DNA from: Candidatus Enterousia sp. | GTDB taxonomy: Bacteria > Pseudomonadota > Alphaproteobacteria > Rs-D84 | Assembly (NCBI GenBank): GCA_045649345.1 | Contig: JAZRPS010000007.1 | Location: forward strand, 1-54,842 | Reading direction: 5' to 3' | Length of the DNA stretch: 54,842 bases | Shown here: in pieces, positions 1-54,842 of the stretch | Layout: each line of letters starts with the position of its first letter | Numbering within the stretch: the first letter of the stretch is position 1 | Made by a program: the position numbers and the translations under genes | The notes under the pieces: model-generated | What the model was told of the DNA's origin: nothing | Database searches by the model: none | Seen by the model: the letters and a program-made list of their open reading frames with translations, nothing else

Positions 1-2
1 AT

Positions 3-524
3 ATTGAAAACCAGGCACTGGGTATCGCCGGACGTGTCTATAACGCAGGAAAAATACTGTGTGTTGCGTTGAACAAGTGGGATTTGATTGAACCGGAAAT
101 TCGTGATGAAAAGTTATTAAAACTGAAACATCAATTCTCTAATTCTTTTCATCAAATTATAAAACCAATGATTTTGGCTGTATCGGCAGAAACGGGTACA
201 GGTGTGCAAAATATGTTTCGACGTATTTACGAGCAATGGGATATTTCAATGACCCAGGCACCAACCAGCCTGATTAACAGAATTGTTGAAAAATTGGTAA
301 ATGATAGACAACCACCATTGTCACGCTTGAAAAGACCAATGAAAATTAAGTTTGCACGTCAAACAGGTCGCCATCCAATGCGTATTACAATCAACGTTGG
401 TGGCGCGTCTGATATACCAGAATCATACACGCGATATTTACGTCGTGGTTTGGCAACGGCACTAAAATGGGAACATCTGCCAATTGTTATAGAGTATGAA
501 AAATCAGACAATCCATACGATTAA
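3..524 (+). CDS. der: Ribosome biogenesis GTPase Der/EngA, C-terminal part (5' end outside window)
   Basis: Frame is open from nt 3 (IENQALGIAGRVYNAGKILCVALNKWD). It has the G4 NKWD and G5 SA motifs, then a KH-like tail (PP..KIKFARQ..P, YTRYL..NPY). Confidence 0.9.
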   Translation: MENQALGIAGRVYNAGKILCVALNKWDLIEPEIRDEKLLKLKHQFSNSFHQIIKPMILAVSAETGTGVQNMFRRIYEQWDISMTQAPTSLINRIVEKLVNDRQPPLSRLKRPMKIKFARQTGRHPMRITINVGGASDIPESYTRYLRRGLATALKWEHLPIVIEYEKSDNPYD

Positions 525-550
525 AAATACCGGCATTTTCCAGTGTTTTT
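523..550. repeat. Degenerate copy of the AAAACACCGGCATTTGCCGGTGTTTT palindromic terminator repeat
   Basis: aaaaataccggcattttccagtgttttt lies directly after the der stop codon. Confidence 0.6.
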
Positions 551-579
551 CTATCTTTTATACTTTATTGATAAAAAAC

Positions 580-608
580 TTGTATTTTGTGTTTCAACGT
601 TGTATCCT
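580..608 (+). promoter_or_regulatory. Sigma70-like promoter for the ileS leader
   Basis: TTGTAT(580-585)-17 bp-TATCCT(603-608); the leader ATG is 7 nt downstream. Confidence 0.6.
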
Positions 609-615
609 GTGTGGC

Positions 616-648
616 ATGAAACAAGCAACAATAATTATTATTAAATAA
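616..648 (+). CDS. Putative ileS leader peptide MKQATIIIIK
   Basis: ATG AAA CAA GCA ACA ATA ATT ATT ATT AAA TAA: four consecutive Ile codons, ending about 70 nt upstream of the ileS start. Confidence 0.8.
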   Translation: MKQATIIIIK

Positions 649-651
649 AAG

Positions 652-697
652 GCAACTGCGCTTCTGCGGTGGCTGGGGCGCATGGGCGCCTTTTTTT
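652..697 (+). promoter_or_regulatory. ileS transcription attenuator (alternative hairpins plus U-tract)
   Basis: Terminator is GGCGC(677-681)-ATGG-GCGCC(686-690)-T7. A competing TGCGC(657-661):GCGCA(678-682) pairing would sequester its 5' arm. Confidence 0.75.
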
Positions 698-719
698 AAT
701 ATAAAAACAGGATAAAAAA

Positions 720-3700
720 ATGGCATATAAAAAAACAGATGCGCGTGCAGACTTTACCGCCTTGGAACAGGAAATGTTAACCAAGTGGGCAAACGAAGAT
801 ACTTTTCATAAATCATTGAAACAAACAAAACAGGGGCATCCTTTTTCGTTTTATGATGGGCCCCCATTTGCGAACGGTTTGCCACACTGGGGGCATTTGG
901 GTGTGACGGTGGTCAAAGACATGGTGTCGCGTTTCCAAACAATGAACGGACGGTTTGTGCGACGTGAACTGGGTTGGGATTGTCATGGGTTGCCTGCGGA
1001 AAATTCTGTTGAAAAAAAGCAAGGTCGTCGTGCCAAAGATATCGTTGCAAACGATGGTATTGCGGCATTCTGTGATATGTGCAGAACAGATGTTATGACA
1101 TATACAAACGAATGGAATCGTTTTATATCTCGTATGGGTCGTTGGGTTGATATTGGTGATAACTATGGTTACAGAACTATGGATAAAAATTATATGGAAT
1201 CAATGTTGTGGACGTTAAAGACATTGTATGACAAAGGATTGTTATATAAAGATTACAGTGTTAATCCATACGATTGGGTAAATGGTACAGTGGTATCTAA
1301 TTCCGAGGCATCACAAGACTATCGTGAAATTATTGATGATGCGTTAACTGTTTGGTTTGAACTGGAAAATGGTGACCGGGCGATTGCATGGACAACAACG
1401 CCATGGACACTGCCGGCAAATTCTGCATTGGCGGTAAATCCAAATATGACATATCTGCGTATGCAGGATAGTGATGGTGCCGTATACGTCATCGCAGAAA
1501 GTCGATTAAAGGCATATGAAAAACAATTTGCAAATGCAACAGAAATAGGTCGCATCAAGGGCTCTGATTTGGTTGGGTTGCATTACACACCATTGTTCCC
1601 ATATTATTCGAATGAATCTGAATTGTTATTTCAGGTAATCCCAGCAGATTATGTATCTGACGGCGATGGTACGGGTATCGTTCATATTGCGCCTGCCTAT
1701 GGTGCCGAAGACTTTTGGGCGGCGAAAAACATCGACCCAAAATTCCCAGTACTGTTAAACGTTGATACATATGGAAACTTTGATGAAACAGTAATCGATT
1801 TTGCTGGTGAAAATATTTTTGAAGCCACACCAAAGATAATAGATTGGTTAAAAACAAATGGTAAATTGGTTAAAAAAGAACAATATAAACACAGTTATCC
1901 ATTCGGTGACCGCAGTAAACAAAAACTGATACAACGCGCAACAGATTCATGGTATATCGATGTGCCGAAAATCAAAGATAAGCTGTTGGCAAATAACGCA
2001 AAAGTAAACTGGACATCTGCCGGTGAACGTTTCCGTAATTGGATTGAAAACGCACGCCCATGGTCAATTTCACGAAATCGTTTCTGGGGTATGCCATTGC
2101 CAATCTGGGAACGTAACGGTGAATACAAAGTTTTTGGTTCAATCGCAGAATTGGAAGAATTCTTTGGCGTGAAAATTGATGACCTGCATCGCCCAACACT
2201 GGATAAACTGACCAAGGACGGTTGGACACGCATAACAGATGTTCTGGATTGCTGGGTGGAAAGTGGTTCTATGCCATGGGCATCATTGCACTATCCATTT
2301 GAAAATGCAGAACGCTTTGCGGCGACTTTCCCGGCAGACTATATTATCGAAGGTCAAGACCAAACACGCGGTTGGTTCTATGCACTGATGGTGCTGGCAA
2401 CTGCCCTGTTTGATAAACCTGCGTTCAAGACAGTGTCGGTTAATGGTTTAATGGTTGATGAAAACAAAAAGAAATATTCAAAATCATTAAAAAACTATGT
2501 TGATCCTTCACAACAAATTGAACAATACGGTGCGGATGCGGTTCGTTTATTTATACTGGGGTCTAATTTTATGAAAACAGAACCTGTGCCAATTGATAAC
2601 GAAGGTAAAGTTTTCTTGGATTCCGGTAAAGTAATTCAAACACCATTATGGAATGCGTATCACTTCTTTACGTTGTATGCAAATGCAGGCAATGTCACTG
2701 CGCATGAAATCAGCAATCCAACGAACGTATTGGATAAATACATTTTGGCTGAATTAAATGTATTAACAGATGTGGTTAGAAATTCATTAAATGAATATAA
2801 ACCAGATGTTGCAATCAAAGAATTTGTTCGATTCTTGGACGTATTAAACAACTGGTATATTCGTCGTGGGCGTGCACGTTTCTGGGACGAAGAACAGGAT
2901 GCATTTGATACGCTGTATACGGTATTGGTGCGCTTTTGTCGCGTATTGGCACCATTCGCGCCATTTATCTCAGAATATATCTATACAAATTTAACAGGCG
3001 ATGAATCTGTGCACCTGACCACGTTCCCAGAATCAGAAAAAGTAGATGAAAAAATCGTTGATGACATGCGTCGTGTGCAATCAATTGTATCAACCGGCAA
3101 ACAGTTGCGCGAAGAATATAAATTGCGCAATCGTCTGCCATTGAATTCATTGACGGTCGCAGGCGCAAACATGCCCGAATACGCAGATATTATCAAAGAT
3201 GAACTGAACGTAAAATCAGTGAAATTCAATGAAACCTTTAACGACGTTGCAGATAGTTTTATATATCTGATTACACCAAAAATCGGCGCACGTTTGGGTG
3301 GCGCATTAAAGGAAATCATCCCATCGGTAAAGCGTGGCGATTATGAAATCGTGGGCGATAAATTAATTGCGTCTGGTCACGAATTAAATTCAGACGAATT
3401 TGAAAATCGTCTGACTGTAAAGCCGGGTGTGACGGGTGCGACCCTGCCTGATAATACGGCGGTTGTCGTACTGGATACAGATGTTAATTCAGACCTGATT
3501 GCCGAAGGTCTGGCGAACGATGCGTTGCGCTTTATCCAAGACACGCGCAAGGTGGCGGGGCTGGATGTGTCTGACCGTATTGTGCTGACATATTCGGCAG
3601 AACCTGCGTTGGCAATGGCGATTGAACAGCATAAACGTCGTATTATGCGCGATGCGTTGGTTGTTGAAATGGTTTGCGGTGACGGCGAATACACCAAGGA

Positions 3701-3743
3701 TATAGAAGGCTATGCATTAAGTATTTCTGTTAAAAAGGCATAA
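720..3743 (+). CDS. ileS: Isoleucyl-tRNA synthetase, type 2 (archaeal/eukaryote-like)
   Basis: FYDGPPFANGLPHWGH, GWDCHGLP, WTTTPWTLP, GTGIVH, WSISRNRFWG, EGQDQTRGWF and KYSKS motifs; long type-2 C-terminus without the type-1 zinc finger. Confidence 0.97.
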   Translation: MAYKKTDARADFTALEQEMLTKWANEDTFHKSLKQTKQGHPFSFYDGPPFANGLPHWGHLGVTVVKDMVSRFQTMNGRFVRRELGWDCHGLPAENSVEKKQGRRAKDIVANDGIAAFCDMCRTDVMTYTNEWNRFISRMGRWVDIGDNYGYRTMDKNYMESMLWTLKTLYDKGLLYKDYSVNPYDWVNGTVVSNSEASQDYREIIDDALTVWFELENGDRAIAWTTTPWTLPANSALAVNPNMTYLRMQDSDGAVYVIAESRLKAYEKQFANATEIGRIKGSDLVGLHYTPLFPYYSNESELLFQVIPADYVSDGDGTGIVHIAPAYGAEDFWAAKNIDPKFPVLLNVDTYGNFDETVIDFAGENIFEATPKIIDWLKTNGKLVKKEQYKHSYPFGDRSKQKLIQRATDSWYIDVPKIKDKLLANNAKVNWTSAGERFRNWIENARPWSISRNRFWGMPLPIWERNGEYKVFGSIAELEEFFGVKIDDLHRPTLDKLTKDGWTRITDVLDCWVESGSMPWASLHYPFENAERFAATFPADYIIEGQDQTRGWFYALMVLATALFDKPAFKTVSVNGLMVDENKKKYSKSLKNYVDPSQQIEQYGADAVRLFILGSNFMKTEPVPIDNEGKVFLDSGKVIQTPLWNAYHFFTLYANAGNVTAHEISNPTNVLDKYILAELNVLTDVVRNSLNEYKPDVAIKEFVRFLDVLNNWYIRRGRARFWDEEQDAFDTLYTVLVRFCRVLAPFAPFISEYIYTNLTGDESVHLTTFPESEKVDEKIVDDMRRVQSIVSTGKQLREEYKLRNRLPLNSLTVAGANMPEYADIIKDELNVKSVKFNETFNDVADSFIYLITPKIGARLGGALKEIIPSVKRGDYEIVGDKLIASGHELNSDEFENRLTVKPGVTGATLPDNTAVVVLDTDVNSDLIAEGLANDALRFIQDTRKVAGLDVSDRIVLTYSAEPALAMAIEQHKRRIMRDALVVEMVCGDGEYTKDIEGYALSISVKKA

Positions 3744-3753
3744 GGAGTAAGTT

Positions 3754-4023
3754 ATGGCAAAATATTATTGTGAAAAATATTTTTACCCAGAAAAATATAA
3801 CACATATAAATGCGAGTATAAATGCGAGCAAAACGAACAAAAGGTATGTTCGCGTGAATGCAATGAATCTAATTACTGTCCGCGCAAATTGCGTTTGGAT
3901 AAAGAACAGTTTGCAATGCTGGACAGTTTGCGCGTTGTAAAGAAACAAAATCTAAAAATCATGGAACAAAACAAAAAGATTATAGAAGAGTTGACATTAC
4001 AACGATTACAGAAACAAGAATAA
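3754..4023 (+). CDS. Small Cys/Tyr/Lys-rich hypothetical protein with a coiled-coil C-terminus
   Basis: SD aaggag upstream; it fills the gap between ileS and nth, and its stop overlaps the nth start (TAATG). Confidence 0.75.
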   Translation: MAKYYCEKYFYPEKYNTYKCEYKCEQNEQKVCSRECNESNYCPRKLRLDKEQFAMLDSLRVVKKQNLKIMEQNKKIIEELTLQRLQKQE

Positions 4024-4670
4024 TGACGCCGGCACAATATTTTGAAATGGTTCCGCCGACCGTTGATATGACGATACGGTCGGAACTGTTTCATACAAAC
4101 GAATTTAACTTTGCGGTGGCGGTGATTCTATCCGCCCAGGCAACAGATAAAAAAGTGAACGAGGTGACATCTGCCCTATTTTCTGTTGCACCCACGCCTG
4201 AAAAAATGTTGGCATTGGGATTGGACGGATTAAAAGAACATATCCGGGTCATTTCTTTCTTTAATAACAAGGCGAAAAATATTATCGCATTGTCGGAACG
4301 ATTACATGCCGAAAATATGACCGATAAATTCCCGACCAAATATCATAATCGCGATGAATTGATGAAATTGCCGGGCATCGGACAAAAGACTGCAAATGTT
4401 GTGTGCAATGTCCTGTGGGGTGCGCCAAATATCGGCGTGGATACGCATGTTTTCCGCAATGCACACAGATACGGTTGGGTCGATGACGCGGACAATACAC
4501 CCGAAAAAGTTGAATTAAAACTGTTGAAAAAAATTCCAAAAAAGTATCACGCAATTGTAAATCATGTAATGGTTTTACACGGTCGGTATGTGTGTACTGC
4601 ACTGCGACCAAAGTGTGATAAATGTCCTATTTCAAATTATTGTCCGTATAATAATAAATCTTTGCATTAA
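4023..4670 (+). CDS. nth: Endonuclease III
   Basis: ILSAQATD, HhH motif LPGIGQKTAN, VDTHVFR, and 4Fe-4S motif C-x6-C-x2-C-x5-C. Confidence 0.95.
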   Translation: MTPAQYFEMVPPTVDMTIRSELFHTNEFNFAVAVILSAQATDKKVNEVTSALFSVAPTPEKMLALGLDGLKEHIRVISFFNNKAKNIIALSERLHAENMTDKFPTKYHNRDELMKLPGIGQKTANVVCNVLWGAPNIGVDTHVFRNAHRYGWVDDADNTPEKVELKLLKKIPKKYHAIVNHVMVLHGRYVCTALRPKCDKCPISNYCPYNNKSLH

Positions 4671-4695
4671 ATATTTCTCTTCCGACCCATGAAAC

Positions 4696-4727
4696 AAAAA
4701 AACACCCCGCACGGGGGTATTTTTTTT
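4696..4727. terminator. Bidirectional intrinsic terminator (nth / tRNA)
   Basis: A-tract, ACCCC-gcac-GGGGGT stem, T-tract. Confidence 0.8.
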
Positions 4728-4732
4728 AGTTT

Positions 4733-4806
4733 TGGAGGCCTGGGTCGGGATCGAACCGGCATCCAGGGATTTTCAGTCCTCTGCATAACCACTCTGCCAC
4801 CAGGCC
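4733..4806 (-). tRNA. tRNA with tRNA-Cys scaffold but GAA (Phe) anticodon; CCA encoded
   Basis: GGCCUGG UG GCA GAGUGGUUA UGC A GAGGA CU-GAA-AA UCCCU GGAU GCCGG UUCGAUC CCGAC CCAGGCC U CCA. It is 74 nt with a perfect 7-bp acceptor stem and U73. Confidence 0.9.
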
Positions 4807-4902
4807 AAAACTTTGTGTCGTCATATTACGCAAAAAAAAATTGTATTTCAACATAAAAATAGTATAATTATTAACAAAGTTTATAAGAGAGAGTGGGATT
4901 CC

Positions 4903-6243
4903 ATGAAAAAAGTATCATTTTGGGCACTGTTTTTAATGCCTTGTTATGCATTTGCGTCGTCTGATGATTGTATGACACGAACGACTGTACCCTCAGAACG
5001 CATGACCTTGCCCCAGGTTATTGAATTGGGGTTATGTCGAAATCCCCAGACAACGGCATCTTATTTGGCATATGAATCCGCGCGTTTATCAAAAAATGCT
5101 AATTATGCGGATTATTTACCCAGTGTAAACGCATCTGCATCTGCATCATTACCATACAGAAACAAAGAATGGGGTGATTGGTCATATGGTGCATCATTGT
5201 CGGCATCTTATTTGATTTTTGATTTTGGTAAACGTCTGGCTGATTTGAATCAGTCTGCGGCCGCGTGGCGTGCAACTGGGTTTGATTATGATGAAACGGT
5301 TCAAAATTATATTTACAGTTTAATTGGTTCTTATTATGCCCTGTTGAACGCAGATGCAGATGTAAAGTCTGCGGAAATGTTGCGTACCGTGGCGCAAACG
5401 GCACGTGATACCGCCCAGAAAAAGTTCAAGGCCGGCGCTGTCGCCAAGGCAGATGTATTAAAGGCTGACACTACATTGGCCAGTCGTGATCTTGATTTAG
5501 AACGTGCGAAAAACAATCGTGAAATTGCCAAGGGTACATTGTTAAATAAATTATCGTTCCCAGCCAACCAGAATATTGAAATTGCAGACCTGCCGTCTGA
5601 AATTGGCGCGCCCCAGGAAACAAAGACGCTGGACGAATTGTTCGCCCAGGCGGAAAAAACACGCCCTGATTTATTGCGTGCAACTGCGAACAAGGATTCT
5701 GCGTGGCACAGAAGAAACAGTGTGTTTTTAAGTAATTTACCATCGATTTCTGCATCTGGTTCTGTATCTTGGAATGATACGCCGTCCGAAACATATGGTG
5801 CCGGTTCTGATAAAATCAGTGGCAGTATTGGTATCCGTGCATCTATGCCATTGTTTGCGGGGTTTGCGAACTTATACAATGCCCGTGCCGCCCAGGTAAA
5901 TTATGACCGTGCAATCGAACAGGAACGCGCTGCCCAGGATAATGCAACACTGGACGTGTTTACCGCATATCAGAATTACAAGACTGCCCAGACGGTATTA
6001 AAACAAACGGAAACATTGTTAAAATCTGCCACGGAATCAGAACGTGTGACCGCCGGTATGTACAAGGTTGGACGTGCAACAATGTTGGATTGGCAAACCG
6101 CACAATCTGAATTGGTATCTGCGGAAAAACAAAACAATGCCGCCAGATATGATTTGTTTACAAAACGTGCGGCTGTTGCATTGGCGGTTGGTGAAATAAA
6201 GGCAGAGTTAGAGGAGGGAAAACACCATGAAGAAAACAATTAA
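4903..6243 (+). CDS. TolC-family outer membrane efflux protein
   Basis: Signal peptide MKKVSFWALFLMPCYAFA; two OEP repeats (LIFDFGKR, MPLFAGF, YKVGRATMLD). Start moved to ATG 4903 after a purine-rich SD-like stretch. Confidence 0.9.
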   Translation: MKKVSFWALFLMPCYAFASSDDCMTRTTVPSERMTLPQVIELGLCRNPQTTASYLAYESARLSKNANYADYLPSVNASASASLPYRNKEWGDWSYGASLSASYLIFDFGKRLADLNQSAAAWRATGFDYDETVQNYIYSLIGSYYALLNADADVKSAEMLRTVAQTARDTAQKKFKAGAVAKADVLKADTTLASRDLDLERAKNNREIAKGTLLNKLSFPANQNIEIADLPSEIGAPQETKTLDELFAQAEKTRPDLLRATANKDSAWHRRNSVFLSNLPSISASGSVSWNDTPSETYGAGSDKISGSIGIRASMPLFAGFANLYNARAAQVNYDRAIEQERAAQDNATLDVFTAYQNYKTAQTVLKQTETLLKSATESERVTAGMYKVGRATMLDWQTAQSELVSAEKQNNAARYDLFTKRAAVALAVGEIKAELEEGKHHEENN

Positions 6244-7447
6244 AACACCGGCAAATACCGGCAAAAAGCCATCTTTTTTCGGTCGTGTTTTTGGATGGTT
6301 GTGGCGTAAAAAATGGTGGGTGTTAATTGCGCTGGTTTTGGTAATTGGTGCATGGATATGGATTGGCACATCTAATAAAAAGCCCGGTGAATTTATCACA
6401 TTAAATATCACACGTGGTGACCTGCGCCAGGTTGTGACTGCAACCGGTGAAATTCAGCCTGTAAATACAGTAAACGTTGGTTCCCAGGTTTCTGGTACAA
6501 TCGATAACCTGTACGTTGATTTTAATTCCAAGGTAAAAAAAGGCGATGTTTTGCTAACAATTGAACCATCTGTATTACAGGCAACAGTTGATGAATCCAA
6601 GGCATCACTGGACAGTGCAATATCCCAGCGTAATTTCGCCAAGAGTGAATACGAACGCAATAAAATGTTATACGATGGTGGTATGATTGCCCGCGCCGAA
6701 ATGGAACAGTCCCAGACCCAATACGAACAATCCGAACAATCTGTAAAACGCGCCCAGTCTACATATGACCGTGCGGTCACAAATCTAGGATATGCGACAA
6801 TTGCATCGCCTGTTGATGGGACTGTCATCTCGCGCAAGGTTGACGTTGGTCAAACGGTTGCGGCATCTTTCCAAACCCCAGACTTATTCGAAATTGCCGA
6901 AGATTTAACAAAAATGCAAATTGAAACATCTGTATCAGAGGCAGATATTGGTGTCATCAAAGAAGGACAGCCCGTCACCTTTACCGTTGATGCGTATCCA
7001 ACCGAAGAATTCGTTGGCATTGTGCGCCAGGTACGTCTGGCCCCAACAACAACGTCTAATGTTGTTGTATACACTGTGGTTATTGACGTTGATAATTCTG
7101 ATTTGCGTTTAATGCCTGGGATGACTGCATTTGTGACAATAATTATTTCTGAACGTGACAATGTTTGGAAAACCCAGAATGCCGCGTTCTTGGTTCGTGA
7201 TTTCAAGAATTTCTTGGACGAAGAACAAACAAATGGCGCATCCCCTGTGACACATTTGGCAATATTGCGCGCAGACGACGTTGTTATGATTCCGTATACC
7301 AAGGGGTTATCAACCGCCACAGAAACAGAAGTTATTTCTGACGAAATCGAACTGGGCGATAAAATCATCGTTGGTCGTGTCGGTATGTTAAGCACAAATA
7401 AAAACAAGCAAGGTGGTATGAACCCAATGCGTGGACCACGTCGATGA
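6227..7447 (+). CDS. Efflux periplasmic adaptor subunit (MacA-like)
   Basis: N-terminal TM segment, VGSQVSG..VDFNSKVKKGD, SPVDGTVISR.VDVGQTVAASFQTP, L.PGMTA. Overlaps the tolC stop. Confidence 0.9.
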   Translation: MKKTIKTPANTGKKPSFFGRVFGWLWRKKWWVLIALVLVIGAWIWIGTSNKKPGEFITLNITRGDLRQVVTATGEIQPVNTVNVGSQVSGTIDNLYVDFNSKVKKGDVLLTIEPSVLQATVDESKASLDSAISQRNFAKSEYERNKMLYDGGMIARAEMEQSQTQYEQSEQSVKRAQSTYDRAVTNLGYATIASPVDGTVISRKVDVGQTVAASFQTPDLFEIAEDLTKMQIETSVSEADIGVIKEGQPVTFTVDAYPTEEFVGIVRQVRLAPTTTSNVVVYTVVIDVDNSDLRLMPGMTAFVTIIISERDNVWKTQNAAFLVRDFKNFLDEEQTNGASPVTHLAILRADDVVMIPYTKGLSTATETEVISDEIELGDKIIVGRVGMLSTNKNKQGGMNPMRGPRR

Positions 7448-7460
7448 TATAAAATGTAGA

Positions 7461-7502
7461 AAAATAAACCGTCAGGAAATTAAGCCTGACGGTTTATTTT
7501 TT
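7461..7502. terminator. Bidirectional terminator
   Basis: aaaataaaccgtcagg-aaattaag-cctgacggtttatttt, a perfect 16-bp inverted repeat between convergent genes. Confidence 0.85.
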
Positions 7503-7515
7503 ACAAAACGATGGA

Positions 7516-7815
7516 TTACATCGGTAATGGTACACCTGCTGTTGCGTCACCCATAACCTGGTCAATAATATCGTCTGCCTTTTTCTTGGCGTCGTTATAT
7601 GCCACCATTACGATTTCAGCAACCGCATCCGCACCACGTGATAAAACATCTGGACGGATTGTTAATTTTAACAAATCGTATTTACCAGACATGTCAACGA
7701 TACATGCACCATTGTCCGCAATGCCTTTGATAACTGTTTTTGCCAATTTATCTTGTGCGTCTGCAACCTTGTTCTGCAAGGCTGCTGCCTGTGCCATTAA
7801 TGATTCCATATCCAT
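7516..7815 (-). CDS. ybaB: YbaB/EbfC nucleoid-associated protein
   Basis: MESLMAQAAALQ..AQDKL..G.A.NG..V...G..L.I.P..L..AYNDA pattern; 99 aa; SD aggagg. Confidence 0.85.
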   Translation of the reverse strand: MDMESLMAQAAALQNKVADAQDKLAKTVIKGIADNGACIVDMSGKYDLLKLTIRPDVLSRGADAVAEIVMVAYNDAKKKADDIIDQVMGDATAGVPLPM

Positions 7816-7825
7816 TGTTAACCTC

Positions 7826-8188
7826 CTACTTTTGTTTTTCGTTTATGTGCAACATTTGCAGAATTTTTTGTGGAACATTGTATAAACGTGCAAATGTCGA
7901 ATTTAAATGCAAACCCGGAATTATATTTTCATTTGCATAATCGCGTGCATCTGCTGGTTTTTCTTGATGTGTTGATTTATACATCATATCTGTATAACGC
8001 ACAAATCCAGACGGCGAATCATTGCGACGCGAAAGGATGAAAAGATATCGTTTTGTTTTGACATCCTGCGCAAGATATGGCAAATAATTTTCCAGCAACC
8101 AACGTTTATGCTTTGCGACATCAGCGACAGCACACCCCAGGTGTGCCGCCCACTGTTCATCTGTCCATTTTAATTGTTCTGGTGTCAT
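7826..8188 (-). CDS. Hypothetical protein (orphan)
   Basis: 120-aa ORF filling the pnp-ybaB gap, co-directional with both, SD aagga. Confidence 0.75.
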   Translation of the reverse strand: MTPEQLKWTDEQWAAHLGCAVADVAKHKRWLLENYLPYLAQDVKTKRYLFILSRRNDSPSGFVRYTDMMYKSTHQEKPADARDYANENIIPGLHLNSTFARLYNVPQKILQMLHINEKQK

Positions 8189-8199
8189 TTATAAATCCT

Positions 8200-10368
8200 T
8201 TATTTCTTGATTTCTTCGCCTGTTTTCTGGTCGATACCAACCATAGACATACGTGTCTTACCACGTTTGTCGGCACCCAAGAAACGGACATATACTGTGT
8301 CGCCTTCTTTGATTTTTGTGTCTTCGATTTTTGCGATACGTTCGCCCGTGATTTCAGAAATATGAACCATTGCTTCGAATCCGTTCATGATTTTTACAAA
8401 CAGACCGAAATCTTTCATCCCAGATACTGTACCTTTGTAAATCATGCCAACTTCTGGTTCGGCAACAATATCTTTGATGCGTGCGATTGCGGCATCTGCA
8501 TCTGCCTTGTCTGTTGCCATGATTTTTACAGTACCATCATCTTCCAGGTCGATAATTGTATTTGTTTCACGAACCAGCGCCTGAATCACACTGCCACCCT
8601 TGCCGATAACATCACGAACCTTGTCTGGGTTGATTTTCATTGTATACGCCTGGGGTGCATATTCAGACACAGATGCACGTGGCTTTTTGATTGCTTTTTC
8701 AATCTTGCCCAAGATATGCATACGACCATCTTTTGCCTGGGCCAATGCGCGTTCCATAATTTCGAAAGTAATGGATGTGATTTTAATATCCATCTGTAAT
8801 GCTGTCACACCTTGGTCTGTACCTGTCACTTTAAAGTCCATATCACCCAAGTGATCTTCGTCACCCAAAATGTCTGTCAGAATTGCATAATCATCACCTT
8901 CTTTAATCAGACCCATTGCGATACCTGCAACCGGGCGTTTCATTGGAACACCGCCGTCCATCATTGCCAATGTTGCGCCACATGTTGTCGCCATTGATGA
9001 TGAACCATTTGATTCCAAAATATCTGATACAATACGAATGACATAGTCGAATTCGCTGCGACTTGGCACCATTGGGTGAACCGCACGCCATGCCAAATTA
9101 CCGTGACCAATTTCACGACGACCTGGGGACTTTAAGCCTTTGCATTCGCCAACAGAATAGCCTGGGAAATTATAGTTCAAGATAAAGTCACGTTCTTCGG
9201 ACCCGTCCAATGATTCAATTGGCAATGCGTCCTTGCCACCACCCAGTGTCAGTGATACCAGGGCCTGGGTTTCACCGCGTGTAAACAGTGCAGAACCATG
9301 TGCGCGTGGCATAACACCCAATTCAATTTCGATTGGACGAACTGTCTTGTTATCACGACCGTCGATACGTGGCTTGCCTGCCAAGATGTTGCCACGCATA
9401 ATACGCGCAGTCAGGTTTTCAATAACTTCGTCTGCCCATGATTCCAGTGTTGATGTCGCGCGTGTCGATTCTGGGAATAATTCTGGGATACGCGCCTTGG
9501 CGTCGGCATGAATATTTGCCAATGTTTCCAAACGAACCAATTTTTCTTTGATTTGCAATGCTTCTTCAATCGCAGGTGCAAATGATTCAAAATTAGATTC
9601 CATTGTCAACTGTTCTTCGGTCTTTTCTGGTGTTGCCCAGCGTTCTTTACCTGCCTTGTCTGCCAATTCGTTAATTGCCGCGATAACAGACTGTTGTGCG
9701 TCAAAACCAAATTTAACCGCGCCCAGGACAGTCGCTTCGTCCAATTCGCCGATTTCAGATTCAACCATCAGCACGCCATCTTTGGTCGCTGCAACAACCA
9801 AATCCATTTCGGAATCTTCGGTTTCTTTTTTTGATGGGTTTAAAATATATTTACCATTTTCATAACCAACACGCGCCGCACCAATTGGACCCTGGAAAGG
9901 AACGCCAGACAGTGCCAACGCCGCAGATGATGCAATCATCGCCAAGATATCTGGTTGATTAACTTTGTCATATGAAAATACCTGGGCAATGATTTGAACC
10001 TTGTTCTTAAATGTTTCTGGGAACAGCGGACGAATTGGACGGTCAATCAAACGCGCAGTCAATGTTTCAGCGGTTGATGCCTTGCCTTCGCGTCTGTCAC
10101 GTGAACCCGGGATACGACCGGCAGATGCAAATTTTTCTTGATAATCAACCGTCAATGGAAAGAAATCCTGTCCTTCGACCGCAGATTTTTCCGCGCATAC
10201 AGTTGCCAAGACCATTGTTTCACCCATTGTCGCCAGCACCGAACCATTTGCCTGTTTTGCCATACGACCTGTTTCCAAACGCAATGTTGTATTTCCGTAT
10301 GGAATTTCAACCACGACTGGATTGTTTAATTTTGTTTTGTCTTCTTTCTTGAATAAGCCAAAAACCAT
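8200..10368 (-). CDS. pnp: Polyribonucleotide nucleotidyltransferase
   Basis: ETGRMAKQANG, DFFPLTVDY, RREIGHG, ESNGSSSMA, DHLGDMDFK, KH and S1 domains. Start at MVFGLF inferred from the GGAG SD. Confidence 0.97.
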   Translation of the reverse strand: MVFGLFKKEDKTKLNNPVVVEIPYGNTTLRLETGRMAKQANGSVLATMGETMVLATVCAEKSAVEGQDFFPLTVDYQEKFASAGRIPGSRDRREGKASTAETLTARLIDRPIRPLFPETFKNKVQIIAQVFSYDKVNQPDILAMIASSAALALSGVPFQGPIGAARVGYENGKYILNPSKKETEDSEMDLVVAATKDGVLMVESEIGELDEATVLGAVKFGFDAQQSVIAAINELADKAGKERWATPEKTEEQLTMESNFESFAPAIEEALQIKEKLVRLETLANIHADAKARIPELFPESTRATSTLESWADEVIENLTARIMRGNILAGKPRIDGRDNKTVRPIEIELGVMPRAHGSALFTRGETQALVSLTLGGGKDALPIESLDGSEERDFILNYNFPGYSVGECKGLKSPGRREIGHGNLAWRAVHPMVPSRSEFDYVIRIVSDILESNGSSSMATTCGATLAMMDGGVPMKRPVAGIAMGLIKEGDDYAILTDILGDEDHLGDMDFKVTGTDQGVTALQMDIKITSITFEIMERALAQAKDGRMHILGKIEKAIKKPRASVSEYAPQAYTMKINPDKVRDVIGKGGSVIQALVRETNTIIDLEDDGTVKIMATDKADADAAIARIKDIVAEPEVGMIYKGTVSGMKDFGLFVKIMNGFEAMVHISEITGERIAKIEDTKIKEGDTVYVRFLGADKRGKTRMSMVGIDQKTGEEIKK

Positions 10369-10411
10369 TTTTTTCTCCATTTGTTTTTTTTATTTTTTTT
10401 AGTTCGAATTC

Positions 10412-10478
10412 TGCGAAGAAAAATCATTCGTTTATACATTCTGTGCCAAATGTACAAAAGAACAATTTCATCTTCGCA
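10412..10478 (-). promoter_or_regulatory. Long 5'-UTR stem-loop of pnp (probable RNase III processing/autoregulation site)
   Basis: About 28-bp irregular duplex (UGCGAAGA/UCUUCGCA, GAAAUUGUUC/GAAUGAUUUU, UUUGUACAUU/AAUGUAUAAA) just downstream of TTGCAA-16-TATAAT. Confidence 0.75.
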
Positions 10479-10542
10479 ACTGTTTGATTATAAAATATAT
10501 TTACACGTTTGCAAGTCTGTATTTTTTTTGCAAAAAACCACA

Positions 10543-10578
10543 AAAAAACACCCCGACGTTTCCGGGGTGTATATTTTT
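10543..10578 (-). terminator. Intrinsic terminator after the TPR gene
   Basis: ACACCCC-gacgtttcc-GGGGTGT stem with flanking A/T tracts. Confidence 0.7.
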
Positions 10579-10587
10579 CTTTCTTTA

Positions 10588-11667
10588 TTATTCTGCCTGA
10601 ACCGCATCACGTTCAACAATTGCATCTGTTGCAACAGGTTCTGCAACCGCAGGTACACTTGGCTGTGCTGGCTGTGTCAATTCTGCAATTAATGCCTGTA
10701 AACGCGCAACCGTTTCTGTATCGTTTAATGCAACTGCAATTGTGTATGACGATTCCAGGTCACTGCGTGCGCCATCAATATTGCCCAACTGTAAATTCAA
10801 CGCAGCAGATTTTTCAAAATACGCCATTGCGCGATTTGACAGCAGTTCACGTTCTTCCAGTGTTTGTGCGCCCTGAATTTGTTCAGAAATTACACGTACC
10901 GCAGATGAATAATCGTTAATTGCGTCTGCATAACGACCGATTGCAGTATATGCTTCTGCACGTTCTGCATAAACACTTGCAGATACTGAACCTTCGGGAC
11001 GTGCCAACGAATTTGTATAGTCTGCAATTGCACCTTCCCAGTTCTTTAACCACAAATTCAACTGACCACGTTTTGCATACAGGTCACGCATTTGCAATGC
11101 AACACTTGGGTTTGCAGTATTTGCAGCCAATGCATTATTGATATCTGTCAAGGCTGCATTGTATTCTTCCATACGTGTGTACAGCAAAGAACGGTCATAA
11201 TATGCAACGGCGTTTGATGGGTCTTTTGCCAATGCGGCATCAAAATCAGCCAACGCAGCATTATAGTTGCCAGATTGCATATACGCTTCGCCACGCATAA
11301 TATACGCATCAACAGCAGCACCCCCAGCATCAATCGCAGCTGTAAAATCTGCAATCGCGTCATCAATATTGCCGGCGACTAATTTTTCTTTGCCACTTTT
11401 ATAATAGTCAGCAGATTGCAACAAAACTTCTTCGGTGATTTCAACCGTTGGTGCAATGACGTTTGTTGGTGTATGACTGCGTCCCAAAATATAAAATGTT
11501 GCAGCAATAAAAAATAAAATTATAAACCAATAAACATAAATTGACAGCGACCATGAACCACTACATGTCTTAATCTTGTCATTTTTGACAGTTGTTTTAG
11601 ATGCCACAGGGCGTACGGTTGCACGGGTTTTAACGCTTGGATTTTTTTTCACAGATGTTTTTTTCAT
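10588..11667 (-). CDS. Membrane-anchored tetratricopeptide repeat protein
   Basis: Basic N-terminal tail, one TM helix (IYVYWFIILFFIAATFYILG), and multiple TPRs (AY..RG.AY...G.Y..A..DF..A). Confidence 0.85.
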   Translation of the reverse strand: MKKTSVKKNPSVKTRATVRPVASKTTVKNDKIKTCSGSWSLSIYVYWFIILFFIAATFYILGRSHTPTNVIAPTVEITEEVLLQSADYYKSGKEKLVAGNIDDAIADFTAAIDAGGAAVDAYIMRGEAYMQSGNYNAALADFDAALAKDPSNAVAYYDRSLLYTRMEEYNAALTDINNALAANTANPSVALQMRDLYAKRGQLNLWLKNWEGAIADYTNSLARPEGSVSASVYAERAEAYTAIGRYADAINDYSSAVRVISEQIQGAQTLEERELLSNRAMAYFEKSAALNLQLGNIDGARSDLESSYTIAVALNDTETVARLQALIAELTQPAQPSVPAVAEPVATDAIVERDAVQAE

Positions 11668-11697
11668 TGTAAAACTCCCTTCCTTTTAATTGGAATG

Positions 11698-12396
11698 TTA
11701 AAGAGTTTTAATCAGTTCGTCAACCGTTTTCTGTGAAACTTTTTTAATTTTTCCAACTGCAAGATTTCCCAGCACAATATTCCCAAACGAAACACGATGT
11801 AATTTGCGTACCGGACACCCACACGAACGCAAGACAATTCGCACTTCGTTCTTTTTTCCTTCGGTTATTGTGACGCGCAAATCATTACCGCCAATTTCAT
11901 CAATTTTCATTGGTGCATATTTTATACCGTCAATTGTTATTCCGCGACGCGCGATGTCCAGTTTAGAAAAATTATTGCAATTTACCGTCGCAATATAGGT
12001 GCGCGGAATGTTCGATGACGGCAATGTTAATTTACGCGCCAATGCACCATCATTTGTTAATAATAATAACCCTGTTGTTTTATAATCCAAACGACCGACG
12101 TATTTCAGTCCCCGATATTCCCTGGGCAGACAATCATAAATCGTACGACGACCATTTGGGTCACGCACGGTTGTCATTGTATTCAGTGGCTTGTTAAACA
12201 TATATAATTCTGTTTGTACGCGCCCAGATAAAATGTTTCCATCAATACAAACACGGTCATCATCTTTGATAAAAAATACAGGTGTTGTTATTATATTGTC
12301 ATTTACAGATACGCGACCGGTCGCAATTAATTCTTCGGCGACGCGACGTGATGCAAATCCAGAATCCGCAATAAACTTTGCAATACGAACCGACAT
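11698..12396 (-). CDS. rluB: rRNA pseudouridine synthase (RluB/RsuA family)
   Basis: S4 domain RIAKFIADSG.ASRR; catalytic YVGRLD; GLLLLTNDG; EGKKNEVR. Subfamily assignment is tentative. Confidence 0.85.
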   Translation of the reverse strand: MSVRIAKFIADSGFASRRVAEELIATGRVSVNDNIITTPVFFIKDDDRVCIDGNILSGRVQTELYMFNKPLNTMTTVRDPNGRRTIYDCLPREYRGLKYVGRLDYKTTGLLLLTNDGALARKLTLPSSNIPRTYIATVNCNNFSKLDIARRGITIDGIKYAPMKIDEIGGNDLRVTITEGKKNEVRIVLRSCGCPVRKLHRVSFGNIVLGNLAVGKIKKVSQKTVDELIKTL

Positions 12397-12400
12397 ATTC

Positions 12401-13057
12401 TTACCTCAACAATTTTTCAACCGCAATTGATGCCGCCAATTCAGCGCGCAAGATTGTCTTGCCCAGCGATATTCCACACGCGCCGGCATTATCCAGCGCA
12501 GAAAATTCAGCGTCTGAAAAACCACCCTCTGGTCCAACCAAGATAACATTTGCACCAACCGGCGTACAAGACGATTCTTTTCCATATGCGACACGTTCGT
12601 CTGCAAAAACCAAACCAGACAATTCCAATTCCGAGAATTTTTTCGGTGGTAATATTTTTGGAACACTGTTGCGGTTAGATTGTTCTGATGCTTCTACCAC
12701 TATTTTGACCATACGTGTCCAATTTATATGATTGGCGTTTGTTCGTTCTGTTATAACAGGTTGAAATTTTGCAACCCCCATTTGGGTTGCCATATTTAAC
12801 AAGTCGTCTGTCCGCTTAATCGGCGCAAACATCAATGTTATATTGTTTGACGGGTCGTTATGGTCTGTTTTTTCACCGATGTTTAACACACGACCATCGT
12901 CTGACAGCGTTGCATGATATTCATTCCCACCACCAAACGCCAAACACTGGGACGTACGCATAACACGCGTTAGATAGTGCATTGTTCCCCGGTCAACAGG
13001 CACAGACATACCAGTCGACAAATTATCGCCCATAAAGATACGTGGAATATTTTTCAT
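12401..13057 (-). CDS. rsmE: 16S rRNA m3U1498 methyltransferase
   Basis: HYLTRVMR, EASEQS.R, VGPEGGFS, LGKTILRAELA. Confidence 0.92.
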   Translation of the reverse strand: MKNIPRIFMGDNLSTGMSVPVDRGTMHYLTRVMRTSQCLAFGGGNEYHATLSDDGRVLNIGEKTDHNDPSNNITLMFAPIKRTDDLLNMATQMGVAKFQPVITERTNANHINWTRMVKIVVEASEQSNRNSVPKILPPKKFSELELSGLVFADERVAYGKESSCTPVGANVILVGPEGGFSDAEFSALDNAGACGISLGKTILRAELAASIAVEKLLR

Positions 13058-13112
13058 ATTTTTTAATTTCCTGATTTATAAATATATTTTTTTCTGATAT
13101 AATCTTAACACC

Positions 13113-15353
13113 ATGGCAATAAAATTCAACTTTTTATCAGCATCGGGCAAGGGCAAAGGCCTGGGGATTTTTGATTCCACAAAATACAAGGAACACGAAC
13201 AGACCCCATTGGCGCGTGAATTTTGGTCGATACGCTGGACGATTATTATTTGGTTAATTGGCGCACTGATGTTCGCGATGGCATTCCCTGCCGAACAAAT
13301 ATGGCGTTATGGTTGGTCGCCGGCAACACGGCATTGGATTGGAATTTATTTATATCAAATGGTGACAACGTTGGGAATGTCCGTGGTGGCAGAAATACCT
13401 GCGTGGATAACACGCGCTGTTGCGCGTCCAGACTGGGCATGTATTGCGCCGCTGATTCCGATTATTGGGTATTTTTTTCTGTCTGATGCAACAATGACCG
13501 ATGAATTTAACCCACACAGCAAGGATAAATTCGAAGAAAAAACTGCACGCAAGGCGGATGTTGCAGATATTAAAAAAATGGGTGACGACCACAATAATAA
13601 AGAAGGTCTGTTTGGTGGTTTTATGATGGTTTTGGGGTATTTTAAAAGCAGACCCTTGAAAATGGACACATGTTTATCTGCATTGTTATTGGCGCCGGCT
13701 GGTGCCGGTAAAACCCAGGGTGTCGTGATTCCAACAATTGTTGGCTGTGACAATGTTTCTATGATTATAAACGACCCAAAACCTGAATTGTGTCACGATA
13801 CATCTGCGTATCGTGCAACGGTCGGACCGGTGTTTATATTAAACTGGGCGGCACGCGACGAACCAGAAAAAGGTATCTATTACCCGGCATGGAATCCGTT
13901 GTCACCAGAAAACCTGCCGGCAACCGAAGAAGAAAAAAGTACATATATCCAGGTTATTGTTAATACAATTATCGAAGAAAACGCCAAGGATCCACACTGG
14001 TCAAATACGGCGCGTGCGGCGTTGACTGGGTTTATCAACTTTATTGTGTCCAAGGTGGAACGTGCCAAGGCAAATGATTATTTCTATTCACGCCTGTCCA
14101 ACGGTACATTTGATGAACAAGACGCGGCGGTACTGATGGATTATTATATGACAATGTCATCAGACCCAAATGCGTATGCCGCAATGGCATTGTTGCAAAA
14201 AGGACAATTAAATATCAGCAATTATGTTCATGTCGGAACCTGGGCAGGTCTGCCAAAAGAATGGCACGGGGCCGAGGCATCAATACCAATGTTCTTGGCA
14301 TGGTATGTCGAAGGACAAATCAAAGTCGCCCAACAAATCGAAGAACGTAAACGCCAAGGCGACCAAATGGTTATGATGGCAGACCCGATGAAAGACTTCT
14401 TGAACGAGGCTGTAAATGAAGCCCAATTGTATTCGTATGACAGCGACGCGATTTCATCACTTATTAACCTGTCCAATACGCCGGACAAGGAACGCGGTTC
14501 TGTTATTTCAACAATGAATGCCGGATTAAATATTTTCCGTCACCCGGCGGTTAATAAGCATACACGTCATTCCGATTTACATTTTGGGGACCTGCGTGGC
14601 ATGGTTGACCCACGTGATGGCAAGATGAAGCCAACAACGGTATACCTGTCAATGAATGTGGCAGATGCCCCGGCGTTCCGCCCAATTACCAGTATGTTTG
14701 TTGAGTTGCTGTCAAATTTCTTGATTGCCAATAAGCCCGGTAATGTAAATCATGGACAGAAATTGGGACCGTTCCCAACGCTGTTCGTGTTGGACGAAAT
14801 GCCAACAATGAATAAGTTAGAGGCGGTTATCCAAGGTCCCGCCGTTGGTCGTGGACAAAAGGTATCATACCTGATTGTTGGTCAGGACATCAGCCAGATT
14901 GCAGAAAAATATGGTGACAAGGCGGCAGAAACCGTTATTGCCAACAGTGCGGCAAAAATCATCCTGCGTGTAAATGACCCTGCAACGGCACAACGCTTTA
15001 CAGATATGATTGGTAAAAAGAAAACCAAGAAAAAGGAAAAGGGTCCAGACGGTAAAGATACCGAAGTGACAAAAGAAGAAGACCTGTTCAGCCCAATGGA
15101 TTTGATGACACTGCCAATGGGTAAACAGATTATCGTGTATCAGGGACACTATAATCGCCCGATTGAGGCTGACGGTGAATGGCACTTCCTGCGCAAGACC
15201 AAGGTTCAAATCGAAATCAATGATAAAGTTAAAATGGGGGGTACAACACCAATTCCAGAATACCTGATACCACATCATCATCGCGCGTTAAAATATCCGG
15301 GCAATCCACGTACGTATGACCCAAAAACCATGGAAGTAAAAGAATTGGTATAA
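13113..15353 (+). CDS. virD4: Type IV secretion coupling protein (VirD4/TraG family)
   Basis: N-terminal TM segments, Walker A APAGAGKT followed by VVIPT, INDPKPE, WNPL, DPHW, Walker B FVLDEMP, VGRGQKV..QDISQI..KYG. Confidence 0.9.
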   Translation: MAIKFNFLSASGKGKGLGIFDSTKYKEHEQTPLAREFWSIRWTIIIWLIGALMFAMAFPAEQIWRYGWSPATRHWIGIYLYQMVTTLGMSVVAEIPAWITRAVARPDWACIAPLIPIIGYFFLSDATMTDEFNPHSKDKFEEKTARKADVADIKKMGDDHNNKEGLFGGFMMVLGYFKSRPLKMDTCLSALLLAPAGAGKTQGVVIPTIVGCDNVSMIINDPKPELCHDTSAYRATVGPVFILNWAARDEPEKGIYYPAWNPLSPENLPATEEEKSTYIQVIVNTIIEENAKDPHWSNTARAALTGFINFIVSKVERAKANDYFYSRLSNGTFDEQDAAVLMDYYMTMSSDPNAYAAMALLQKGQLNISNYVHVGTWAGLPKEWHGAEASIPMFLAWYVEGQIKVAQQIEERKRQGDQMVMMADPMKDFLNEAVNEAQLYSYDSDAISSLINLSNTPDKERGSVISTMNAGLNIFRHPAVNKHTRHSDLHFGDLRGMVDPRDGKMKPTTVYLSMNVADAPAFRPITSMFVELLSNFLIANKPGNVNHGQKLGPFPTLFVLDEMPTMNKLEAVIQGPAVGRGQKVSYLIVGQDISQIAEKYGDKAAETVIANSAAKIILRVNDPATAQRFTDMIGKKKTKKKEKGPDGKDTEVTKEEDLFSPMDLMTLPMGKQIIVYQGHYNRPIEADGEWHFLRKTKVQIEINDKVKMGGTTPIPEYLIPHHHRALKYPGNPRTYDPKTMEVKELV

Positions 15354-15380
15354 AAATGTCCCAACTGGGGCATTTTTTTT
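15352..15380 (+). terminator. Intrinsic terminator after virD4
   Basis: aaaaatgtccc-aactg-gggcattttttt. Confidence 0.7.
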
Positions 15381-15465
15381 ACGTTAGGGTTTTTTCATAA
15401 ATATTGATTTATCTAAAATATGTTTTATAATTTCGCCGAAAATAAACATAAAAAGGACGACAAAA

Positions 15466-17454
15466 ATGGCAAAGAAATACCTGATTACATCTGCATTACC
15501 ATACGTGAACAATAACCTGCACATTGGGCATTTAATTGGTTGTTGGTTGCCGTCGGATGTGTATGCACGTTTTTGTCGCGCACGTGGACGTGATGTCTTG
15601 TTTGTATGTGGGTCTGATGAACACGGCACGGCCAGTGAAATTGGCGCCCTGAAAGAAGGTATACCTGTTGCAGAATATGTTGATAAATATCGTGCTGCGC
15701 ATGAACAGTCTGTTCGTGATTTTAATTTGTCTTTTGATACATATGGACGAACGCATACAAAATTACACGAACAATTAATTCAGAAATTGTTTGAACGCCT
15801 GCAAGAACAAAATATGTTGGTTGAAAAAACATCTGTTCAGCCGTATTCCGTCAAAGATGAAATGTTTTTGGCAGACCGATTTGTTATTGGAACATGTCCA
15901 AAATGTGGTCACGATGGTGCATATGGGAACGAGTGTGGAAAATGTGGCGCAACCCTGGAACCAGAACAGTTGATTAATCCGCACAGTGCGATTACGCCTG
16001 ATTCACCTGTGGAAATGCGTGAAACAAAACATATGTATTTCAAATCAAGCGAAATGCAAGACAAACTGCGTGAATGGATTAATTCGCGTGTTGGTTGGCC
16101 GAAAACCGCATTGGCAATCGCAAATAAATGGCTGGACGAAGGTCTGCGCGACAGTCCGATTACACGCGATTTAAAGTGGGGAATTCCAGTAAATAAGCCG
16201 GGTTATGAAAACAAGGTTTTCTATGTTTGGTTTGATGCGCCATGGGGCTATGTTTCTATTTCCCAGGCGGCAAATGAAAACTGGGCAGATTGGTGGCACG
16301 GTGGTGATGATGTTCACTATACCCAATTTATGGGCAAAGATAATATTTCATTTCATTCTATATTCTTTCCATCCCAAGAATTGGCGATGAATGACAACTG
16401 GAAAACAGTTGATGTGTTAAAGGGTATGAATTTTTTAAATATGAACGGCGCGAAAATATCTAAATCCACGGGCAATGGTGTTTTCTTGAACGACGCGGTT
16501 CAGGAATTGCCTGCTGATTACTGGCGTTATGCGTTAATCGCGTCTGCCCCAGAAACAGATGACACAGATTTTACCATTGAACGTTTCGCAGATATTGTGA
16601 ACAAAGACCTGAATGGTATGTTGGGGAACTTTGTGTCGCGTGTTTGCAAATTAACAGCCAAGAATTTTGGTAATAATGTACCTGCATCGGGTGCAAAAAA
16701 TCCAGAATTAGAATCACAAATTAACGAAAAATTGGCTGAATTGACACGTGCGCTGGACGCGTGCGAATTTCGCGCATCGATTGCGGCACTGCGCGGTCTG
16801 TACGCGATTGGAAATGAATATATGACACGTATGGAACCATGGGCATTGGTAAAGAATGGTGATATGACGACGGCGGGTGCGGTATTGAACGAATGTTTTC
16901 AGCTGATTGATTTGTTCGCACGTGTATCTGCGCCTGTTATTCCAGAAACTGCGACAAAAATGCAGAACATATTTAATCCAACGCACGACTTATCTTGGCC
17001 GACAGAATACGAACATCGTATAAAAGACGGCGACGAATTTACGGTTCCAGAAAACTTGTTTAATCGTATTGACGATGACAAGATTACGCAAATGACAGAA
17101 AAATATACCGTAAAAAAAGAAGACACGACACCAAAACCTGTTGTTGCAGAAATTGTAAGTGTTGAAAATCACCCTGCGCGTGAAAATTTGCATGTTTTAT
17201 CTGTAAACGTGGGCGGCGATGAAAACATTCAAATTGTATGTGGTGCGCCAAATGTACGCGTTGGGTTGCGTGGCGTTCTGGCCCCGGTTGGTTCAAAATT
17301 ACCAGGTATGAAAAAACCAATGGCACAACGCACCGTTGCCGGTGTTGAATCTTTTGGCATGATGTGCAGCGCATTAGAACTGGGGGTTGGCGCCGACGGT
17401 GATAATATCATCGAATTGGGTTCTGATGTCGAAATCGGTTCGGAATATAAATAA
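15466..17454 (+). CDS. metG: Methionyl-tRNA synthetase with a C-terminal PheT-B2/YtpR-like tRNA-binding OB fold
   Basis: ITSALPYVN..LHIGH, GSDEHG, CPKC..CGKC zinc knuckle, YVWFDA, KISKS. C-terminal domain IVCGAPN...GVESFGMMCS..ELG. Confidence 0.96.
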   Translation: MAKKYLITSALPYVNNNLHIGHLIGCWLPSDVYARFCRARGRDVLFVCGSDEHGTASEIGALKEGIPVAEYVDKYRAAHEQSVRDFNLSFDTYGRTHTKLHEQLIQKLFERLQEQNMLVEKTSVQPYSVKDEMFLADRFVIGTCPKCGHDGAYGNECGKCGATLEPEQLINPHSAITPDSPVEMRETKHMYFKSSEMQDKLREWINSRVGWPKTALAIANKWLDEGLRDSPITRDLKWGIPVNKPGYENKVFYVWFDAPWGYVSISQAANENWADWWHGGDDVHYTQFMGKDNISFHSIFFPSQELAMNDNWKTVDVLKGMNFLNMNGAKISKSTGNGVFLNDAVQELPADYWRYALIASAPETDDTDFTIERFADIVNKDLNGMLGNFVSRVCKLTAKNFGNNVPASGAKNPELESQINEKLAELTRALDACEFRASIAALRGLYAIGNEYMTRMEPWALVKNGDMTTAGAVLNECFQLIDLFARVSAPVIPETATKMQNIFNPTHDLSWPTEYEHRIKDGDEFTVPENLFNRIDDDKITQMTEKYTVKKEDTTPKPVVAEIVSVENHPARENLHVLSVNVGGDENIQIVCGAPNVRVGLRGVLAPVGSKLPGMKKPMAQRTVAGVESFGMMCSALELGVGADGDNIIELGSDVEIGSEYK

Positions 17455-17455
17455 T

Positions 17456-17995
17456 ATGTCGGGATTGCGTGTTGTTTTGTTGTCGTGTTGCGCGCCGTGT
17501 TCGGCGGGTGCAATTAAGCAGTTGGCAGACCGCGCAATCCCAGACGTATCTGACTTTATCGTTCTGTTTTATAATCCAAATATTTTCCCAGAATCTGAAT
17601 ATACCAAACGCATGCATGAACAGATTAAATATTGTGAACAGTTGGGTGTGAAATATGCTGTTTTGGAATATGACCATGACGCGTGGCGTGACGCCGTGCG
17701 TGGTCTGGAAATAGAACCTGAACGCGGTGCGCGCTGTTCGCTGTGTTTTGAATATAGATTTCGCCGCGCGGTAAAATTTGCACGTGAACATGGCTATAAC
17801 GCGATTGCAAGTGTACTGGGCGTATCGCGTCACAAAGACCAAAGTCAGGTTGACACCGCCGCCCAAACGGAATGTTCTGATATTCAATATTTGCCAATAA
17901 AGTGGGACGAAGGTTTACGTGTACAAATTAATCGCGCGTCTGACTTTTATCGTCAAAATTATTGCGGTTGCGAATTTAGTATTCGCAAAGTATAA
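17456..17995 (+). CDS. queH: Epoxyqueuosine reductase QueH (DUF208)
   Basis: CCAPCS, FYNPNI.P, ERG.RC..CF, YRQNYCGC.FS. Start moved to ATG 17456. Confidence 0.9.
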   Translation: MSGLRVVLLSCCAPCSAGAIKQLADRAIPDVSDFIVLFYNPNIFPESEYTKRMHEQIKYCEQLGVKYAVLEYDHDAWRDAVRGLEIEPERGARCSLCFEYRFRRAVKFAREHGYNAIASVLGVSRHKDQSQVDTAAQTECSDIQYLPIKWDEGLRVQINRASDFYRQNYCGCEFSIRKV

Positions 17996-18024
17996 TCTGA
18001 ATTGAATTTAACAAAAGGCTATAT

Positions 18025-18900
18025 ATGTCATCAATATTTGTTTTCCCAGGTCAAGGTGCGCAAAGCGTCGGCATGGGACGCGATTTATATGAAAATAATG
18101 CCATTGCACGCGCCGTGTTTGATGAGGTTGACGACGCTCTTGGTGAAAAGTTATCGGAAATCATTTTCAATGGTCCAACCGATACATTGACGTTGACTGC
18201 AAATGTTCAGCCGGCAATTATGGCAACATCGATTGCAATGTTGCGTGCATCTGGTGCGTCACTTCCAGAATATGTTGCGGGACACTCATTGGGTGAATAT
18301 ACGGCATTATGTGCGGCCGGCGCATTAAGTGTTGGTGATACCGCGAAACTATTGCGCGCACGTGGTAATGCAATGCAGACTGCGGTTCCGGTGGGACATG
18401 GTTTAACGGCTGTTATTTTAGGTTTGGATATCGACGTTGTTCGTGAAATTTGTGCAAAAACAGACTGTGATGTTGCCAATGACAATTCCCCGGGTCAGGT
18501 TGTAATTTCTGGTGCCAAAGATGTCGTAGAACAAACAATGGTTGCTGCCAAGGATGCGGGTGCAAAACGTGCAATGCCGTTGGCATTATCTGTACCTGTT
18601 CATTGCCGGATTCAGCAGCCTGCTGCCGACGCAATGCACGCAGCATTGGCAGGTGTAAAAATGATTACGCCATCTGTACCATTAATTTCGAACAAGACAT
18701 GTACCCCGATAACCGATGTTAACGAAATCAAAGACGCGCTTGTTTATCAAATGACGCATGGCGTGCGCTGGCGCGAAAGTGTATTGGCAATGGCTGATAT
18801 GGGTATCACAGATATGATAGAGGTTGGACCAGGTGTCGTCCTGACGGGACTGTGTTCACGCATTACAGATAAAATAACCGCAAAGAAGATGGAGATATAG
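18025..18900 (+). CDS. fabD: Malonyl-CoA:ACP transacylase
   Basis: FPGQGAQ, GHSLGEY, N.PGQVVISG, VRW.ES. Confidence 0.95.
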   Translation: MSSIFVFPGQGAQSVGMGRDLYENNAIARAVFDEVDDALGEKLSEIIFNGPTDTLTLTANVQPAIMATSIAMLRASGASLPEYVAGHSLGEYTALCAAGALSVGDTAKLLRARGNAMQTAVPVGHGLTAVILGLDIDVVREICAKTDCDVANDNSPGQVVISGAKDVVEQTMVAAKDAGAKRAMPLALSVPVHCRIQQPAADAMHAALAGVKMITPSVPLISNKTCTPITDVNEIKDALVYQMTHGVRWRESVLAMADMGITDMIEVGPGVVLTGLCSRITDKITAKKMEI

Positions 18901-18902
18901 TT

Positions 18903-19631
18903 ATGTTTGATTTAACAGGACGTGTTGCATTAATCACAGGCGCCACAGGTGGTATTGGTGTCGCAATCGCAAAAAAGATGAAGGCTGCAGGTGCCACAGT
19001 TGTTGTTTCTGGTCGCAATGTCGCAAAAATGGATTCAGAATTTGGTGATGATTATATCAAGATTCCATGTGATCTGGCATCTGATGGTGGTGCGGTTGAA
19101 TTAATCATGGACACAATTGACAAGGCTGGCAAGATTGATATCTTAATTAACAATGCCGGTATTACCAAGGACACATTGTTAATGCGTATGACAGACGAAC
19201 AATTTGATGATGTTATAAATACAAATCTGCGTTCTTGTTTCAAGATGTGTCGTGCGGCAATTATGCCAATGATGAAAAATCGCTATGGTCGTATTATAAA
19301 CATGGCGTCCATTATCGGCACAATTGGTGGACCGGGTCAGGCAAACTATGCCGCAAGTAAAGGTGGCATGATTGCAATGACAAAATCCATCGCGGCTGAG
19401 GTTGCATCCCGTGGCATCACTGCGAACGCGATTGCACCGGGATTTATCAAAACCCCAATGACTGACGTTTTGCCCGAAGAATTGAAAAAGACATACCTGT
19501 CACAAATCCCAGCGGGTCGTTTTGGTGAACCGGAAGATATTGCAAATGCATGTGTGTTTTTGGCGTCTGATGAGGCGTCATACATCAACGGTCAAACCTT
19601 GCACGTAAACGGCGGTATGGGACGGTTTTAA
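18903..19631 (+). CDS. fabG: 3-oxoacyl-ACP reductase
   Basis: TGATGGIG, NNAGITKD, GQANYAASK, GQTLHVNGG. Confidence 0.96.
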   Translation: MFDLTGRVALITGATGGIGVAIAKKMKAAGATVVVSGRNVAKMDSEFGDDYIKIPCDLASDGGAVELIMDTIDKAGKIDILINNAGITKDTLLMRMTDEQFDDVINTNLRSCFKMCRAAIMPMMKNRYGRIINMASIIGTIGGPGQANYAASKGGMIAMTKSIAAEVASRGITANAIAPGFIKTPMTDVLPEELKKTYLSQIPAGRFGEPEDIANACVFLASDEASYINGQTLHVNGGMGRF

Positions 19632-21274
19632 TGCAAAAATATGATGTAATTGTTATTGGTGGCGGTCATGCAGGTGTCGAAGCGGCATCTGCGTCTGCGC
19701 GTCGTGGCGCAAAAACACTGTTATTAACCCAGGCAGGATCTGACCTGGGGGCATTGTCGTGCAACCCCAGTATTGGTGGCCCCGGTAAATCCCAAATGGT
19801 CGCCGAAATGGACGCATTGGGTGGCGTTATGCCACGCGCCGCAGATCGGGCTGGGATTCATTGGCGCACGTTAAATGCGTCGCATGGTGCCGCAACCCAG
19901 GCATTGCGCGCCCAAATAGACCGCAATTTATATCATAATGCAATTGTTGATATTTTATCGGCCGACGAAAATTTAACGGTAAAATACGAACCTGTTTTTG
20001 ATTTAGATATAAAAAACAAGACGGTTAATAAAGAATATTCTGCCACTGCAATTGTTTTAACAACGGGCACATTCTTGGGTGGTTTGGTGACGCGTGGCAA
20101 TGAAAAAATCCCGTCTGGACGTTTGCAAGATGACGGTACATATCAATCGCCTGATACGCATATTTCCGGCGTATTGCGCGATTCTGGTTTTAAATTATTG
20201 CGCCTTAAGACGGGAACGCCTGCGCGTATCAAGAAAGATTCAATCGATTTTTCTGTATGTGAAGTTCAGCCTGGTGACACCCCCCACGATTGGTTCAGCG
20301 ATGGTGATGAAAATAATAATTATGACAGTGTGTGCTATATAACCCACACAACGGAACATACGCACGATGTTATTCGTGAAAATATAACAAATGCCCCGAT
20401 GTATAATGGCGACATTCGTGGTACTGGTCCACGTTATTGCCCGAGTTTAGAAGACAAGGTTATGCGTTTTCCAGACCATAAAACCCACCATGTTTTCTTA
20501 GAGCCTGAGGGTTGGAACAGCGATTTGATTTATCCAAATGGCATATCGACCAGTTTTGGCAGTGATGTCCAAGATAAATGGATTCGTACAATCCCGGGCT
20601 TAGAAAATGCAGAAATTGCCCGTTATGGCTATGCAATTGAATACGATGCAATTGATGCGCGCGCATTAAATAATAAATTGCAATCCAAGAATATTCCAAG
20701 CTTGTTCTTTGCAGGACAAATTAATGGAACGTCTGGGTACGAAGAAGCCGCCGCCCAGGGTTTAATTGCGGGCGCAAATGCCGCCGCATATGCATTGGGT
20801 GCGGATTCGCTGGAAATCGACAGAACAAATTCAATGATTGGTGTTTTGATTGATGACATAACGACATTGGGGGTTGATGAACCGTACCGTATGTTTACAT
20901 CGCGTTCTGAATATCGCCTGTCTTTGCGTTCTGATAATGCAATTGCTCGTTTGGGACCGATTGGTGTAAGGCTGGGGTTAATCAGTGACGAAAAATACAA
21001 CGAAAAATTGTCACGTAAATCTGAAATAATCGCCCAAAATGATAAATTCTATGCCGGCTATATCGCGCGCAATGAACGTGAAATCGCGGCATACAAACGC
21101 GATGCGATGTTGAAAATTCCGGCTGATTTTACGTATGATGCCCTGCCCGGCTTAACAAATGAATTAATCGAAAAATTAAACGCCACGCGTCCGGAAAATA
21201 TTGCCGCATTGTCACGCATACCTGGTATGACCCCGGCGGGAATAATGGTTGTTTTACGACGTGTGAAAAATTAA
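19631..21274 (+). CDS. mnmG: tRNA uridine-5-carboxymethylaminomethyl modification enzyme MnmG/GidA (compact form)
   Basis: GGGHAG.EA, SCNPSIGG, RLKTGTP, GPRYCPS.EDK, AGQINGTSGYEEAAAQG, EPYRMFTSR.EYRL. Confidence 0.96.
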   Translation: MQKYDVIVIGGGHAGVEAASASARRGAKTLLLTQAGSDLGALSCNPSIGGPGKSQMVAEMDALGGVMPRAADRAGIHWRTLNASHGAATQALRAQIDRNLYHNAIVDILSADENLTVKYEPVFDLDIKNKTVNKEYSATAIVLTTGTFLGGLVTRGNEKIPSGRLQDDGTYQSPDTHISGVLRDSGFKLLRLKTGTPARIKKDSIDFSVCEVQPGDTPHDWFSDGDENNNYDSVCYITHTTEHTHDVIRENITNAPMYNGDIRGTGPRYCPSLEDKVMRFPDHKTHHVFLEPEGWNSDLIYPNGISTSFGSDVQDKWIRTIPGLENAEIARYGYAIEYDAIDARALNNKLQSKNIPSLFFAGQINGTSGYEEAAAQGLIAGANAAAYALGADSLEIDRTNSMIGVLIDDITTLGVDEPYRMFTSRSEYRLSLRSDNAIARLGPIGVRLGLISDEKYNEKLSRKSEIIAQNDKFYAGYIARNEREIAAYKRDAMLKIPADFTYDALPGLTNELIEKLNATRPENIAALSRIPGMTPAGIMVVLRRVKN

Positions 21275-21275
21275 T

Positions 21276-21303
21276 AAAAACGCCGGCATTTGCCGGCCTT
21301 TTT
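21276..21303. repeat. Palindromic terminator repeat copy
   Basis: aaaaacgccggcatttgccggccttttt between convergent mnmG and fabZ. Confidence 0.8.
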
Positions 21304-21304
21304 G

Positions 21305-21748
21305 TTATTCTTTTTCTGCTTTTTGCAGAACGGCTGTAAATGTCGCCTCTGCTACCTTTTTTCCGCCAACCATGGCGATACCATGAAATTTGTATAACTT
21401 CATTTTTGTTAATAACAGTTCAACATGTAATTCCAATTTGTCGCCTGGGCGCACCATATGTGAAAACTTAATTTTTTCCATTGTTGTGAAATAGCCCAGC
21501 ATGTCTTTACGTTCTGCTTCGGTCATTCTTTTAAATGCGACATAGCATGCGGTTTGCGCCAATGCCTCTACCTGTAATACACCGGGCATAATTGGGTCGC
21601 CTGGAAAATGCCCTGGGCACCAAAATTCATCGTCACGAACATATTTTATACCAACCGCGCTGGTGTCATTATATTCGCGAATTTCATCAACCAATCGCAT
21701 GTCACCACGATGTGGAATTATTTTTTCAATTTCTTTTGCGTCAATCAT
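21305..21748 (-). CDS. fabZ: 3-hydroxyacyl-ACP dehydratase
   Basis: IPHR..M.LVD, GHFPG.PIMPGVL.VEALAQ, V.PGD.L. Confidence 0.94.
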   Translation of the reverse strand: MIDAKEIEKIIPHRGDMRLVDEIREYNDTSAVGIKYVRDDEFWCPGHFPGDPIMPGVLQVEALAQTACYVAFKRMTEAERKDMLGYFTTMEKIKFSHMVRPGDKLELHVELLLTKMKLYKFHGIAMVGGKKVAEATFTAVLQKAEKE

Positions 21749-21766
21749 ATGTTTTTTCCTTCTCTT

Positions 21767-22819
21767 TTATTTTTTATCATTTTTCATTTGTTTTTTTAAC
21801 CATGCATAATGACGCATAAATTCTGTTCCTGGACCTGCTGGATATCCCATATGACTTTCGCCATCTGGAATATTGCGGAAAACCCCACTGTTTGCACCAA
21901 CGGACGCATCGTTTCCAATGTGTACGCCGTTTGCAACACCAACATGTCCCCCCAATAACGCGCGGTCACCAACCACAACACCGCCTGCCAGACCAACACC
22001 ACTGGCCAAGAAACATTCAGAACCGATAACAACGCCATGTGCAATCTGACACAGGTTGTCAATTTTTGTGCCATCACCCACGCGCGTATCTGTCATCGCG
22101 CCACGGTCAATGCATGTATTTGCTCCAACAGATACCCGTTCGCCCAAAACAACACGACCAACGTGTGGGATAAATATGTTTTTGCCATTTTGACGGGTGT
22201 ATCCAAAGCCGTCTTTGCCAATTACTGCGCCAGAATTTATTATACTATCTGCGCCAATTGTTGCGTTTTCGATATGCGCCCCAGATTGTATAATTGTGTT
22301 TCGTCCGATAACAACGTTTCGTCCAATGTATGCATATGGGTATATCTTTGCGCCTGGCTCAATTACTGCCCCTCGTTCAATTGTTGCAAATTGCCCGACA
22401 TAGTTTGTACGTCTTTTGCGAAAGAAGACACCCCGGTCAATATGTGCATTTTTACTGATACCGAAACGTGGTTTTTCTTTATAAATTTCACCCAATATTT
22501 TTACGATATTTCCACGTGGACTGTCTGTGATTAACAGTGTCGCCCCCTTTGGTGCGTGTTTTGCCTGTTCTGGCTGAACCAGTATCACAGTTGCACGTGT
22601 TTTTTGTAAAACCTCTATCGGCAGAATTTTAAAGGCATTACTGTTTTGTTCTGTGGAATAGAATGCCAATTGTCCGGCGCGCGCATCTGCGATTGGCGCG
22701 ACGCCACGCACAGGTTCATTTGCGTTTCCACGTAATTCCAAGCCGAATTTTTTGGCCAATTCGCCCGCGGTCGTCTTGCTTGCGCTGGGCATAAACAAAG
22801 ATTTAATTATTTTTATCAT
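21767..22819 (-). CDS. lpxD: UDP-3-O-acyl-glucosamine N-acyltransferase
   Basis: Hexapeptide repeats, IG.DGFGY, GANTCIDRG, KIDNLCQIAH. Start moved to ATG 22819. Confidence 0.93.
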   Translation of the reverse strand: MIKIIKSLFMPSASKTTAGELAKKFGLELRGNANEPVRGVAPIADARAGQLAFYSTEQNSNAFKILPIEVLQKTRATVILVQPEQAKHAPKGATLLITDSPRGNIVKILGEIYKEKPRFGISKNAHIDRGVFFRKRRTNYVGQFATIERGAVIEPGAKIYPYAYIGRNVVIGRNTIIQSGAHIENATIGADSIINSGAVIGKDGFGYTRQNGKNIFIPHVGRVVLGERVSVGANTCIDRGAMTDTRVGDGTKIDNLCQIAHGVVIGSECFLASGVGLAGGVVVGDRALLGGHVGVANGVHIGNDASVGANSGVFRNIPDGESHMGYPAGPGTEFMRHYAWLKKQMKNDKK

Positions 22820-22920
22820 AGTGACACGATTATAGACCATAAAACCCACCTTTTCCACATTTTTGTTAATATGCAGATTTTTCTTGCGTTTTAATATTTC
22901 GTCTATATAATACACAGTGT

Positions 22921-22976
22921 TCTTAAATAATTTTTAAGGGCGGGGTTCGGGAATGAATCCCGCTCTTTCAATAAGA
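22921..22976 (+). promoter_or_regulatory. rimP-leader-like attenuator hairpin upstream of nusA
   Basis: AAGGGCGGGGTTC-gggaat-GAATCCCGCTCTTT hairpin, resembling the GAGTGGG..CCCACTCTTT rimP/nusA leader, with an outer TCTTA/TAAGA stem. Confidence 0.7.
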
Positions 22977-23004
22977 CATAAAATAAACGCGAAGGAGTAT
23001 ATAA

Positions 23005-24543
23005 ATGTCTTTTGTATCTATGCCTCGTCAAGATTTACTGTTGGCCATTGATTCTTTGGCCCAGGAAAAGCAGATTGACCGTGAAATCGTTATTGAATCA
23101 CTAGAAGCGGCGATTGCTAAAATCGCAAAACACAAATATGGCGAAGAATTTAATATTACTGCCAATATCGACCGCAAGAATGGCGCGATTTATGTAAAAC
23201 GCTTGTTTGATGTTATTGAATCACCTGAATCTGTTGGCGAAGAATACGATGCAAATACAATGTTAACTGTCGCCCAGGCAAAGAAGTATGCCAAAAACCC
23301 GGTCGTTGGTGACGTGGTCGAAGATGCGCTGCCAGAACCAGAATTTGGTCGTATGGCATTCCAAACTGCGAAACAAATCATGACTGCACGTGTACGTGAC
23401 GCTGAAAAGGGTCGTCAGTACGAAGACTTTAAGGATAATATCGGCGATATCGTCAGTGGTGTTGTTAAACGTATTGAATTTGGTAATGTTTTTGTTGACA
23501 TTAATGGCAAGGCCGAAGGTTATATCAAGGGTACAGAATTAATCCCTGGCGAACGCTTGACGGTTGGCGATCGTGTTCGTGCATTGATTATGGACGTTGC
23601 GCGTTCAAATACTGGTCCCCAGATTTTCTTGACACGTACGCATCCGATGTTCATGGAAAAATTATTCGTTCAAGAAGTTCCTGAAATTTACGAAGGTCTG
23701 ATTAAAATCAAATCTGTTGCACGTGCGCCGGGTTCACATGCGAAAATCGCTGTTGAAACATCTGACCCATCAATTGATGCGGTTGGTATGACTGTTGGTA
23801 TCAAGGGTACACGTATTCAGCCGGTTATCAATGAATGTCATGGCGAAAAAATTGACGTTATCTTGTATTCCGAAGACCCTGCTGTATTTATTGTTAACGC
23901 AATGCAGCCTGCCAAGGTCGCAAAAATCATCGTTGACGAAGATACACGCAGCGCAGCCGTCGTTGTAAACGAAGATCAGCAGTCTTTGGCAATCGGACGT
24001 CGTGGTCAGAATGTACGTTTGGCATCACAGTTGACAGGTTGGAACATTGATGTTATGAACGAAACCGAAGAACAAGAACGTCGCGCCAAAGAATTTAAAG
24101 AAAAGACAGAATTGTTTATCGGCGGTTTGGACGTTGATGAAATGATTGCGCAATTGCTGATAACCGAAGGTTTCCGTACAATCGAAGAAATCGCATTTGT
24201 TGATATTTCTGAACTGGAAAGCATCGAAGGCTTTAATGCTGAATTGGCATCAGAATTGCAGAAACGTGCAAAAGATTATTTGAATAAAGTCGAACAAGAC
24301 TATCTGGACAATGGTCACAAGTTGGGCATGTCTGATGACTTGTTAACATTTGACTTTATTAAACGTCCAACAATCATGAAATTGGGCGAAGCAGGAATCA
24401 AATCGCTGGAAGATTTGGCAGATTTATCAACAGATGAATTGGTTGAAATCTTGGGCGAAGACACAATGAGTAATCGTTTGGCAGGTCGTGTAATTATGAA
24501 AGCACGCGAAGTCGCATACGATATAAAACAAGACGAAGAGTAA
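23005..24543 (+). CDS. nusA: Transcription termination/antitermination factor NusA
   Basis: FGR...QTAKQ, S1 and KH domains (SLAIGRRGQNVRLASQLTGW.ID), two C-terminal HhH repeats. Confidence 0.97.
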   Translation: MSFVSMPRQDLLLAIDSLAQEKQIDREIVIESLEAAIAKIAKHKYGEEFNITANIDRKNGAIYVKRLFDVIESPESVGEEYDANTMLTVAQAKKYAKNPVVGDVVEDALPEPEFGRMAFQTAKQIMTARVRDAEKGRQYEDFKDNIGDIVSGVVKRIEFGNVFVDINGKAEGYIKGTELIPGERLTVGDRVRALIMDVARSNTGPQIFLTRTHPMFMEKLFVQEVPEIYEGLIKIKSVARAPGSHAKIAVETSDPSIDAVGMTVGIKGTRIQPVINECHGEKIDVILYSEDPAVFIVNAMQPAKVAKIIVDEDTRSAAVVVNEDQQSLAIGRRGQNVRLASQLTGWNIDVMNETEEQERRAKEFKEKTELFIGGLDVDEMIAQLLITEGFRTIEEIAFVDISELESIEGFNAELASELQKRAKDYLNKVEQDYLDNGHKLGMSDDLLTFDFIKRPTIMKLGEAGIKSLEDLADLSTDELVEILGEDTMSNRLAGRVIMKAREVAYDIKQDEE

Positions 24544-24549
24544 AAAATA

Positions 24550-24580
24550 CAGGGTGCAATGGTCAATCCACTGCACCTTG
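24550..24580 (+). promoter_or_regulatory. Intergenic stem-loop between nusA and infB
   Basis: CAGGGTGCA.TGG-tcaat-CCA.TGCACCTTG; no U-tract follows. Confidence 0.55.
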
Positions 24581-24605
24581 AAAATTATTAACGGAGTGAA
24601 TCTAT

Positions 24606-27017
24606 ATGGCAACATTGACACTTGGAAAATCTGTGACAACTGACGCAGTACGCAGTAAAAAAGGCGACGCAGTATTTGTTGAACGTCGTCGTCGTGTTGT
24701 TGCACCTGGCAGCAAAGAATTGCGCGACGAACCAGCAACGCCGGTCACACCACGCAATGCAACAGATGAAAAATTACGTGCAGTATTGGCTGCCGCCAAG
24801 GCGCGTGAAGAAGAACGTAAAAAGCGCGAAGCCGAAGAAGAAGCCGCACGCAAAGCACGCGAGGCAGAAATCGAACGTGAAAATCGTGAATACGAACGCG
24901 TCAAAGAACAACTGAATGCACGCGAAAATACCGCAGCTGAAAATGTTGACGCTGTTGAAGAAACACCTGCCCCACGCGCACAAAAGCCTGCGCCTGCACA
25001 AAAAGTATTTACAAATAATGCTATGCCGTCACAAAATAATCGCAAGAATCGCGGTAATGATGACGAAGATTCACGTCCATCGAAATTTGCAAATTCAAAG
25101 AAAGATTTCAAAAAATCTGGCAAAATCCATCTAAATGACATTGTTATGGGTGGTGGTGATGACGATGATGAAATCGGTATTCGTGGTGCAAATCGTCGCC
25201 GGTCCGAGGCGTCATTAAAACGTTTTCGTGAAAAAGCGCGCGCAATGTTCACTGTCCCACAAAAGGTTGAACATGTCGTCACACTGGGTGACACAATCAC
25301 TGTCAAAGATTTGGCTGCTGCCATGGCAGAAAAGGTTGGCAATGTTATCAAAAAATTGATGGAAATGGGCATGATGGTATCTGTAAACCAATCCATCGAT
25401 GCAGATACTGCCGAACTGATTGCCGGCGAATTTGGCGCAACGGTAAAGCGCGTAGATGTAAAACCATATGCAGAAATCCTTGAACGTGAACCAAATCCAG
25501 AAAAATTGGCGCCACGCGCACCTGTTGTGACGGTTGTGGGACACGTTGACCATGGTAAGACATCATTGCTGGACGCATTTCGTAATGCGAATGTTGCCGC
25601 CGGCGAAGCAGGCGGTATCACCCAACACGTATCGTCTTATGAGGTTAAAACAAAGTCTGGTCCAATGATTACATTCTTGGATACCCCGGGTCACGAAACG
25701 TTTACAGCCATGCGCGCCCGTGGTGCCCAGATGGCGGATATTGTTGTGCTGGTGGTTGCGGCAAACGATTCTATTATGCCACAAACGATAGAGGCGATTA
25801 ACCACATTCGCGCAGCCAAGGTTCCATTTATCGTTGCGATTAATAAAATCGATTTACCAGAAGCAAACCCAACACGCGTTAAAACAGACTTGTTGCAACA
25901 AGAAGTTCAGGTCGAAGAAATGGGTGGCGATGTCCAATGTGTTGAGATTTCTGCAACGAAAAAAATTGGTCTGGATAAATTAGAAGAAGCAATTTTATTA
26001 CAGGCAGAAATGATGGACTTAAAGGCAGACCCAGAAATGCCGGCTGTCGCCTATGTGGTCGAAGCAAAACAAGAAAAAGGTTTGGGTGCCGTTGCAACCG
26101 TCTTGATGCGCCAGGGTACCTTAAAAATTGGCGACGTTTTTGTTGTTGGCGATACTTTTGGTCGTGTTCGTGGTTTGATTAATTCTGCTGGTGAACGTGT
26201 AAAATCTGTAAAGCCTGGTCAACCTGTCGTTGTATTGGGATTGAACACTGTCCCAGGTGCCGGTGACGAATTGCGCGTTATGGAATCTGAGGCGCAAACC
26301 CGCGAAGTTGCCGCCTATCGCGCACAAAAAACCAAGGACAAAGCCAACGCGGTAAAACGTTCATCGCTGGAAGAATTATTCGCAAAACGTGATGACAACA
26401 AGAAATTAATCTTGCCGATTATCCTGCGTGCAGACGTACAAGGGTCGGTAGAGGCAATTTCAGACATGGTCAAAGAAATTAATACGGACAAGGTCGGTGT
26501 TGAAATCTTGTCATCTGGTGTTGGTCAAATTACCGAAGGTGACATTCGTCTGGCGACGGCGTCTGGTGCGGTTATTATTGCGTTTAATGTTCGTGCAGAT
26601 TCTGTTGTTCGTGACATGGCGCGCAGCAATGGCGTTGACATTCGTTATCACAGTGTTGTTTATCGTATCACAGACGAAATCAAAGAAATCTTGTCTGGTA
26701 AATTGGCACCAGAAAAGCGCGAAACCTTTATCGGTTATGCAGATGTTATTGCACTGTTTACTGTGGGCAAAGGTATACGTGTTGCCGGTTGTCGTATGAC
26801 CGAAGGTACGATTAAGAAAGATGCATTTGTTCGCTTGTTGCGCAACAATGTTGTTATCTATGACGGTAAAATTGGTCAGTTGCGTCGTGAAAAGAACGAA
26901 GTAAAAGAAGTATCTGGTGGCGTTGAATTTGGTATGTCTTTTGACAAGTATAATGACTTAAAAGAAGGCGACCGTGTTGAATGCTATGAGGTTGAAGAAA
27001 TTCGTGCGCAATTGTAA
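24606..27017 (+). CDS. infB: Translation initiation factor IF-2
   Basis: [54 protein letters not shown]. Confidence 0.98.
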
Positions 27018-27019
27018 AT

Positions 27020-27041
27020 AAAAACACCGGCATTTGCCGGT
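27020..27041. repeat. Palindromic terminator repeat copy, truncated on the right
   Basis: aaaaacaccggcatttgccggt. Confidence 0.8.
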
Positions 27042-27042
27042 A

Positions 27043-27092
27043 AATCCCCTTCGCTTGGCGAAGGGGTGGCGCGATAGCGACAGGGTAGTGGT
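27043..27092. repeat. GC-rich REP-like double-hairpin element
   Basis: CCCCTTCGC-ttg-GCGAAGGGG then TGGCGCGATAGCGACAGGGTAGTGG; GC-rich within an AT-rich spacer. Confidence 0.55.
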
Positions 27093-27114
27093 AATAAATA
27101 TATTCAAAATTAAA

Positions 27115-27143
27115 TAAAACACCGGCATTTGCCGGTGTTTTTA
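27115..27143. repeat. Palindromic terminator repeat copy
   Basis: taaaacaccggcatttgccggtgttttta. Confidence 0.85.
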
Positions 27144-27152
27144 TTATATTTT

Positions 27153-28499
27153 TTATTCGTTTTTCAGAAATTTTTCCAACCATTTGTTATCAAAATTCAA
27201 CTGCTTTACATCTTTGTTCTTTAACAGTTTTTGTTGCAGTGGAATTGTTGTTTTTACACCTTCGATAACAAATTCATCCAATGCACGTGTTGCGCGCATA
27301 ATACATGCAGGTCTGCTTTGTGCATGAACGATTAATTTTGCAATCATCGAATCATATGTTGGTGGAATTGTGTATCCGGTGTAAACCGCACTGTCTACAC
27401 GAACGCCCAACCCCCCAGATGGGGCATATAGTGTGATTTTACCCGGGTTTGGAATAAATGTTTCTGGGTCTTCGGCATTAATACGAAATTCAATTGCATG
27501 ACCATTTGGAATGACATTTGATTGGGTATAGCCTAACTTTTCCCCGGCGGCGACACGAATTTGTTCGCGTACCAAGTCAACACCATACACCATTTCTGTG
27601 ACTGGGTGTTCCACTTGCAGGCGCGTATTCATTTCCAAGAAATAGAATTTACCATCTTCGAACATAAATTCAAAAGTACCTGCATTTGTATATCCCATTT
27701 TTTTTGCAGCGGATTTACAAACTTCTATCATATCGTCGCGTTGTTTTTGTGACAACACGGCGGCTGGACATTCTTCCATAACCTTTTGGTTTCTGCGCTG
27801 TAATGAACAATCGCGCTCACCAAAGATTACAACGTTTCCGTGTTTGTCGCCCAACACCTGAAATTCGATATGACGTGGGTGCAATAACAGTTTTTCCATA
27901 TACAACGTATCATCACCAAAGGCAGATTTTGCCTCGTTCTTGGTCAGTTGATATGCCTCTGCCATTTCATCGGCGTTCATAACAGGCCGCATCCCCCGCC
28001 CCCCCCCACCTGCTGATGCTTTTAACATAACAGGATAGCCGATTTTTTCAGCGGTTGCCAACGCATCATCTAATGATGCCAGTGCGCCATCAGAACCAGG
28101 TACCACCGGCAGTCCACATTCGATTGCGGTGCGTTTTGCATTAACCTTGTCCCCCATTTTGGTAATCATTTCTGGGCTGGGTCCGACCCAAATCATGCCA
28201 TGTTGTTCAACTTTTTGTGCAAAATCTGCACGTTCAGACAAGAAACCATAGCCCGGATGAATCGCATCAGAATTTGTTAACAAGGCCGCTGTTAATATTG
28301 CAGATTCATTCAAATAAGAATCTTTTGCAGGCCCTGGTCCAATGCATACAGATTCATCTGCCAGTTGAACGTGCATTGCTTCTTTATCTACTGTTGAATA
28401 CACAGCGACGGTGCGAATACCCATGTCGCGACATGCGCGAATAATACGCAGGGCAATCTCCCCACGATTCGCGATTAAGACTTTTTTTATTTGTGACAT
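27153..28499 (-). CDS. accC: Acetyl-CoA carboxylase biotin carboxylase subunit
   Basis: LIANRGEIA, IHPGYGFLSE, GGGGRGMR, ERDCSLQRRNQK, EMNTRLQVEHPVTE. Confidence 0.97.
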   Translation of the reverse strand: MSQIKKVLIANRGEIALRIIRACRDMGIRTVAVYSTVDKEAMHVQLADESVCIGPGPAKDSYLNESAILTAALLTNSDAIHPGYGFLSERADFAQKVEQHGMIWVGPSPEMITKMGDKVNAKRTAIECGLPVVPGSDGALASLDDALATAEKIGYPVMLKASAGGGGRGMRPVMNADEMAEAYQLTKNEAKSAFGDDTLYMEKLLLHPRHIEFQVLGDKHGNVVIFGERDCSLQRRNQKVMEECPAAVLSQKQRDDMIEVCKSAAKKMGYTNAGTFEFMFEDGKFYFLEMNTRLQVEHPVTEMVYGVDLVREQIRVAAGEKLGYTQSNVIPNGHAIEFRINAEDPETFIPNPGKITLYAPSGGLGVRVDSAVYTGYTIPPTYDSMIAKLIVHAQSRPACIMRATRALDEFVIEGVKTTIPLQQKLLKNKDVKQLNFDNKWLEKFLKNE

Positions 28500-28500
28500 A

Positions 28501-28944
28501 TTATTCAATCACTATTAATGGTTGATCAAATTCAACAGCTGCGCCGTCAGATACCAATATTTCTTTTACGACGCCGTCTTTATCTGATTTTATTGGATTA
28601 AACGTTTTCATCGCTTCTACCAATGCGACTGTATCGCCTGCTTTGACTTGTTTGCCAACCGTCACGAATGCGTCTGCGCCTGGTTCTGGTGCCAAATAAA
28701 CCACGCCAACCATTGGTGATTTCAAGGCATAACCGCTAAGTGTACCATCAACAGGTTCTGATGTTGCAGATTTTGCTTCTGCCACCGGTGCAGATGACAC
28801 TGCAACGGTCGCGGCCTGTTGTTTTGATAGGTGAATATGTTTACGGTATACACCAAACAGAAACTGACGTTCTAAATCCAATTCTGTAATGCCCATATCG
28901 TCCATAATTTTTGACATGGATTCAACGGTTGCACGAAATGACAT
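28501..28944 (-). CDS. accB: Biotin carboxyl carrier protein
   Basis: KSPMVG..Y..P.P, EAMKTFN biotinylation motif, VEFDQPL. Confidence 0.95.
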   Translation of the reverse strand: MSFRATVESMSKIMDDMGITELDLERQFLFGVYRKHIHLSKQQAATVAVSSAPVAEAKSATSEPVDGTLSGYALKSPMVGVVYLAPEPGADAFVTVGKQVKAGDTVALVEAMKTFNPIKSDKDGVVKEILVSDGAAVEFDQPLIVIE

Positions 28945-29014
28945 TTTTTATATCCTTATGTTAATAATTAATTATGTCTTGTGGTTTAAAAGTTTATCAT
29001 ATTCTGGGCGCATG

Positions 29015-29251
29015 TCAAGGGACGGGGTCATAACCAAAGCCCCCACCTGGTCGACATCGACCGATGCGCTTTAATCCCAACCAGGTGCCACGAAATATAC
29101 CGTATTTTTGAATGGCGATACGTGTGTATTCACTGCATGTTGGGGTAAACCTGCATGCCGCCCTGCCCCCAATTACTGGTGATATTGCACACTGATATGC
29201 ACGCACCATTGCGCATGCCATACGTTGAAAGAATGTTTGATTATTTTGCAT
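29015..29251 (-). CDS. yidD: Membrane protein insertion efficiency factor YidD
   Basis: [20 protein letters not shown]...GYDPVP. Confidence 0.93.
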
Positions 29252-29255
29252 TTAT

Positions 29256-29588
29256 TTATTGATTGCGCAGATAGTGTAAAGCCTTTTTCATTGCGACACG
29301 ACCGGCTGTTCTGTCTGCGTCCAGTATTGCGCGTCGTATTATAAACACATAATCCCATTCTGGTCGCAACATTTTTTCATTAAATGCCAGCCAATCACGC
29401 AACAGGCGTTTGGCGTGATTTCTGTCAACGGCATGCTTAAATGTCTTTTTAGTCACGATTATACCATATCGTGCATCGTCTGAAAATTTTGCCGGTTTTG
29501 CACGCACCAAAAAATAGGCACAACGTGCAGTCGGGTCGTTTTCACCCATTGCAAAGTCAGCATGATTTTTTATCGTATCGCGTTTCAT
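29256..29588 (-). CDS. rnpA: Ribonuclease P protein component
   Basis: IK..ADF, RYGIIVTKK.FKHAVDRN..KRLLR (RNR motif variant), DYVFI.R; adjacent to yidD. Confidence 0.88.
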   Translation of the reverse strand: MKRDTIKNHADFAMGENDPTARCAYFLVRAKPAKFSDDARYGIIVTKKTFKHAVDRNHAKRLLRDWLAFNEKMLRPEWDYVFIIRRAILDADRTAGRVAMKKALHYLRNQ

Positions 29589-29655
29589 TACTGGCACATA
29601 ATATCATATTACAGAATAAATCAAATAAATTTGTTGGGGTGCCTTGATTTTTTGA

Positions 29656-30753
<1,098 letters not shown>

Positions 30754-30768
30754 TATAATAAAATGTCA

Positions 30769-30797
30769 TAAAAACACCGGCATTTGCCGGTGTTTTT
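30769..30797. repeat. Palindromic terminator repeat copy
   Basis: taaaaacaccggcatttgccggtgttttt between convergent mreB and sspB. Confidence 0.85.
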
Positions 30798-31263
30798 ATT
30801 GATTTTTATTTTTTCTAAATTCGTCCAACGACACAACGCGCCCTGGGTCTGGGACAGTGTCTGGTTTTTCTTCCAATGGTAATTCCATATCATTGTCCGC
30901 AGCCACAGGTTGTAATTTATTTTGAAACGTCAACATAAAATCAACTGATGGGTCTTTAAATTCAACCAGTGCAGAAAAAGGAACGCGTATAAAGAAAGGA
31001 CGGCCGTCAAACGTCAGTTGTACGCCAAATTCTTTATCTGAAACATGCAGATTGTTATACGAATATTGTAAGACAATCGTCATTAAGTCGGGGTATCGTA
31101 TACGCAGAAAATCTGGTAATACAACGCCATTATCGCGTGTGCGGAATGTTATAAAAAAATGAGTCCCATCCCCCAATCCATTAAATTGCGCATGTACCAG
31201 TGCATCTTTGACCACTGATTTTAATGCGTTATCCAAAAGTGTTTGATAATCAATACGTGCCAT
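30796..31263 (-). CDS. sspB: Alphaproteobacterial SspB-family ClpXP adaptor
   Basis: IDY..L...AL..VV..AL, GL..HFFITF.T...GV..P..L..YP..MTIVLQ, F.DPSV.F.L.F, C-terminal VVSLDEFRK. Confidence 0.88.
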   Translation of the reverse strand: MARIDYQTLLDNALKSVVKDALVHAQFNGLGDGTHFFITFRTRDNGVVLPDFLRIRYPDLMTIVLQYSYNNLHVSDKEFGVQLTFDGRPFFIRVPFSALVEFKDPSVDFMLTFQNKLQPVAADNDMELPLEEKPDTVPDPGRVVSLDEFRKNKNQ

Positions 31264-31270
31264 ATTTTTT

Positions 31271-32350
31271 TTACTCCGCACATACTATATTATTTATTTC
31301 GCCATCTTTGCAAGCAACAAATACAGCGTTTGGAACATTCTTGAACACGTTTTCGTCCAGTCCTGTTGCCCAAACCTGGGCGTCGGCATCACCCAGTTCT
31401 TGAAATAATTTAGATCTGGCATTTTCATCCAGGTGGGCTGCCGCCTCGTCCAGCAGGATTAGTGGGCGAAGACCTGTTTTTGTGTGGATTAATTTTGCAT
31501 GTGCCAAAATCAATTCGATTAAAATTGTTTTTTGTTGCCCTGTGCTGGTCAGATGTGCTGGCAACTTTAATTGTGTATTAAACACACCAAAGTCAGATTT
31601 ATGTGGTCCATCGATAACCATTTTATCGCCGGTCAGCATCCGATTTTCTTTCAGGTATTCGATGTACTTACGTTCTGCATCACCTGCACTTGTTCCGTCA
31701 ATCAACATTTTTTCAATCATGCCTGATACAGAAACTGCGCATCTTTTTAGAAAATAATTCAGTTCACCTGCATATTGAATCCTTGCAGCAGCAATTGCCA
31801 CCGCCACACCCGCAATCTGTGTGTCCAGCGCGTTCAGCCAATGTGCGTCTGCGCCTGATTTTAATGCGTATGCGCGTTCACTCATTAACTTGCTAAGTCG
31901 TGCCACGCGTCCTGCGTGCGATGTGTCAAAACTGGTGGCCAGCCTGTCAAAAAAAGCCCGTCTGTCAGATGCGCTATCAACAAACAGTCTGTCTTCACGT
32001 GGGGTTAACCAAACCATTCGTAAATGTTGTGTTAATTCAGACAGTGGCGCGTTTTCCCCGTCTATTTTTGCACGTCTATTTGTGTCGCCACCAATAAAAT
32101 TTACTGCAACCGCTGTATCATCGGTCAGGTTTGCAAAAACACTGAACCCCCCTGCCCCATCAAACCGTGCAATGTCCGCCATTTGCGCACCGCGCATGCC
32201 ACGATCCCCTGATAACATAGACAATGCCTCTAATATTGCGGTTTTGCCGGCACCATTTGGTCCTGTAATAATTACATTGCGTCGATTATTGGTTATAATG
32301 CGACATGTTTTGTGGTTTCTAAAATCTGTCAGGCTAAGTGTATTAATCAT
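31271..32350 (-). CDS. recF: DNA replication/repair protein RecF
   Basis: L.DFRN, GPNGAGKT.ILEA, RR.FFDR, GPHKSD, STGQQK, LLDEAAAHLD. Confidence 0.95.
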   Translation of the reverse strand: MINTLSLTDFRNHKTCRIITNNRRNVIITGPNGAGKTAILEALSMLSGDRGMRGAQMADIARFDGAGGFSVFANLTDDTAVAVNFIGGDTNRRAKIDGENAPLSELTQHLRMVWLTPREDRLFVDSASDRRAFFDRLATSFDTSHAGRVARLSKLMSERAYALKSGADAHWLNALDTQIAGVAVAIAAARIQYAGELNYFLKRCAVSVSGMIEKMLIDGTSAGDAERKYIEYLKENRMLTGDKMVIDGPHKSDFGVFNTQLKLPAHLTSTGQQKTILIELILAHAKLIHTKTGLRPLILLDEAAAHLDENARSKLFQELGDADAQVWATGLDENVFKNVPNAVFVACKDGEINNIVCAE

Positions 32351-32367
32351 ACGTGCATAATACACTA

Positions 32368-32396
32368 TAAAAAAAACACCCGCAAGGGGCGTTTTG
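32368..32396 (-). terminator. Intrinsic terminator after gpsA
   Basis: A-tract, CACCC-gcaa-GGGGCG, T-tract (imperfect stem). Confidence 0.55.
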
Positions 32397-32397
32397 C

Positions 32398-33258
32398 CTA
32401 TATTTTCAATTTGTTTTTCATCGCTTTAAGTGTTTGTATATTAATCCCCAGACTGTCCCCACGTGCAATAAGTCCGTTCAGTGCAAATATGCCTTCTACT
32501 GTACCGGTTGGAACTTCGCCACGTGCAATTGACATGCCACCCGAAAAATTTCGACTGGTTGGACTGGTCGCCGATAGAAACAAGTCGCCTATACCGCACA
32601 GACCCAAGAATGTACGAATTTGTGCGCCTGCTGCCAGGCCTATATTCACAATTTCATTCCACGACTGTGTAAATACCATTGCGCGTTCATTTTCACATGT
32701 TGCAATGCTGTTATACCCACAAATTAATGCAACAGCGTTCTTGCCAACCCCACAAATTTCTGTTCCGATAACATCAGATGTCGTGTCCAGATACAATTTG
32801 TTTAGTGCATCTGTACCCGCATTTATCGCGATATCTGTCCCTGCCAATGTCGAACCTGTTGGTACGCCTTGCGCAACTTCGTGTGCAAATTGTGGGCCTG
32901 ATAATACCCCGAAATCAACGCATTCTGGCAGTTCTGCGCGCAGTATTTCTGACATAAATTGATTGGTTGTATTTTCTGCCCCCTTGGTACAGATTATGAT
33001 TGGTTGACCGTCGTATTCTATTTTTGCCTTATGTATTGTTTCGCGGAAAAATGACGCTGGTGTCACAATCAGCCATGTGTCTGTTTGTTTCAGTTTTGTC
33101 ATTTCGCGTGTGATTTCTATATTATGTGGCATGTCTATACCATCAAAATGTTTGTATTCGCCATCATAAGACCACAGTATAACATCTGCCCCACCGCGTG
33201 CGACAGTTATTGCCAATGCTGTACCCCATGCACCGGCACCAATAACACCTACTTTCAT
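32398..33258 (-). CDS. gpsA: NAD(P)H-dependent glycerol-3-phosphate dehydrogenase (compact)
   Basis: GAGAWGTALA, CTKG.E, LSGP.FA.EV, D.IG.E.CG..KN, GL.G.GDL, SRN, EG. Confidence 0.92.
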   Translation of the reverse strand: MKVGVIGAGAWGTALAITVARGGADVILWSYDGEYKHFDGIDMPHNIEITREMTKLKQTDTWLIVTPASFFRETIHKAKIEYDGQPIIICTKGAENTTNQFMSEILRAELPECVDFGVLSGPQFAHEVAQGVPTGSTLAGTDIAINAGTDALNKLYLDTTSDVIGTEICGVGKNAVALICGYNSIATCENERAMVFTQSWNEIVNIGLAAGAQIRTFLGLCGIGDLFLSATSPTSRNFSGGMSIARGEVPTGTVEGIFALNGLIARGDSLGINIQTLKAMKNKLKI

Positions 33259-34871
33259 TTTATATTCCTTATTTTCCTTTCGATATCAGGGACAACAACC
33301 AGTCCATCGTCCGATAAATCGATGGCGCGTTTATATGCCTCAATTGCTTTGTCTTTTTCGCCCTTGGTAATATACAAGTCCCCTAAGTTTACAAATAACG
33401 AAGAACATGTTTCGGAAACTTCTCCGACGCGTTCCAACAAATCCAGTGCCGCATCTGTCCCTTCGCGTACAGCAACAACGCGTCCCAGTGTGTCCCACGC
33501 CAGTATATCTGATGGATTTTTAGTCACCAAAGTCATTGCATAGTTGTATGCGTTTTCCAGTTCGCGATTTTCATATGCCCATATTTTTGCCTGCAAAGAC
33601 AATATTTCTGCATCAACAGACAGCACGTCTGTTGCATCACGAATATCCTTCTGGGCAGACTTTATATCATCAAAAACAAAGTATATTTGTGCGCGGCTTT
33701 TGATAAAAAAAGCCTTACCTGCTTCATTTAAATTTTTGTCTTTGATTGCCCTGTTTACGACACGCAATGCGGCACGTTTATCCCCATTTTGTATGTAATA
33801 ACCGATTAATTTATTAACCGCAGGTACAAACAAAGGATGTTCTTTTATTGTGTCTTGCAATGATTCTATATCGTTATTTTTTTCTGCGGTTCGTAGTTGT
33901 GCAAACAGATAGAACGGGCTATTTTTATCAATCTTTTTAAATTGCGAACCATAATCCCCACGATTGTTATAAAAATATTGTCCCAGATAATAATTTATTG
34001 CATCGCTATTTTTTGCAAATTCTGGTGCAGTTATTTCTGCAAAGCGCAACAACAGCATTGCCAGATCGGAATACATCATAATTTGTGTATGTGATACAGT
34101 TTGCACCAAGCTGAATGCCAATGCATTTTCATAGCCACTATACACAGACCAGTCTGGTATTGTGTCATAGTTTAGCATGTACATGCCGCCTGGTCGTTGT
34201 GTAAATTTTGCGCGCAGTTCGGTCGCTTTTACATGCATATCATGATGTGCATAAAATGACATCATATATAAATAGTCATTTATATTAATGAAGTCGACGC
34301 TGACCTGGTCAAAATTTTCAGCGGCTTTGTCTTTGTCGCCCTGCTCTGCGTATATTTGACCACGAACAAATGCCTTCCAAGAATTGTTTGTTGGTAATTT
34401 TTCAATAAACTTGAACGTGTTTGTTCGATAATCGTTTGCAATTGCAGACCATATACGCAAAGGTGCCGCCAACGCAGATTCGTCTTTTTTGTGCCGGTCG
34501 TGTAATTCTTTCCAGTTATTGTTTTTTACCAAATATGCATCGTAAATTAGCTGTGCTGGTGTGCTCTTTTCTTTTTTTAGCAATTTTGCATCAGCTGGCA
34601 TGCGACCGCTAAGAAATTCTGAGATATACTTTGTATTCTGAACGATTGAATAGTGCGAGTCTTGCAGTTGGTTTGAAAAATCAATTGCAGAGTCAAAATC
34701 GTTTACGTATATGGCGTGTTGTGCCGCCAAAAACGCCCCATATTTTGTTTCGGGGAAATGATAGTTGTTTGTTTGATTTTTTGTGTCAAAGTGTTGCCAT
34801 AAGGCACCACTAACAACGGTCAGCGCGGTTAATAAACCTATACTGATAAATATCCTTTCTATTTTCTTCAT
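33255..34871 (-). CDS. Exported/membrane TPR protein
   Basis: N-terminal TM segment, YGAFLAAQHA, C-terminal TPRs (DTLG, LGDLY...G...A...YKRA). Stop overlaps the gpsA start. Confidence 0.8.
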   Translation of the reverse strand: MKKIERIFISIGLLTALTVVSGALWQHFDTKNQTNNYHFPETKYGAFLAAQHAIYVNDFDSAIDFSNQLQDSHYSIVQNTKYISEFLSGRMPADAKLLKKEKSTPAQLIYDAYLVKNNNWKELHDRHKKDESALAAPLRIWSAIANDYRTNTFKFIEKLPTNNSWKAFVRGQIYAEQGDKDKAAENFDQVSVDFININDYLYMMSFYAHHDMHVKATELRAKFTQRPGGMYMLNYDTIPDWSVYSGYENALAFSLVQTVSHTQIMMYSDLAMLLLRFAEITAPEFAKNSDAINYYLGQYFYNNRGDYGSQFKKIDKNSPFYLFAQLRTAEKNNDIESLQDTIKEHPLFVPAVNKLIGYYIQNGDKRAALRVVNRAIKDKNLNEAGKAFFIKSRAQIYFVFDDIKSAQKDIRDATDVLSVDAEILSLQAKIWAYENRELENAYNYAMTLVTKNPSDILAWDTLGRVVAVREGTDAALDLLERVGEVSETCSSLFVNLGDLYITKGEKDKAIEAYKRAIDLSDDGLVVVPDIERKIRNIK

Positions 34872-34892
34872 GATTATGTTAGAATAGCGCTT

Positions 34893-35453
34893 ATGAACAA
34901 TAATGTCAAATTTGAACAATATGCGTCGTTATTGCGATTGTGGTCGACACGCATGAATCTGGTTGCACCCAGTACGTTGGGTGATATTGAAACGCGTCAT
35001 ATCGCCGATTCTGCGCAATTGGGCGATGTTTTGCCACGCGATGTCGATGTTGTTGACTTGGGCAGCGGCGCCGGATTTCCGGGGGTGGTTTTGGCGATTT
35101 TGGGTTGGCGTGTGACCTGTATCGAATCGATTGGTAAAAAGGTCGCGTTCTTAAATGCGGTCAAAGAGGAATTGGGGCTTGATAACCTGACGATTTATCA
35201 TGGGCGTGTCGAAGATTATGTCCGGCATTTGCCGGCAAAAACGAATGATTTTGTGTTCACATCGCGCGCTTTTGCATCGCTAACGAAAATTATGGATTAT
35301 GTTGGACATACAAAACGCCGGCTTTTTCTGTTAAAAGGCCGGGAAATTGAGTCTGAAATTGCGCTTGCAAAACAGAAGTACAAATTTGAATACGAATTAA
35401 TCCCGTCCAAGACCGGCGATGGCTTTATAATAGTCGTGCGTTTTTGCCGGTAA
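34893..35453 (+). CDS. rsmG: 16S rRNA m7G527 methyltransferase
   Basis: W...NLV, RHI.DS.Q, DLGSGAGFPG, ES..KK..FL, SRAFA, LKG. Confidence 0.95.
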   Translation: MNNNVKFEQYASLLRLWSTRMNLVAPSTLGDIETRHIADSAQLGDVLPRDVDVVDLGSGAGFPGVVLAILGWRVTCIESIGKKVAFLNAVKEELGLDNLTIYHGRVEDYVRHLPAKTNDFVFTSRAFASLTKIMDYVGHTKRRLFLLKGREIESEIALAKQKYKFEYELIPSKTGDGFIIVVRFCR

Positions 35454-35467
35454 TTTCATGTGAAATG
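35452..35467. promoter_or_regulatory. parS-like site 1
   Basis: aatttcatgtgaaatg versus the consensus TGTTTCACGTGAAACA; near parAB. Confidence 0.65.
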
Positions 35468-35505
35468 AATTTTAGCGTATTGATTTTAGTGCGAATTCCA
35501 GTTTT

Positions 35506-35850
35506 TTAAAAAAGTGTGTGTTTTTTGCCGGCGATTTTGCTAATTGTAGAGTCTGCTGAGTTCAAAATGCGTTGTCTTTGTTTTGTGTTGGCGGCAATCC
35601 ACAGGTTTACAGGTCTTTTTTTGCTTTCAAATTCCCACATTGGTGCCCACATTCCGCTGTTGGGCAAAAATAATGCCTCTTGCAGTTTGGTGTATTGGTT
35701 GTTTGGGGTATGTTTTTTTTGCGCTTCGGTTATTCGTTTTGCGACGAATTGTTCTGATGTATGTTCCGCGTGCGTGATAAATGGTGTTGCTGTGCATGTG
35801 ATTTCCAGGGCTATTCCAATTGACCAAGATACGACTTTTTTGAATTTTAT
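35506..35850 (-). pseudogene. Internally deleted paralog remnant of the upstream HExxH protein
   Basis: Open 114-codon frame starting at ATA (IKFKKVVSWSIGIALEIT...). It contains MWAPMWEFES....NLWIAA...RQRILNS.DS, matching MWAPMWQFET....NLWLAA...RQKTLNT.DS of the upstream gene. Confidence 0.75.
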
Positions 35851-35855
35851 ATTTT

Positions 35856-36803
35856 CTATCGTGTTAAATAGTTTTTTATGTTAAAAGCAATATTGTTTGG
35901 CGGCAGTTTGTCTGTGTTTGTTTGTATTATAGAATCGATTGTGTTTAGGGTTTTTTGACGTGTTTTATCGCTTGCGGCCAACCACAGGTTTGCCTGTCCG
36001 CCGGCTGTTTCAAATTGCCACATTGGTGCCCACATATCGAATTCTGGGTGGAATATAAGTTTAAGAAATGGGTCGCAATCTTGGTGTGGAGTATATAGAA
36101 TTGGGGCTTTGTTATAGTATTCTCGTTGTAGCGTCGTGACGTATTGGCCTTTTTTTATTTCGGATTTGAAACGGTTAAGTGCGTTTATGATAACGATGTC
36201 TGCTATTTTTTGGTCGTTAAAATTGATGGGTGTATTTTGTATTTGTTTGCCTGTTATTTTTAATATGCTGTCGCATGCTTCTACTACAAAAATCTTACTT
36301 GATGGAATTGGTGTGCCTGTCTTGTATTGGTAGTCTAACGCTTCGATTGTTTCACTGGCTGGTGCCATGGTTTCGTTCATGGCTGCGATGCGGGCGCGTG
36401 TTTGTGCGCTATAATATGGTGATAATATTTTTGTTAAGTGTGCTTTGCGTGCGTGTTCCATTTCGTGACGCATGGTCAATTGTAACATTCCATTCATGTG
36501 TGCGCACGTTCTGTTAACATAATCTGCGTTGTCCATTGGGTTAAAGTATGTGACAACAACTTCGTTTCGTGTTGGGAAAAATAATCCTGCGACCGCCGAT
36601 GGAAATTTTTTGGCAAAATTTTCTCTTGATAGATTCAGTGTATCTATTTTTACTTCTAATTTTGGTCTTGATTTATAACTTAAAATTTTTGCGCGTTCTA
36701 TATCTGTGTCGCGTGCGTGTTTTACCAGCAGACCCGGCCCCAGCACGGCTGTGATGGTCATTGCGATTGATAAAGATAAATTGCATAGTTTTACAAATTT
36801 CAT
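35856..36803 (-). CDS. Hypothetical protein with an N-terminal hydrophobic segment and HExxH (zincin-like) motif
   Basis: RHEMEHARK motif with a downstream NE; own promoter TTGACA-17-TATACA; start at MKFVK. Confidence 0.75.
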   Translation of the reverse strand: MKFVKLCNLSLSIAMTITAVLGPGLLVKHARDTDIERAKILSYKSRPKLEVKIDTLNLSRENFAKKFPSAVAGLFFPTRNEVVVTYFNPMDNADYVNRTCAHMNGMLQLTMRHEMEHARKAHLTKILSPYYSAQTRARIAAMNETMAPASETIEALDYQYKTGTPIPSSKIFVVEACDSILKITGKQIQNTPINFNDQKIADIVIINALNRFKSEIKKGQYVTTLQREYYNKAPILYTPHQDCDPFLKLIFHPEFDMWAPMWQFETAGGQANLWLAASDKTRQKTLNTIDSIIQTNTDKLPPNNIAFNIKNYLTR

Positions 36804-36850
36804 AACGTTAGTTGTATAGCACAAAATATATAATTTGTCAAATAGTTAAT

Positions 36851-36866
36851 AGTTTCATGTGAAATG
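36851..36866. promoter_or_regulatory. parS-like site 2
   Basis: agtttcatgtgaaatg, about 110 bp upstream of parA. Confidence 0.7.
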
Positions 36867-36972
36867 ATTTTTAACTTGTTAATATTAGTTTGTTTTTTGT
36901 TTTGTGAAATATAAACTCTTGACCGAATCGACCGGTTTCTATAAGGTGTACTTAAAGTATGGAAAGGGAAAA

Positions 36973-37755
36973 ATGACACGAATTATTGCATTTGCAAATC
37001 AAAAGGGCGGTGTTGGCAAGACGACGACCGCGATAAATATTGGCGCATCTTTGGCTGCGATTAAGCGTCGCGTGCTGTTAATTGATTTAGACCCCCAGGG
37101 CAATGCCGGAACCGGGCTGGGGTTTGTGCGTGCAGACCATCGTCAAAGTGCATACGGTGTTATTATGGGGACTGCAAATGTTGCCGACAATATTTTAACA
37201 ACTGCGGTGCCCGGGTTGCATCTGTTGCCGTCGTCCCAAGCGTTGGCGGGTGCAGATATTGATTTGCTGGATATGGAAAATCGCGAATTTCGGTTGCGCA
37301 ACGCATTGGCACCAATTATGGAACATTATGATTACATTCTGCTGGATTGTCCGCCGGCATTGGGGTATCTAACTATTAACGCGTTGACCGCATCAGACAG
37401 CGTTGTTGTGCCATTACAGTGCGAATTTTTTGCACTCGAAGGTGTTCAACAATTGACTGATACAATCAGCGTTGTCAAAGAAAAGTGGAATCCTGCATTA
37501 GATATACTGGGTGTATTGCTGACAATGTATGATAAACGCTATGGGGTGACGCGTGCGGTCGATGATGATGTTCGTGCAACGTTTGGTGATTTGGTGTTTA
37601 AAACAGTTGTTCCGCGCAATGTTCGCGTGTCAGAGGCACCGTCACACGGCAAACCGGCATTGTTTTATGATTTTAATTCTGCTGGCGCTCAGGCATACCT
37701 GCGTGTCGCGACAGAGGTGGTAAACAGAACCGAAGGGGGAATTGATGGCGAATAA
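36973..37755 (+). CDS. parA: Chromosome partitioning ATPase ParA/Soj
   Basis: NQKGGVGKTTT, DLDPQGNA, DCPP.LG, PLQCEFFALEG, RNVRVSEAPSHG. Start moved to ATG 36973. Confidence 0.96.
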   Translation: MTRIIAFANQKGGVGKTTTAINIGASLAAIKRRVLLIDLDPQGNAGTGLGFVRADHRQSAYGVIMGTANVADNILTTAVPGLHLLPSSQALAGADIDLLDMENREFRLRNALAPIMEHYDYILLDCPPALGYLTINALTASDSVVVPLQCEFFALEGVQQLTDTISVVKEKWNPALDILGVLLTMYDKRYGVTRAVDDDVRATFGDLVFKTVVPRNVRVSEAPSHGKPALFYDFNSAGAQAYLRVATEVVNRTEGGIDGE

Positions 37756-38623
37756 ATTTGGTTTGGGGCGGGGGTTGGCTGATTTACAGGCATCACGCGG
37801 CAAAATACCTGATATATCATTATTAACGCCGACAGAACGTGTTGTTGTAAAGCAAATTCCGTTGGCGCAAATTGGCGCAAATCCTGATCAGCCACGTAAA
37901 ACATTTACGGAAAATGAATTGGCAGACTTGACAGCGTCAATAAAAGAAAAAGGCGTATTACAACCAATTTTGTTGCGTACAGTAAGCGGTCGTCCATATG
38001 CATACGAAATCGTTGCAGGTGAACGTCGTTTTCGTGCGTCTAAGATGGCTGGATTGAATGAGATTCCTGCATTGGTAAAAACGATTGATGACACAAATGC
38101 ACGCGAAATCGCACTAATTGAAAATGTTCAGCGTGAAAACCTGAATCCGATAGAGGAGGCAAACGCCTATAAAAATCTGATGGAATGTTGCGATTATGAA
38201 TTGCCGGATGTTGCGCGCCTGATTGGAAAGTCAGAAAGCTATATTCGTAATATGTTGCGTCTGACGGCATTGCCTGATTCGGTTCAAAATTTGGTCGGTC
38301 AGGGCGAATTGTCCGCATCCCACGCCCGCACAATTGCGGTTGCCGAAAATCCCGAAGAATTGGCACATAAAATCATCGCAGAAAAACTATCTGTGGCTGA
38401 TACAGACAAATTGGTTAAAAGTGCGCCACGTGCAAAAACGACGCGCGCAATTGTTCAAAAGACAATTGATGCAGATGTCCGCCGTGATATAGAAAAACGA
38501 CTGGCAAAATCATTAAAATCGCCGGCAAAAATCGTTGAACGCCGGGGTGGGGCGGGGCAGATTGTAATATCGTTTGCGACGCGAACGCAACTGCACGAAC
38601 TGGTTGAAAAATTAACTATATAA
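37745..38623 (+). CDS. parB: Chromosome partitioning protein ParB
   Basis: GLGRGL, NP.QPRK.F, GVLQPI, IVAGERR.RA, ENVQRE.LNPIEEA, HTH. Confidence 0.96.
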   Translation: MANKFGLGRGLADLQASRGKIPDISLLTPTERVVVKQIPLAQIGANPDQPRKTFTENELADLTASIKEKGVLQPILLRTVSGRPYAYEIVAGERRFRASKMAGLNEIPALVKTIDDTNAREIALIENVQRENLNPIEEANAYKNLMECCDYELPDVARLIGKSESYIRNMLRLTALPDSVQNLVGQGELSASHARTIAVAENPEELAHKIIAEKLSVADTDKLVKSAPRAKTTRAIVQKTIDADVRRDIEKRLAKSLKSPAKIVERRGGAGQIVISFATRTQLHELVEKLTI

Positions 38624-38631
38624 AAATATGC

Positions 38632-38660
38632 AAAAACGCCGGCAAATGCCGGCGTTTTTT
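38632..38660. repeat. Palindromic terminator repeat copy (reverse orientation)
   Basis: aaaaacgccggcaaatgccggcgtttttt. Confidence 0.85.
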
Positions 38661-39669
38661 ACTTTGATAATCCAGGTACCAGGTTTCTGATATACAATCG
38701 TAAATCCTCGTATTGCGCAGACCGTACTAAATCACGCCTAATTGCCGGCAAATCCCGGGGATTTTTATTTCTGTCGCGCCACGGGGCATGAATTTTTCTG
38801 CCGGTGTTTTCGCCCAACATCACGTTCCCAAAACTATCAAACGCCATAATTATTTGTGGTATTTTATCCCGGGTCAAGAATTTGAACTGTGGTGTTTCGA
38901 CCGGAACTGCATCTTCTAAATTATTCGCACGTCCGTGTTTGTTTAATTGCGCGCTGTTGCAATAAACCAGAACGCGATCATTAATCGCATAAAATATTTG
39001 ATTTCCACCACCACCCAGTTCCAATTCCGTAATACGATTGCCGTCTTTGTTCAGTTTTTTTATTAATTCGGCAAACATCGGCATGTCTTTATCAAATGTT
39101 GATATGTGTATCATGCATGTGCTGTTGCTTTGTGCGCGCGACAAGTCTGATATTAATTGTGCATTTTTATTTATACAATCCGCATGATATCTGTCCAGCG
39201 ACAGTGAAATTTGCAACGGTGACACATTTATTTTGCCTGGGCTGTACCGCGTTAAAACATCTGCCAGGTCACAAATAATCTGTTCGCGATATTTATTTGT
39301 TTTTGTTGCCCAGCCTGCATTGGTTTTTATATCAACGCCACACCCATGGGACAGACCGTAATCCAACAATTCTTTTACATATTTTGTATCGTGATTGTAG
39401 TACGCACTGAAAATTTCGCCGCCCGTAAAGATTAATTCTTTCTCGAATTTAGGGTCTTTTATTGCCTGATTTATATATCCCTTGATGACATCTGCCGGGA
39501 TATATTCTTTGGGCATATTTGGGCCACATGATTCCAAACAGTGCGCGCAACTATACCAACACCAATGTGTTGTCTTAAATCCCATGATATAAGGCAGCTT
39601 TCGCACATATTCACGCGAAAAGCAAATTTTATCCATGGTATCTTCGTAAAAATCTTTAATCATTGACAT
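38659..39669 (-). CDS. Radical SAM domain protein of unknown function
   Basis: CWYSCAHC (CxxxCxxC), FTGGE, KTNAGW, ISLSLDRYH; no SPASM cysteines. Start (MSMIK) is uncertain. Confidence 0.8.
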   Translation of the reverse strand: MSMIKDFYEDTMDKICFSREYVRKLPYIMGFKTTHWCWYSCAHCLESCGPNMPKEYIPADVIKGYINQAIKDPKFEKELIFTGGEIFSAYYNHDTKYVKELLDYGLSHGCGVDIKTNAGWATKTNKYREQIICDLADVLTRYSPGKINVSPLQISLSLDRYHADCINKNAQLISDLSRAQSNSTCMIHISTFDKDMPMFAELIKKLNKDGNRITELELGGGGNQIFYAINDRVLVYCNSAQLNKHGRANNLEDAVPVETPQFKFLTRDKIPQIIMAFDSFGNVMLGENTGRKIHAPWRDRNKNPRDLPAIRRDLVRSAQYEDLRLYIRNLVPGLSK

Positions 39670-39735
39670 ATTTTTATATGTATCACAAAAAAACACATTT
39701 GTCAATACGTTTTGTCAAAAAATAAATATTAATAT

Positions 39736-39763
39736 AAAAACACCGGCATTTGCCGGTGTTTTT
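39736..39763. repeat. Palindromic terminator repeat copy
   Basis: aaaaacaccggcatttgccggtgttttt after pal. Confidence 0.85.
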
Positions 39764-39781
39764 GCACAATTTTTGCAACAA

Positions 39782-40201
39782 TTATTTAACTGTTGTTGTG
39801 GCATTACGATTCCATTTCCATGCTTCTTCGCCAGAACCTTGAACCAATGGACGTTCTTTACCATAAGAAATTGTAGAGATACGTTTTGCATCAATACCAT
39901 CTTTTACGATAACGTCTTTGGCAGCGTTTGCACGACGTGCACCCAATGCCAAGTTGTATTCTGTTGAACCACGTTCGTCGCAATTACCTGCGATTTGGAT
40001 TTTAACATCTTCGTGGTTTTTCATGTACAATGCCTGACCCAACAGGTTGTTTTTTGCATCTTCGGAAATTTCAGAAGAATTGAAACCAAAGAATACGCGT
40101 TGATCGTTTAAGTCTGCTGGTTCAACGATTTTAGAAGAACCACCACATGCTGCTAACAAGCCAGCAACGCCTGCCAACATAGCAAAGTTTTTAATTTTCA
40201 T
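39782..40201 (-). CDS. pal: Peptidoglycan-associated lipoprotein (OmpA domain)
   Basis: Lipobox LLAAC, RVFF.FNSS, G.CDERGSTEYNLALG.RRA, ISYGKERP. Start at MKIKNF with SD aaggga. Confidence 0.93.
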   Translation of the reverse strand: MKIKNFAMLAGVAGLLAACGGSSKIVEPADLNDQRVFFGFNSSEISEDAKNNLLGQALYMKNHEDVKIQIAGNCDERGSTEYNLALGARRANAAKDVIVKDGIDAKRISTISYGKERPLVQGSGEEAWKWNRNATTTVK

Positions 40202-40278
40202 GAAAATACTCCCTTGAGTTTTTGTTGCTCGTGCTATATTGTACAATAAAAGGTTTGAAAAATCAAGGAAAAACACAA

Positions 40279-41061
40279 ATGTCTGATAATACATTGCGTG
40301 ATTTAGAATTGGCAGGTGTGCGTTGGGAATTGGCAGACATGCCGATTGGTACCGTACACAAGGAAGTGATTCCTGTGGCAGATACGCCTGTGCGTCGTGA
40401 CGCATCATCGATCGTCGCAGAAATCGGGCGCGCCGCGACAACAGTGGTGCCACCAATTGCGCCAACCCAGACGATGTCAATTGATACCGTTCGTGCCATG
40501 GCATCGCGTCCAGTCGATATGCCCACATTATGTCGAATGATTGGTGAATTTAATCATCCTTTGCGTGCCAGTGCAACTAATACTGTACTGCCACACGTCG
40601 CGCCGGGGCAGGGCGGTCTGGTTATATTGGCGGACATTCCGGGTTCTGATGATGACGCAACAGGAAACATTTTAACCGGTGCGTCTGGCGAATTAATGGA
40701 TAAAATGTTGGCTGCCATTGGCTTATCACGTGACAATGTTTCAATTGTTCCTATTTTATTTTGGCGCACCCCTGGGGGGCGTACGCCATCGCGTTCTGAA
40801 TTGGATTTGGCGCGTCCATTCGTTGACAGGGCAATCGAATTATTAAATCCACGTGTTATTTTGACGCTGGGTACATTGCCTGCGACAGAAATGGCAGGTG
40901 TAAATTTAGGTCGCGCCCATGGTGTTCCTGTGACAACAGATTCTGGTATGACAATAATGCCAATATTTCATCCGAATTATCTGTTGTTAAAGCCTGCGGC
41001 AAAACGCGACGTTTGGAACGCACTACAAAATGTACAAAATATCTTGAAAAGTGCCGAATAA
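40279..41061 (+). CDS. Uracil-DNA glycosylase family 4-like protein (divergent active site)
   Basis: G.L.DKML.AIGL.R, WR.PG.R.P, LG, P.FHPNYLL..P..KR..W; motif A is altered to ADIPG. Confidence 0.8.
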   Translation: MSDNTLRDLELAGVRWELADMPIGTVHKEVIPVADTPVRRDASSIVAEIGRAATTVVPPIAPTQTMSIDTVRAMASRPVDMPTLCRMIGEFNHPLRASATNTVLPHVAPGQGGLVILADIPGSDDDATGNILTGASGELMDKMLAAIGLSRDNVSIVPILFWRTPGGRTPSRSELDLARPFVDRAIELLNPRVILTLGTLPATEMAGVNLGRAHGVPVTTDSGMTIMPIFHPNYLLLKPAAKRDVWNALQNVQNILKSAE

Positions 41062-41100
41062 TAGTCAATAATTCGCATATGTTTAATAAAGGAGCGTACA

Positions 41101-41649
41101 ATTAAACCTGCATTTAATCGTGATAATCGTCGCGACACTGGTCCGCGTATGAATGAAAAAATATTTGCTAAATCTGTTCAGGTAATCAGTTCTGATGGTC
41201 AGAATTTGGGTGTTATGCCAACGTCCCAGGCATTGCAGATGGCGATGGACATGGATATGGATTTGGTTGAAATCAACGCCAATGGCGCAACGCCAATTAC
41301 CAAGATAATGGATTATGGCAAGTTCAAATATGAACAGAAAAAACGCGCGTCAGAGGCACGAAAAAAACAAAAATCCATCGAAATGAAAGAAGTTTGGGTT
41401 AAGCCTTTTATCGAGGAAAACGACCTGAATATAAAAATGAAAAAGGCTTTGGAGTTTTTGGCAGAAGGCAACAAGGTAAAAATTTCTGTCATGACCAAGG
41501 GTAATAAAAAGGTTTTGGCACGTGGCAAAGATGCTGTTCCAGAATTATTTACACGTATTGTTGAAATTATTGGCGATAATGGTAATTTGGAATCAAAATC
41601 CAAACCGGACGAACGAACAAAATCAATTATCATTGCGCCTGTAAAATAA
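41101..41649 (+). CDS. infC: Translation initiation factor IF-3 with ATT start codon
   Basis: SD AAAGGAG then an in-frame ATT at 41101 (48 nt upstream of the track's ATG); DLVEI, KIMDYGKFKYEQKK, G.KVK. Confidence 0.93.
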   Translation: MKPAFNRDNRRDTGPRMNEKIFAKSVQVISSDGQNLGVMPTSQALQMAMDMDMDLVEINANGATPITKIMDYGKFKYEQKKRASEARKKQKSIEMKEVWVKPFIEENDLNIKMKKALEFLAEGNKVKISVMTKGNKKVLARGKDAVPELFTRIVEIIGDNGNLESKSKPDERTKSIIIAPVK

Positions 41650-41663
41650 ATAAAAAACAGAAT

Positions 41664-41690
41664 AAAAAACGCCCATTTGGGCGTTATTTT
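41664..41690. terminator. Bidirectional terminator (infC/typA)
   Basis: aaaaacgccc-attt-gggcgttattt. Confidence 0.7.
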
Positions 41691-43521
41691 ATTGTTCTGT
41701 GTTTTTGCGTGTCTTTTTGCGTATGTTGCTGTCTAATTCTTTTTTACGCAAACGAATTGTATTTGGTGTGACCTCTACCAATTCGTCGTCCAAAATATAA
41801 GACAACGCTTCTTCTAATGATATGCGACGTGGTGGTGCCAAGAACAGTTTTTCATCAGCCGTCACTGAACGCATATTTGTTAATTCTTTCCCCTTAACAG
41901 GGTTGACTTCCAAATCGTTTTCTTTACTGTGTTCGCCGATAATCATACCAGAATAAACTTCGGTCTGGGGGTCAACAAACAGTGTTCCGCGTGGTTGCAG
42001 ATTGAACAATGCATATGTTGCAGTGTTTCCTTTTTCCATCGATACCAGCACGCCTGGTCGATATTGCTGAATTGGACCGCGGTACAGGTCGTATTTATCA
42101 AATACGCGGTTCATAATGCCTGTGCCACGTGTATCTGTACGGAATTCAGACAGATAACCAATCAATCCGCGTGATGGCGCAGAAAACACGATACGTGTTT
42201 TGCCGGCACCAGATGCCTTCATTTCTGTGATTGTTGCCTTGCGTTTAGTCATTTTTTCAATAACAACACCGCTGAATTCGTCATCAACGTCAATAACAAC
42301 ATCTTCGATTGGTTCCAACTTGTTGCCGTTTTCGTCTTCGTGCATAACAACACGTGGTCGTGACACAGACAATTCAAAGCCTTCACGACGCATTGTTTCG
42401 ATTAAGATACCCAGTTGTAATTCCCCACGACCAGAAACTTCAAACGCTTCGTTATTTTCACTTTGTTCAACGCGCAGTGCGATATTTGTCTCTGCTTCTT
42501 TGAACAGGCGTTCGCCAATCATGCGTGACGTTAATTTTTTGCCAGATTTGCCTGCCAATGGCGATGTGTTAACAAAGAATGTCATCGTCAGGGTTGGTGG
42601 GTCAATTAGCATTGCAGGGATTGGTTCTGTGACCTCTGGCGCACACAGGGTGTCCGCCACGGTTGCCTTGGAAAACCCTGCGACAACAACAATGTCGCCT
42701 GCAGATGCACTGTCGCGCGAAACTTTTTCAACGCCACGGTGTTCAATAATCTTGGTGATTTTTGCATTTTCAATAAATTCACCGTTGCGATTGATTGCCT
42801 TAACGGACTGACCAACTTTTACGGTTCCAGATTCGATTTTCCCGGTCAGTATTCGACCAACGTATGGATCTGCTTCCAGTGTGGTTGCCAGCATTGTAAA
42901 CGGTGCGTCTAATTGACAGCGGCTGCCATTACAATCAGGTGCCGGGACATGGTCAACAATTAACTGGAACAGTGGTGTTAAATCTTTGTGTTCATCGTTC
43001 AAATCGCGTACTGCCCAGCCATCACGCCCCACAGAATATAGGTATGGGAAATCCAGCTGTGAATCAGTCGCACCCAGTTTATCAAACAAATCAAATGTTT
43101 CGGATAAAACCTCATCAGGGCGCGCGTCTGCGCGGTCAACTTTGTTAATGCAAACAATTGGACGCAGTCCCAACTTTAATGCTTTACTTAATACAAACTT
43201 TGTTTGGGGCAGGGGACCTTCGGCACTGTCAACCAGCAATACAACCCCGTCAACCATGGATAAAATACGTTCCACTTCGCCACCAAAGTCCGCGTGACCC
43301 GGTGTGTCAACGATATTGATTTTATAATCACCCCATTGAATAGATGTTGGTTTTGCAGAAATCGTAATTCCGCGTTCGCGTTCGATGTCACCACTGTCCA
43401 TAACACGTTCGTCAACGCGTTCATTTTCGCGGAAGGTTCCTGCCTGTTTCAGCATATTGTCAACCAGTGTTGTCTTTCCATGGTCAACGTGCGCAATAAT
43501 TGCAATGTTGCGAATTTTCAT
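41689..43521 (-). CDS. typA: Translational GTPase TypA/BipA
   Basis: RNIAIIAHVDHGKTTLVD, ERERGITI, DTPGHADFGGEVER, GRGELQL, DDELVEVTP..IRLRK. Confidence 0.98.
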   Translation of the reverse strand: MKIRNIAIIAHVDHGKTTLVDNMLKQAGTFRENERVDERVMDSGDIERERGITISAKPTSIQWGDYKINIVDTPGHADFGGEVERILSMVDGVVLLVDSAEGPLPQTKFVLSKALKLGLRPIVCINKVDRADARPDEVLSETFDLFDKLGATDSQLDFPYLYSVGRDGWAVRDLNDEHKDLTPLFQLIVDHVPAPDCNGSRCQLDAPFTMLATTLEADPYVGRILTGKIESGTVKVGQSVKAINRNGEFIENAKITKIIEHRGVEKVSRDSASAGDIVVVAGFSKATVADTLCAPEVTEPIPAMLIDPPTLTMTFFVNTSPLAGKSGKKLTSRMIGERLFKEAETNIALRVEQSENNEAFEVSGRGELQLGILIETMRREGFELSVSRPRVVMHEDENGNKLEPIEDVVIDVDDEFSGVVIEKMTKRKATITEMKASGAGKTRIVFSAPSRGLIGYLSEFRTDTRGTGIMNRVFDKYDLYRGPIQQYRPGVLVSMEKGNTATYALFNLQPRGTLFVDPQTEVYSGMIIGEHSKENDLEVNPVKGKELTNMRSVTADEKLFLAPPRRISLEEALSYILDDELVEVTPNTIRLRKKELDSNIRKKTRKNTEQ

Positions 43522-43603
43522 GATTTTTGCCTCAGGTTTTTGTTAAATCGGACACAGGGTATACCTAAAAATATGAATTTTCAACATTTTTATATAAATA
43601 ATA

Positions 43604-43633
43604 TTGACATTTGTTGGATTTTGTCTATATAAT
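43604..43633 (+). promoter_or_regulatory. Near-consensus sigma70 promoter of the orphan gene at 43668
   Basis: TTGACA-18-TATAAT. Confidence 0.6.
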
Positions 43634-43667
43634 AAGGTGTGATGAATGAAAATAAAAGGAATTAGAT

Positions 43668-44219
43668 ATGCCAACAGAATATACAAAAAAAGAGATTTTA
43701 GATGCTATAAATATAGGTATGGCAGACTATTTGGAAATAGCGCGTATTGGTCTGCGTAGTCACTGGAAAGGTTTAAGTCAGTCTGAAAAATGGGCTGCCG
43801 GTCGTGCGCTGGTGGTTTTGGCTGATGTCAAGAAAAATCCAGCAAAATATTTTTCTCGTTCCACAACTTATGATGCATGGAAGGGGCGTGCAAGCGCGTA
43901 TGCAAAAGAAAAGAATTTGCGTTCTTCTTCATATGCGTATTACATTGTTCCTGACCCAACAAATGTCGTTTGGAATCAGGTTGCGCCTGCGTTCATATAT
44001 AATGCCGAACATGGTAAAAAATTTTATAAGTTTTGCCAAATGGTTCAAAAATGGGAATATGCCCGTACGGCGCATGCATACGCCGAAGATGGCGTTGCTG
44101 CCTTGTATGGGTACGATATTGTTAATATGACAAGGGTATCACATAGGTATGTGGGTTTGAAAAAAACAAACCCAATGCTTCGTCCAATCAAAGAAATGTT
44201 TCATTCATTTCAAAAATAA
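43668..44219 (+). CDS. Hypothetical protein (orphan)
   Basis: 183-aa ORF with SD aaagga, its own promoter and a downstream terminator. Confidence 0.8.
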   Translation: MPTEYTKKEILDAINIGMADYLEIARIGLRSHWKGLSQSEKWAAGRALVVLADVKKNPAKYFSRSTTYDAWKGRASAYAKEKNLRSSSYAYYIVPDPTNVVWNQVAPAFIYNAEHGKKFYKFCQMVQKWEYARTAHAYAEDGVAALYGYDIVNMTRVSHRYVGLKKTNPMLRPIKEMFHSFQK

Positions 44220-44247
44220 AAAATCCCCTGTCCAAGGGGATTTTTTT
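44217..44247. terminator. Bidirectional terminator
   Basis: aaaaatcccct-gtcca-aggggattttttt. Confidence 0.8.
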
Positions 44248-44269
44248 GATTTGTGTTAGTGATTATCTG

Positions 44270-45547
44270 TTAATGCTTTCCGCCGATTTTTGTACGTCCC
44301 CCCATCAGTGGTTGTAATTTCTTTGGAATATTTACAGAACCATCTGGGTTTTGGTGGTTTTCAATTACCGGTACAATTGCGCGTGGCAGGGCGATGCCCG
44401 TATTATTCAGGGTCGCACAGAATTGCATATTGCCGTCGTGGTCGCGATAGCGTGTATTTGTACGACGCGCCTGGAATTGACCAATCGACGAACAAGACCC
44501 CAGTTCGCGATATTTGCCTTCGCTTGGGAACCATGCTTCGACATCGTGCATTTTTACCTTGTTAAATCCCATGTCGCCGGTGCATGCCTGGATAACACGA
44601 TATGGCAATTCCAGGTCTTCCATAACTTCACACAAATTGTTTAACAGATGTTCATGCATTTCATTAGATTGTTCTGGGGTACAGTATATATATTGTTCAA
44701 CCTTGTTAAACTGATGTATACGAACGATTCCGCGCGTGTCGCGACCGGCAGCGCCGGCTTCTTTGCGAAAGCATGGTGAATACCCTGCATATTTGATTGG
44801 CAAATCTTTTTCGTTTAATACTTCATCACTGTGCAGTGAATTTAAAATGATTTCTGCGGTACCGGCCAAACATCTGTCTGTATCGGTCAGCATAAACACA
44901 TCGTTATTCATAACAGCTGGATCAGAACCCATAAAATGTCCTGCGTTAAATATTGTTTGTGGCTTTGTGATAGACGGACAGTTTACAAACGTAAATCCCT
45001 TGGACATCAGTTTTTGCAGAACATATGTCTGTATTGCCAGTTCCAGTTCCGCCGCTTCGCCAAACAGGGCATATGTACGTGTGCCACAGATTGACGCGAT
45101 TTTTTCAGGTCTGTACCAATTGTTCATTTCCAGCAAATCCCACTGCGCACGTGGTGTAAAGTCAAATTCGCGCGGTGTGCCGACGCGACGAACTTCTACA
45201 TTTTCTGTGTCATCACGTCCAATTGGTGAATCTGCGCTGGGGATTTGTGGTACGCGATGCAGCAAATCGGACAGTTGTTCTTCTTTTTCTGCCAATTCTG
45301 CCATGTCTGCGGCAATTTCATTCGCAATTTCTTTGGATTTTGCAATCAGTGGTGCCTTGTCCGTGGCGGTTGGAATTTCGCGTGTGATTTTATTTTTTTC
45401 TGCAGTTTTGCTTTGTGTGATTGTTTTCAGTTCACGCACACGTTTATCCAGATTAAGTATTTCATCTGTATTGTCTGCGATTCCTTTTAGTTCGCATGCG
45501 CGCTTAACTGCGTCTGGGTTTTCACGAATAAATTTTATATCCAGCAT
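44270..45547 (-). CDS. serS: Seryl-tRNA synthetase
   Basis: MLDIKFIRENP coiled-coil arm, LAGTAE, motif 2 CFRKEAG..G.DTRGI.R.HQF.KVE, motif 3 TLNNT.IA.PR, ENHQ..DG. Confidence 0.97.
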   Translation of the reverse strand: MLDIKFIRENPDAVKRACELKGIADNTDEILNLDKRVRELKTITQSKTAEKNKITREIPTATDKAPLIAKSKEIANEIAADMAELAEKEEQLSDLLHRVPQIPSADSPIGRDDTENVEVRRVGTPREFDFTPRAQWDLLEMNNWYRPEKIASICGTRTYALFGEAAELELAIQTYVLQKLMSKGFTFVNCPSITKPQTIFNAGHFMGSDPAVMNNDVFMLTDTDRCLAGTAEIILNSLHSDEVLNEKDLPIKYAGYSPCFRKEAGAAGRDTRGIVRIHQFNKVEQYIYCTPEQSNEMHEHLLNNLCEVMEDLELPYRVIQACTGDMGFNKVKMHDVEAWFPSEGKYRELGSCSSIGQFQARRTNTRYRDHDGNMQFCATLNNTGIALPRAIVPVIENHQNPDGSVNIPKKLQPLMGGRTKIGGKH

Positions 45548-45639
45548 TTTATATTCCCTTATGTTTATATGATTATGCCTTATGTTATAACTGTGCGATT
45601 AAATTCGCAATTAATAAAATTGAAAAAGTATACGATAAA

Positions 45640-45693
45640 TTATTCCCCCAACGGGGATGAAGAACGACTAAAAAATGTAAAATTTACTTTCAT
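45640..45693 (-). CDS. Putative serS leader peptide MKVNFTFFSRSSSPLGE
   Basis: ATG AAA GTA AAT TTT ACA TTT TTT AGT CGT TCT TCA TCC CCG TTG GGG GAA TAA. It starts 9 nt after TTGAAT-17-TATAAT and ends 92 nt upstream of serS. Confidence 0.72.
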   Translation of the reverse strand: MKVNFTFFSRSSSPLGE

Positions 45694-45821
45694 TTCCCAT
45701 GAATTATAAGCCAAGCTAAACAAAAATTCAATAAAATTAACATATGTCGATTTTGTTTGCGCTATTTTTTGCTTTGTGTTATGTTGGGCGCGAAATATAA
45801 ATACAAAAGGAAGGTATTGCT

Positions 45822-46724
45822 ATGTATGATATTATCATTTTGGGGTCTGGACCGGCAGGTCTGACGGCGGCATTGTATACGGCGCGCGCGAACAAAAAGA
45901 CGCTTGTCCTGGGTGGCGACAGATTGGGTGGTCAAACCGCCGGTATTGCAACGTTGGAAAATTATCCCGGCTGGGCGGGCAGTGGTCTGGAATTGGCGCA
46001 ATTTATGCAAAAGCAATGCGAAACATTTGGTGCAACGATTAAATTTGTTTCTGCAAAAAATATTTCTGGTGATGCAGAAAATGGGTTCGTTGTATCGTGT
46101 GACGATGGCGCAGAATATGCGGCACGTGCGGTTATTGTTGCAACGGGCGCATCCCCACGTAAACTGGAAATTGATGGTGCGCGTGAATTTATGGGACGTG
46201 GCGTATCATATTGCGCGACATGCGATGGGTTCTTTTACAGTGGCAAGACCGTAATTGTTCTGGGGGGTGGAAATTCTGCCCTAAACGATGCGTTGTACTT
46301 GGCAGACCTGGCCAAGACGGTAAAGATTGTGTATCGCAAATCAGAATTTTTCCGTGCCGAAGCGGTCTTGCGCGAACGTGTCGCGGCGCGTGAAAACATC
46401 GAATGCCTGTTTAATACGGATTTGGTTAAAATCGCCGCAAAGCCTGATTCCACAGATGGCGAATTAATTGTCACAACCACTGATGGTACAGATATGGTTG
46501 TTGATGGTGTATTTGTTGCCATCGGGCACGAAGCGAATACAGATTTCCTATCCGAAGAAATCAAGCGTGATGCGCTGGGACGTCTGGCACCATCTGCAAT
46601 GCCGGCAGGTATGTTTGTCGCAGGTGACGTTCATTCTGATATCAAGATGCAAATCGCGACGGCGGTTGGTACAGGATGCACCGCCGGCATGGACGCAATT
46701 GCGTATATAAATAAATTGCAGTAA
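45822..46724 (+). CDS. trxB: Thioredoxin reductase
   Basis: GSGPAGLTAALY.AR, ENYPG, GRGVSYCATCDG, GGGNSA, GVFVAIGH, AGDV. Confidence 0.94.
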   Translation: MYDIIILGSGPAGLTAALYTARANKKTLVLGGDRLGGQTAGIATLENYPGWAGSGLELAQFMQKQCETFGATIKFVSAKNISGDAENGFVVSCDDGAEYAARAVIVATGASPRKLEIDGAREFMGRGVSYCATCDGFFYSGKTVIVLGGGNSALNDALYLADLAKTVKIVYRKSEFFRAEAVLRERVAARENIECLFNTDLVKIAAKPDSTDGELIVTTTDGTDMVVDGVFVAIGHEANTDFLSEEIKRDALGRLAPSAMPAGMFVAGDVHSDIKMQIATAVGTGCTAGMDAIAYINKLQ

Positions 46725-46752
46725 AAAAATGCCCCAATTTGGGGCGTTTTTT
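46723..46752. terminator. Bidirectional terminator
   Basis: aaaaaatgcccc-aattt-ggggcgttttt. Confidence 0.75.
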
Positions 46753-47521
46753 ATTTTATCTCTAACATTAATCCACAGTGGTCTGTGGGTTTTTCTGCCA
46801 ATCGTGGTTCCATGTCAATTTCGCAATTTTTTATCATTGTCGCAGCGGTTTTGTTGCACAGGAAATAATCCAAGCGCAACCCCTGTTTGTTGCCAACCGT
46901 ATCACGCCCACGATATCCATACCATGTATAATCGATTTTGTCTGGGTGCAGTGTACGCCACGCATCAGTCCACCCGGCATTCAGCCACCCGTTCATAATT
47001 TCGCGTGCCGCCGGTGCAGAAATCGCAATGCCTTCATAGTTTTTGGGTTTCCAGATGTCGCGGTCTTCGATTGCGACGTTAAAGTCGCCACCAATAATCA
47101 CTGGTTCTGGTGAATCAATGTATTGTGCAATATAATCTGTAAATGCGCGCATCCATTCCAATTTGTATGGAAATTTGGGTGATTGAACGGTGTCACCATT
47201 TGGCATATACACGTTAATCAGGCGTATCCGCCCATCAACCACGCATTCCAAGAATCGCGCATTTGGGTCTGCATAATTTGGCATTCCGATAACGGTGTCT
47301 TCAATAGAATATTTTGAAAATATTGCGACCCCGTTCCAGCTTTTTTGTCCGTACACCTTTATATTATATCCAAATTCATCAAACAGCATATGTGGAAAGT
47401 TTGCCGTCTCAACTTTTAGTTCTTGAACCATAATTACGTCATATTCGCCAGACCGCAATATGTCCATAAAGCTTTCGATATGTGCGCGTATAGAATTGAT
47501 ATTTAATGTCAGAATTTTCAT
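46751..47521 (-). CDS. xth: Exodeoxyribonuclease III
   Basis: NINSIR, QE.K, GQKSWNGVAI, Y.PNG, GDFNVA, YTW..YR, GLRLDY, P.DH. Start at MKILT. Confidence 0.95.
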   Translation of the reverse strand: MKILTLNINSIRAHIESFMDILRSGEYDVIMVQELKVETANFPHMLFDEFGYNIKVYGQKSWNGVAIFSKYSIEDTVIGMPNYADPNARFLECVVDGRIRLINVYMPNGDTVQSPKFPYKLEWMRAFTDYIAQYIDSPEPVIIGGDFNVAIEDRDIWKPKNYEGIAISAPAAREIMNGWLNAGWTDAWRTLHPDKIDYTWYGYRGRDTVGNKQGLRLDYFLCNKTAATMIKNCEIDMEPRLAEKPTDHCGLMLEIK

Positions 47522-47591
47522 AATTGCTTTCCTTTTTTTCATGAGTATAATAGTCACTGTCCAATATAAAAACAACAAGGAATTTTATAAC

Positions 47592-49172
47592 ATGAATATG
47601 TATCAGTTGCTGGAACGTGCCGCACAAACATGGCCGGATAATTTATATCTGGTTCGCGAAAACGTTTCGTACAAAGACTTTATCGGATTGGTCAAGGCGC
47701 GTGCCACATCTTTGCATGCCGCCGGTGTTAAAAAGGGTGATGTTGTTGGTATCTTGTCACACAATATTCCGGAATTTCCAATTACCATGTTTGCAGTATG
47801 GTATTTAGGTGGAACTGTATTGTTGTTGGATACCAATCTGACGCCATTCGAATATGATAACATGACATCAACCACAGATTGTCACATCGTATGTGCAGAA
47901 AAATCATTCTTTTACAAAACCAGCAAATTTAAATTCTATGACATTACCAAGAAAGATGGCAAGGCTGACCCAGAATTATTGCCCGCACCAACAGAATCGT
48001 TGGATGTTGCAACAATGTCATTTACATCTGGTTCAACCGGTACGCCAAAGGTTGTGCCTTTAACGCACTTTAACTTGGTTGAATGTGCGAATTCACTGGA
48101 AGATATGGCAGAATGGATTCATCCTGGTGATTTCTTGTACGGTTTCTTGCCAATGTATCACGTATTTGGTTTTGCTGTCGAAATTTTGGCGACACTGCAT
48201 TACGGTGCCGGTGTTCTGTTGCAACCGACGGTTAATCCAAAAGAAATCATGGCAGACTTCAAGAAATATCGTCCACAAATTATTCCTGCGGTTCCGCGCC
48301 TGTGGGAAGTATTCCGTAATAAAATCATTGATAATGTCAAGTCGCAAAAGAAATGGTGGCTGGTATCATTTATTTTAAAATATGGCAAGACGTTGGAAAA
48401 AATCGGTCTGGGCGCCCTGGTGCGCAAGGTGCAAAAACCAATCTTGGATGTGTTTGGTGGTCGTGCGCGTCTATTGATTGCAGGTGGTGCCGCAACCAAG
48501 CCAGAGGTGGAAACATTCTATGAACGCTTGGGGCTAACATTTATTCAGGGTTATGGTTTGACAGAAACGGTTGGGCCAATCTGTATTTCAAAGCCAACAA
48601 AAAAACGTTTTCCGTTTGCATTTGGTGGTCCAACATCAAACAACGAATGTGAAATTCGTGATAAAAACGAAGATGGCGTTGGTGTCTTGTGGTTGCGTGG
48701 TCACCAGGTGTTCGGTGGTTATTTGAATAATGATGCTGCCAACAGTGAAATCTTTGACGAACGTGGTTTCTTTAATACGGGCGACATGGTTTCGATGGAT
48801 AAAAACGGCGAATTGCATTTCGCAGGCCGCAAAAAACAAGTCATTGTTTTGGACAGTGGTAAAAACGTTTACCCAGATGAACTAGAAGGCTTGTTTATCA
48901 CAATCCCAGGTGTTAAAAATGTCGCTGTGTTTGAGCATCGGGTCAAAGACAAAACTGTCACATACGGTGTGTTCAGCGTTGAACCAACAATGACAATGGA
49001 AAAATTATCTGCGGAAATTGCCGCGGCAAATAAAAAGGTTGCCAGTTATAAATGGGTGACACACTTTGCCATGACAACCGAAGATTTACCATTAACCAGC
49101 ACGCAAAAGGTAAAACACCACGTCGTGCGTCAGAATCTGATTGATGGTAAATATCCAGATAGACACGAATAA
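47592..49172 (+). CDS. AMP-binding long-chain acyl-CoA/acyl-ACP synthetase
   Basis: FTSGSTGTPK, LPMYHVF, VPRLWE, QGYGLTET, FNTGD, GRKK..IVL.SGKNVYP.E, T.KVK. Confidence 0.9.
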   Translation: MNMYQLLERAAQTWPDNLYLVRENVSYKDFIGLVKARATSLHAAGVKKGDVVGILSHNIPEFPITMFAVWYLGGTVLLLDTNLTPFEYDNMTSTTDCHIVCAEKSFFYKTSKFKFYDITKKDGKADPELLPAPTESLDVATMSFTSGSTGTPKVVPLTHFNLVECANSLEDMAEWIHPGDFLYGFLPMYHVFGFAVEILATLHYGAGVLLQPTVNPKEIMADFKKYRPQIIPAVPRLWEVFRNKIIDNVKSQKKWWLVSFILKYGKTLEKIGLGALVRKVQKPILDVFGGRARLLIAGGAATKPEVETFYERLGLTFIQGYGLTETVGPICISKPTKKRFPFAFGGPTSNNECEIRDKNEDGVGVLWLRGHQVFGGYLNNDAANSEIFDERGFFNTGDMVSMDKNGELHFAGRKKQVIVLDSGKNVYPDELEGLFITIPGVKNVAVFEHRVKDKTVTYGVFSVEPTMTMEKLSAEIAAANKKVASYKWVTHFAMTTEDLPLTSTQKVKHHVVRQNLIDGKYPDRHE

Positions 49173-49200
49173 AAAACACCGCCTGTTTGGGCGGTTTTTT
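49170..49200 (+). terminator. Intrinsic terminator
   Basis: accgcc-tgttt-gggcggtttttt. Confidence 0.75.
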
Positions 49201-49256
49201 ATTGCAATTTTTCGTTCTGTCTTGTACCGTAGATTTACAATTACAAGGGGAACATA

Positions 49257-49451
49257 ATGGACGAAAAAAAGCTATCTTTCGAAGACGCGTACAAGCAATT
49301 AATGGAACTGGTAAAAAAAATGGAATCTGGCGAATTGCCACTGGCTGATTCTGTTGCGGCATATGAACAGGGGATTAAATTAAAGGCATACTGTGAACAA
49401 TTGTTAAAAGAAGCCGAATTAAAAATCGAAACGTTAAAAGTTAGCGCATAA
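49257..49451 (+). CDS. xseB: Exodeoxyribonuclease VII small subunit
   Basis: SFEDA...L..LV..MESGELPL..SV..YE.G..L...C...L..AE.KI. Confidence 0.93.
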   Translation: MDEKKLSFEDAYKQLMELVKKMESGELPLADSVAAYEQGIKLKAYCEQLLKEAELKIETLKVSA

Positions 49452-49479
49452 TTTTATCGTATAAAAAAATGGATTTATC

Positions 49480-52005
49480 GTGGCAGACAAAGGCAAATTA
49501 ACCCCGGTAATGCAACAATATGTAGATATGAAGTCTGAAAATCCAGACGCATTGTTGATGTTTCGTTTGGGGGATTTCTATGAATCTTTTTTCGAAGATG
49601 CAAAAATAATTAGTGGTGCGTTGGGTTTGGTTTTAACGGCACGTGGCACCGACGGCAACGGTGATGCAATTCCAATGTGTGGAATACCGTGGCATGCATC
49701 TGATAATTATTTTGGTCGCTTGGTTCGTGCGGGATACAAGGTTGCGTTGGTCGAACAAATGGAAACCCCTGCCCAGGCCAAGGCACGTGGGCATAAGTTT
49801 ATTGAGCGTAAGGTGGTTCGTGTTTTAACACCTGGTACATTAACAGATGAAAATTTATTAACGCCAACGCATTCAAATTTTTTGGTTGCGATTGTCCCTG
49901 TTGGTGGTGGCAATTACGACATCGCCGGTTGTGATATTTCCACAGGTGAATTTTTTGTCGGTCAAACATCGGACGTAATGGACGACCTGGTTCGCATTAA
50001 CCCGGCAGAGGTTATATTCCCATTTTCGCGTGCCGAAGAAAAATCGATTATGCAATTGCGTGGTGCATTTAAATCAACACCTGTATATGAAAAATTATAT
50101 CAGCGCACAGATATTGATATGGTCGTATCACGTGTTTTTGGTGGCGCGGTTGATGCGAACACGGTTGCAAAAAATTCAGACAGTGCGATTTGCTTGCTTG
50201 CCGGTTATTTATTTAACACCCAGCGTGATGCCACGATAACATTTCGTGCGCCATACACATTTAAATCAGGTCATCAGTTATTGATTGATTCTGCCACGTG
50301 GAAAAGCCTGGAAATAGATAATCCAATAAACGATGGCGGCGCATGTTTGATTGATGTCTTGGATAAAACCCAGACATCTGCCGGGGCACGAAAATTGCGT
50401 GCATATTTACGTAATTTGTCCGCCGATATTAACGAGATTGTTTGTCGCCAGCAACACGTGTCGCATTTTGTTTTGAATCCAGATGTGACGGCGTCTGTAT
50501 CAAACGTATTATCGTCTGTGCCAGATGTCGGGCGTTGTCTGTCGCGTCTGTTGGCGGGGCGTGGCACGCCACGTGATTTGCGTCATATATCTGAATTTAT
50601 CAGTATTTTGCCACGCGCCCAGATGTTGGCATCACGTCTGGATGCCGGTTTTGCAGACAGATTTGAAAAAATAAATGTTCATGGTGCGTTTGGTGTGCGC
50701 CTAACGCGCGCCCTGGCAGATGAATTGCCAACGTTCTTTCGTGATGGTGGTGTAATACGTGATGGTTTTGATATCGCGTTGGATAATATGCGTGGGTTAT
50801 CGCACGGTGCGCGTGAAACAATCGCCGCATTGCAATCAGAATATGTCGCGCAAACAGGCATAAATACACTGAAAATAAAATATAACAATATTCTGGGGTA
50901 TTTTATAGAGGTGCCATCCGCCCGTGCCGACGTTTTGATGACACCTGAATCTGGTTTTATCCATCGTCAAACAATGGCTGGCAATATGCGCTTTACAACA
51001 TCGCGTCTAATTGATTTAGACAATGATGTTCGCAGTGCTGCTGATAAAGCATCCGCGATAGAGGCAGAAATTATAGAATCCTTTATCGCCCAAATTCGTG
51101 AAATTTCAGACGATTTATTATCAACGGCGGATTTATTGGCGGATGTTGATGTCTGGATATCTTTGGCGTCTGTTGCAGATACATATTCGTGGGTGCGTCC
51201 AAACATGACCGATGATTGTGCATTTGATGTTGTTGGTGGTCGTCATCCTGTGATTGAATCTGTATTGCGCACCCGTGGCGATAATTTTGTGAAAAATGAT
51301 TGCAATCTGAACGCGCATGCCATTGCATTATTAACGGGACCAAATATGGCGGGTAAATCAACATACCTGCGTCAGAATGCGATAATAGTCGTGTTGGCGC
51401 ATCTTGGTTCTTTTGTTCCGGCACAAAGTGCGACAATTGGCGTTTGTGACCAGTTGTTCAGTCGTGTTGGTGCCTCAGATAACTTGGCGGCAGGTCAGTC
51501 AACCTTTATGGTTGAAATGAGCGAGACTGCCAACATCTTAAACCGTGCGACAAACCGTTCGTTTATAATCTTTGATGAAATTGGGCGTGGCACTGCGACG
51601 TATGACGGCATGGCAATTGCCCAGGCGGTATTGGAATATTTGGATGAATTGCAGCCACGTACATTATTTGCAACCCATTATCATGAATTGACGCGTTTGG
51701 TTTTGTCTGGTAATTTACATCATGTTTCATGTCTGACGATTGATGTTCGCGAACATAATAATGAGATTGTGTTTATGCATAAAATTGTATCTGGCGTTGC
51801 CAATCGTTCGTACGGTATACACGTCGCAAAAATGGCAGGCATGCCATCGTCTGTTATTGCACGTGCAGAATGTGTATTAAGTGCGCTGGAATCGAACGAG
51901 CCTGTGATACCATCGCAAAATTGTGCGCCAAAACCAGCGCCGGTACGCAAAAAGTCATCTGTTTCGGATGTTGTACCCCAATCACAATTGAATTTATTTG
52001 GATAA
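49480..52005 (+). CDS. mutS: DNA mismatch repair protein MutS
   Basis: TPVMQQY, FRLGDFYE.FFEDA, GRHPVIE, TGPNMAGKSTYLRQ, STFMVEM, DEIGRGT, FATHYHEL, SYGIHVA. GTG start. Confidence 0.97.
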   Translation: MADKGKLTPVMQQYVDMKSENPDALLMFRLGDFYESFFEDAKIISGALGLVLTARGTDGNGDAIPMCGIPWHASDNYFGRLVRAGYKVALVEQMETPAQAKARGHKFIERKVVRVLTPGTLTDENLLTPTHSNFLVAIVPVGGGNYDIAGCDISTGEFFVGQTSDVMDDLVRINPAEVIFPFSRAEEKSIMQLRGAFKSTPVYEKLYQRTDIDMVVSRVFGGAVDANTVAKNSDSAICLLAGYLFNTQRDATITFRAPYTFKSGHQLLIDSATWKSLEIDNPINDGGACLIDVLDKTQTSAGARKLRAYLRNLSADINEIVCRQQHVSHFVLNPDVTASVSNVLSSVPDVGRCLSRLLAGRGTPRDLRHISEFISILPRAQMLASRLDAGFADRFEKINVHGAFGVRLTRALADELPTFFRDGGVIRDGFDIALDNMRGLSHGARETIAALQSEYVAQTGINTLKIKYNNILGYFIEVPSARADVLMTPESGFIHRQTMAGNMRFTTSRLIDLDNDVRSAADKASAIEAEIIESFIAQIREISDDLLSTADLLADVDVWISLASVADTYSWVRPNMTDDCAFDVVGGRHPVIESVLRTRGDNFVKNDCNLNAHAIALLTGPNMAGKSTYLRQNAIIVVLAHLGSFVPAQSATIGVCDQLFSRVGASDNLAAGQSTFMVEMSETANILNRATNRSFIIFDEIGRGTATYDGMAIAQAVLEYLDELQPRTLFATHYHELTRLVLSGNLHHVSCLTIDVREHNNEIVFMHKIVSGVANRSYGIHVAKMAGMPSSVIARAECVLSALESNEPVIPSQNCAPKPAPVRKKSSVSDVVPQSQLNLFG

Positions 52006-52020
52006 AAAAGGTAAAAAATA

Positions 52021-52530
52021 ATGATTGTTAAACCGATTTATGTTTTCGAAGCAAATGCATACAATATTGTTCGTCGTGAATTTTCAGACAGCAAGTCTTT
52101 ATATAATTTTATTAAGTCGTTTGATTTTACCAAAATATATGATGAAAATGGCAATGCGATTGATAACAATTATAGTTATGAAATAAAACGTTTTCGTTTG
52201 GGACATCGTTTGTCTTTCGCGATTGATGGGTATAATGTTAAATCTGATATTACATGGGGGCCGGAATTTTATGTTGGACGTTCTGCGTCTGTCTTGCCAC
52301 AGCCTGGCGGTCGTCCGGCGCTGGAAATAGATTCGCCAAAGGCGGTGACGGTTTTTGATAATGACTGCTATCAAAAGCTGTTAAAATATAATTATTCTGC
52401 CCAGGACAAGGTTTTTGACCACACAAAAATGCGTCAGGTTTATCCAAACGTGCGCGGTCGTGAATCTGATTTCGTGCGTTTTATGCGTAATGTTGCAAAG
52501 AAGAAATATAAAATAGAAAAAATAAAATAA
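52021..52530 (+). CDS. Hypothetical protein (orphan)
   Basis: 169-aa ORF with SD aaggt; its stop overlaps the truB start (TAATG). Confidence 0.75.
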   Translation: MIVKPIYVFEANAYNIVRREFSDSKSLYNFIKSFDFTKIYDENGNAIDNNYSYEIKRFRLGHRLSFAIDGYNVKSDITWGPEFYVGRSASVLPQPGGRPALEIDSPKAVTVFDNDCYQKLLKYNYSAQDKVFDHTKMRQVYPNVRGRESDFVRFMRNVAKKKYKIEKIK

Positions 52531-53402
52531 TGACATCGGGTTGGATAATCTTGGACAAAGACAGTGGGCTGTTTTCACGAACTGCCGGTGGACGTATTGC
52601 ACGAATGTTGGGGACAAAAAAGTATGGGCATATTGGCACATTGGACCCTATGGCGACGGGGGTATTGCCGATCGCAATTGGTGATGCCACCAAGATGATA
52701 CCTTTTATCGAAGAACACAATCCATCAATCAAAGAATATTTATTTTCATGTCAATTTGGTTTTGAAACAGACACGCTTGACATCACAGGACGCGAAATTG
52801 CGCGCAATAATGTTATTCCAACACAATCTGATGTTTTGGCAGTGTTGCCAAAGTTTGTTGGAAAGATTATGCAGGTGCCACCACTTTATTCTGCGGTACA
52901 TGTTGGGGGAATGCGTGCATATGATGTTGCGCGTCGGGGCAGGGCGATTGATATTCCGCCACGTCCGGTTGAAATTTATGAACTGGAATTCTTAGGCATA
53001 CGTGAAAAATCCTGGCATTTTCGTATGCGTTGTTCAACCGGCACATACGTGCGCAGTATTGCACGCGATATTGCAAAAGAGTGCGGTGCATTTGCAACCG
53101 TTGACATGATACGTCGGACGCTGGCGAATGGTTTTGACATAAAAAATGCCGTAAAACTTGATTTTTTGGAAAATCTGTTTAATAATAGTGGCGATTTTGG
53201 GGATAACCTAAAACCGATTGATTTTGGGCTGGGGGACATTCCGGTTCTAAATCTTGTCGATAAAGACGCAAATTTCTATCGAAATGGTGGCTTTATCGGG
53301 GTCGATGCAGTTGATGGATTGTATCGCATTTATAACGATGACGTGTTCATTGGCATTGGTGCGGTCTATGATGGTCAATTGCGTCCAAAACGAACAATTT
53401 AA
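52530..53402 (+). CDS. truB: tRNA pseudouridine(55) synthase
   Basis: GW..LDK, K.GH.GTLDP.ATGVL, K.Y, TDTLD..G, Q.PP.YSA, CS.GTYVRS. Confidence 0.95.
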   Translation: MTSGWIILDKDSGLFSRTAGGRIARMLGTKKYGHIGTLDPMATGVLPIAIGDATKMIPFIEEHNPSIKEYLFSCQFGFETDTLDITGREIARNNVIPTQSDVLAVLPKFVGKIMQVPPLYSAVHVGGMRAYDVARRGRAIDIPPRPVEIYELEFLGIREKSWHFRMRCSTGTYVRSIARDIAKECGAFATVDMIRRTLANGFDIKNAVKLDFLENLFNNSGDFGDNLKPIDFGLGDIPVLNLVDKDANFYRNGGFIGVDAVDGLYRIYNDDVFIGIGAVYDGQLRPKRTI

Positions 53403-53420
53403 AAAACAAAGGAAAATGTA

Positions 53421-53693
53421 ATGTCCATTACAAAGGCAAAAAAGTCTGAATTGATTCAGGCATATAAATCATCTGAAAAAGATAATGGTGGTTCTGTTGA
53501 ATCTCAGGTTGCAGTTCTGACAGAACGTATTCGCAACTTAACAGAACATATGAAGGCGAATCACAAAGACAACCATTCAAAACGTGGTTTGTTATTGATG
53601 GTAAACCGTCGTAAAAAATTGTTGGCCTATATCAAGAAACGTAATCCAGAAGATTACGAAGCCTTGATTAAGAAATTAGGTCTGCGTAAATAA
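53421..53693 (+). CDS. rpsO: 30S ribosomal protein S15
   Basis: GS.E.QVA.LT.RI..LTEH...H.KD.HS.RGLL.MV..R.KLL.Y. Confidence 0.97.
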   Translation: MSITKAKKSELIQAYKSSEKDNGGSVESQVAVLTERIRNLTEHMKANHKDNHSKRGLLLMVNRRKKLLAYIKKRNPEDYEALIKKLGLRK

Positions 53694-53694
53694 T

Positions 53695-53721
53695 AAAAAA
53701 TCCCCCGTTTTGGGGGATTTT
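53695..53721. terminator. Bidirectional terminator
   Basis: aaaaaatccccc-gtttt-gggggattttt. Confidence 0.8.
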
Positions 53722-53981
53722 TATATTTTGTTATCAAAATCGTTATAACAATCCATTATTTTGCACAATTCCATAAAGTGATAAATTGGTATTGCAAGTG
53801 TTGCATTTTCATATGCGTCAATAAATTCGGGTGTTGTATTTAATGATTTTGCCAATTCTTCTTGTGAGATATTTTTACTGGTGCGAATTTCACGAATCAT
53901 TTGACCAATTTTTGTATAGAAATCTTGTTCGTCATTGGCAATTATAAATTCGTCTTGTAATTTTGTTTTATCAATTGTCAT
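53721..53981 (-). CDS. XRE-family helix-turn-helix protein
   Basis: IG..IREIR....ISQEELA..L......I..YEN; SD aaagga before MTIDK. Confidence 0.8.
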   Translation of the reverse strand: MTIDKTKLQDEFIIANDEQDFYTKIGQMIREIRTSKNISQEELAKSLNTTPEFIDAYENATLAIPIYHFMELCKIMDCYNDFDNKI

Positions 53982-54098
53982 GTGCCGTCCTTTCATTTCT
54001 TATAAATATGGTTAGATACATAAATGTCTTAGGATTTTAACCATTTGGTCAGGATTATACATACTCATACTTAAATTATGTACAAGATTGTATTCCTA

Positions 54099-54842
54099 TT
54101 ATTTTTTTGCATTATTCAATCGCAATTGACCACACGCGGAACCGATATCCGTACCGCGTTCGCGACGAATGCGTGTATGAATTCCGTTCTTGATTAATGT
54201 GTCTTGAAATCTGTGTACTGCATTCCCAGATGGCGACGCAAAGTCGCGTTCATCAACCGCGTTCCATGGTATCAGGTTTACCATGCAATTTTTACCTTTT
54301 AACAATTCGGACAGTTTATCTGCATATTCTGGTGTCGCGTTATATAAAACAACATCTCCATTTTCGTCGCGTTTGCCCAACAGTATATATTCTATCATCA
54401 ATTGTCTGTTATGATTATCTGTAAAGCGCCACGCCGCATCTAAAACGTCATTTAATTTATATTTGTTATTTATTGGCATGATTTTACTGCGCAACTCATC
54501 CGTTGGTGCGTGCAGTGAAATCGCCAAATTAATTGGTCGTCCCCATTCAATCAGTCTGTCAATCCCAGGGACAATTCCGCATGTTGATACGGTTATCCTG
54601 CGCCACCCAATTCCCATATCAGAATTTGCGCGTTCAATAAAGTTAATAACATTTTCTGTATTTTGCAGTGGTTCGCCCGTACCCATAATCACGATATGTG
54701 ACACATCACCATTGTTTGCGTCACCATTTGGACGAATTGGTTTGTCTGCAAATTTATCACCACGCAGTTCCCATTGCGCCACCAGTATTTGCGCAAATAT
54801 TTCATTTGCAGTCAGGTTTCTTTTTAAACCCAACAGTGTGCT
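54099..54842 (-). CDS. rlmN: Dual-specificity RNA methyltransferase RlmN, C-terminal part (5' end outside window)
   Basis: RNL...EI..Q, MG.GEP..N, TVST.G, LAISLHAP, EY.LL, VNLIP.N, R..RG.DI..ACGQL. Confidence 0.93.
   Translation of the reverse strand, partial: STLLGLKRNLTANEIFAQILVAQWELRGDKFADKPIRPNGDANNGDVSHIVIMGTGEPLQNTENVINFIERANSDMGIGWRRITVSTCGIVPGIDRLIEWGRPINLAISLHAPTDELRSKIMPINNKYKLNDVLDAAWRFTDNHNRQLMIEYILLGKRDENGDVVLYNATPEYADKLSELLKGKNCMVNLIPWNAVDERDFASPSGNAVHRFQDTLIKNGIHTRIRRERGTDIGSACGQLRLNNAKK

Follow-up and report, generated by a model that had tools for sequence, protein, structure and literature searches.

A short element lying directly upstream of ileS very probably lets the cell make more isoleucyl-tRNA synthetase (IleRS) when charged tRNA-Ile is short, as judged from its conservation and variation among related genomes. 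We read it as a ribosome-mediated (leader-peptide) transcription attenuator that would set ileS by the supply of charged tRNA-Ile, and we give this reading a probability of roughly 0.8. A first-pass annotation of the window (the whole 54,842-nucleotide stretch of DNA analysed here) had recognised the layout as that of ribosome-mediated attenuation, and every prediction of it that could be tested at the sequence level held. The mechanism is classical attenuation, and attenuators of aminoacyl-tRNA synthetase (aaRS) genes, such as pheST and Streptomyces leuS and trpS, are already in print. What appears to be new, and is well supported by the comparisons below, is an ileS leader attenuator, absent from Rfam, in Rs-D84.

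Organization of the leader and proposed mechanism

The features on which the argument turns are the following, in window coordinates:

580..608, + strand: promoter-like site, with -35 TTGTAT at 580-585, a 17-nt spacer and -10 TATCCT at 603-608 (sequence read)
616..648, + strand: leader ORF MKQATIIIIK, ten codons and a stop, with ATG at 616 and TAA at 646-648 (read directly)
631..642, + strand: proposed sensor, Ile codons ATA ATT ATT ATT, codons 6-9 of the leader ORF
655..670, + strand: possible first hairpin P1 (ACUGC/GCGGU; base GGC 651-653 with GCU 672-674)
656..664, + strand: antiterminator 5' strand (CUGCGCUUC), pairing with 675-684 in the minimum free energy (MFE) fold
675..684, + strand: segment used by both helices, as the antiterminator 3' strand over its whole length and as the terminator 5' arm at 675-681 (fold and pairing analyses)
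686..697, + strand: terminator 3' arm (686-692), overlapping a T7 run (691-697) (terminator scan)
709..712, + strand: Shine-Dalgarno-like AGGA of ileS, 7 nt before the ileS ATG (sequence read)
720..3743, + strand: ileS, type-2 (MupA/MupB-like) isoleucine-tRNA ligase, 1007 aa (profile matches)

In the mechanism that we propose, transcription would start on the A of the leader ATG or on a neighbouring nucleotide, and a 70S ribosome would initiate on the 5'-terminal AUG, translating ten codons with Ile at codons 6-9. When Ile-tRNA-Ile is plentiful, the ribosome would reach the UAA, where its leading edge would cover or unwind the first bases of 656-664; with that strand blocked, the terminator 675-692 would form and RNA polymerase would halt at the T-tract about 25 nt before ileS. 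When Ile-tRNA-Ile is scarce, whether from a shortage of Ile or from low IleRS activity, the ribosome would stall on the Ile codons, too far upstream to contact 656-664. The antiterminator 656-664/675-684 would then form once the terminator 5' arm has been made, holding that arm while the polymerase passes, and ileS would be transcribed. The outcome would be negative feedback on IleRS activity in an organism unable to make isoleucine.

Conservation and linkage to ileS

The unannotated 10-aa ORF with four consecutive Ile codons, from which the first-pass annotation started, is confirmed by direct reading. Because runs of the form (ATH)4 are not rare in this genome (87 such twelve-mers on both strands), the window alone proves nothing; it is conservation in relatives that argues against a chance layout. 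All 24 genomes of the genus carry a leader 67-81 nt before the ileS ATG, with 9-11 codons ending in 3-5 Ile codons. A covariance model, R1, matched 139 of 151 genomes of the family, in 14 of 18 genera, once per genome with a single exception that has two matches. Five further leaders were recognised by eye: one is cut by a contig end (G156) and four have diverged (G047, G049, G060 and G051), G049 keeping the same layout with different helix sequences. Matches and hand inspection together give a leader in about 144 of 151 family genomes. The Ile run and hairpins, on whose persistence in relatives the original proposal depended, are thus conserved through the genus and nearly all of the family.

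The element is also tied to its downstream gene. In 31 of the 34 family loci that were fetched, ileS is the next ORF; a GNAT-type ORF comes first in L071 and L074, and in a longer locus from the L071 genome (L095) ileS directly follows that GNAT-type ORF, a layout repeated in L111. Upstream neighbours, by comparison, differ among relatives (der, tRNA-Thr and others), and in the loci compared the leader element accompanies ileS whatever the upstream gene. These observations bear on the suggestion that the element simply terminates or insulates the upstream gene, with an A+T-rich ORF beside it by chance, which we consider extremely improbable. In the window der does lie upstream on the same strand, the terminator scan found no + strand terminator between der and the leader, and the abundance of (ATH)4 runs can be cited for it as well. 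However, the element goes with ileS and not with der, a promoter stands between, there is one copy per genome and the ORF varies in a coding pattern; the insulator reading is already contradicted.

Under stricter filters R1 matched none of 29 genomes in five other families of the order, and the ileS upstream regions of six genomes from other families (L025-L030) contained no convincing Ile leader by eye. A pattern scan of contigs gave eight loci with the leader among the 120 matches listed, which were mostly chance matches in G+C-rich genomes. A permissive Rfam 15 scan of positions 400-900 (E up to 10) returned eight weak matches, all far below gathering scores, with no match to the T-box or to the amino-acid leader families (Thr, Leu, His, Trp and others).

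The leader ORF and its isoleucine codons

Variation among relatives bears signs of translation and leaves the Ile run in place, as would be expected of the Ile-rich upstream ORF that had been predicted for related ileS genes and that was indeed found, with synonymous variation and in-frame indels. Among 77 unique leaders the start codon is ATG in 75 and GTG in two, the stop codon TAA in 75 and TAG in two, and the length 10 aa in 68, with a full range of 8-11 aa. Consecutive Ile codons number four in 65 leaders, three in 10 and five in two. Indels comprise whole codons, so that the frame is kept. Non-consensus letters in Ile codons 2-4 fall at third positions in 57 of 62 cases, with T, C or A as the third-position letter there and G not once. 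The Ile run persists, whereas residues 2-5 differ freely between leaders, and so does the position behind the run (K, R, E, G, A or none).

Two alternatives can be weighed on this evidence. One is that the 10-aa peptide is itself a functional small hydrophobic protein, merely co-transcribed with ileS, for which the conservation of ORF length and of the C-terminal half can be adduced. The free variation on both sides of the run counts against it, as do the conserved residues, precisely those that the downstream synthetase charges onto tRNA, and the terminator that separates ORF from ileS; we regard it as very improbable. The other is that the element acts purely as RNA, as an operator for IleRS or another protein or as a tRNA-binding leader, the ORF being incidental to an A+U-rich sequence. 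Within the genus the Ile run is nearly invariant even at synonymous sites, and ATC is scarce in leader runs (15 of their 300 Ile codons, whereas its share in long ORFs is 21%), which together hint at constraint on the RNA itself. However, variation at the family level follows the genetic code, start, stop and frame are kept across indels, and no T-box or other Rfam family matches a segment that is in any case too short for a T-box, making an RNA-only element quite unlikely. Returning to a translated sensor, ATA opens the Ile run in 70 of 77 leaders but overall makes up 32% of run codons against 26% genome-wide; this codon, read by tRNA-Ile2, may be the real sensor.

Promoter and start of the leader

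A promoter 7 nt before the ORF and a leaderless start had been guessed from the window, and both fit the placement of -10 boxes in relatives. The -10 box in the window is separated from the leader ATG by 7 nt (609-615), and no Shine-Dalgarno-like motif precedes this ATG in the sequence. Of the 61 leaders that lack a tRNA gene just upstream, 52 have their best -10-like hexamer ending 7-8 nt ahead of the ATG, with a -35-like hexamer 16-18 nt above it, a placement that fits a leaderless start; several other genera have a perfect TATAAT. A simple promoter scan did not list 580-608, which scored 8/12 and fell under the threshold, and picked instead a non-conserved TTTCCA-16-TATACT at 537-564. From this placement the leader ORF is probably leaderless. 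Leaderless mRNAs are reported to be common in Caulobacter (375) and Sinorhizobium (171) in the part of the source available to us (PMC4117421). In 15 of the 77 leaders a tRNA-Thr gene ends at most 70 nt upstream, and in four (L011, L013, L017 and L091) only 10-13 nt from the leader; initiation there cannot be from a primary leaderless transcript.

Alternative hairpins

The MFE fold of the element (-29.7 kcal/mol, z = -3.28) was equalled by one of 200 shuffles. The GC hairpin and T7 terminator that had been noted after the ORF are confirmed: the hairpin 675-681/686-692 has 7 pairs (5 of them G-C), a 4-nt loop and an energy of -10.3 kcal/mol, and it is among the two sites returned by the terminator scan, against 0.4 expected from shuffles. 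In 85 family leaders the terminator helix is paired in 90.9% of cells, with changes on both sides in 4 of 7 pairs. By regular expression, 86 of 93 loci have a G+C-rich hairpin with a T-run of at least 4 (given also as 5-8 T) directly behind it; the loci of one genus (L062-L064, L067 and L068) have the T-run broken as TTTATTATTA, and the intrinsic terminator is consequently weak.

The alternative pairing was proposed in the first-pass annotation between TGCGC and the terminator arm. The complementarity of TGCGC 657-661 to GCGCA 679-683 is real, and the pairing stands, but the helix is larger than was claimed, with 9-11 pairs instead of 5. RNAalifold returns this antiterminator as the consensus helix for the genus alignment. 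Across the 85 family leaders it is paired in 93.6% of cells with both-side changes in 8 of 11 pairs, pairing measures that none of 500 shuffles reached, although these counts are inflated because the alignment used (A4) was fitted to the antiterminator structure and the relatives are not independent. Sliding the partner by 1-3 columns lowers the paired fraction from 93.6% to 27-67%. Simultaneous change at all three partner positions is rare (L024 and L069 are examples). Covarying stems were thus present in relatives, as predicted, with compensatory changes in both the antiterminator and the terminator.

P1, whose 5' strand is common to it and the antiterminator, appears together with the terminator in the MFE fold of 18 of 24 genus leaders. 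Classical attenuators need a pause hairpin of this kind to time ribosome against polymerase, but covariation gives P1 no support as a conserved hairpin: its cells are 74% paired, and shuffles attain values as high.

Ribosome position and folding energetics

The spacing between ORF and antiterminator is narrowly held: counting from the stop codon, the antiterminator first engages the terminator arm at a base 9-11 nt downstream in 70 of 77 leaders. We folded each leader with a ribosome at successive positions and the terminator 3' arm not yet made, counting the terminator 5' arm as sequestered at P >= 0.8. By this measure it was sequestered in 68 of 77 leaders with the ribosome on the first Ile codon, in 72 with the ribosome on the last, in 42 with the stop codon in the A site (ribosome edge +12) and in three with the edge at +15. 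Among the genus leaders, the drop in sequestration begins at edge +11 to +13 in 24 of 24. The earlier claim that a ribosome at the stop codon masks the antiterminator is therefore only partly borne out: the geometry fits kinetically, but the edge only just reaches the strand, covering the first 1-3 bases of the antiterminator part that holds the terminator arm.

A thermodynamic switch, considered as a sufficient explanation, is rejected. Equilibrium folding of the full RNA gave the terminator P >= 0.8 in 54 of 77 ribosome-free leaders, and in 56-59 of 77 when a ribosome was placed on the Ile codons, so that the terminator is favoured in most relatives. Because the terminator wins at equilibrium, the attenuator model needs kinetic trapping, which we assume. 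Shuffling the upstream segment lowered the mean pairing probability of the terminator arm from 0.98 to 0.72, and in only 40 of 77 leaders did the native segment outdo 95 of 100 such shuffles; the G-rich terminator arm pairs easily with almost anything.

That the terminator is favoured at equilibrium in most relatives wherever the ribosome stands, and that the T-run is weak in one genus, lend something to a further alternative, in which the leader senses Ile but its output is mRNA stability, processing, ileS translation or a functional short terminated RNA. By contrast, the G+C-rich hairpin and T-run are kept in nearly all loci, the terminator 3' arm co-varies with the 5' arm, and the ileS Shine-Dalgarno sequence lies at least 12 nt past the T-tract and is unpaired in the fold (709-712 in the MFE structure). 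We think such an output unlikely, and prefer transcription attenuation.

The synthetase and its host

The annotation of this DNA as alphaproteobacterial, with a type-2 ileS, agrees with both the lineage and the IleRS profile matches. The protein scores 771 bits against the NCBIfam ileS model TIGR00392 (cut-off 621), and the MupA and MupB models match it at about 600 bits, below their cut-offs. Because the IleRS is MupA/MupB-like type-2, mupirocin is a poor inducer for the native system. The host belongs to the uncultured alphaproteobacterial lineage Rs-D84, Candidatus Enterousia-like, small-genome gut bacteria. Rs-D84 genomes are described as being without amino-acid biosynthesis in the portion of the source available to us (PMC12306168), and on the present evidence such a lineage would still monitor tRNA-Ile charging. 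A limited scan of the genome for other such devices found none, the ileS leader being the only one that it showed.

Wider occurrence and significance

We surveyed 121 genomes of the class, of which 74 have an IleRS match at E <= 1e-70, and took 40 ileS upstream regions, comprising all 11 strong type-2-like matches and 29 of 61 weaker ones (one region, L220, contains N). Some upstream ORF with at least three Ile within five residues occurs in 11 of the 40, and only three (L221, L217 and L248) look leader-like by eye. Relative searches returned no closer kin of two genomes with such leaders, G259 and G238.

A broader joint reading can be entertained tentatively, although we consider it more doubtful than not. 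In its first part the leader would act as a molecular ruler: a single nucleotide would serve as the start of both transcription and translation, and the ten-codon length with the 9-11 nt gap from stop to antiterminator would time a 70S-initiated ribosome against RNA polymerase in place of a dedicated pause hairpin. In its second part, a lineage that is obligately dependent and has genomes under 1 Mb would have retained this element as its sole amino-acid-sensing riboregulator. In its third, leaders with Ile codons ahead of ileS would have had several origins within Alphaproteobacteria, the candidates being the Rs-D84 family, the unrelated-looking leaders of G259, G238 and G212, and the ileS leader CDS of Caulobacter.

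Since the ORF is unannotated and the element absent from Rfam, a new RNA family could be founded on it, with better annotation of these metagenome-assembled genomes from the gut as a gain. Being very compact, with about 85 nt between +1 and the terminator, and probably leaderless, it could also serve as a handy minimal system for ribosome-polymerase coupling in attenuation.

Comparison with known systems

Among the closest systems in design is the pheST attenuator of E. coli, whose pheM leader is preceded by a Shine-Dalgarno sequence and is longer than 10 codons. As in pheST, an aaRS gene or operon follows a short leader ORF rich in cognate codons and then a terminator with an alternative antiterminator. 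Unlike pheST, which concerns Phe and a class II synthetase, the present leader concerns Ile and a type-2 IleRS and has no sequence relationship to it; unlike pheM, its ORF has 10 codons and is probably leaderless, and the antiterminator strand directly follows the stop codon. The Yanofsky model leaders (trp, his, leu, thr and ilvGMEDA/ilvBN) act on biosynthetic operons, and their 1:2 pause hairpin is well defined. They share with our model the selection of antiterminator or terminator by the position of a ribosome on cognate codons, whereas here the target is a synthetase, the host is without Ile biosynthesis and a first hairpin is unsupported.

In the part of PMC1262725 available to us, pheST is cited as the gamma-proteobacterial example of an aaRS attenuator, and leader-peptide attenuators of Streptomyces leuS and trpS are predicted from comparative genomics. 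The latter likewise combine leader ORF, antiterminator and terminator before an aaRS gene, in a different phylum and with different amino acids and sequences. Leaderless polycysteine short ORFs in mycobacteria, described in the accessible part of a preprint as Cys-responsive attenuators (bioRxiv 10.1101/834739), resemble the present ORF in being leaderless, short and rich in one amino acid as a sensor; they differ, in what that part reports, in phylum, amino acid and targets, which are not aaRS genes. With strong comparative support, ileS would join a short list of leader-peptide-controlled synthetase genes.

The first-pass annotation knew of no such control for an alphaproteobacterial type-2 ileS, and this needs qualification. 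An 'ileS leader CDS' of Caulobacter crescentus, CCNA_03934, already appears by name in a figure legend, where it serves as a negative control (PMC4117421, seen in part), so that the idea has some precedent in Alphaproteobacteria. What stands of the claim is that no Ile-codon attenuator of ileS is described in the literature searched, a limited collection, which likewise yielded nothing on transcription attenuation of aaRS genes by leader peptides in Alphaproteobacteria. Like our leader, CCNA_03934 is a small CDS that precedes ileS in an alphaproteobacterium; it is translated, and its species has many leaderless mRNAs. The comparison is one of name and position, the available text of that paper giving no sequence, structure or regulation for it. 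Our model offers a concrete hypothesis for this uncharacterised CDS.

In ileS T-boxes, uncharged tRNA binds a leader of about 200 nt or more and no translation is involved. The Firmicutes ileS T-box has in common with the present element the gene, the tRNA-Ile charging signal and the choice between terminator and antiterminator; unlike it, the present element is far shorter and has no T-box match. Actinobacterial ileS genes, too, are reported in the accessible part of the source to have T-boxes and not leader peptides (PMC1262725). If the broader and more doubtful reading is true, with several origins of such leaders, leader-peptide control would be the alphaproteobacterial counterpart of the Gram-positive ileS T-box.

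The leader region of ileS in the window

The leader ORF and its surroundings comprise the following features:

3-524, + strand: 3' end of der (EngA; NCBIfam TIGR03594), the 5' neighbour of the leader ORF
580-585 and 603-608, + strand: promoter-like site, TTGTAT and TATCCT separated by a 17-nt spacer, the -10 ending 7 nt 5' of the ATG
616-648, + strand: leader ORF, ATG AAA CAA GCA ACA ATA ATT ATT ATT AAA TAA (MKQATIIIIK)
655-670 with basal GGC/GCU, + strand: P1, candidate first hairpin
675-681/686-692, + strand: terminator hairpin of 7 pairs (5 G-C) with a loop of 4, then seven T
720-3743, + strand: ileS (1007-aa product), the 3' neighbour of the leader ORF

The first-pass annotation had read an Ile-rich ORF, a promoter and a hairpin with a T7 tract here, and every detail proved correct on rereading the sequence, in which no SD-like motif precedes the leader ATG. 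The antiterminator it proposed is borne out and extended in the MFE structure of 610-719, where 675-684 pairs with 656-664 (-29.7 kcal/mol, z = -3.28, equalled by 1 of 200 shuffles). A terminator scan of 400-900 returns two terminator-like sites, the leader hairpin among them, where 0.4 are expected. The 0.91-Mb genome (G000) holds 87 (ATH)4 runs, which makes the window sequence alone weak evidence.

The window's IleRS scores 771 bits against TIGR00392 (cut-off 621) and in part matches NF040702, an NCBIfam model of an IleRS-N-acetyltransferase fusion; its scores of about 600 bits on the MupA and MupB models mark it as eukaryote-like type 2. Downstream of ileS, an 89-aa ORF (3754-4023) that matches nothing in NCBIfam is followed by an endonuclease III gene (nth, 4023-4670), whose start the stop of the ORF overlaps. 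Just past der, scans also returned a promoter-like TTTCCA-16-TATACT on the + strand (537-564) and a terminator-like hairpin on the - strand (529-544), neither of which is kept in the closest relative, L002, where the upstream gene differs. The scan found no + strand terminator between der and the leader, and read-through of transcripts from der into the leader is therefore possible.

Conservation and gene context

All 24 sampled genomes of the genus carry ileS (70-93% identity). Each also has, 67-81 nt before the ileS ATG, an ORF of 9-11 codons that closes with 3-5 Ile codons, one codon for a basic residue and the stop; its upstream neighbours vary from der to tRNA-Thr to unrelated genes on either strand. 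A covariance model made from these leaders, R1, matches 139 of 151 family genomes (125 of 133 high-quality genomes; 14 of 18 genera), once per genome with a single exception that has a second, contig-end match. Ten of the 12 family genomes without a match were examined. The element is truncated by a contig end in G156, and the ileS start falls outside the contig in G043; diverged leaders, each with its own hairpins and T-tract, precede ileS in G047 (MTTIIIF), G049 (MSIREIIIIKI), G060 (MTIQTAIIIG) and G051 (MINKTIIIIEN). We found no leader or terminator before ileS in G044, G061 and G068 (genus g14; loci L257, L263, L260) or in G052 (g22; L258), all of which have a promoter-like site directly 5' of ileS; another g14 genome, G074 (L073), keeps the element, and these cases look like secondary loss. 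R1 matched none of 29 genomes from five other families of the order. Among 120 matches listed from a public genome collection, the same element is present in at least 8 loci, and the records bearing it are labelled Candidatus Enterousia sp., Alphaproteobacteria bacterium, Rickettsiales bacterium or uncultured proteobacterium. Ca. Enterousia, placed in Alphaproteobacteria by NCBI, has been assigned to order Rs-D84, whose genomes are described as smaller than 1 Mb and without amino-acid biosynthesis (PMC12306168).

The element is linked to ileS, which follows it directly in 31 of the 34 family loci retrieved. In L081 the first ORF after the leader is P-loop-like, and a GNAT acetyltransferase-type ORF lies between leader and ileS in L071 and L074. 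In L095, a longer locus from the same genome as L071, ileS follows directly past the GNAT ORF, and the arrangement recurs in another public locus, L111; the GNAT ORFs of L095 (6788-7324, - strand) and L111 (70-642) were both confirmed to match PF00583. These inserted ORFs encode 178-190 aa and, from their position between leader and ileS, are predicted to be under the same attenuator.

A simple scan of the 25-contig G000 assembly for short ORFs containing three or more identical residues in a row, followed by a terminator within 75 nt and a long ORF within 120 nt, returned the ileS leader as the sole case before a synthetase gene. On contig C17 (- strand, ~23865-24009 in reverse-strand coordinates) a short ORF, MTIIIRRWQRLFLIKMIN, is followed by a terminator-like hairpin and an ORF starting MKKIALILSIIFGAIILDQ that looks by eye like a signal-peptidase-II-type membrane protein; this arrangement is probably chance. 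ARAGORN lists 45 tRNAs in the draft assembly, three with a CAU anticodon, and did not find tRNA-Ile(GAU) there; that gene probably sits in an rRNA operon missing from the draft.

Coding signature of the leader

Among 77 unique leaders, 75 start with ATG and 2 with GTG, 75 stop with TAA and 2 with TAG, and 68 are 10 aa long (range 8-11), with length differences of whole codons. The Ile run has four codons in 65, three in 10 and five in 2, and is followed by K, R, E, G, A or no residue. Across 85 aligned leaders, codons 2-5 vary at every position, and 57 of the 62 non-consensus letters in Ile codons 2-4 fall at third positions, where only T, C and A occur; G, the letter that would give Met, is never seen there. 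An undecoded RNA motif has no reason to avoid G, so this avoidance argues for decoding, and the variation across the alignment reads as that of a coding sequence.

Competing helices

Two helices compete for the 5' arm of the terminator. The RNAalifold consensus of the genus alignment is the antiterminator (11 pairs); in the 85 family leaders aligned to R1, 93.6% of its cells are paired, 8 of 11 pairs are changed on both sides, and none of 500 column shuffles attains any of the five measures. These figures are generous, since the structure guided the alignment and the leaders come from related genomes. Sliding the partner by 1-3 columns lowers pairing to 27-67%. The terminator helix, not encoded in R1, has 90.9% of cells paired and double changes in 4 of 7 pairs. 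In a few sequences (e.g. L024, L069) all three partner strands have changed together, and in G049 the layout is retained with other sequences in the helices. In 18 of 24 genus leaders the MFE combines P1 with the terminator; no covariation support was found for P1. In five loci of genus g15 (L062, L063, L064, L067, L068), which keep the leader and both helices, TTTATTATTA, a weak U-tract, replaces the T run after the hairpin, and termination there may be less efficient or factor-dependent.

Ribosome geometry and switching

We masked each of the 77 leaders to 12 nt past the first base of the A-site codon.

Leaders (of 77) with P >= 0.8, by ribosome position: terminator 5' arm held before the 3' arm is made; terminator in the whole RNA at equilibrium
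No ribosome: 70; 54
First Ile codon: 68; 59
Last Ile codon: 72; 56
Stop codon: 42; 65
Stop codon, edge extended 3 nt: 3; 74

The layout fits the geometry of the first-pass annotation, in which a stalled ribosome leaves the antiterminator intact and a terminating one invades it. Counted from the stop codon's first base, sequestration starts to drop at +11 to +13 in all 24 genus leaders, and in 70 of 77 leaders the first antiterminator base holding the terminator arm lies 9-11 nt past the stop codon, a fixed spacing at which a ribosome on the stop codon would only just reach the helix. In the window's own leader, P(terminator) at equilibrium stays at 0.21-0.26 while the edge lies no further than +3, and is 0.71, 0.12 and 0.94 with the edge at +6, +9 and +12. 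With upstream sequence shuffled, the G-rich arm has a mean P of 0.72 vs 0.98 native; 40 of 77 leaders exceed 95% of their own shuffles, and this control lends no more than moderate support.

In most relatives the thermodynamically favoured state is the terminator, which means that the modelled switch must be kinetic, as is that of the classical trp attenuator. A ribosome stalling at the Ile codons would leave the antiterminator intact and kinetically trapped, and one terminating at the leader stop codon would invade that helix; transcription would presumably end at the T-tract, with the supply of charged tRNA-Ile the likely physiological signal.

Promoter position and leader release

Of the 61 leaders that have no tRNA gene immediately 5' of them, 52 have their best -10-like hexamer ending 7 nt (36 leaders) or 8 nt (16) 5' of the ATG; the search was confined to 4-11 nt before the ATG, so that the peak is meaningful and the test not blind. 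A -35-like hexamer lies 16-18 nt further upstream, and the -10 is often a perfect TATAAT in other genera. This spacing places the predicted transcription start at or adjoining the A of the ATG, and the leader is probably leaderless. Leaderless mRNAs are reported to be common in Caulobacter (375), where they are translated efficiently, and 171 are reported for Sinorhizobium (PMC4117421).

In 15 of 77 leaders the 3' end of a tRNA gene is found no more than 70 nt 5' of the leader, with a promoter-like site in between in 3 of the 15. ARAGORN identified tRNA-Thr(CGT) in all seven loci checked. This gene directly precedes the leader in L009, L011, L013, L015, L017, L091 and L259, ending 10-13 nt 5' of the ATG in L011, L013, L017 and L091. 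Judged by this arrangement, leaders lacking an intervening promoter-like site must arise by processing of a tRNA co-transcript, and some of them carry an AGGA 6-8 nt before the ATG; in such loci, 3' processing rather than the leader's own promoter would release the leader.

Comparison with known systems

Taken together, the finding is real, and attenuation, as read in the first-pass annotation, is its best explanation, with a confidence of roughly 80%. Among 40 ileS upstream regions surveyed in other families of Alphaproteobacteria, three more candidates look unrelated in sequence: MKYLKINSVIIIKI in G259 (L221), followed by a G+C hairpin and U7 (terminator); MSDIRSISIIISIIIP in G238 (L217); and MSFTRPIIRIINPAS in G212 (L248), which is G+C-rich and has a type-1-like IleRS. 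Searches for closer relatives of G259 and G238 returned none. L217 and L216 (G240) have in common a CCCYTAGGGG palindrome enclosing the uORF stop codon. In L220 (G221), about 110 bases immediately 5' of a type-2 ileS read N. In Caulobacter, a ribosome-profiling study names two leader CDSs, one for ileS (CCNA_03934) and one for trpS; in the text consulted, CCNA_03934 serves solely as a negative control, without description (PMC4117421), and no further mention of it was found in the literature searched. Leaderless ORFs that sense a single amino acid, cysteine, have been described in mycobacteria (bioRxiv 10.1101/834739).

Leader-peptide-type attenuation is known or predicted for synthetase genes, namely pheST in gamma-proteobacteria and leuS and trpS in Streptomyces (PMC1262725). 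The mechanism proposed for the ileS leader is classical ribosome-mediated attenuation: a new, well-conserved case within a known regulatory class, not a new kind of system. The RNA control of ileS described in the same source is the T-box, which occurs in Firmicutes and, as a translational regulator, in Actinobacteria (PMC1262725).

Follow-up and report, generated by a model that had tools for sequence, protein, structure and literature searches.

At least five aminoacyl-tRNA synthetase (aaRS) genes in the 0.91-Mb genome of a gut bacterium, Candidatus Enterousia (Alphaproteobacteria, order Rs-D84), are preceded by short ORFs in which codons for the cognate amino acid are clustered. Judged from their sequence, these elements are likely to be leader ORFs that are sensed by the ribosome and set transcription into the cognate aaRS gene. 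The most likely scheme for the five or more leaders is that a slowed ribosome signals shortage and thereby raises production of the enzyme. Transcription would begin about 100-150 nt ahead of the aaRS gene, with the leader ORF at the 5' end of the RNA or no more than a few bases from it. When charged cognate tRNA is scarce, the ribosome would slow on the cognate codons of the leader, and the position at which it halts would decide whether a terminator hairpin forms, hence how many transcripts enter the synthetase gene.

The window, contig C7 of this genome (54,842 nucleotides), carries three aaRS genes by gene calls and family searches, and the family searches of the contig found no aaRS beyond these. 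They are ileS, for a 1007-aa isoleucine-tRNA ligase of type 2 (720-3743, plus strand; TIGR00392, 771 bits; PDB matches), metG (15466-17454, plus strand) and serS, for a serine-tRNA ligase of 425 aa (44270-45547, minus strand; TIGR00414, 423 bits). The initial annotation had reported leaders rich in the cognate residue at two of the three, and this is borne out: the ileS leader, MKQATIIIIK, has four Ile and the serS leader, MKVNFTFFSRSSSPLGE, has four Ser. It had also listed metG as lacking a leader. Indeed the uORF scan finds no cognate uORF upstream of metG, the sole short ORF there being the terminator of the preceding gene, and no convincing Met-rich uORF was seen at 28 metG loci of relatives with usable upstream sequence; metG is our negative example. 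The description of both enzymes as atypical was likewise correct. IleRS is of type 2 by PDB scores (556-691 bits for eukaryote-like/type-2 enzymes vs 221-301 bits for type 1). SerRS contains ATLNNTGIALPR, and its best solved match is the Thermus thermophilus enzyme (1ser), TLNNT..A.PR being common to both. Nothing was found that ties either unusual enzyme type to leader regulation.

At ileS, the predicted mechanism is canonical attenuation with a classical antiterminator/terminator pair. The leader ORF, including its stop, spans 616-648 on the plus strand (ATG at 616, stop at 646-648), with the four Ile codons, ATA ATT ATT ATT, at 631-642. The terminator scan places an intrinsic terminator downstream on the same strand (stem-loop 675-692, followed by seven T at 691-697), whose 5' arm doubles as an antiterminator strand. 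The 5' arm of the antiterminator, segment 2 (CTGCGCTTC, 656-664), pairs with 674-682 in the minimum-free-energy fold (z = -2.97). With the ribosome held up at the Ile codons, segment 2 would be free to pair with segment 3, which would preclude the terminator (675-697); a ribosome at the stop would cover the start of segment 2, and the terminator would form. The leader is present in 18/18 same-genus loci; its N-terminus varies, and its (I)3-5-K/R-stop ending is constant. RNAalifold on the 18 sequences selects the antiterminator helix, in which one both-sides change is retained (column pair 60/87 of the alignment). For the terminator, 84% of the cells are paired over the 18 sequences vs 46-70% after sliding of the 3' partner, and at one locus (L018) a single base has changed along with both of its alternative partners.

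The serS leader (45640-45693, minus strand; ATG at 45693, stop at 45642-45640) is built differently, with a terminator-like hairpin, TCCCC-GTT-GGGGGA (45644-45657, minus strand), inside the end of the ORF. The hairpin passes a lenient scan and is followed by AATAATTTAT, a weak U tract in a tail that is only moderately U-rich; the whole leader folds no better than its shuffles (z = -0.03). The final pair of Ser codons, TCA TCC, falls within the 5' arm of the hairpin or beside it. Counted back from that arm, codons 0 and -1 are Ser in 57/57 leaders, codon -2 in 34/57 and codon -4 in 47/57, with both AGT and TCN in use. Of 80 Enterousia serS loci, 57 have the leader, which is confined to a sub-clade: in the species draw it is present at 6 of 18 loci of the genus and missing from 12/18.

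Elsewhere in the genome, outside the window, the thrS leader reads MKMFKSFFTTTTTTPLGV, the hisS leader ends ..LHHAHVGEY and the cysS leader ends ..FYCCR, the genes themselves being identified by NCBIfam equivalogs. All three leaders carry GC hairpins with moderately U-rich tails. In thrS, the three codons adjoining the hairpin specify Thr in 17/17 leaders, and ACT, ACA, ACG and ACC all occur. In hisS, cognate codons within or adjoining the 5' arm are kept in 14/14 and 12/14 leaders. The genus cysS leaders end CC, CCC or CCCCC. The thrS hairpin is invariant, so that no covariation is available, and only two pairs of the hisS hairpin have changed on both sides. An antiterminator was sought in the compact leaders (serS, thrS, hisS and cysS) and was not found.

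The uORF scan finds cognate-codon leaders at 5 of the 20 aaRS genes in the genome (ileS, serS, thrS, hisS and cysS), and none at valS, leuS, metG, glyS, proS, gltX, argS, trpS, both tyrS, lysS, pheS and alaS. The proposal that this lineage regulates many synthetases in this way is supported and gains thrS, hisS and cysS, but it does not extend to all aaRS genes. When the criterion is at least three cognate residues within a 6-residue window of an upstream ATG-uORF, 4/20 aaRS genes qualify. Shuffling the amino-acid labels among the aaRS genes gives a mean of 0.51, and only 11 of 20000 shuffles reach four, in agreement with the earlier judgment that chance is an unlikely source of the matches. 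The most enriched residue is the cognate one in ileS (I, 4), thrS (T, 6), serS (S, 4) and hisS (H, 3). Leaders are therefore present at aaRS genes other than the two first noted, their enrichment exceeds the label-shuffle background, and all five are conserved in the genus; the outcome named in the initial annotation as refuting its proposal is not observed.

The conserved fraction of same-genus loci is complete for ileS, as given above, and for thrS (17/17 loci with upstream sequence), and it is 14/16 for hisS, 14/19 for cysS and 57/80 for serS. Across the genus, the N-terminal residues drift, but reading frame, cognate run and stop persist, and indels preserve the frame. The cognate codons differ synonymously between relatives, with Ser swapping between AGY and UCN. 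This comparison indicates selection on the leaders at the codon or amino-acid level. Similar leaders are scattered in sister families: Ile (L019), Val on valS (L280), Thr (L160-162, L166) and Ser (L368, L370, L375).

The same data bear on whether the short ORFs are translated at all. The codon runs might instead be products of chance in AT-rich DNA, or belong to an RNA that binds tRNA as the T-box specifier does. The two aspS genes of this genome do have T-box-like leaders, with T-box-like antiterminators, and the Ile codons of the ileS leader show no nucleotide variation and are able to pair with the region past the terminator. However, ATG, frame and stop are retained across species through frame-preserving indels, and the variation is synonymous; the AGY/UCN switch in particular entails different tRNA anticodons. 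A single-codon specifier would not need runs of 3-7 codons, and chance is rejected by the label shuffles. Rfam shows no T-box or other family in the leaders, nor anywhere in the window or in 17 aaRS upstream regions (E up to 0.1). The T-box antiterminator bulge (GGUGGNACC) is not matched in the ileS, serS, thrS, hisS or cysS leaders, and the only two intergenic GGTGGNACC motifs genome-wide lie upstream of the two aspS genes. Untranslated ORFs are, in our estimate, a scarcely credible explanation.

The promoters predicted for the leaders stand close to the start codons. The serS leader has a promoter, P1 (TTGAAT-17-TATAAT, 45703-45731, minus strand), that the scan matches at 10/12 positions, with 9 nt between its end and the leader ATG. 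In the genus, the gap between the end of a -10 box and the ATG is 4-10 nt in 17/18 thrS, 14/14 hisS, 8/14 cysS and 54/57 serS leaders. Genome-wide, the same geometry is found in only 14 of 500 intergenic uORFs, and 4 of the 14 are aaRS leaders. At ileS, a putative P1, TTGTAT-17-TATCCT (580-608, plus strand; TTGTAT 580-585, TATCCT 603-608), was read by eye; its -10 box ends 7 nt before the ATG and it matches 7/12 positions. It is not among the listed hits of the promoter scan, and a strict scan of the genus ileS loci gives the P1 geometry in just 5/18. By inspection of the sequence contexts, TTGATT/TTGTAT-17-TATNNN stands 7 nt before the ATG at most ileS loci that have no preceding tRNA gene. 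The ileS leader promoter appears to be weak, and the case for a leaderless transcript is weaker there than at the other leaders. The initial annotation was right that both leaders of the window are promoter-proximal, by eye in the case of ileS, and that no Shine-Dalgarno sequence stands at a usable distance from either leader ATG. The MK start that it emphasized is not conserved, relatives starting with MN, MT, MI or MH. Its term 'leaderless' is consistent with the promoter-to-ATG spacing, which is the sole basis for it, but in some relatives it is a tRNA gene that precedes the leader. Overall, the spacing of the sigma-70-like -10 box before most leader ATGs suggests leaderless or near-leaderless mRNAs.

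How the compact leaders would work is suggested by the placement of their codons, which gather at positions 0 to -5 from the 5' arm of the hairpin. The ribosome footprint is about 12-13 nt in length. The codon positions fit occlusion of the hairpin, because a ribosome with its A site there would reach into the arm. In serS, thrS and hisS, there is a single GC-rich, terminator-like hairpin whose 5' arm includes the last cognate codons or directly adjoins them, with the stop codon just behind the hairpin or in its loop, and a ribosome held on the cognate codons would keep the hairpin open. This one-hairpin design, which would also hold for cysS, and termination at the hairpins with read-through raised by shortage are our proposal for the compact leaders. 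The cysS leader departs from it in that the Cys codons are at the leader end and the hairpin lies past the stop, by about 12 nt. A stalled ribosome would not reach the cysS hairpin, since it starts about 21 nt beyond the last Cys codon. More generally, a ribosome tightly coupled to the polymerase would block a compact hairpin even when the amino acid is plentiful, and the stop is behind the hairpin; the regulatory direction of these leaders therefore cannot be read from sequence.

Reversed logic, as in pyrBI, would make shortage lower transcription from the upstream promoter: a close-following ribosome would block the hairpin and give read-through, and an early stall in the codon run would let the hairpin form. 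With the stop behind or inside the hairpin, the ribosome cannot finish and leave before the polymerase passes the termination point. Leaderless initiation at the extreme 5' end would promote tight coupling, and with a stall at the first codons of the six-codon Thr run the hairpin would be unobstructed. However, conservation of the cognate codons is highest inside the 5' arm or next to it (thrS 17/17, serS 57/57, hisS 14/14 and 12/14), where a stalled ribosome would block the hairpin best and where reversed logic would work worst. The geometry of ileS in the same genomes is canonical, and positive feedback on charging would be maladaptive; to our knowledge, all known aaRS-specific controls are homeostatic. 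We consider the reversed direction quite improbable.

A different departure would keep the sensors but give thrS, serS, hisS and cysS an output other than intrinsic termination, either Rho-dependent termination (as in tna), which a stalled ribosome would prevent by covering the leader RNA, or control of translation through a hidden RBS (as in the mycobacterial Cys short ORFs). The weak U tracts and the lack of an antiterminator in the compact leaders speak for such an output, as does the cysS hairpin beyond the reach of a ribosome stalled on Cys codons. The genome encodes rho, the codon runs for Thr, Ser and His are rich in C and poor in G, and a steady-state mechanism would sidestep the timing problem of a one-hairpin terminator. 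The mycobacterial precedent also has leaderless short ORFs (bioRxiv 10.1101/834739). Against the translational version, the leader-to-RBS duplex is no better than with shuffled leaders (thrS, -7.7 vs -7.5; hisS, -7.5 vs -6.9; cysS, -7.2 vs -7.3; serS, -8.5 vs -7.6 kcal/mol), and predicted pairing of the Shine-Dalgarno sequence with the leader ranges from 0 to 0.86 across orthologues. Against the Rho version, leader and gene are separated by about 80-95 nt of A/U-rich sequence, on which Rho would load poorly. The hairpin stem is, moreover, the CCCC-N3-4-GGGG core of the ordinary terminators of this genome. An output of this kind is in our view unlikely, and intrinsic termination relieved by a stalled ribosome is the reading that we prefer.

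Not all synthetase expression need pass through the leader. At serS, a second small hairpin, TGCGA..TCGCA, and a possible promoter P2 (TTGCGA, ~15 nt, TATAAC) were read from the sequence at 45584-45610 (minus strand), and a P2-like promoter scores in 33/57 serS leaders. A much clearer case is thrS, where TTGCGN-17-TATAAT stands between leader and gene in 15/18 leaders. Since this promoter-like sequence is conserved downstream of the leader, much of the aaRS expression may bypass it. Such a second promoter, apparently constitutive, may give basal expression.

In classical attenuation (trp, his and pheA operons; E. coli pheST among aaRS genes), as here, a short leader ORF contains successive codons for the amino acid under control. 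A terminator then stands before the gene, which here is clear at ileS and putative at the other four leaders. The mutually exclusive antiterminator is shared with ileS, where a stall on the Ile codons would free, and a ribosome at the stop would cover, the segment that decides. Unlike the classical cases, at least five different aaRS genes in a 0.9-Mb genome and no biosynthetic operon are concerned, the leader ATG is at the predicted transcript start without a Shine-Dalgarno sequence, and 4/5 leaders have no antiterminator but a single hairpin, with the regulatory codons in its 5' arm. The E. coli pyrBI/pyrE attenuators have a single terminator hairpin within the leader ORF or at its end. As is proposed for the compact leaders, the distance between ribosome and polymerase directly decides hairpin formation. 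However, they sense nucleotide supply by polymerase pausing and need close coupling for read-through, whereas the cognate run here suggests amino-acid sensing.

Comparative genomics has predicted similar control of single aaRS genes by a cognate leader and a terminator. As given in the accessible parts of two reports, pheST is the gamma-proteobacterial case of aaRS attenuation, Streptomyces trpS and leuS have predicted cognate-codon attenuators with terminators (PMC1262725), and in bacilli a His leader peptide is predicted before a hisS paralogue and hisZ (PMC2965389). The Streptomyces and bacilli predictions, from Actinobacteria and Firmicutes, differ from the present set in that a genome has one or two such genes, with classical hairpin pairs; those parts of the reports list no ileS, thrS, serS or cysS leader and no alphaproteobacterial case. 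In the mycobacterial Cys ribulon, leaderless polycysteine short ORFs are independent ribosome-based sensors (bioRxiv 10.1101/834739). There too the regulon is defined by the ribosome and a cognate codon tract, not by a protein regulator. It senses one amino acid and targets Cys metabolic operons, whereas here several amino acids would be sensed, each controlling its own synthetase. Also unlike the ribulon, a terminator-like hairpin follows the tract here, and conserved leader-to-RBS pairing was not found.

The initial annotation had likened the leaders to a functional counterpart of the T-box regulon, and the likeness holds for the physiological logic. In the Firmicutes regulon, too, a conditional terminator in the 5' leader ties each aaRS gene to the charging of its own tRNA. 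It does not hold for mechanism, since the T-box binds uncharged tRNA directly, needs no translation and has features that are absent from these leaders, nor are the leaders a replacement for missing T-boxes, as the aspS pair has T-box-like leaders. While leader-peptide control of single aaRS genes is already known, a set spanning several aaRS genes with a compact leader design appears to be new.

The Candidatus Enterousia genome to which the window belongs, as contig C7, comprises 914 kb in 25 contigs and is an estimated 95.9% complete. The genus is placed in the uncultured order Rs-D84, and the genomes described are smaller than 1 Mb and devoid of amino-acid biosynthesis pathways (PMC12306168). 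In named public assemblies, the relatives recognized through SerRS are MAGs from gut and rumen, 83-99% identical and labelled Candidatus Enterousia or "Alphaproteobacteria bacterium". Twenty aaRS genes were located in the genome by Pfam family searches and named with NCBIfam, and all short ORFs upstream of them were listed; three of the genes, ileS, metG, and serS, are in the window. The initial annotation had described short ORFs rich in the cognate codons 5' of ileS and serS, and both its coordinates and its content are correct. In ileS (window 720-3743, + strand), the leader MKQATIIIIK starts with an ATG at 616, has its Ile codons at 631-642 and stops at 646-648. In serS (44270-45547, - strand), the leader MKVNFTFFSRSSSPLGE starts with an ATG at 45693. 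The proposal that other synthetase genes might be similarly equipped is borne out by three genes outside the window: thrS (C20:5144-6877; leader MKMFKSFFTTTTTTPLGV), hisS (C18:74631-75932; MKNKMFIFVELHHAHVGEY), and cysS (C8:20404-21822; MTIRFINFYCCR).

A cognate leader is absent from the other 15 of the 20 aaRS genes. proS, gltX, and argS directly adjoin the preceding genes and have none. The upstream regions of valS, leuS, metG, glyS, trpS, alaS, pheS, lysS, and one tyrS are short and hold no cognate ORF; for metG (window 15466-17454, + strand) this agrees with what had been noted earlier. The uORF of lysS, MKCNLKRFR, is not Lys-rich and was rejected as a leader. The tyrS copy on contig C22 was also rejected, since upstream it has only the terminator of the neighboring gene and its own promoter. 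The second tyrS, on C17, has a leader of another kind (C17:9190-9345, locus L121), made of two interlocked hairpins with stems of 13 bp and of 9 bp followed by six T; it contains no Tyr-rich ORF and has no Rfam match.

The cognate enrichment exceeds background. In four of the 20 aaRS genes, an upstream uORF has at least three cognate residues within six consecutive residues; when amino-acid labels were shuffled among the genes, the mean was 0.51, and a count of four came up in 11 of 20000 shuffles. Of the 500 intergenic ATG-uORFs of the genome, 14 have a promoter with the end of its -10 box 5-10 nt 5' of the ATG, and four of these 14 are the serS, cysS, hisS, and thrS leaders, aaRS genes being 20 of 859 crudely called genes. 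The remaining 10 were rejected, having no amino-acid run (top residue at most three, no run longer than two); most are no more than about 45 nt away from the gene, and one is at hisS. A looser filter for a residue-rich tail passes 93 of the 500, and those other than the aaRS leaders resemble noise. No convincing member of the set was found 5' of a non-aaRS gene among the 500 uORFs. With upstream coding sequence included, a scan returned 245 hits, too noisy a result for use. The leaders match nothing in Rfam, either in the window at gathering thresholds or in 17 regions 5' of aaRS genes with E relaxed to 0.1. Two further remarks of the initial annotation also hold, namely that IleRS is atypical (it is type 2) and that SerRS has an unusual motif (it is real, and common to Thermus SerRS); neither has a bearing on regulation.

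The ileS leader follows an antiterminator/terminator design. Its region folds better than shuffled sequences (z = -2.97), and the ORF is followed by a terminator, a stem-loop with seven T (675-692, + strand). From 18 aligned sequences, RNAalifold picks a helix between CTGCGCTTC (656-664) and TGGGGCGCA (674-682), the latter segment doubling as the terminator's 5' arm. Over the whole alignment, pairing in the terminator amounts to 84%, as against 46-70% when its 3' partner is slid, and in one relative (L018) a single base of the shared segment has changed along with both alternative partners. With the textbook length for the ribosome footprint, a ribosome with an Ile codon in the A site would cover the RNA to about 643-655. 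A stall on the Ile codons would leave the segment at 656-664 free and allow the antiterminator to form, while a ribosome at the stop codon would reach about 658-660, hide the start of that segment, and let the terminator form. With ribosome positions deduced from coordinates in this way, the predicted geometry is that of classical attenuation.

The leaders of thrS, serS, hisS, and cysS are more compact, with a single hairpin. In thrS, serS, and hisS, the cognate codons lead straight into a short GC hairpin, which in this genome is ACCCC-TTT-GGGGGT in thrS, TCCCC-GTT-GGGGGA in serS (window 45657-45644, - strand, within the end of the ORF), and CGCCC-ATGT-GGGCG in hisS. The stop codon comes one or two codons further on, and in three sister-family thrS leaders it lies in the loop. 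In cysS, the hairpin begins about 12 nt past the stop. The core of the compact stems matches the ordinary terminators of the genome, which have the form AAAAATCCCCC-N3-4-GGGGGATTTTTT, and the tails of the compact leaders are only partly U-rich. The ordinary intrinsic terminators vary little in form, can often act in both directions, and occur in very large numbers (for example, window 4705-4730, 46732-46755, and 53703-53727). A tRNA gene (4736-4806, - strand; 51 bits in Rfam) was also seen in the window, where it separates the endonuclease III gene from the next ORF.

Counted from the hairpin's 5' arm, the cognate codons of the compact leaders cluster at positions 0 to -5; a ribosome stalled there would extend into the arm. 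No alternative pairing was found for these leaders in fold analyses. Sequestration of the aaRS ribosome-binding site by the leader, as in the mycobacterial model, is not supported; no conserved pairing with that site was found. The compact leaders are best read, we infer, as weak terminators that a stalled ribosome directly occludes, so that read-through would increase when charged tRNA is scarce. A ribosome closely coupled to the polymerase would block the hairpin at good supply too, and the sequence therefore leaves the direction of regulation unfixed. The output may instead depend on Rho, and rho is present in the genome.

Conservation of the leaders was followed in a draw of 30 related genomes, of which 18 are congeneric and 12 represent five further families of the order. 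The ileS leader is present in all 18 same-genus loci, that of the window included, in variants such as MKQTTIIIIK, MNKNTIIIK, MGTDAIIIIIR, and MKKLNGIIIIK, among others. In other families it is matched in one of 11 loci, where L019 has a different, compact Ile-rich leader (MFQINQEIIFRIPVWGN); two of the loci, L027 and L028, offer hardly any upstream sequence. The thrS leader occurs in 17 of 17 genus loci with upstream sequence and in four of 12 elsewhere (L160, L161, L162, and L166), the hisS leader in 14 of 16 and none of six, and the cysS leader in 14 of 19 (one being MKFLVMNFCCCCC) and none of 11. The serS leader is found in six of 18 same-genus loci of the draw, in three of 11 from other families (L368, L370, and L375), and in 57 of the best 80 relatives from named assemblies; it thus belongs to a sub-clade.

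No Val-rich leader was found at valS in the 17 usable genus loci. In one sister-family genome (G026, locus L280), valS has the Val-rich leader MTHSYTVFVVVNVVA, which has a hairpin and is spaced from its promoter as the other leaders are. This shows that the leader design has been put to use for further amino acids beyond the genus. In the L280 leader, the stop codon lies in the hairpin loop and a second promoter-like element follows downstream. Leu-rich uORFs at leuS (L294, L307, L309, and L314) were rejected as too weak against the AT-rich background, and metG has no leader in the relatives, except for one odd M-rich uORF (L323).

The pattern of variation argues for translation of the leaders, as judged by comparison of their sequences. 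Their N-termini drift, and the cognate run, the frame, and the stop stay. In thrS, the three codons adjoining the hairpin specify Thr in all 17 leaders, through four different Thr codons. In serS, 47 of 57 leaders have Ser at position -4, encoded by AGT as well as TCN codons. Phe codons just 5' of the cognate run are also strongly conserved in serS, thrS, hisS, and cysS (for example, window 45670-45681); in serS leaders, Phe is at position -6 in 54 of 57 and at -5 in 42 of 57.

The predicted promoters lie close to the leader ATG. That of serS, TTGAAT-17-TATAAT (- strand), ends 9 nt 5' of it, and that of ileS, TTGTAT-17-TATCCT (+ strand), ends 7 nt 5' of it, the latter being a by-eye reading below the scan threshold. 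A sigma-70-like promoter ending 4-10 nt 5' of the in-frame ATG is present in 17 of 18 thrS, 14 of 14 hisS, eight of 14 cysS, and 54 of 57 serS leaders, and a strict scan detects one in only five of 18 ileS loci. In eight loci, the leader lies about 10-40 nt 3' of a tRNA gene rather than behind a promoter (ileS: L007, L008, L010, and L012; cysS: L198, L200, L206, and L207), and there tRNA processing might make a near-leaderless 5' end. Given the promoter spacing, leaderless mRNAs for the leaders are plausible but unproven. When window 300-1500 was compared with public sequencing runs, the 24 matches listed were all Logan contigs and none was on record as RNA, the best word share being 0.49.

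A further element lies between leader and gene. In thrS, TTGCGN-17-TATAAT is conserved in 15 of 18 leaders (L142-L159), and its -35 part also forms an arm of a small co-varying hairpin. In hisS, TGATATAAT is conserved between leader and gene, and cysS and serS have weaker equivalents of the thrS element (serS: window 45584-45610, - strand). These elements may be second, constitutive promoters. If so, the leader governs only the extra transcription that arrives from upstream.

The initial annotation had viewed the leaders as a counterpart of the T-box regulon. The T-box exerts control through a tRNA-binding RNA, whereas the Enterousia leaders would do so through the ribosome, and the genome appears to have both. 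The motif GGTGGNACC has only two intergenic copies, 5' of the two aspS genes, one bacterial-type (C11) and the other archaeal-type and non-discriminating (C13). The leader on C11 (about 7480-7661; loci L123 and L225) scores 22 bits with the Rfam T-box model, in its antiterminator part, and that on C13 (about 14144-14540; loci L125 and L255) scores 15 bits. The aspS leaders of three sister-family genomes reach 41-46 bits over the full model; all these scores (15-46 bits) are below the curated cut-off of 93 bits. The motif is present in 20 of 20 genus aspS loci searched. The antiterminator bulge is TGGCACC, and the presumed specifier region has a conserved GAC, which is AAC instead in two species (L229 and L243). 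Leader peptides thus coexist with T-box-like control and do not replace it. The archaeal-type AspRS gene itself (C13:12827-14143), which exists besides the bacterial one, was found, among 31 genomes searched, in four of the 19 from this genus, counting that of the window, and in two of the other 12.

The known cases of gene-specific control of aaRS genes are mainly the T-boxes of Gram-positive bacteria and a few isolated mechanisms in E. coli; pheST is a known example of a single aaRS locus attenuated through a leader peptide. Attenuation is predicted for trpS and leuS of Streptomyces (PMC1262725), a leader peptide is predicted for a hisS paralogue in bacilli (PMC2965389), and leaderless cognate-codon short ORFs of mycobacteria form a ribosome-defined cysteine regulon that acts on translation (bioRxiv 10.1101/834739). 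Leader peptides of single aaRS genes are thus already known, and a multi-aaRS set appears not to be described in the literature searched. That search, whose coverage mostly stopped short of subscription journals, older proteobacterial attenuation genomics, and supplements, found no paper on leader peptides of ileS, thrS, serS, or cysS or on a multi-aaRS leader-peptide regulon; a prior description of such leaders is possible.

The thrS and serS leaders are alike (MKMFKSFF-TTTTTT-PLGV and MKVNFTFF-SRSSS-PLGE) and have the same hairpin, and sister lineages apply this plan to Ile, Val, and His; a common origin is therefore possible. We suggest tentatively, while leaning somewhat against it, that Rs-D84 evolved a modular, re-programmable aaRS "ribulon", in which a cassette could be retargeted simply by changing its codon run, in a way similar to the change of target that a new specifier codon gives a T-box. 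The cassette would begin with a promoter, a leaderless ATG, and some Phe-rich codons; the specifier codon run would come next, its last codons lying within a CCCC..GGGG hairpin, and then a stop. It would be placed 5' of the ordinary promoter of each gene. If this is true, it would be the smallest amino-acid-sensing attenuator known, one hairpin directly occluded by a stalled ribosome, and it would work alongside T-boxes in an amino-acid-auxotrophic gut symbiont.

The compact design, with one hairpin, codons in its 5' arm, and an apparently leaderless mRNA, would offer a simple system for studying how ribosome position is turned into a transcription decision. Such leaders are easily missed in annotation, and the patterns described here can be used to find them across Rs-D84 and in other reduced genomes. 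At least five synthetase genes, each watched by its own cognate leader, would amount to a second general solution to gene-specific aaRS control. Since the lineage is described as being without amino-acid biosynthesis (PMC12306168), it may have few means other than charging capacity of responding to a fall in supply.

Follow-up and report, generated by a model that had tools for sequence, protein, structure and literature searches.

The stretch of DNA analysed here (hereafter the window, 54,842 nucleotides long and contig C7 of a draft genome of Candidatus Enterousia sp. that we designate G000) carries, at 4733–4806 on the reverse strand, a tRNA gene that unites the body of a tRNA-Cys with the GAA anticodon of a tRNA-Phe. 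By sequence and gene order, this gene is the orthologue of the single tRNA-Cys gene of its genus and not a duplicate, because it sits at the genus's one conserved tRNA-Cys locus. The explanation that we prefer, and hold with roughly evenly divided confidence, is that the allele is real, has lost the ability to decode Cys codons, and drifts without constraint, with a working tRNA-Cys residing in unassembled or mobile DNA; most likely, the gene does not encode a tRNA made for bending the code. Provided that the allele is real, as we believe, viable wild strains have had an essential single-copy tRNA gene disabled in its anticodon, which predicts a source of tRNA-Cys that is invisible in draft genomes. 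Finding that source would show tRNA gene turnover in a lineage full of small elements that insert at tRNA genes.

The G000 draft comprises 914,234 bases in 25 contigs and is 95.9% complete. According to excerpts of PMC12306168, Enterousia (order Rs-D84) consists of gut bacteria with genomes below ~1 Mb, and the group to which the host belongs has undergone strong genome reduction. In the data analysed here, the genus is one of gut Alphaproteobacteria with genomes of ~0.9 Mb, and the locus was found in animal-gut runs; a small share of its words also turned up in two metatranscriptome runs.

Structure and signals of the tRNA gene

The gene and the features around it are as follows.

4733–4806, reverse strand: 74-nt tRNA gene, tRNA-Cys body with a GAA anticodon (ARAGORN, Rfam, and orthology)
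4772–4774, reverse strand: anticodon GAA; the middle base, 4773, is T on the forward strand, where the C of 28 of the 30 aligned loci reads as G
4766, reverse strand: private change of U42 to C, turning the A28-U42 pair of all relatives into A28.C42
4749, reverse strand: private change of U60 to C in the T loop (aligned loci and conspecific contigs)
4823–4851, reverse strand: promoter-like TTGAAA-17-TAATAT upstream of the tRNA (pattern search; kept in relatives, and conspecific contigs do not differ here)
4704–4718, no strand: GC-rich hairpin with T/A runs on either side, a likely two-way terminator (from sequence) between the tRNA 3' end and the convergent nth
4813–6243, forward strand: gene for a TolC-like outer-membrane efflux protein (Pfam OEP), transcribed divergently from the tRNA; on this side there is synteny across the genus
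4023–4670, forward strand: endonuclease III gene (nth), convergent with the tRNA; this side is common to the conspecific contigs but not to other genomes of the genus

The only tRNA that ARAGORN calls within the window is 4733–4806 (reverse strand), labelled ‘tRNA-Phe’ with the anticodon gaa, and the Rfam tRNA model (RF00005) matches it with 51.1 bits (E 4.1e-08), with a single non-standard pair flagged in each of the anticodon and T stems and none elsewhere. Direct reading gives a perfect 7-bp acceptor stem, GGCCUGG/CCAGGCC (with G1-C72, G2-C71, and C3-G70); a D stem, GCAG/AUGC, of three Watson–Crick pairs plus G13.A22; a 7-nt D loop, AGUGGUU; the anticodon loop CU-GAA-AA, in which GAA occupies 4774–4772; a 4-nt variable loop, GGAU; the mismatches A28.C42 and C50.A64; and a 3' end with an encoded CCA behind U73, the discriminator base of tRNA-Cys. 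ARAGORN, Rfam, and direct reading thereby confirm what the earlier note had described from the letters alone, namely a 74-nt tRNA with tRNA-Cys-type features, a GAA anticodon, and two A.C mismatches. The GCA expected of a tRNA-Cys is replaced by GAA; G34, A35, and A36 are those of a tRNA-Phe, and the A73 expected of a tRNA-Phe is replaced by U73.

With the tRNA-Phe(GAA) of the same genome, the tRNA has in common the GAA anticodon and an identical stretch of 16 nt (nt 29–44), and it would read the same UUY codons. Kinship does not extend further: the true tRNA-Phe is 76 nt long, has A73 and a GCUC/GAGC D stem, and matches at 81% over nt 28–74 only, with a different D arm and length, and its core is invariant in the genus. 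Annotators should be aware that ARAGORN-type callers would report two tRNA-Phe genes and zero tRNA-Cys genes for this genome. Minimum-free-energy folding of single sequences in three GAA and GCA forms gave a cloverleaf for none, normal tRNA-Cys included, and is uninformative.

The promoter and terminator described in the earlier note were both found, but consensus-type promoter and hairpin sites are about as frequent in shuffled sequence (1.1 and 0.5); the TTGAAA-17-TAATAT promoter is nevertheless conserved upstream of the orthologues.

Orthology and rarity of the GAA allele

Full-length matches to 4733–4806 occur in 24 of the 24 same-genus genomes searched, at 91–97% identity. Synteny is restricted to the TolC-like side and does not hold genus-wide on the nth side; over 1,617 nt of the former, the nearest relative, G023, is 93.3% identical and the next best 79%. 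Among 30 aligned loci, 28 are the same 74-nt gene with GCA, which by orthology bears out the tRNA-Cys body proposed earlier, and two (G000 and G023) have GAA. The gene resembles the canonical tRNA-Cys of the genus in its locus, promoter, length of 74 nt, U73, G13.A22, 4-nt variable loop, and C50.A64, and departs from it in GAA, A28.C42, and C60, being unable to read UGY. Near-closed relatives have exactly one tRNA-Cys (e.g. G003, in 2 contigs, and G013, in 5 contigs).

A 32-nt core of the gene, with any base allowed at position 35, is present in 250 of 257 genomes of the genus. Position 35 is C in 148 and A in 2 of the 150 core matches listed, a tally that leaves out 105 further core matches. 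A 24-mer specific to GAA occurs in 2 of the 257 genomes (G000 and G023), in one record of genome_contigs, and in none of the metagenome contig collection; the GCA form occurs in at least 120 metagenome stretches from many habitats.

The C50.A64 mismatch is found in all 25 genus copies aligned, the 23 GCA copies included, and is a feature of the lineage, not damage. (The other families of the order that were aligned have U50-G64 at this T-stem position.) A28.C42 and C60 are private to G000, relatives having A28-U42.

Contigs from Logan that are 97–98% identical to window 4500–5400 were recovered from four of four public runs, which belong to four studies. In all four, these conspecific contigs have G at 4773 (GCA), A at 4766 (U42), and A at 4749 (U60). 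The tRNA is joined to its flanks within two of these contigs (X3, 7,845 nt, over the whole stretch, and X4, 2,044 nt, over 4733–5400). No GAA contig was seen in those four runs, and contigs can drop rare variants. Because the conspecific contigs of all four runs read GCA, GAA is a rare allele and not a trait of the species. The earlier note had held that its reading would fall if relatives had GCA here while this copy was unexpressed and a normal tRNA-Cys lay elsewhere: relatives and conspecific contigs do read GCA at this place, but a normal tRNA-Cys is absent elsewhere in the assembly.

The search for another tRNA-Cys

ARAGORN reports 45 tRNAs in G000 and Infernal 44, none of them new. The survey of the whole assembly answers a question raised in the earlier note: a separate, normal tRNA-Phe(GAA) is present (C20:31041–31116, 76 nt, A73), and a tRNA-Cys(GCA) is absent. 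No second tRNA-Cys was found in the assemblies of either GAA genome (G000, 96% complete, and G023, 93%) with ARAGORN, Infernal, BLAST, or two loop patterns. These two patterns, of anticodon loop plus T loop, recover the true tRNA-Cys in the control genomes G003 and G167 and return nothing tRNA-like in G000, G023, and a third genome, G262. Partial pieces of tRNA-Cys were not found elsewhere in G000 either, with four segments and up to 2 mismatches. A selenocysteine-like or otherwise odd tRNA-Cys was rejected, as the tRNA-Sec model matches only long-arm tRNAs, and apparent ‘second copies’ of tRNA-Cys in five genomes of the genus proved to be mostly overlapping contig ends (8 of the 10 places lie at or near ends).

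Of the 235,541 codons in 576 long open reading frames of G000, 1.42% specify Cys, among them those for the iron–sulfur cysteines of the neighbouring nth, and the cysteinyl-tRNA synthetase (CysRS) is intact (472 aa in G000 and 474 aa in G023). With an intact CysRS and Cys codons in use, a working tRNA-Cys(GCA) is therefore needed. For the UUY codons, which account for 4.1%, there is a single tRNA-Phe gene.

Essential RNA genes are demonstrably missing from the draft, which also breaks at tRNAs. The G000 assembly has no 16S gene and no tRNA-Ile(GAU), and a tRNA stands no more than 500 nt from 8 of its 50 contig ends. tRNA-Phe is likewise absent from four other metagenome-assembled genomes (MAGs) of the genus that are 82–94% complete.

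Three viral contigs in IMG/VR hold the GCA core, two with a full tRNA-Cys and one with a 5' piece of 40 nt. The two full genes (L235:145–218 and L236:3243–3316) have GCA, U73, and an A1-U72 acceptor pair and stand in viral contigs of 36–38% G+C; the piece (L234:1299–1339), the first 40 nt of tRNA-Cys only in a viral contig of 67% G+C, resembles an attachment site. Supply by such phages was considered and rejected, as the viral contigs have nothing but the tRNA in common with G000 and there is no host link.

CysRS and its gene

The earlier note had suggested an alloacceptor switch to Phe or a mistranslator that inserts Cys at UUY codons, for either of which CysRS might be informative. No CysRS column in the alignment departs from the genus consensus in both GAA genomes; the inspection lends neither proposal any support, and co-evolution of CysRS with the GAA tRNA was rejected on this ground. 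The CysRS proteins of G000 and G023 are only 68.7% identical despite the closeness of the two genomes. Their gene, cysS, is a mosaic, with ~1.2 kb that is 54–83% identical inside flanks that are 95–99% identical (G000 C8 ~20600–21850; G023 L203 and L157), and its last ~200 nt are 98% identical between the two. The nearest kin are G021 for the CysRS of G000 (89.5%) and G015 for that of G023 (89.6%), relatives of the two alleles standing at 88–90%. Recombination has swapped most of cysS.

Constraint and drift

Among the other tRNAs of G000 and G023, 29 of 34 paired rows are identical (10 further G000 tRNAs have no counterpart among the G023 loci compared); tRNA-Gly differs by a compensatory pair, tRNA-Leu(TAG) by a mismatch in the T stem, and tRNA-Glu(CTC) and tRNA-Ser(GCT) by changes in their second copies. 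The gene at 4733–4806 has 2 private changes plus A35 per 74 nt against a neutral expectation of ~2.5 (third-position rate), counts that are small, and G023 has no extra change. In G000, the gene looks unconstrained, changing at about the neutral rate, although two to three substitutions are not separable from a few adaptive changes.

Among the explanations offered in the earlier note was a decaying duplicate. The decay fits (U42C breaks a pair, U60C is a further change, and the rate is about the neutral 2.5 per 74 nt), but the gene is not a duplicate, since it sits at the genus's tRNA-Cys locus. Repair of the two A.C mismatches by C-to-U editing, also proposed there, loses its main support, as C50.A64 is genus-wide; moreover, we know of no editing that turns A35 into C.

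A real allele or an artefact

Two GAA haplotypes exist, with A35, C42, and C60 in G000 and A35, U42, and U60 in G023. The two genomes are 86–93% identical over 80 kb around the locus. Polarised with two outgroups, the private changes in 1.7 kb beside cysS number 14 in G000 and 15 in G023, and those in coding sequence fall on third codon positions in 11 of 13 and 13 of 13 cases, respectively; real evolution leaves this kind of pattern in accurate assemblies. Since most private differences elsewhere fall on third codon positions, random sequencing error seems improbable, and the simple base-call error at 4773 that the earlier note had allowed for is unlikely, given the second, different GAA haplotype of G023 and private differences that look like real evolution.

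Six sites in the flanks separate G000 from all four conspecific contigs, and G023 has the conspecific state at all six. Position 4773 is the only site common to G000 and G023 against this local genealogy; therefore, this change occurred on two occasions, underwent one reversion, or was carried over on a very short tract, and selection for GAA or a site-specific artefact could lie behind the pattern. In G000, each of the three tRNA changes makes a neighbouring homopolymer longer, as against one of eight private flank sites. A 13-nt near-repeat, GGACTG-N-AAATCC, which agrees with tRNA-Phe at 12 of 13 positions and becomes a 16-nt match after U42C, could have templated the change of C35 to A. Two other routes were rejected: a de Bruijn or PCR chimera of tRNA-Cys and tRNA-Phe (the normal sequences share runs of at most 6 nt) and an element-borne replacement of the 3' half (the conspecific contigs have both flanks and a normal tRNA).

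It is quite unlikely, in our estimation, that the majority genome reads GCA and that GAA entered the assembly through sequence-specific miscalls, or through a rare variant threaded through a tRNA node shared with co-occurring relatives. Such a path would dispose of the difficulty that a cell with GAA in its sole tRNA-Cys gene ought not to survive, although its CysRS and Cys codons are normal, and would agree with the GCA of the conspecific contigs in four of four runs; in those runs, tRNA depth is several times flank depth, as for a node common to several species, and contigs break there. The homopolymer lengthening by every one of the three changes, the sharing of 4773 alone with G023 against the local genealogy, and the odd tRNA-Cys alleles of two other MAGs of the genus (G262 and G167) point the same way. 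Against it stand two distinct GAA haplotypes in two assemblies, the grouping of the three changes in a stretch of 25 nt in mid-contig (54.8 kb), and the impossibility of a k-mer chimera when the longest run common to normal tRNA-Cys and tRNA-Phe is 6 nt. General miscalling must also be low, for the private differences of both genomes are equal in number and almost all at third positions. Moreover, an exact match to the equivalent 27-nt stretch of tRNA-Phe exists in 249 of 257 genomes, and the 6 of 8 non-matchers checked include no defective allele. We infer that the GAA allele is not an artefact.

Proposed course of events and alternatives with a function

The events that we propose would begin with a C35-to-A point mutation in the single-copy tRNA-Cys gene, turning GCA into GAA at the conserved place with promoter and terminator left standing. 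The product would be unable to pair with UGU or UGC. The loss of GCA would remove a major CysRS determinant, and the A73 of tRNA-Phe would be missing as well; excerpts of PMC9976931 state that CysRS needs GCA, that U73 is the discriminator of tRNA-Cys, and that A73 belongs to tRNA-Phe identity. On these grounds, the GAA tRNA would be at best a poor substrate for CysRS or PheRS, with weak charging by either possible. Later drift in G000, at about the neutral rate, would have broken a stem pair (U42C) and brought a second change (U60C). The working tRNA-Cys(GCA) would lie in DNA missing from the draft, be it in a gap between contigs, on a short contig that was left unbinned, or on a mobile element, and must exist outside the assembly because the cell uses Cys codons and has an intact CysRS. 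We infer that the GAA tRNA is non-functional and that a second tRNA-Cys copy exists. G000 itself offers a precedent, in that tRNA-Glu(CTC) and tRNA-Ser(GCT) each occupy two loci with one copy changed. The proposal is weakest in that the second copy is postulated, not seen, in three separate genomes: such a copy would need to be peculiar to the lineage and to have dropped out of the assembly of every genome concerned, and the changed tRNA sits at the ancestral locus, not at a new one.

Another alternative is a working anticodon shift: should the tRNA prove to be charged and to serve in translation, it would exemplify a sense-codon anticodon shift under way in a wild bacterium. On this account, the GAA tRNA is expressed and used at UUY codons, either charged by PheRS as a harmless extra tRNA-Phe or charged by CysRS through U73 as a Cys-for-Phe mistranslator, and a separate tRNA-Cys(GCA) is still needed; we regard it as unlikely. 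In its favour, promoter, terminator, CCA, and cloverleaf are kept in both GAA genomes, two lineages show this change in conflict with the local genealogy, as expected under parallel selection, and U42C makes nt 29–44 identical to the tRNA-Phe of G000, whose single tRNA-Phe gene must meet 4.1% UUY codons. As to identity, excerpts of PMC9976931 name G34, A35, and A36 as the main Phe determinants and A73 as only a minor one in T. thermophilus, list U20 and U59, both present here by our loop numbering, as used by E. coli PheRS, and report that U73 alone confers Cys identity on minihelices. Nevertheless, an allele in 2 of 257 genomes of the genus that is absent from conspecific strains is unlike a maintained function, U42C makes a mismatch beside a G.U pair, drift in G000 is about neutral, no CysRS column is off the genus consensus in both GAA genomes, and the canonical tRNA-Phe is unchanged in G000 and G023. 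Highly improbable, to our minds, is that these lineages have no chromosomal tRNA-Cys(GCA) at all and that their Cys codons are read by a tRNA from a phage, a plasmid, or a partner cell, or after an anticodon change of some kind. Three genomes of the genus do have a tRNA-Cys gene that cannot read Cys codons and no other tRNA-Cys (GAA in G000 and G023, a 12-nt loss in G262), no such allele was seen for tRNA-Phe, viral contigs with a full tRNA-Cys(GCA) and U73 exist (L235 and L236), and genomes in the group are strongly reduced (excerpts of PMC12306168). Yet these viral contigs have only the tRNA in common with G000 and no host link, three events versus none is not significant, and all three genomes are incomplete drafts (93–96%). 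We also know of no bacterium that imports tRNA. Very unlikely, too, is a combination of both accounts, in which several lineages (two with GAA, one without an anticodon arm, each at the single tRNA-Cys locus of the genus) have lost chromosomal Cys decoding and live on outside tRNA-Cys, with the GAA tRNA, reached twice in parallel, expressed and active at Phe codons, where it either supplements tRNA-Phe or puts Cys in place of Phe.

Comparison with other unusual tRNAs

In remolded tRNA genes, as here, a gene orthologous to one isotype carries an anticodon substitution that changes the isotype. Saks, Sampson and Abelson reportedly described a tRNA anticodon shift in E. coli in 1998; mitochondrial tRNA remolding and anticodon shifts in eukaryotic genomes are further examples of isotype change. 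In the known cases of anticodon shift, a redundant copy changed and the new function was kept. Here, by contrast, the change lies in the sole visible copy, its allele is rare, and the gene seems free of constraint; no other copy supplies the original isotype within the 96%-complete assembly.

Excerpts of PMC10404621 present the tRNAProX family (tRNAProA, ProN, and ProT) as mistranslating bacterial tRNAs of hybrid identity. The likeness lies in one isotype's body joined to another's anticodon, and the tRNA at 4733–4806 could put a wrong amino acid at a sense codon. tRNAProX is an extra, conserved gene beside a normal tRNA-Pro. In the present case, it is the normal gene itself that changed, in 2 of 257 genomes and not in the conspecific contigs, with no sign of conservation or of a matched synthetase; 4733–4806 is not a dedicated extra gene conserved among relatives.

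Displaced, decaying tRNA copies, which small elements inserting at tRNA genes leave behind in this lineage, form the third point of comparison. Similar to the present case are the second copies of tRNA-Glu and tRNA-Ser in G000, which have private changes, and mini-insertions in relatives, in which the 3' end of tRNA-Cys is repeated. The conspecific contigs differ, having the same flanks on both sides and a normal tRNA, and no insertion or displacement explains 4733–4806.

Other genomes of the genus and controls

Seven genomes of the genus lack the 32-nt core pattern (G139, G240, G167, G262, G048, G085, and G096). The tRNA-Cys of G139 is a harmless variant, and that of G240 is a fragment with GCA at a contig end. 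In G167 (L237:1501–1574), a tRNA-Cys(GCA) has C40 changed to G, giving a G30.G40 mismatch in the anticodon stem, together with a change in the variable loop. G262, which is 93% complete, has a 62-nt tRNA-Cys remnant in mid-contig (G262:C8:59647–59708; L239:1504–1562, reverse strand) without nt 27–38, a loss of 12 nt that removes the anticodon loop in full together with the 5' strand of its stem; no other tRNA-Cys match was found in this draft. No tRNA-Cys match was found in G048, G085, and G096, which are 64–74% complete.

In the tRNA-Phe core, used as a control, GAA is present in 74 of 74 genomes that are at least 96% complete, and the core is exact in 249 of 257. The eight non-matchers include four without the gene, one with a run of N, and one variable-loop variant, the other two being outside the check. 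The run of N, in G050 (L241:1456–1500), interrupts the tRNA-Phe and is a masked stretch or a scaffold gap. The count of odd alleles, four for tRNA-Cys versus zero defective ones for tRNA-Phe, is suggestive but not significant. For tRNA-Asn, natural variation swamps the comparison, as the exact core is found in only 133 of 184 genomes.

Further observations on tRNA genes

The two loci of tRNA-Glu(CTC) in G000 are C5:28239–28313 and C10:12993–13066, and those of tRNA-Ser(GCT) are C8:22049–22136 and C4:11–98, in each case with differing or diverged downstream DNA. One tRNA-Glu(CTC) copy is normal and the other has a private change that gives a C2.C71 acceptor mismatch; one tRNA-Ser(GCT) copy is normal and the other has a private U60A in the T loop. 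The tRNA-Leu(TAG) of G000 (C18:148832–148916) has an A52.A62 mismatch in the T stem that is absent from G023, and a tRNA-Leu at C18:171015–171099 has the anticodon AAG, A34 being unusual outside tRNA-Arg(ACG). A permuted, two-piece tmRNA lies at C12:45616–45970.

Insertions of ~130–200 nt stand behind the tRNA-Cys at five loci (L004, L006, L009, L012, and L017), and most of them end in a repeat of the last 17–19 nt of the tRNA plus a second terminator, L017 having only a similar start. In contig X3, a mini-insertion of the same kind is seen at window 4675–4739, where a 65-nt stretch is repeated with 133 other letters in between. In G023:C35 (L222:1709–1778, reverse strand), the first ~40 nt of tRNA-Met(CAT) are repeated ~140 nt upstream of the intact gene, the repeat stopping just after the anticodon loop, as a displaced 5' half. 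Gene order around the tRNA differs between window 1–27041 and G023:C33: in G023, the block from IleRS to nth is on the other side of the block that contains the tRNA with the TolC-like and HlyD-family genes. The two genomes also differ by the inversion of a 7.5-kb block, and tRNA genes stand at several of the breakpoints between them.

Follow-up and report, generated by a model that had tools for sequence, protein, structure and literature searches.

What is the role of a short, serine-rich open reading frame that lies immediately upstream of the gene for seryl-tRNA synthetase? The question is raised by a locus in the window, the 54,842-nucleotide stretch of Candidatus Enterousia sp. DNA that we analyzed; the host is an uncultured gut alphaproteobacterium with a reduced genome of less than 1 Mb. 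The synthetase gene, serS, lies on the minus strand (44270..45547), encodes 425 aa and matches TIGR00414 (E 1.5e-126, 422.8 bits against a cut-off of 301.65). Upstream on the same strand, we found the promoter described in the initial annotation, here called P1 (TTGAAT at 45731-45726, a 17-nt spacer and TATAAT at 45708-45703, 10/12 matches), followed by the leader ORF (uORF) of 17 codons and a TAA stop, MKVNFTFFSRSSSPLGE (45640..45693, minus strand; ATG at 45693, TAA at 45642-45640). Codons 9-13, AGT CGT TCT TCA TCC (Ser, Arg, Ser, Ser, Ser; 45655..45669, minus strand), hold the four different serine codons in five positions that had been pointed out, and the last of these codons opens the 5' arm of a hairpin, HP1 (UCCCC-GUUG-GGGGA, 45644..45657, minus strand, -9.4 kcal/mol), again as annotated. 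The stop codon begins 1 nt past the stem and is included in an A/U-rich tail 3' of HP1, AAUAAUUUAUCGUA (45630..45643, minus strand, 5 T in 8). A spacer of 92 nt separates the uORF from the serS ATG at 45547, and contains the small TGCGA/TCGCA hairpin reported before, here called HP2 (UGCGA-AUUUAA-UCGCA, 45594..45609, minus strand), and, by direct reading, the Shine-Dalgarno (SD) sequence of serS, AAGGGA (45555..45560, minus strand).

The uORF ATG is located only 9 nt past the -10 hexamer of P1 and is not preceded by an SD sequence, and the uORF is therefore predicted to be leaderless or nearly so, with a 5' UTR of 0–3 nt according to promoter geometry. This near-leaderless start was absent from the initial annotation, as was a probable second promoter within the 92-nt spacer. 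Contigs of one RNA run (share 0.13) and one run of unspecified kind contained low-depth pieces of relatives, with ends that were unusable, and speak neither for nor against regulation.

A search of related serS upstream regions for a Ser-rich uORF had been proposed as a check. Indeed, we found the unit of uORF and HP1 at 70 of 110 serS loci of Candidatus Enterousia-like genomes, with orthologous uORFs of 15–23 codons. The 70 loci include genomes counted twice, and represent 62 distinct leader sequences. At least two further families of the order have the unit as well (L026 and L028, with a variant in L025). An order-wide serS search gave coordinates for its best 150 matches, a set outside which the 20 same-family genomes of other genera lie. 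A promoter equivalent to P1 with at least 9/12 matches was present in 57 of 60 orthologous leaders, lying 9–10 nt before the uORF ATG in 55 of the 60, and an SD-like tetramer preceded the ATG in a single leader out of 60. At the same time, the Ser leader was missing at 13 of the first 24 same-genus loci compared; it has thus been lost in many congeners and is dispensable.

The 62 leaders bear clear marks of selection at the level of codons. In frame, 272 of 1139 codons (23.9%) specify serine, with a median of four per uORF, whereas the two alternative frames have 43 and 31 out of 1077 (4.0% and 2.9%) and the genome-wide serine codon share is 6.2%. Gaps in alignment A1 measure 3 nt wherever they fall in the uORF, and the stop is the fifth codon past TCC in 58 of the 62 leaders. 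The invariant part of the leaders consists of UCA-UCC at the foot of the hairpin, where alignment A1 shows TCA-TCC to be fully or at least 90% conserved, together with a serine codon four codons before the hairpin; at this latter position AGT (38 leaders) exchanges with TCT, TCA and TCG (11 leaders). The initial annotation had proposed that the uORF samples all the main tRNA-Ser isoacceptors. This did not hold: the tRNA-Ser anticodons of the genome are GCU, CGA, GGA and UGA, the uORF codons cover three of the four, and such sampling is not the feature that is conserved. From these patterns we infer that the element is very probably a translated, leaderless or near-leaderless leader peptide through which serS is informed of how much charged tRNA-Ser is available. 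That the element before serS is a cognate-codon sensor of some kind, whatever its read-out, is a conclusion we hold with high confidence.

Similar leaders precede other synthetase genes in the same genome. The serS case is unlikely to be a coincidence: a genome-wide scan returned six promoter-abutting uORFs with at least four identical residues in a six-residue window, three of which precede the cognate synthetase gene, namely serS, thrS and ileS. The Thr leader, MKMFKSFFTTTTTTPLGV, lies before thrS, a His leader, MKNKMFIFVELHHAHVGEY, before hisS, and a Trp leader with a single Trp, MNKFYIIFTKNNCWRIAA, before trpS. The identities of the three genes were confirmed. In each case a GC hairpin has the last cognate codon at its foot, with the stop codon immediately behind; the HP1-type stem is maintained through compensatory change, as ACCCC/GGGGU in the Thr leaders and CGCCC/GGGCG in the His leaders. 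The hisS leaders have 1–4 His codons and a small hairpin, and lack a canonical terminator. A structural scan of the whole genome gave seven matches, four of them these cognate leaders. The ileS leader is of another kind, a classical attenuator: its uORF is MKQATIIIIK, its RNA can pair in alternative ways, and its hairpin has 7 U behind it. We found no leaders before the other synthetase genes that could be located, the valS-, leuS- and proS-like paralogues, which were assigned by phmmer similarity and not by family model. On contig 23, a uORF ending in HLHHAPAGACFL was seen before a gene for a Lys/Ala-rich protein of 188 aa that has no family match.

Within the genus, the Thr leader was present at 23 of 23 readable loci (3 of 6 in other families), and the His leader was recognized by script at 19 of 21 loci, the remaining two being read by eye. 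A class-wide scan with the Thr-leader pattern matched 11 of 401 genomes, four of them within the order. The seven matches outside comprised two true Thr leaders before thrS and five in unrelated GC-rich sequence, and a reversed-pattern control matched in approximately 29 genomes, showing that the pattern alone is unspecific. Two further families of Alphaproteobacteria have the Thr leader in front of thrS, which makes it older than the order Rs-D84. At serS of these two outside-order genomes and of two relatives, we found no Ser leader.

These comparisons bear on a further reading, that the element is an untranslated RNA or DNA signal, such as a protein-binding hairpin or an operator, with an incidental ORF. 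HP1 and the preceding TCATCC are nearly invariant in nucleotides within the genus and could represent a sequence-specific binding site. Such a site would leave unexplained why 62 distinct leaders retain the reading frame with its start and stop, why AGY and UCN codons exchange at one serine position while the serine enrichment is confined to one frame, and why the same architecture recurs with different cognate codons before thrS, hisS and trpS, and we regard this explanation as scarcely credible. Taken together, the conservation, the codon-level selection and the paralogous Thr, His and Trp leaders give strong comparative support to the original proposal that a Ser-codon leader controls serS.

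How might a ribosome on the leader influence serS? The arms of HP1 are paired with a median probability of 0.965 in the 62 leaders, and compensatory variants occur, UCCGC/GCGGA in L028 and CCCAC/GUGGG in L025. The initial annotation had stated that no hairpin with a U tract follows the uORF. This is correct for canonical terminators, none of which was found between the leader ORF and serS, but HP1 itself, the sole candidate, passes a loose terminator scan with its 5 T in 8. The same holds for 39 of 61 orthologous serS leaders, in which 5 or more T in 8 lie within 0–2 nt of the HP1 stem, compared to approximately 2.8 T per 8 nt further downstream. HP1 is short (4–5 pairs) and its tail is broken by the stop codon. 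The real terminators of this genome, in contrast, have long stems and clean T runs, as in the ileS leader or in the canonical bidirectional terminator 3' of serS (44218..44246, minus strand), where a 12-pair stem is followed by a T run. No conserved antiterminator partner for either arm of HP1 was seen in single folds, pair probabilities or alignments.

Rho-dependent termination, one of the two routes suggested initially, may be involved. The genome encodes rho (TIGR00767, 654.5 bits, above the cut-off), and the serS spacers are poor in G, with a median C/G ratio of 2.75 and a ratio above 1 in 60 of 62, compared to 1.00 for 209 other upstream regions. Of the 17 nt that make up the regulatory block and the 5' arm of HP1, 7 are C and 2 are G, while the whole leader in the window has 19 C and 20 G. 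The C-over-G skew of the serS spacers is absent from the thrS leaders (1.10) and the hisS leaders (0.82).

The direction of the response and the termination step that we infer would be as follows. Transcription from P1 would start 0–3 nt before the AUG, and a 70S ribosome would translate the approximately 17 codons. When Ser-tRNA is scarce, the ribosome would stall on the conserved serine codons, namely the AGU located four codons ahead of the hairpin and the UCA-UCC at its base. It would thereby cover the 5' arm of HP1, along with the one stretch of the leader that is rich in C; the P1 transcript would escape premature termination, and P1 would add serS mRNA to the basal output of the second promoter, P2. 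When Ser-tRNA is plentiful, the ribosome would reach the stop behind HP1 and leave, allowing HP1 to close and the naked leader to be terminated. HP1 and its U-rich tail would act as a pause or weak terminator, with Rho most likely finishing the termination. It should be noted that HP1 lies within the first 60 nt, where closely following and stalled ribosomes would both cover the 5' arm, and serine-specific switching therefore requires something more, for example a pause or Rho. PMC4824070 reports that a terminator is functional within the first 100 bp of an ORF but repressed directly after a stop codon. We give this read-out, ribosome-gated premature termination of the P1 transcript, an even chance of being correct.

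The other route suggested initially, pairing of UCCC with the GGGA of the SD sequence, corresponds to translational attenuation of the kind described for mycobacterial Cys short ORFs (sORFs), in which the Ser-codon tract would pair with the serS SD and a stalled ribosome would free it. Such a freeing of the SD has been shown for leaderless polycysteine sORFs (10.1101/834739). Serine codons of the UCN type are complementary to GGA-type SD sequences, and in the minimum-energy fold of the window leader GUUCUU pairs with the SD as GGGAAU. For pairing between the SD and the regulatory codons, the predicted probability amounts to 0.29 in the window, 0.95 in L002 and 0.54 in L033. Across the 62 leaders it exceeds 0.3 in 20 and is at most 0.3 in the other 42, with a median of 0.04. 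The SD of the orthologues is mostly AAGGA, its pairing partner is not conserved, and HP1 competes for UCCCC. In addition, reading of the Thr and His leaders revealed no matching SD complementarity, and a probable P2 between uORF and SD means that most serS mRNA may be without the uORF. Pairing with the SD is thus an unlikely route to serS control. A duplicated sequence near the SD, AACATAAGG, had also been pointed out; both copies are present (45586-45578 and 45565-45557), but the duplication is lost even in the 99%-identical relative L002, and in L033 as well. We rejected it as a functional element, and it is probably due to chance.

In the spacer, the best promoter-like scores have a median of 9.0, compared to 6.6 for shuffles, and reach at least 8 in 56 of the 62 leaders. 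In the window this putative P2 consists of TTGCGA (45610-45605), 17 nt and TAACAT (45587-45582) on the minus strand, with 8/12 matches plus a spacing bonus. The position is conserved at 40–55 nt before serS, and congeners without the uORF (L010, L011, L014) have a promoter at about the same distance. A second promoter is therefore probably present within the 92-nt spacer, and P2 could drive serS alone. This raises the alternative that there is no regulatory link at all, the uORF and HP1 being a separate small transcription unit for a peptide or a short RNA and serS being driven only by P2, in line with the conserved position of P2, the promoter of the congeners lacking the uORF, and the many congeners that do without the leader. 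It would be hard, however, to reconcile a lack of linkage with four independent cases in which the enriched residue is that of the downstream synthetase (Ser/serS, Thr/thrS, His/hisS and Ile/ileS, plus the single Trp before trpS), with a peptide tail that changes with the hairpin (SSSAMRG in L028), or with a covarying HP2 downstream of HP1, and we consider it very unlikely.

HP2 was found in 16 of the 62 serS leaders. Its equivalent in the thrS leaders shows compensatory changes when these are folded one sequence at a time, while RNAalifold on 23 thrS leaders recovered HP1 alone, because MAFFT misaligned the variable HP2 loops. We also considered the TGCGA/TCGCA palindrome as a genome-wide operator, and rejected this: among 20 matches in the genome (both strands), only those at serS and thrS lie outside called ORFs. 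An RNA hairpin fits better with the covariation seen in the thrS leaders. Since HP2 covaries there in spite of its location within the putative P2, P1 transcripts must pass HP1 at least sometimes.

That the read-through RNA from P1 is under selection, as HP2 and its covariation suggest, would also fit a control of mRNA stability. Here, all P1 transcripts would read through, and the serS mRNA would be shielded from 5'-end-dependent decay by HP1 and a ribosome that has stalled close to the 5' end, giving this mRNA a longer half-life under serine limitation. The uORF is at the very 5' end, with the regulatory codons approximately 25–40 nt from it, and with ribosome footprints of the usual size a stalled ribosome and the next one in the queue would together occupy all of the 5' end. 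Such a mechanism would also escape the timing problem that a co-transcriptional decision poses. Protection from decay nevertheless leaves the stop fixed behind HP1 (58 of 62) and the U-rich tail unexplained, and it appears quite unlikely to be the read-out.

The Ser, Thr, His and probably Trp leaders could form a distinct, minimal class of attenuators that work with no switch between terminator and antiterminator. In such a leader the cognate-codon ORF abuts its promoter, the last regulatory codon forms the foot of the single hairpin, and the stop codon falls within this hairpin or directly past it; the time spent by the ribosome on the foot would gate a pause or Rho. We put this forward tentatively, and regard it as somewhat doubtful, as we do the corollary of a ribosome-run regulon in Rs-D84. 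If true, such a regulon would adjust the amounts of synthetases to the charging of tRNA across the reduced genomes of this order. It appears that several synthetase genes of a bacterium with less than 1 Mb of DNA are tuned by a sensor that could hardly be simpler: a promoter, approximately 17 codons and one hairpin. The design is outside the textbook two-hairpin switch, and its read-out would bear on how the position of a ribosome on a leaderless RNA decides an outcome, be it transcriptional or post-transcriptional. As to annotation, ORFs of 15–23 codons fall below the usual length cut-offs of gene calling, and a single pass with the same search logic brought up the Thr, His, Trp and Ile leaders. 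A cassette this compact could also be used as a codon-specific reporter of charging.

Lastly, we compared the leader with known systems. Serine is an amino acid for which literature searches gave no leader-peptide attenuator, and control of serS outside the T-box is poorly known. The initial annotation knew of no leader-peptide control of serS, and our searches likewise found none for serS or for serine, although paper supplements may list further leader peptides. Among the Rfam families, the best match in window positions 45300-46000 had 16.9 bits against gathering scores of 33–100, and the thrS, hisS and trpS loci gave a single match, to an unrelated sRNA (E 0.43). The T-box riboswitch (RF00230) is the usual control of serS in Firmicutes and is not the rule in Alphaproteobacteria. 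It performs the task that we propose for the serS leader, namely to provide more synthetase when tRNA is uncharged, but the serS leader (approximately 150 nt) is too short for a T-box and its sensor would be a translating ribosome instead of direct binding of tRNA; no T-box match was found in the window or in the genome (0/27 candidates). Attenuators of the pyrBI type, which are coupling attenuators with a single terminator, also have one hairpin overlapped by the leader ORF, with the ribosome deciding whether it forms. They read the speed of RNA polymerase or its coupling to the ribosome and not one aminoacyl-tRNA, and this alone would give no serine specificity.

In leaders of the tna type, the ribosome stalls at the stop codon by means of a free amino acid and an arrest peptide, whereas in the serS leader we propose stalling at hungry codons. 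The two are alike in having a leader ORF without a terminator/antiterminator pair, and in both a held ribosome would deny access to Rho. The serS spacers are G-poor, a skew that the thrS and hisS leaders do not have. Rho-dependent leader-peptide control of the tna type is named in PMC1262725.

Classical attenuators, such as the leaders of the trp, his and thr operons, resemble the serS leader in that a short ORF with a run of cognate codons precedes a pathway gene. They have their regulatory codons in the 5' arm of the pause hairpin, just as those of the serS leader are in the 5' arm of the first hairpin. The serS leader differs in that its ORF starts at the promoter without an SD, that a single hairpin of 4–5 pairs takes the place of an antiterminator/terminator pair with a clean U tract, that the stop is fixed just behind or inside this hairpin, and that the spacer has a probable second promoter. 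Classical attenuation includes pheST of gamma-proteobacteria as well as trpS and leuS in Streptomyces, according to PMC1262725. In bacilli, a His leader peptide has been predicted before a hisS paralogue and hisZ (Naville and Gautheret, PMC2965389), which is likewise a predicted cognate-codon peptide before a gene of a synthetase family; it was found by way of premature Rho-independent terminators, while the hisS leader described here has no canonical one. A further comparison is with the leaderless polycysteine sORFs of mycobacteria, for which Canestrari et al. (10.1101/834739) describe the coordination of several loci by the ribosome, a 'ribulon'. As predicted for the serS uORF, these are leaderless ORFs with a run of codons for a single residue, and in both cases the design recurs at several loci. 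In mycobacteria the stalled ribosome blocks a duplex that hides the downstream ribosome-binding site, a pairing that is not conserved in the serS leaders, and the targets are biosynthetic genes of Actinobacteria, whereas here they are synthetase genes of Alphaproteobacteria.

The serS gene lies on the minus strand of the window (45547-44270; TIGR00414, E 1.5e-126), divergent from a thioredoxin-reductase-like gene (45822-46724) across a gap of 274 nt. A consensus scan found a single strong promoter in this gap, P1 (TTGAAT-17-TATAAT, 45731-45703, minus strand, 10/12 matches), and 9 nt 3' of its -10 hexamer begins a Ser-rich upstream ORF (uORF) of 17 codons, MKVNFTFFSRSSSPLGE, which runs on the same strand from the ATG at 45693 to the TAA at 45642-45640 and whose codons 9-13 read AGT CGT TCT TCA TCC. 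The last Ser codon opens a hairpin, HP1 (UCCCC-GUUG-GGGGA, 45657-45644, minus strand, -9.4 kcal/mol), and the stop codon begins one base past its stem, followed by AAUAAUUUAUC. A 92-nt spacer, in which lies a further small hairpin, HP2 (UGCGA/UCGCA, 45609-45594, minus strand), extends from the uORF to the SD AAGGGA and ATG of serS. All sequence features described in the initial annotation were found in place. Apart from a tRNA elsewhere, no Rfam family matched at threshold in the window, a permissive Rfam scan of 45300-46000 gave only noise, and the T-box model had no match in the whole genome. The assembly (0.914 Mb, 25 contigs, 41.3% G+C) contains a tmRNA that ARAGORN marks with an asterisk (contig 12:45616-45970, tag AANDNVRLAMAA), which we take to denote the permuted form, in two pieces, that Alphaproteobacteria typically have. 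Its closest public records are ruminant-gut MAGs assigned to Candidatus Enterousia or to uncultured Alphaproteobacteria; Candidatus Enterousia belongs to the uncultured order Rs-D84, all members of which have reduced genomes according to the available text of PMC12306168.

The initial annotation had proposed looking in related MAGs for a Ser-rich uORF 5' of serS, and such conservation is indeed seen. Among the serS upstream regions of 110 loci (30 from a genome search and 80 related loci, with several genomes in both sets), 70 carry a Ser-rich uORF ending in a hairpin, giving 62 distinct leader sequences; 68 of the 70 were recognised by the first regular expression and two (L033 and L058) by eye, and L110 was excluded as a false match. 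The leader is present in 11 of the first 24 loci from the same genus and absent from 13, where serS is either co-directional and directly behind the reductase gene or set behind a short intergenic stretch that carries one promoter. The leader also occurs outside the family, in L026 and L028 and, as a variant whose three Ser codons are spaced and whose hairpin is CCCAC/GUGGG, in L025. In the alignment of serS leaders, the TCA-TCC bases and the C/G arms of HP1 are invariant or at least 90% conserved, and the N-terminal codons and the spacer are variable. Gene order itself varies within the genus (loci L016 and L018-L024 versus L001-L015), serS being either divergent from the thioredoxin-reductase-like gene or co-directional and directly behind it, an arrangement in which the Ser leader is missing, and some congeners have one or two extra serS-like genes with 36-37% identity to the main SerRS (G019 contig 14, G006 contig 8).

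Across the 62 leaders, Ser accounts for 272 of 1139 codons in the uORF frame (23.9%) versus 43/1077 and 31/1077 in the other frames, a comparison partly conditioned by the ORF selection, which required an SSP-like motif; genome-wide, the Ser share of long ORFs is 6.2%. The position four codons 5' of the hairpin is AGT in 38 leaders and TCT, TCA or TCG in 11. Since an exchange between AGT and TCN costs two or three substitutions and serine is nevertheless kept, we count this as evidence that the uORF is read as codons. The genome encodes tRNA-Ser species with anticodons GCU, CGA, GGA and UGA. Most uORFs have 17 (n=44) or 18 (n=13) codons, the remainder having 19 (n=3), 15 (n=1) or 23 (n=1); gaps within the uORF part of the alignment are three columns long, and in 58/62 leaders the stop comes five codons after TCC. 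An equivalent of P1 with at least 9/12 matches precedes 57 of the 60 leaders with enough flanking sequence; in 55 of the 60 the ATG stands 9-10 nt 3' of the -10 hexamer, and an SD-like tetramer stands 5' of the ATG in one of the 60. Transcription usually starts about 7 nt 3' of the -10 hexamer, which places the predicted start 0-3 nt before the uORF AUG, so that translation of the uORF would have to be of the leaderless kind.

Leaders of similar design precede other synthetase genes in the same genome. A genome-wide scan of upstream regions for uORFs abutting a -10 box, with at least four identical residues in a window of six, gave six matches, three of which precede the cognate synthetase gene: Ser before serS, Thr before thrS and Ile before ileS (genes confirmed by NCBIfam). 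A second scan that ignored composition (-10 box, ORF of 9-30 codons, GC hairpin ending at the stop) gave seven matches, four being the leaders of serS, thrS, hisS and trpS (trpS identity confirmed). Both scans used longest-ORF gene calls, and eight synthetase genes were located. The thrS leader MKMFKSFFTTTTTTPLGV (L112:411-467, plus strand, contig 20; whole element 375-502) follows the promoter TTGATT-17-TATGAT by 7 nt and has the hairpin ACCCC-UUUG-GGGGU at 450-463; the hisS leader MKNKMFIFVELHHAHVGEY (L113:1471-1412, minus strand, contig 18) has CGCCC-AUGU-GGGCG at 1433-1420; and in the trpS leader MNKFYIIFTKNNCWRIAA (L178:1309-1253, minus strand, contig 19), 10 nt after TATAAT, a single UGG opens a GGCG/CGCC hairpin. 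In each of the three the last cognate codon forms the hairpin foot and the stop follows immediately. The Thr leader recurs in 23/23 readable loci of the same genus and 3/6 of other families. The His leader was found in 19/21 same-genus loci by script and in the other two by eye (one with a GTG start, one with a single His codon); it was not seen in seven hisS loci of other families, where another gene ends just 5'. The ileS gene (720-3743, plus strand of the window) has a classical attenuator, with the uORF MKQATIIIIK (616-648) starting 7 nt 3' of a TATCCT -10-like box, an alternative pairing, a terminator GGCGC-AUGG-GCGCC followed by 7 U (677-697) and a fold z-score of -2.63. No leader was found 5' of the paralogues resembling valS, leuS and proS. 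A rival reading, that the uORF has no regulatory link to serS, has to be weighed against these paralogous leaders, which we regard as decisive support for the leader reading. As separate observations, the trpS hairpin is followed by a second element, GCCC...GGGC, whose tail is U-rich, and on contig 23 (L117:1-385, plus strand) a 35-codon uORF ending HLHHAPAGACFL overlaps a GC hairpin that a T run follows, 5' of a Lys/Ala-rich ORF of 188 aa with no NCBIfam match; this element could be a further leader or could terminate the gene before it.

Of 401 genomes sampled across the class, 11 (four inside the order and seven outside) matched a strict Thr-leader pattern, and about 29 matched the reversed-pattern control. 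Five of the outside matches are unrelated, and two are Thr-rich, promoter-abutting uORFs in genomes from other orders, L180 (G540; MFVYSLITTTFTTTTP) and L181 (G285; MIVFIAKFITTTTTTP), 83 and 68 nt 5' of thrS, each with its stop codon in or at the hairpin loop. Given the control, these two are credible by context only; they indicate that the Thr version of the design extends beyond Rs-D84. No Ser leader was found before serS in these two genomes or in two relatives.

All leaders share just one structure, HP1, whose arms are paired with a median probability of 0.965 in the 62 serS leaders. It is invariant within the genus, so covariation cannot be counted there. Farther out, its stem is kept by two-sided changes (UCCGC/GCGGA in L028, CCCAC/GUGGG in L025, and the Thr, His and Trp versions), and in L028 the peptide tail becomes SSSAMRG where the hairpin has changed, which argues that selection acts on the RNA hairpin and not on the peptide tail PLGE. 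HP2 is present in 16/62 serS leaders, always as TGCGA/TCGCA. Its thrS equivalent (L112:475-488, plus strand) lies between TTG and TATAAT at promoter spacing (TTGCGA-17-TATAAT, 474-502) and shows compensatory change among stems GCGA/UCGC, GCGG/CCGC, GCGC/GCGC, GCAC/GUGC and GUGC/GCAC; this covariation suggests that P1 transcripts read past HP1 at least part of the time. The hisS leaders have TGnTATAAT 3' of the hairpin (extended -10-like box TGATATAAT, L113:1394-1386, minus strand). The best promoter-like score in serS spacers has a median of 9.0 versus 6.6 in shuffled sequences and is at least 8 in 56/62, with the -10 mostly 40-55 nt 5' of the serS ATG, and in congeners that lack the uORF the sole promoter stands at a similar distance. 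From this we infer a basal promoter, P2, within the spacer. Beyond its -10-like box, hisS has a further small hairpin with compensatory changes among relatives (by reading). A third TGCGA...TCGCA palindrome stands between TTG and TATAAT at 17969-17987 (plus strand), a layout like that of the putative P2 of thrS and serS, before an ORF (18025-18900) whose N-terminal residues resemble those of a malonyl-CoA-ACP transacylase.

The conserved unit, the codon signature and the cognate paralogous leaders make the serine-sensing leader peptide proposed in the initial annotation well supported, and a predicted leaderless start and a putative second promoter must be added to that picture. A ribosome covers roughly 12-13 nt past its A-site codon, so one stalled with any of the conserved cognate codons in the A site would extend into or over the 5' arm of HP1; an unstalled ribosome would terminate directly behind HP1 and leave. 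The signal would then be either HP1 open on an occupied leader or HP1 closed on a naked one. Our preferred read-out, to which we give an even chance, is that ribosomes gate early termination of P1 transcripts, HP1 serving as a pause site or weak terminator and Rho probably completing the step. A rival is that the stalled ribosome stabilises the serS mRNA. In favour of a termination step, HP1 passes a loose terminator scan. At least 5 T occur in the 8 nt directly 3' of the hairpin in 39/61 serS, 19/26 thrS and 10/20 hisS leaders, with about 2.5-3.6 per 8 nt further downstream, and three of the four leaders with the stop codon in the loop have a U-rich tail (L142, L180 and L181; not L143). With a stop kept between hairpin and tail, ribosomes could complete translation normally on leader RNA that has been terminated. 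Two points count against HP1 as sole actor: it is weak and has no antiterminator partner, and a hairpin in the first 60 nt would be covered by coupled and stalled ribosomes alike and free only before a ribosome arrives, giving no serine specificity (such position effects of terminators are reported in the available part of PMC4824070). A later-acting factor would remove this difficulty, and Rho is encoded in the genome. The regulatory block together with the 5' arm of HP1 forms the one C-rich patch of the leader (7 C and 2 G in 17 nt), and serS spacers are G-poor (G 6.1%; median C/G 2.75, above 1 in 60/62, versus 1.00 in 209 other upstream regions); no C-over-G skew is seen in thrS leaders (1.10), hisS leaders (0.82) or the window's whole leader (19 C, 20 G).

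Synthetase genes with known or predicted leader-peptide control are pheST in gamma-proteobacteria, trpS and leuS in Streptomyces (PMC1262725, as far as available), and a hisS paralogue in bacilli (PMC2965389, likewise). For serS, a full-text search, with most subscription journals and supplements outside it, found no preceding Ser leader. In a Bacillus gene, UCN codons, and not AGC or AGT, are reported to confer sensitivity to conditions linked to serine supply (PMC3862929, accessible portion), which may be relevant to the invariant UCA-UCC. In mycobacteria, leaderless sORFs of cognate codons attenuate cysteine genes, which they do by exposing a ribosome-binding site that is otherwise hidden (10.1101/834739, in the text available). 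In the corresponding rival for serS, a stalled ribosome would free the serS SD; such unmasking is predicted in only 20/62 leaders, and the UCCC/SD pairing suggested in the initial annotation is not supported. Judged by sequence comparison, the serS leader is a new form of leader-peptide control, within a small family of one-hairpin leaders of synthetase genes.
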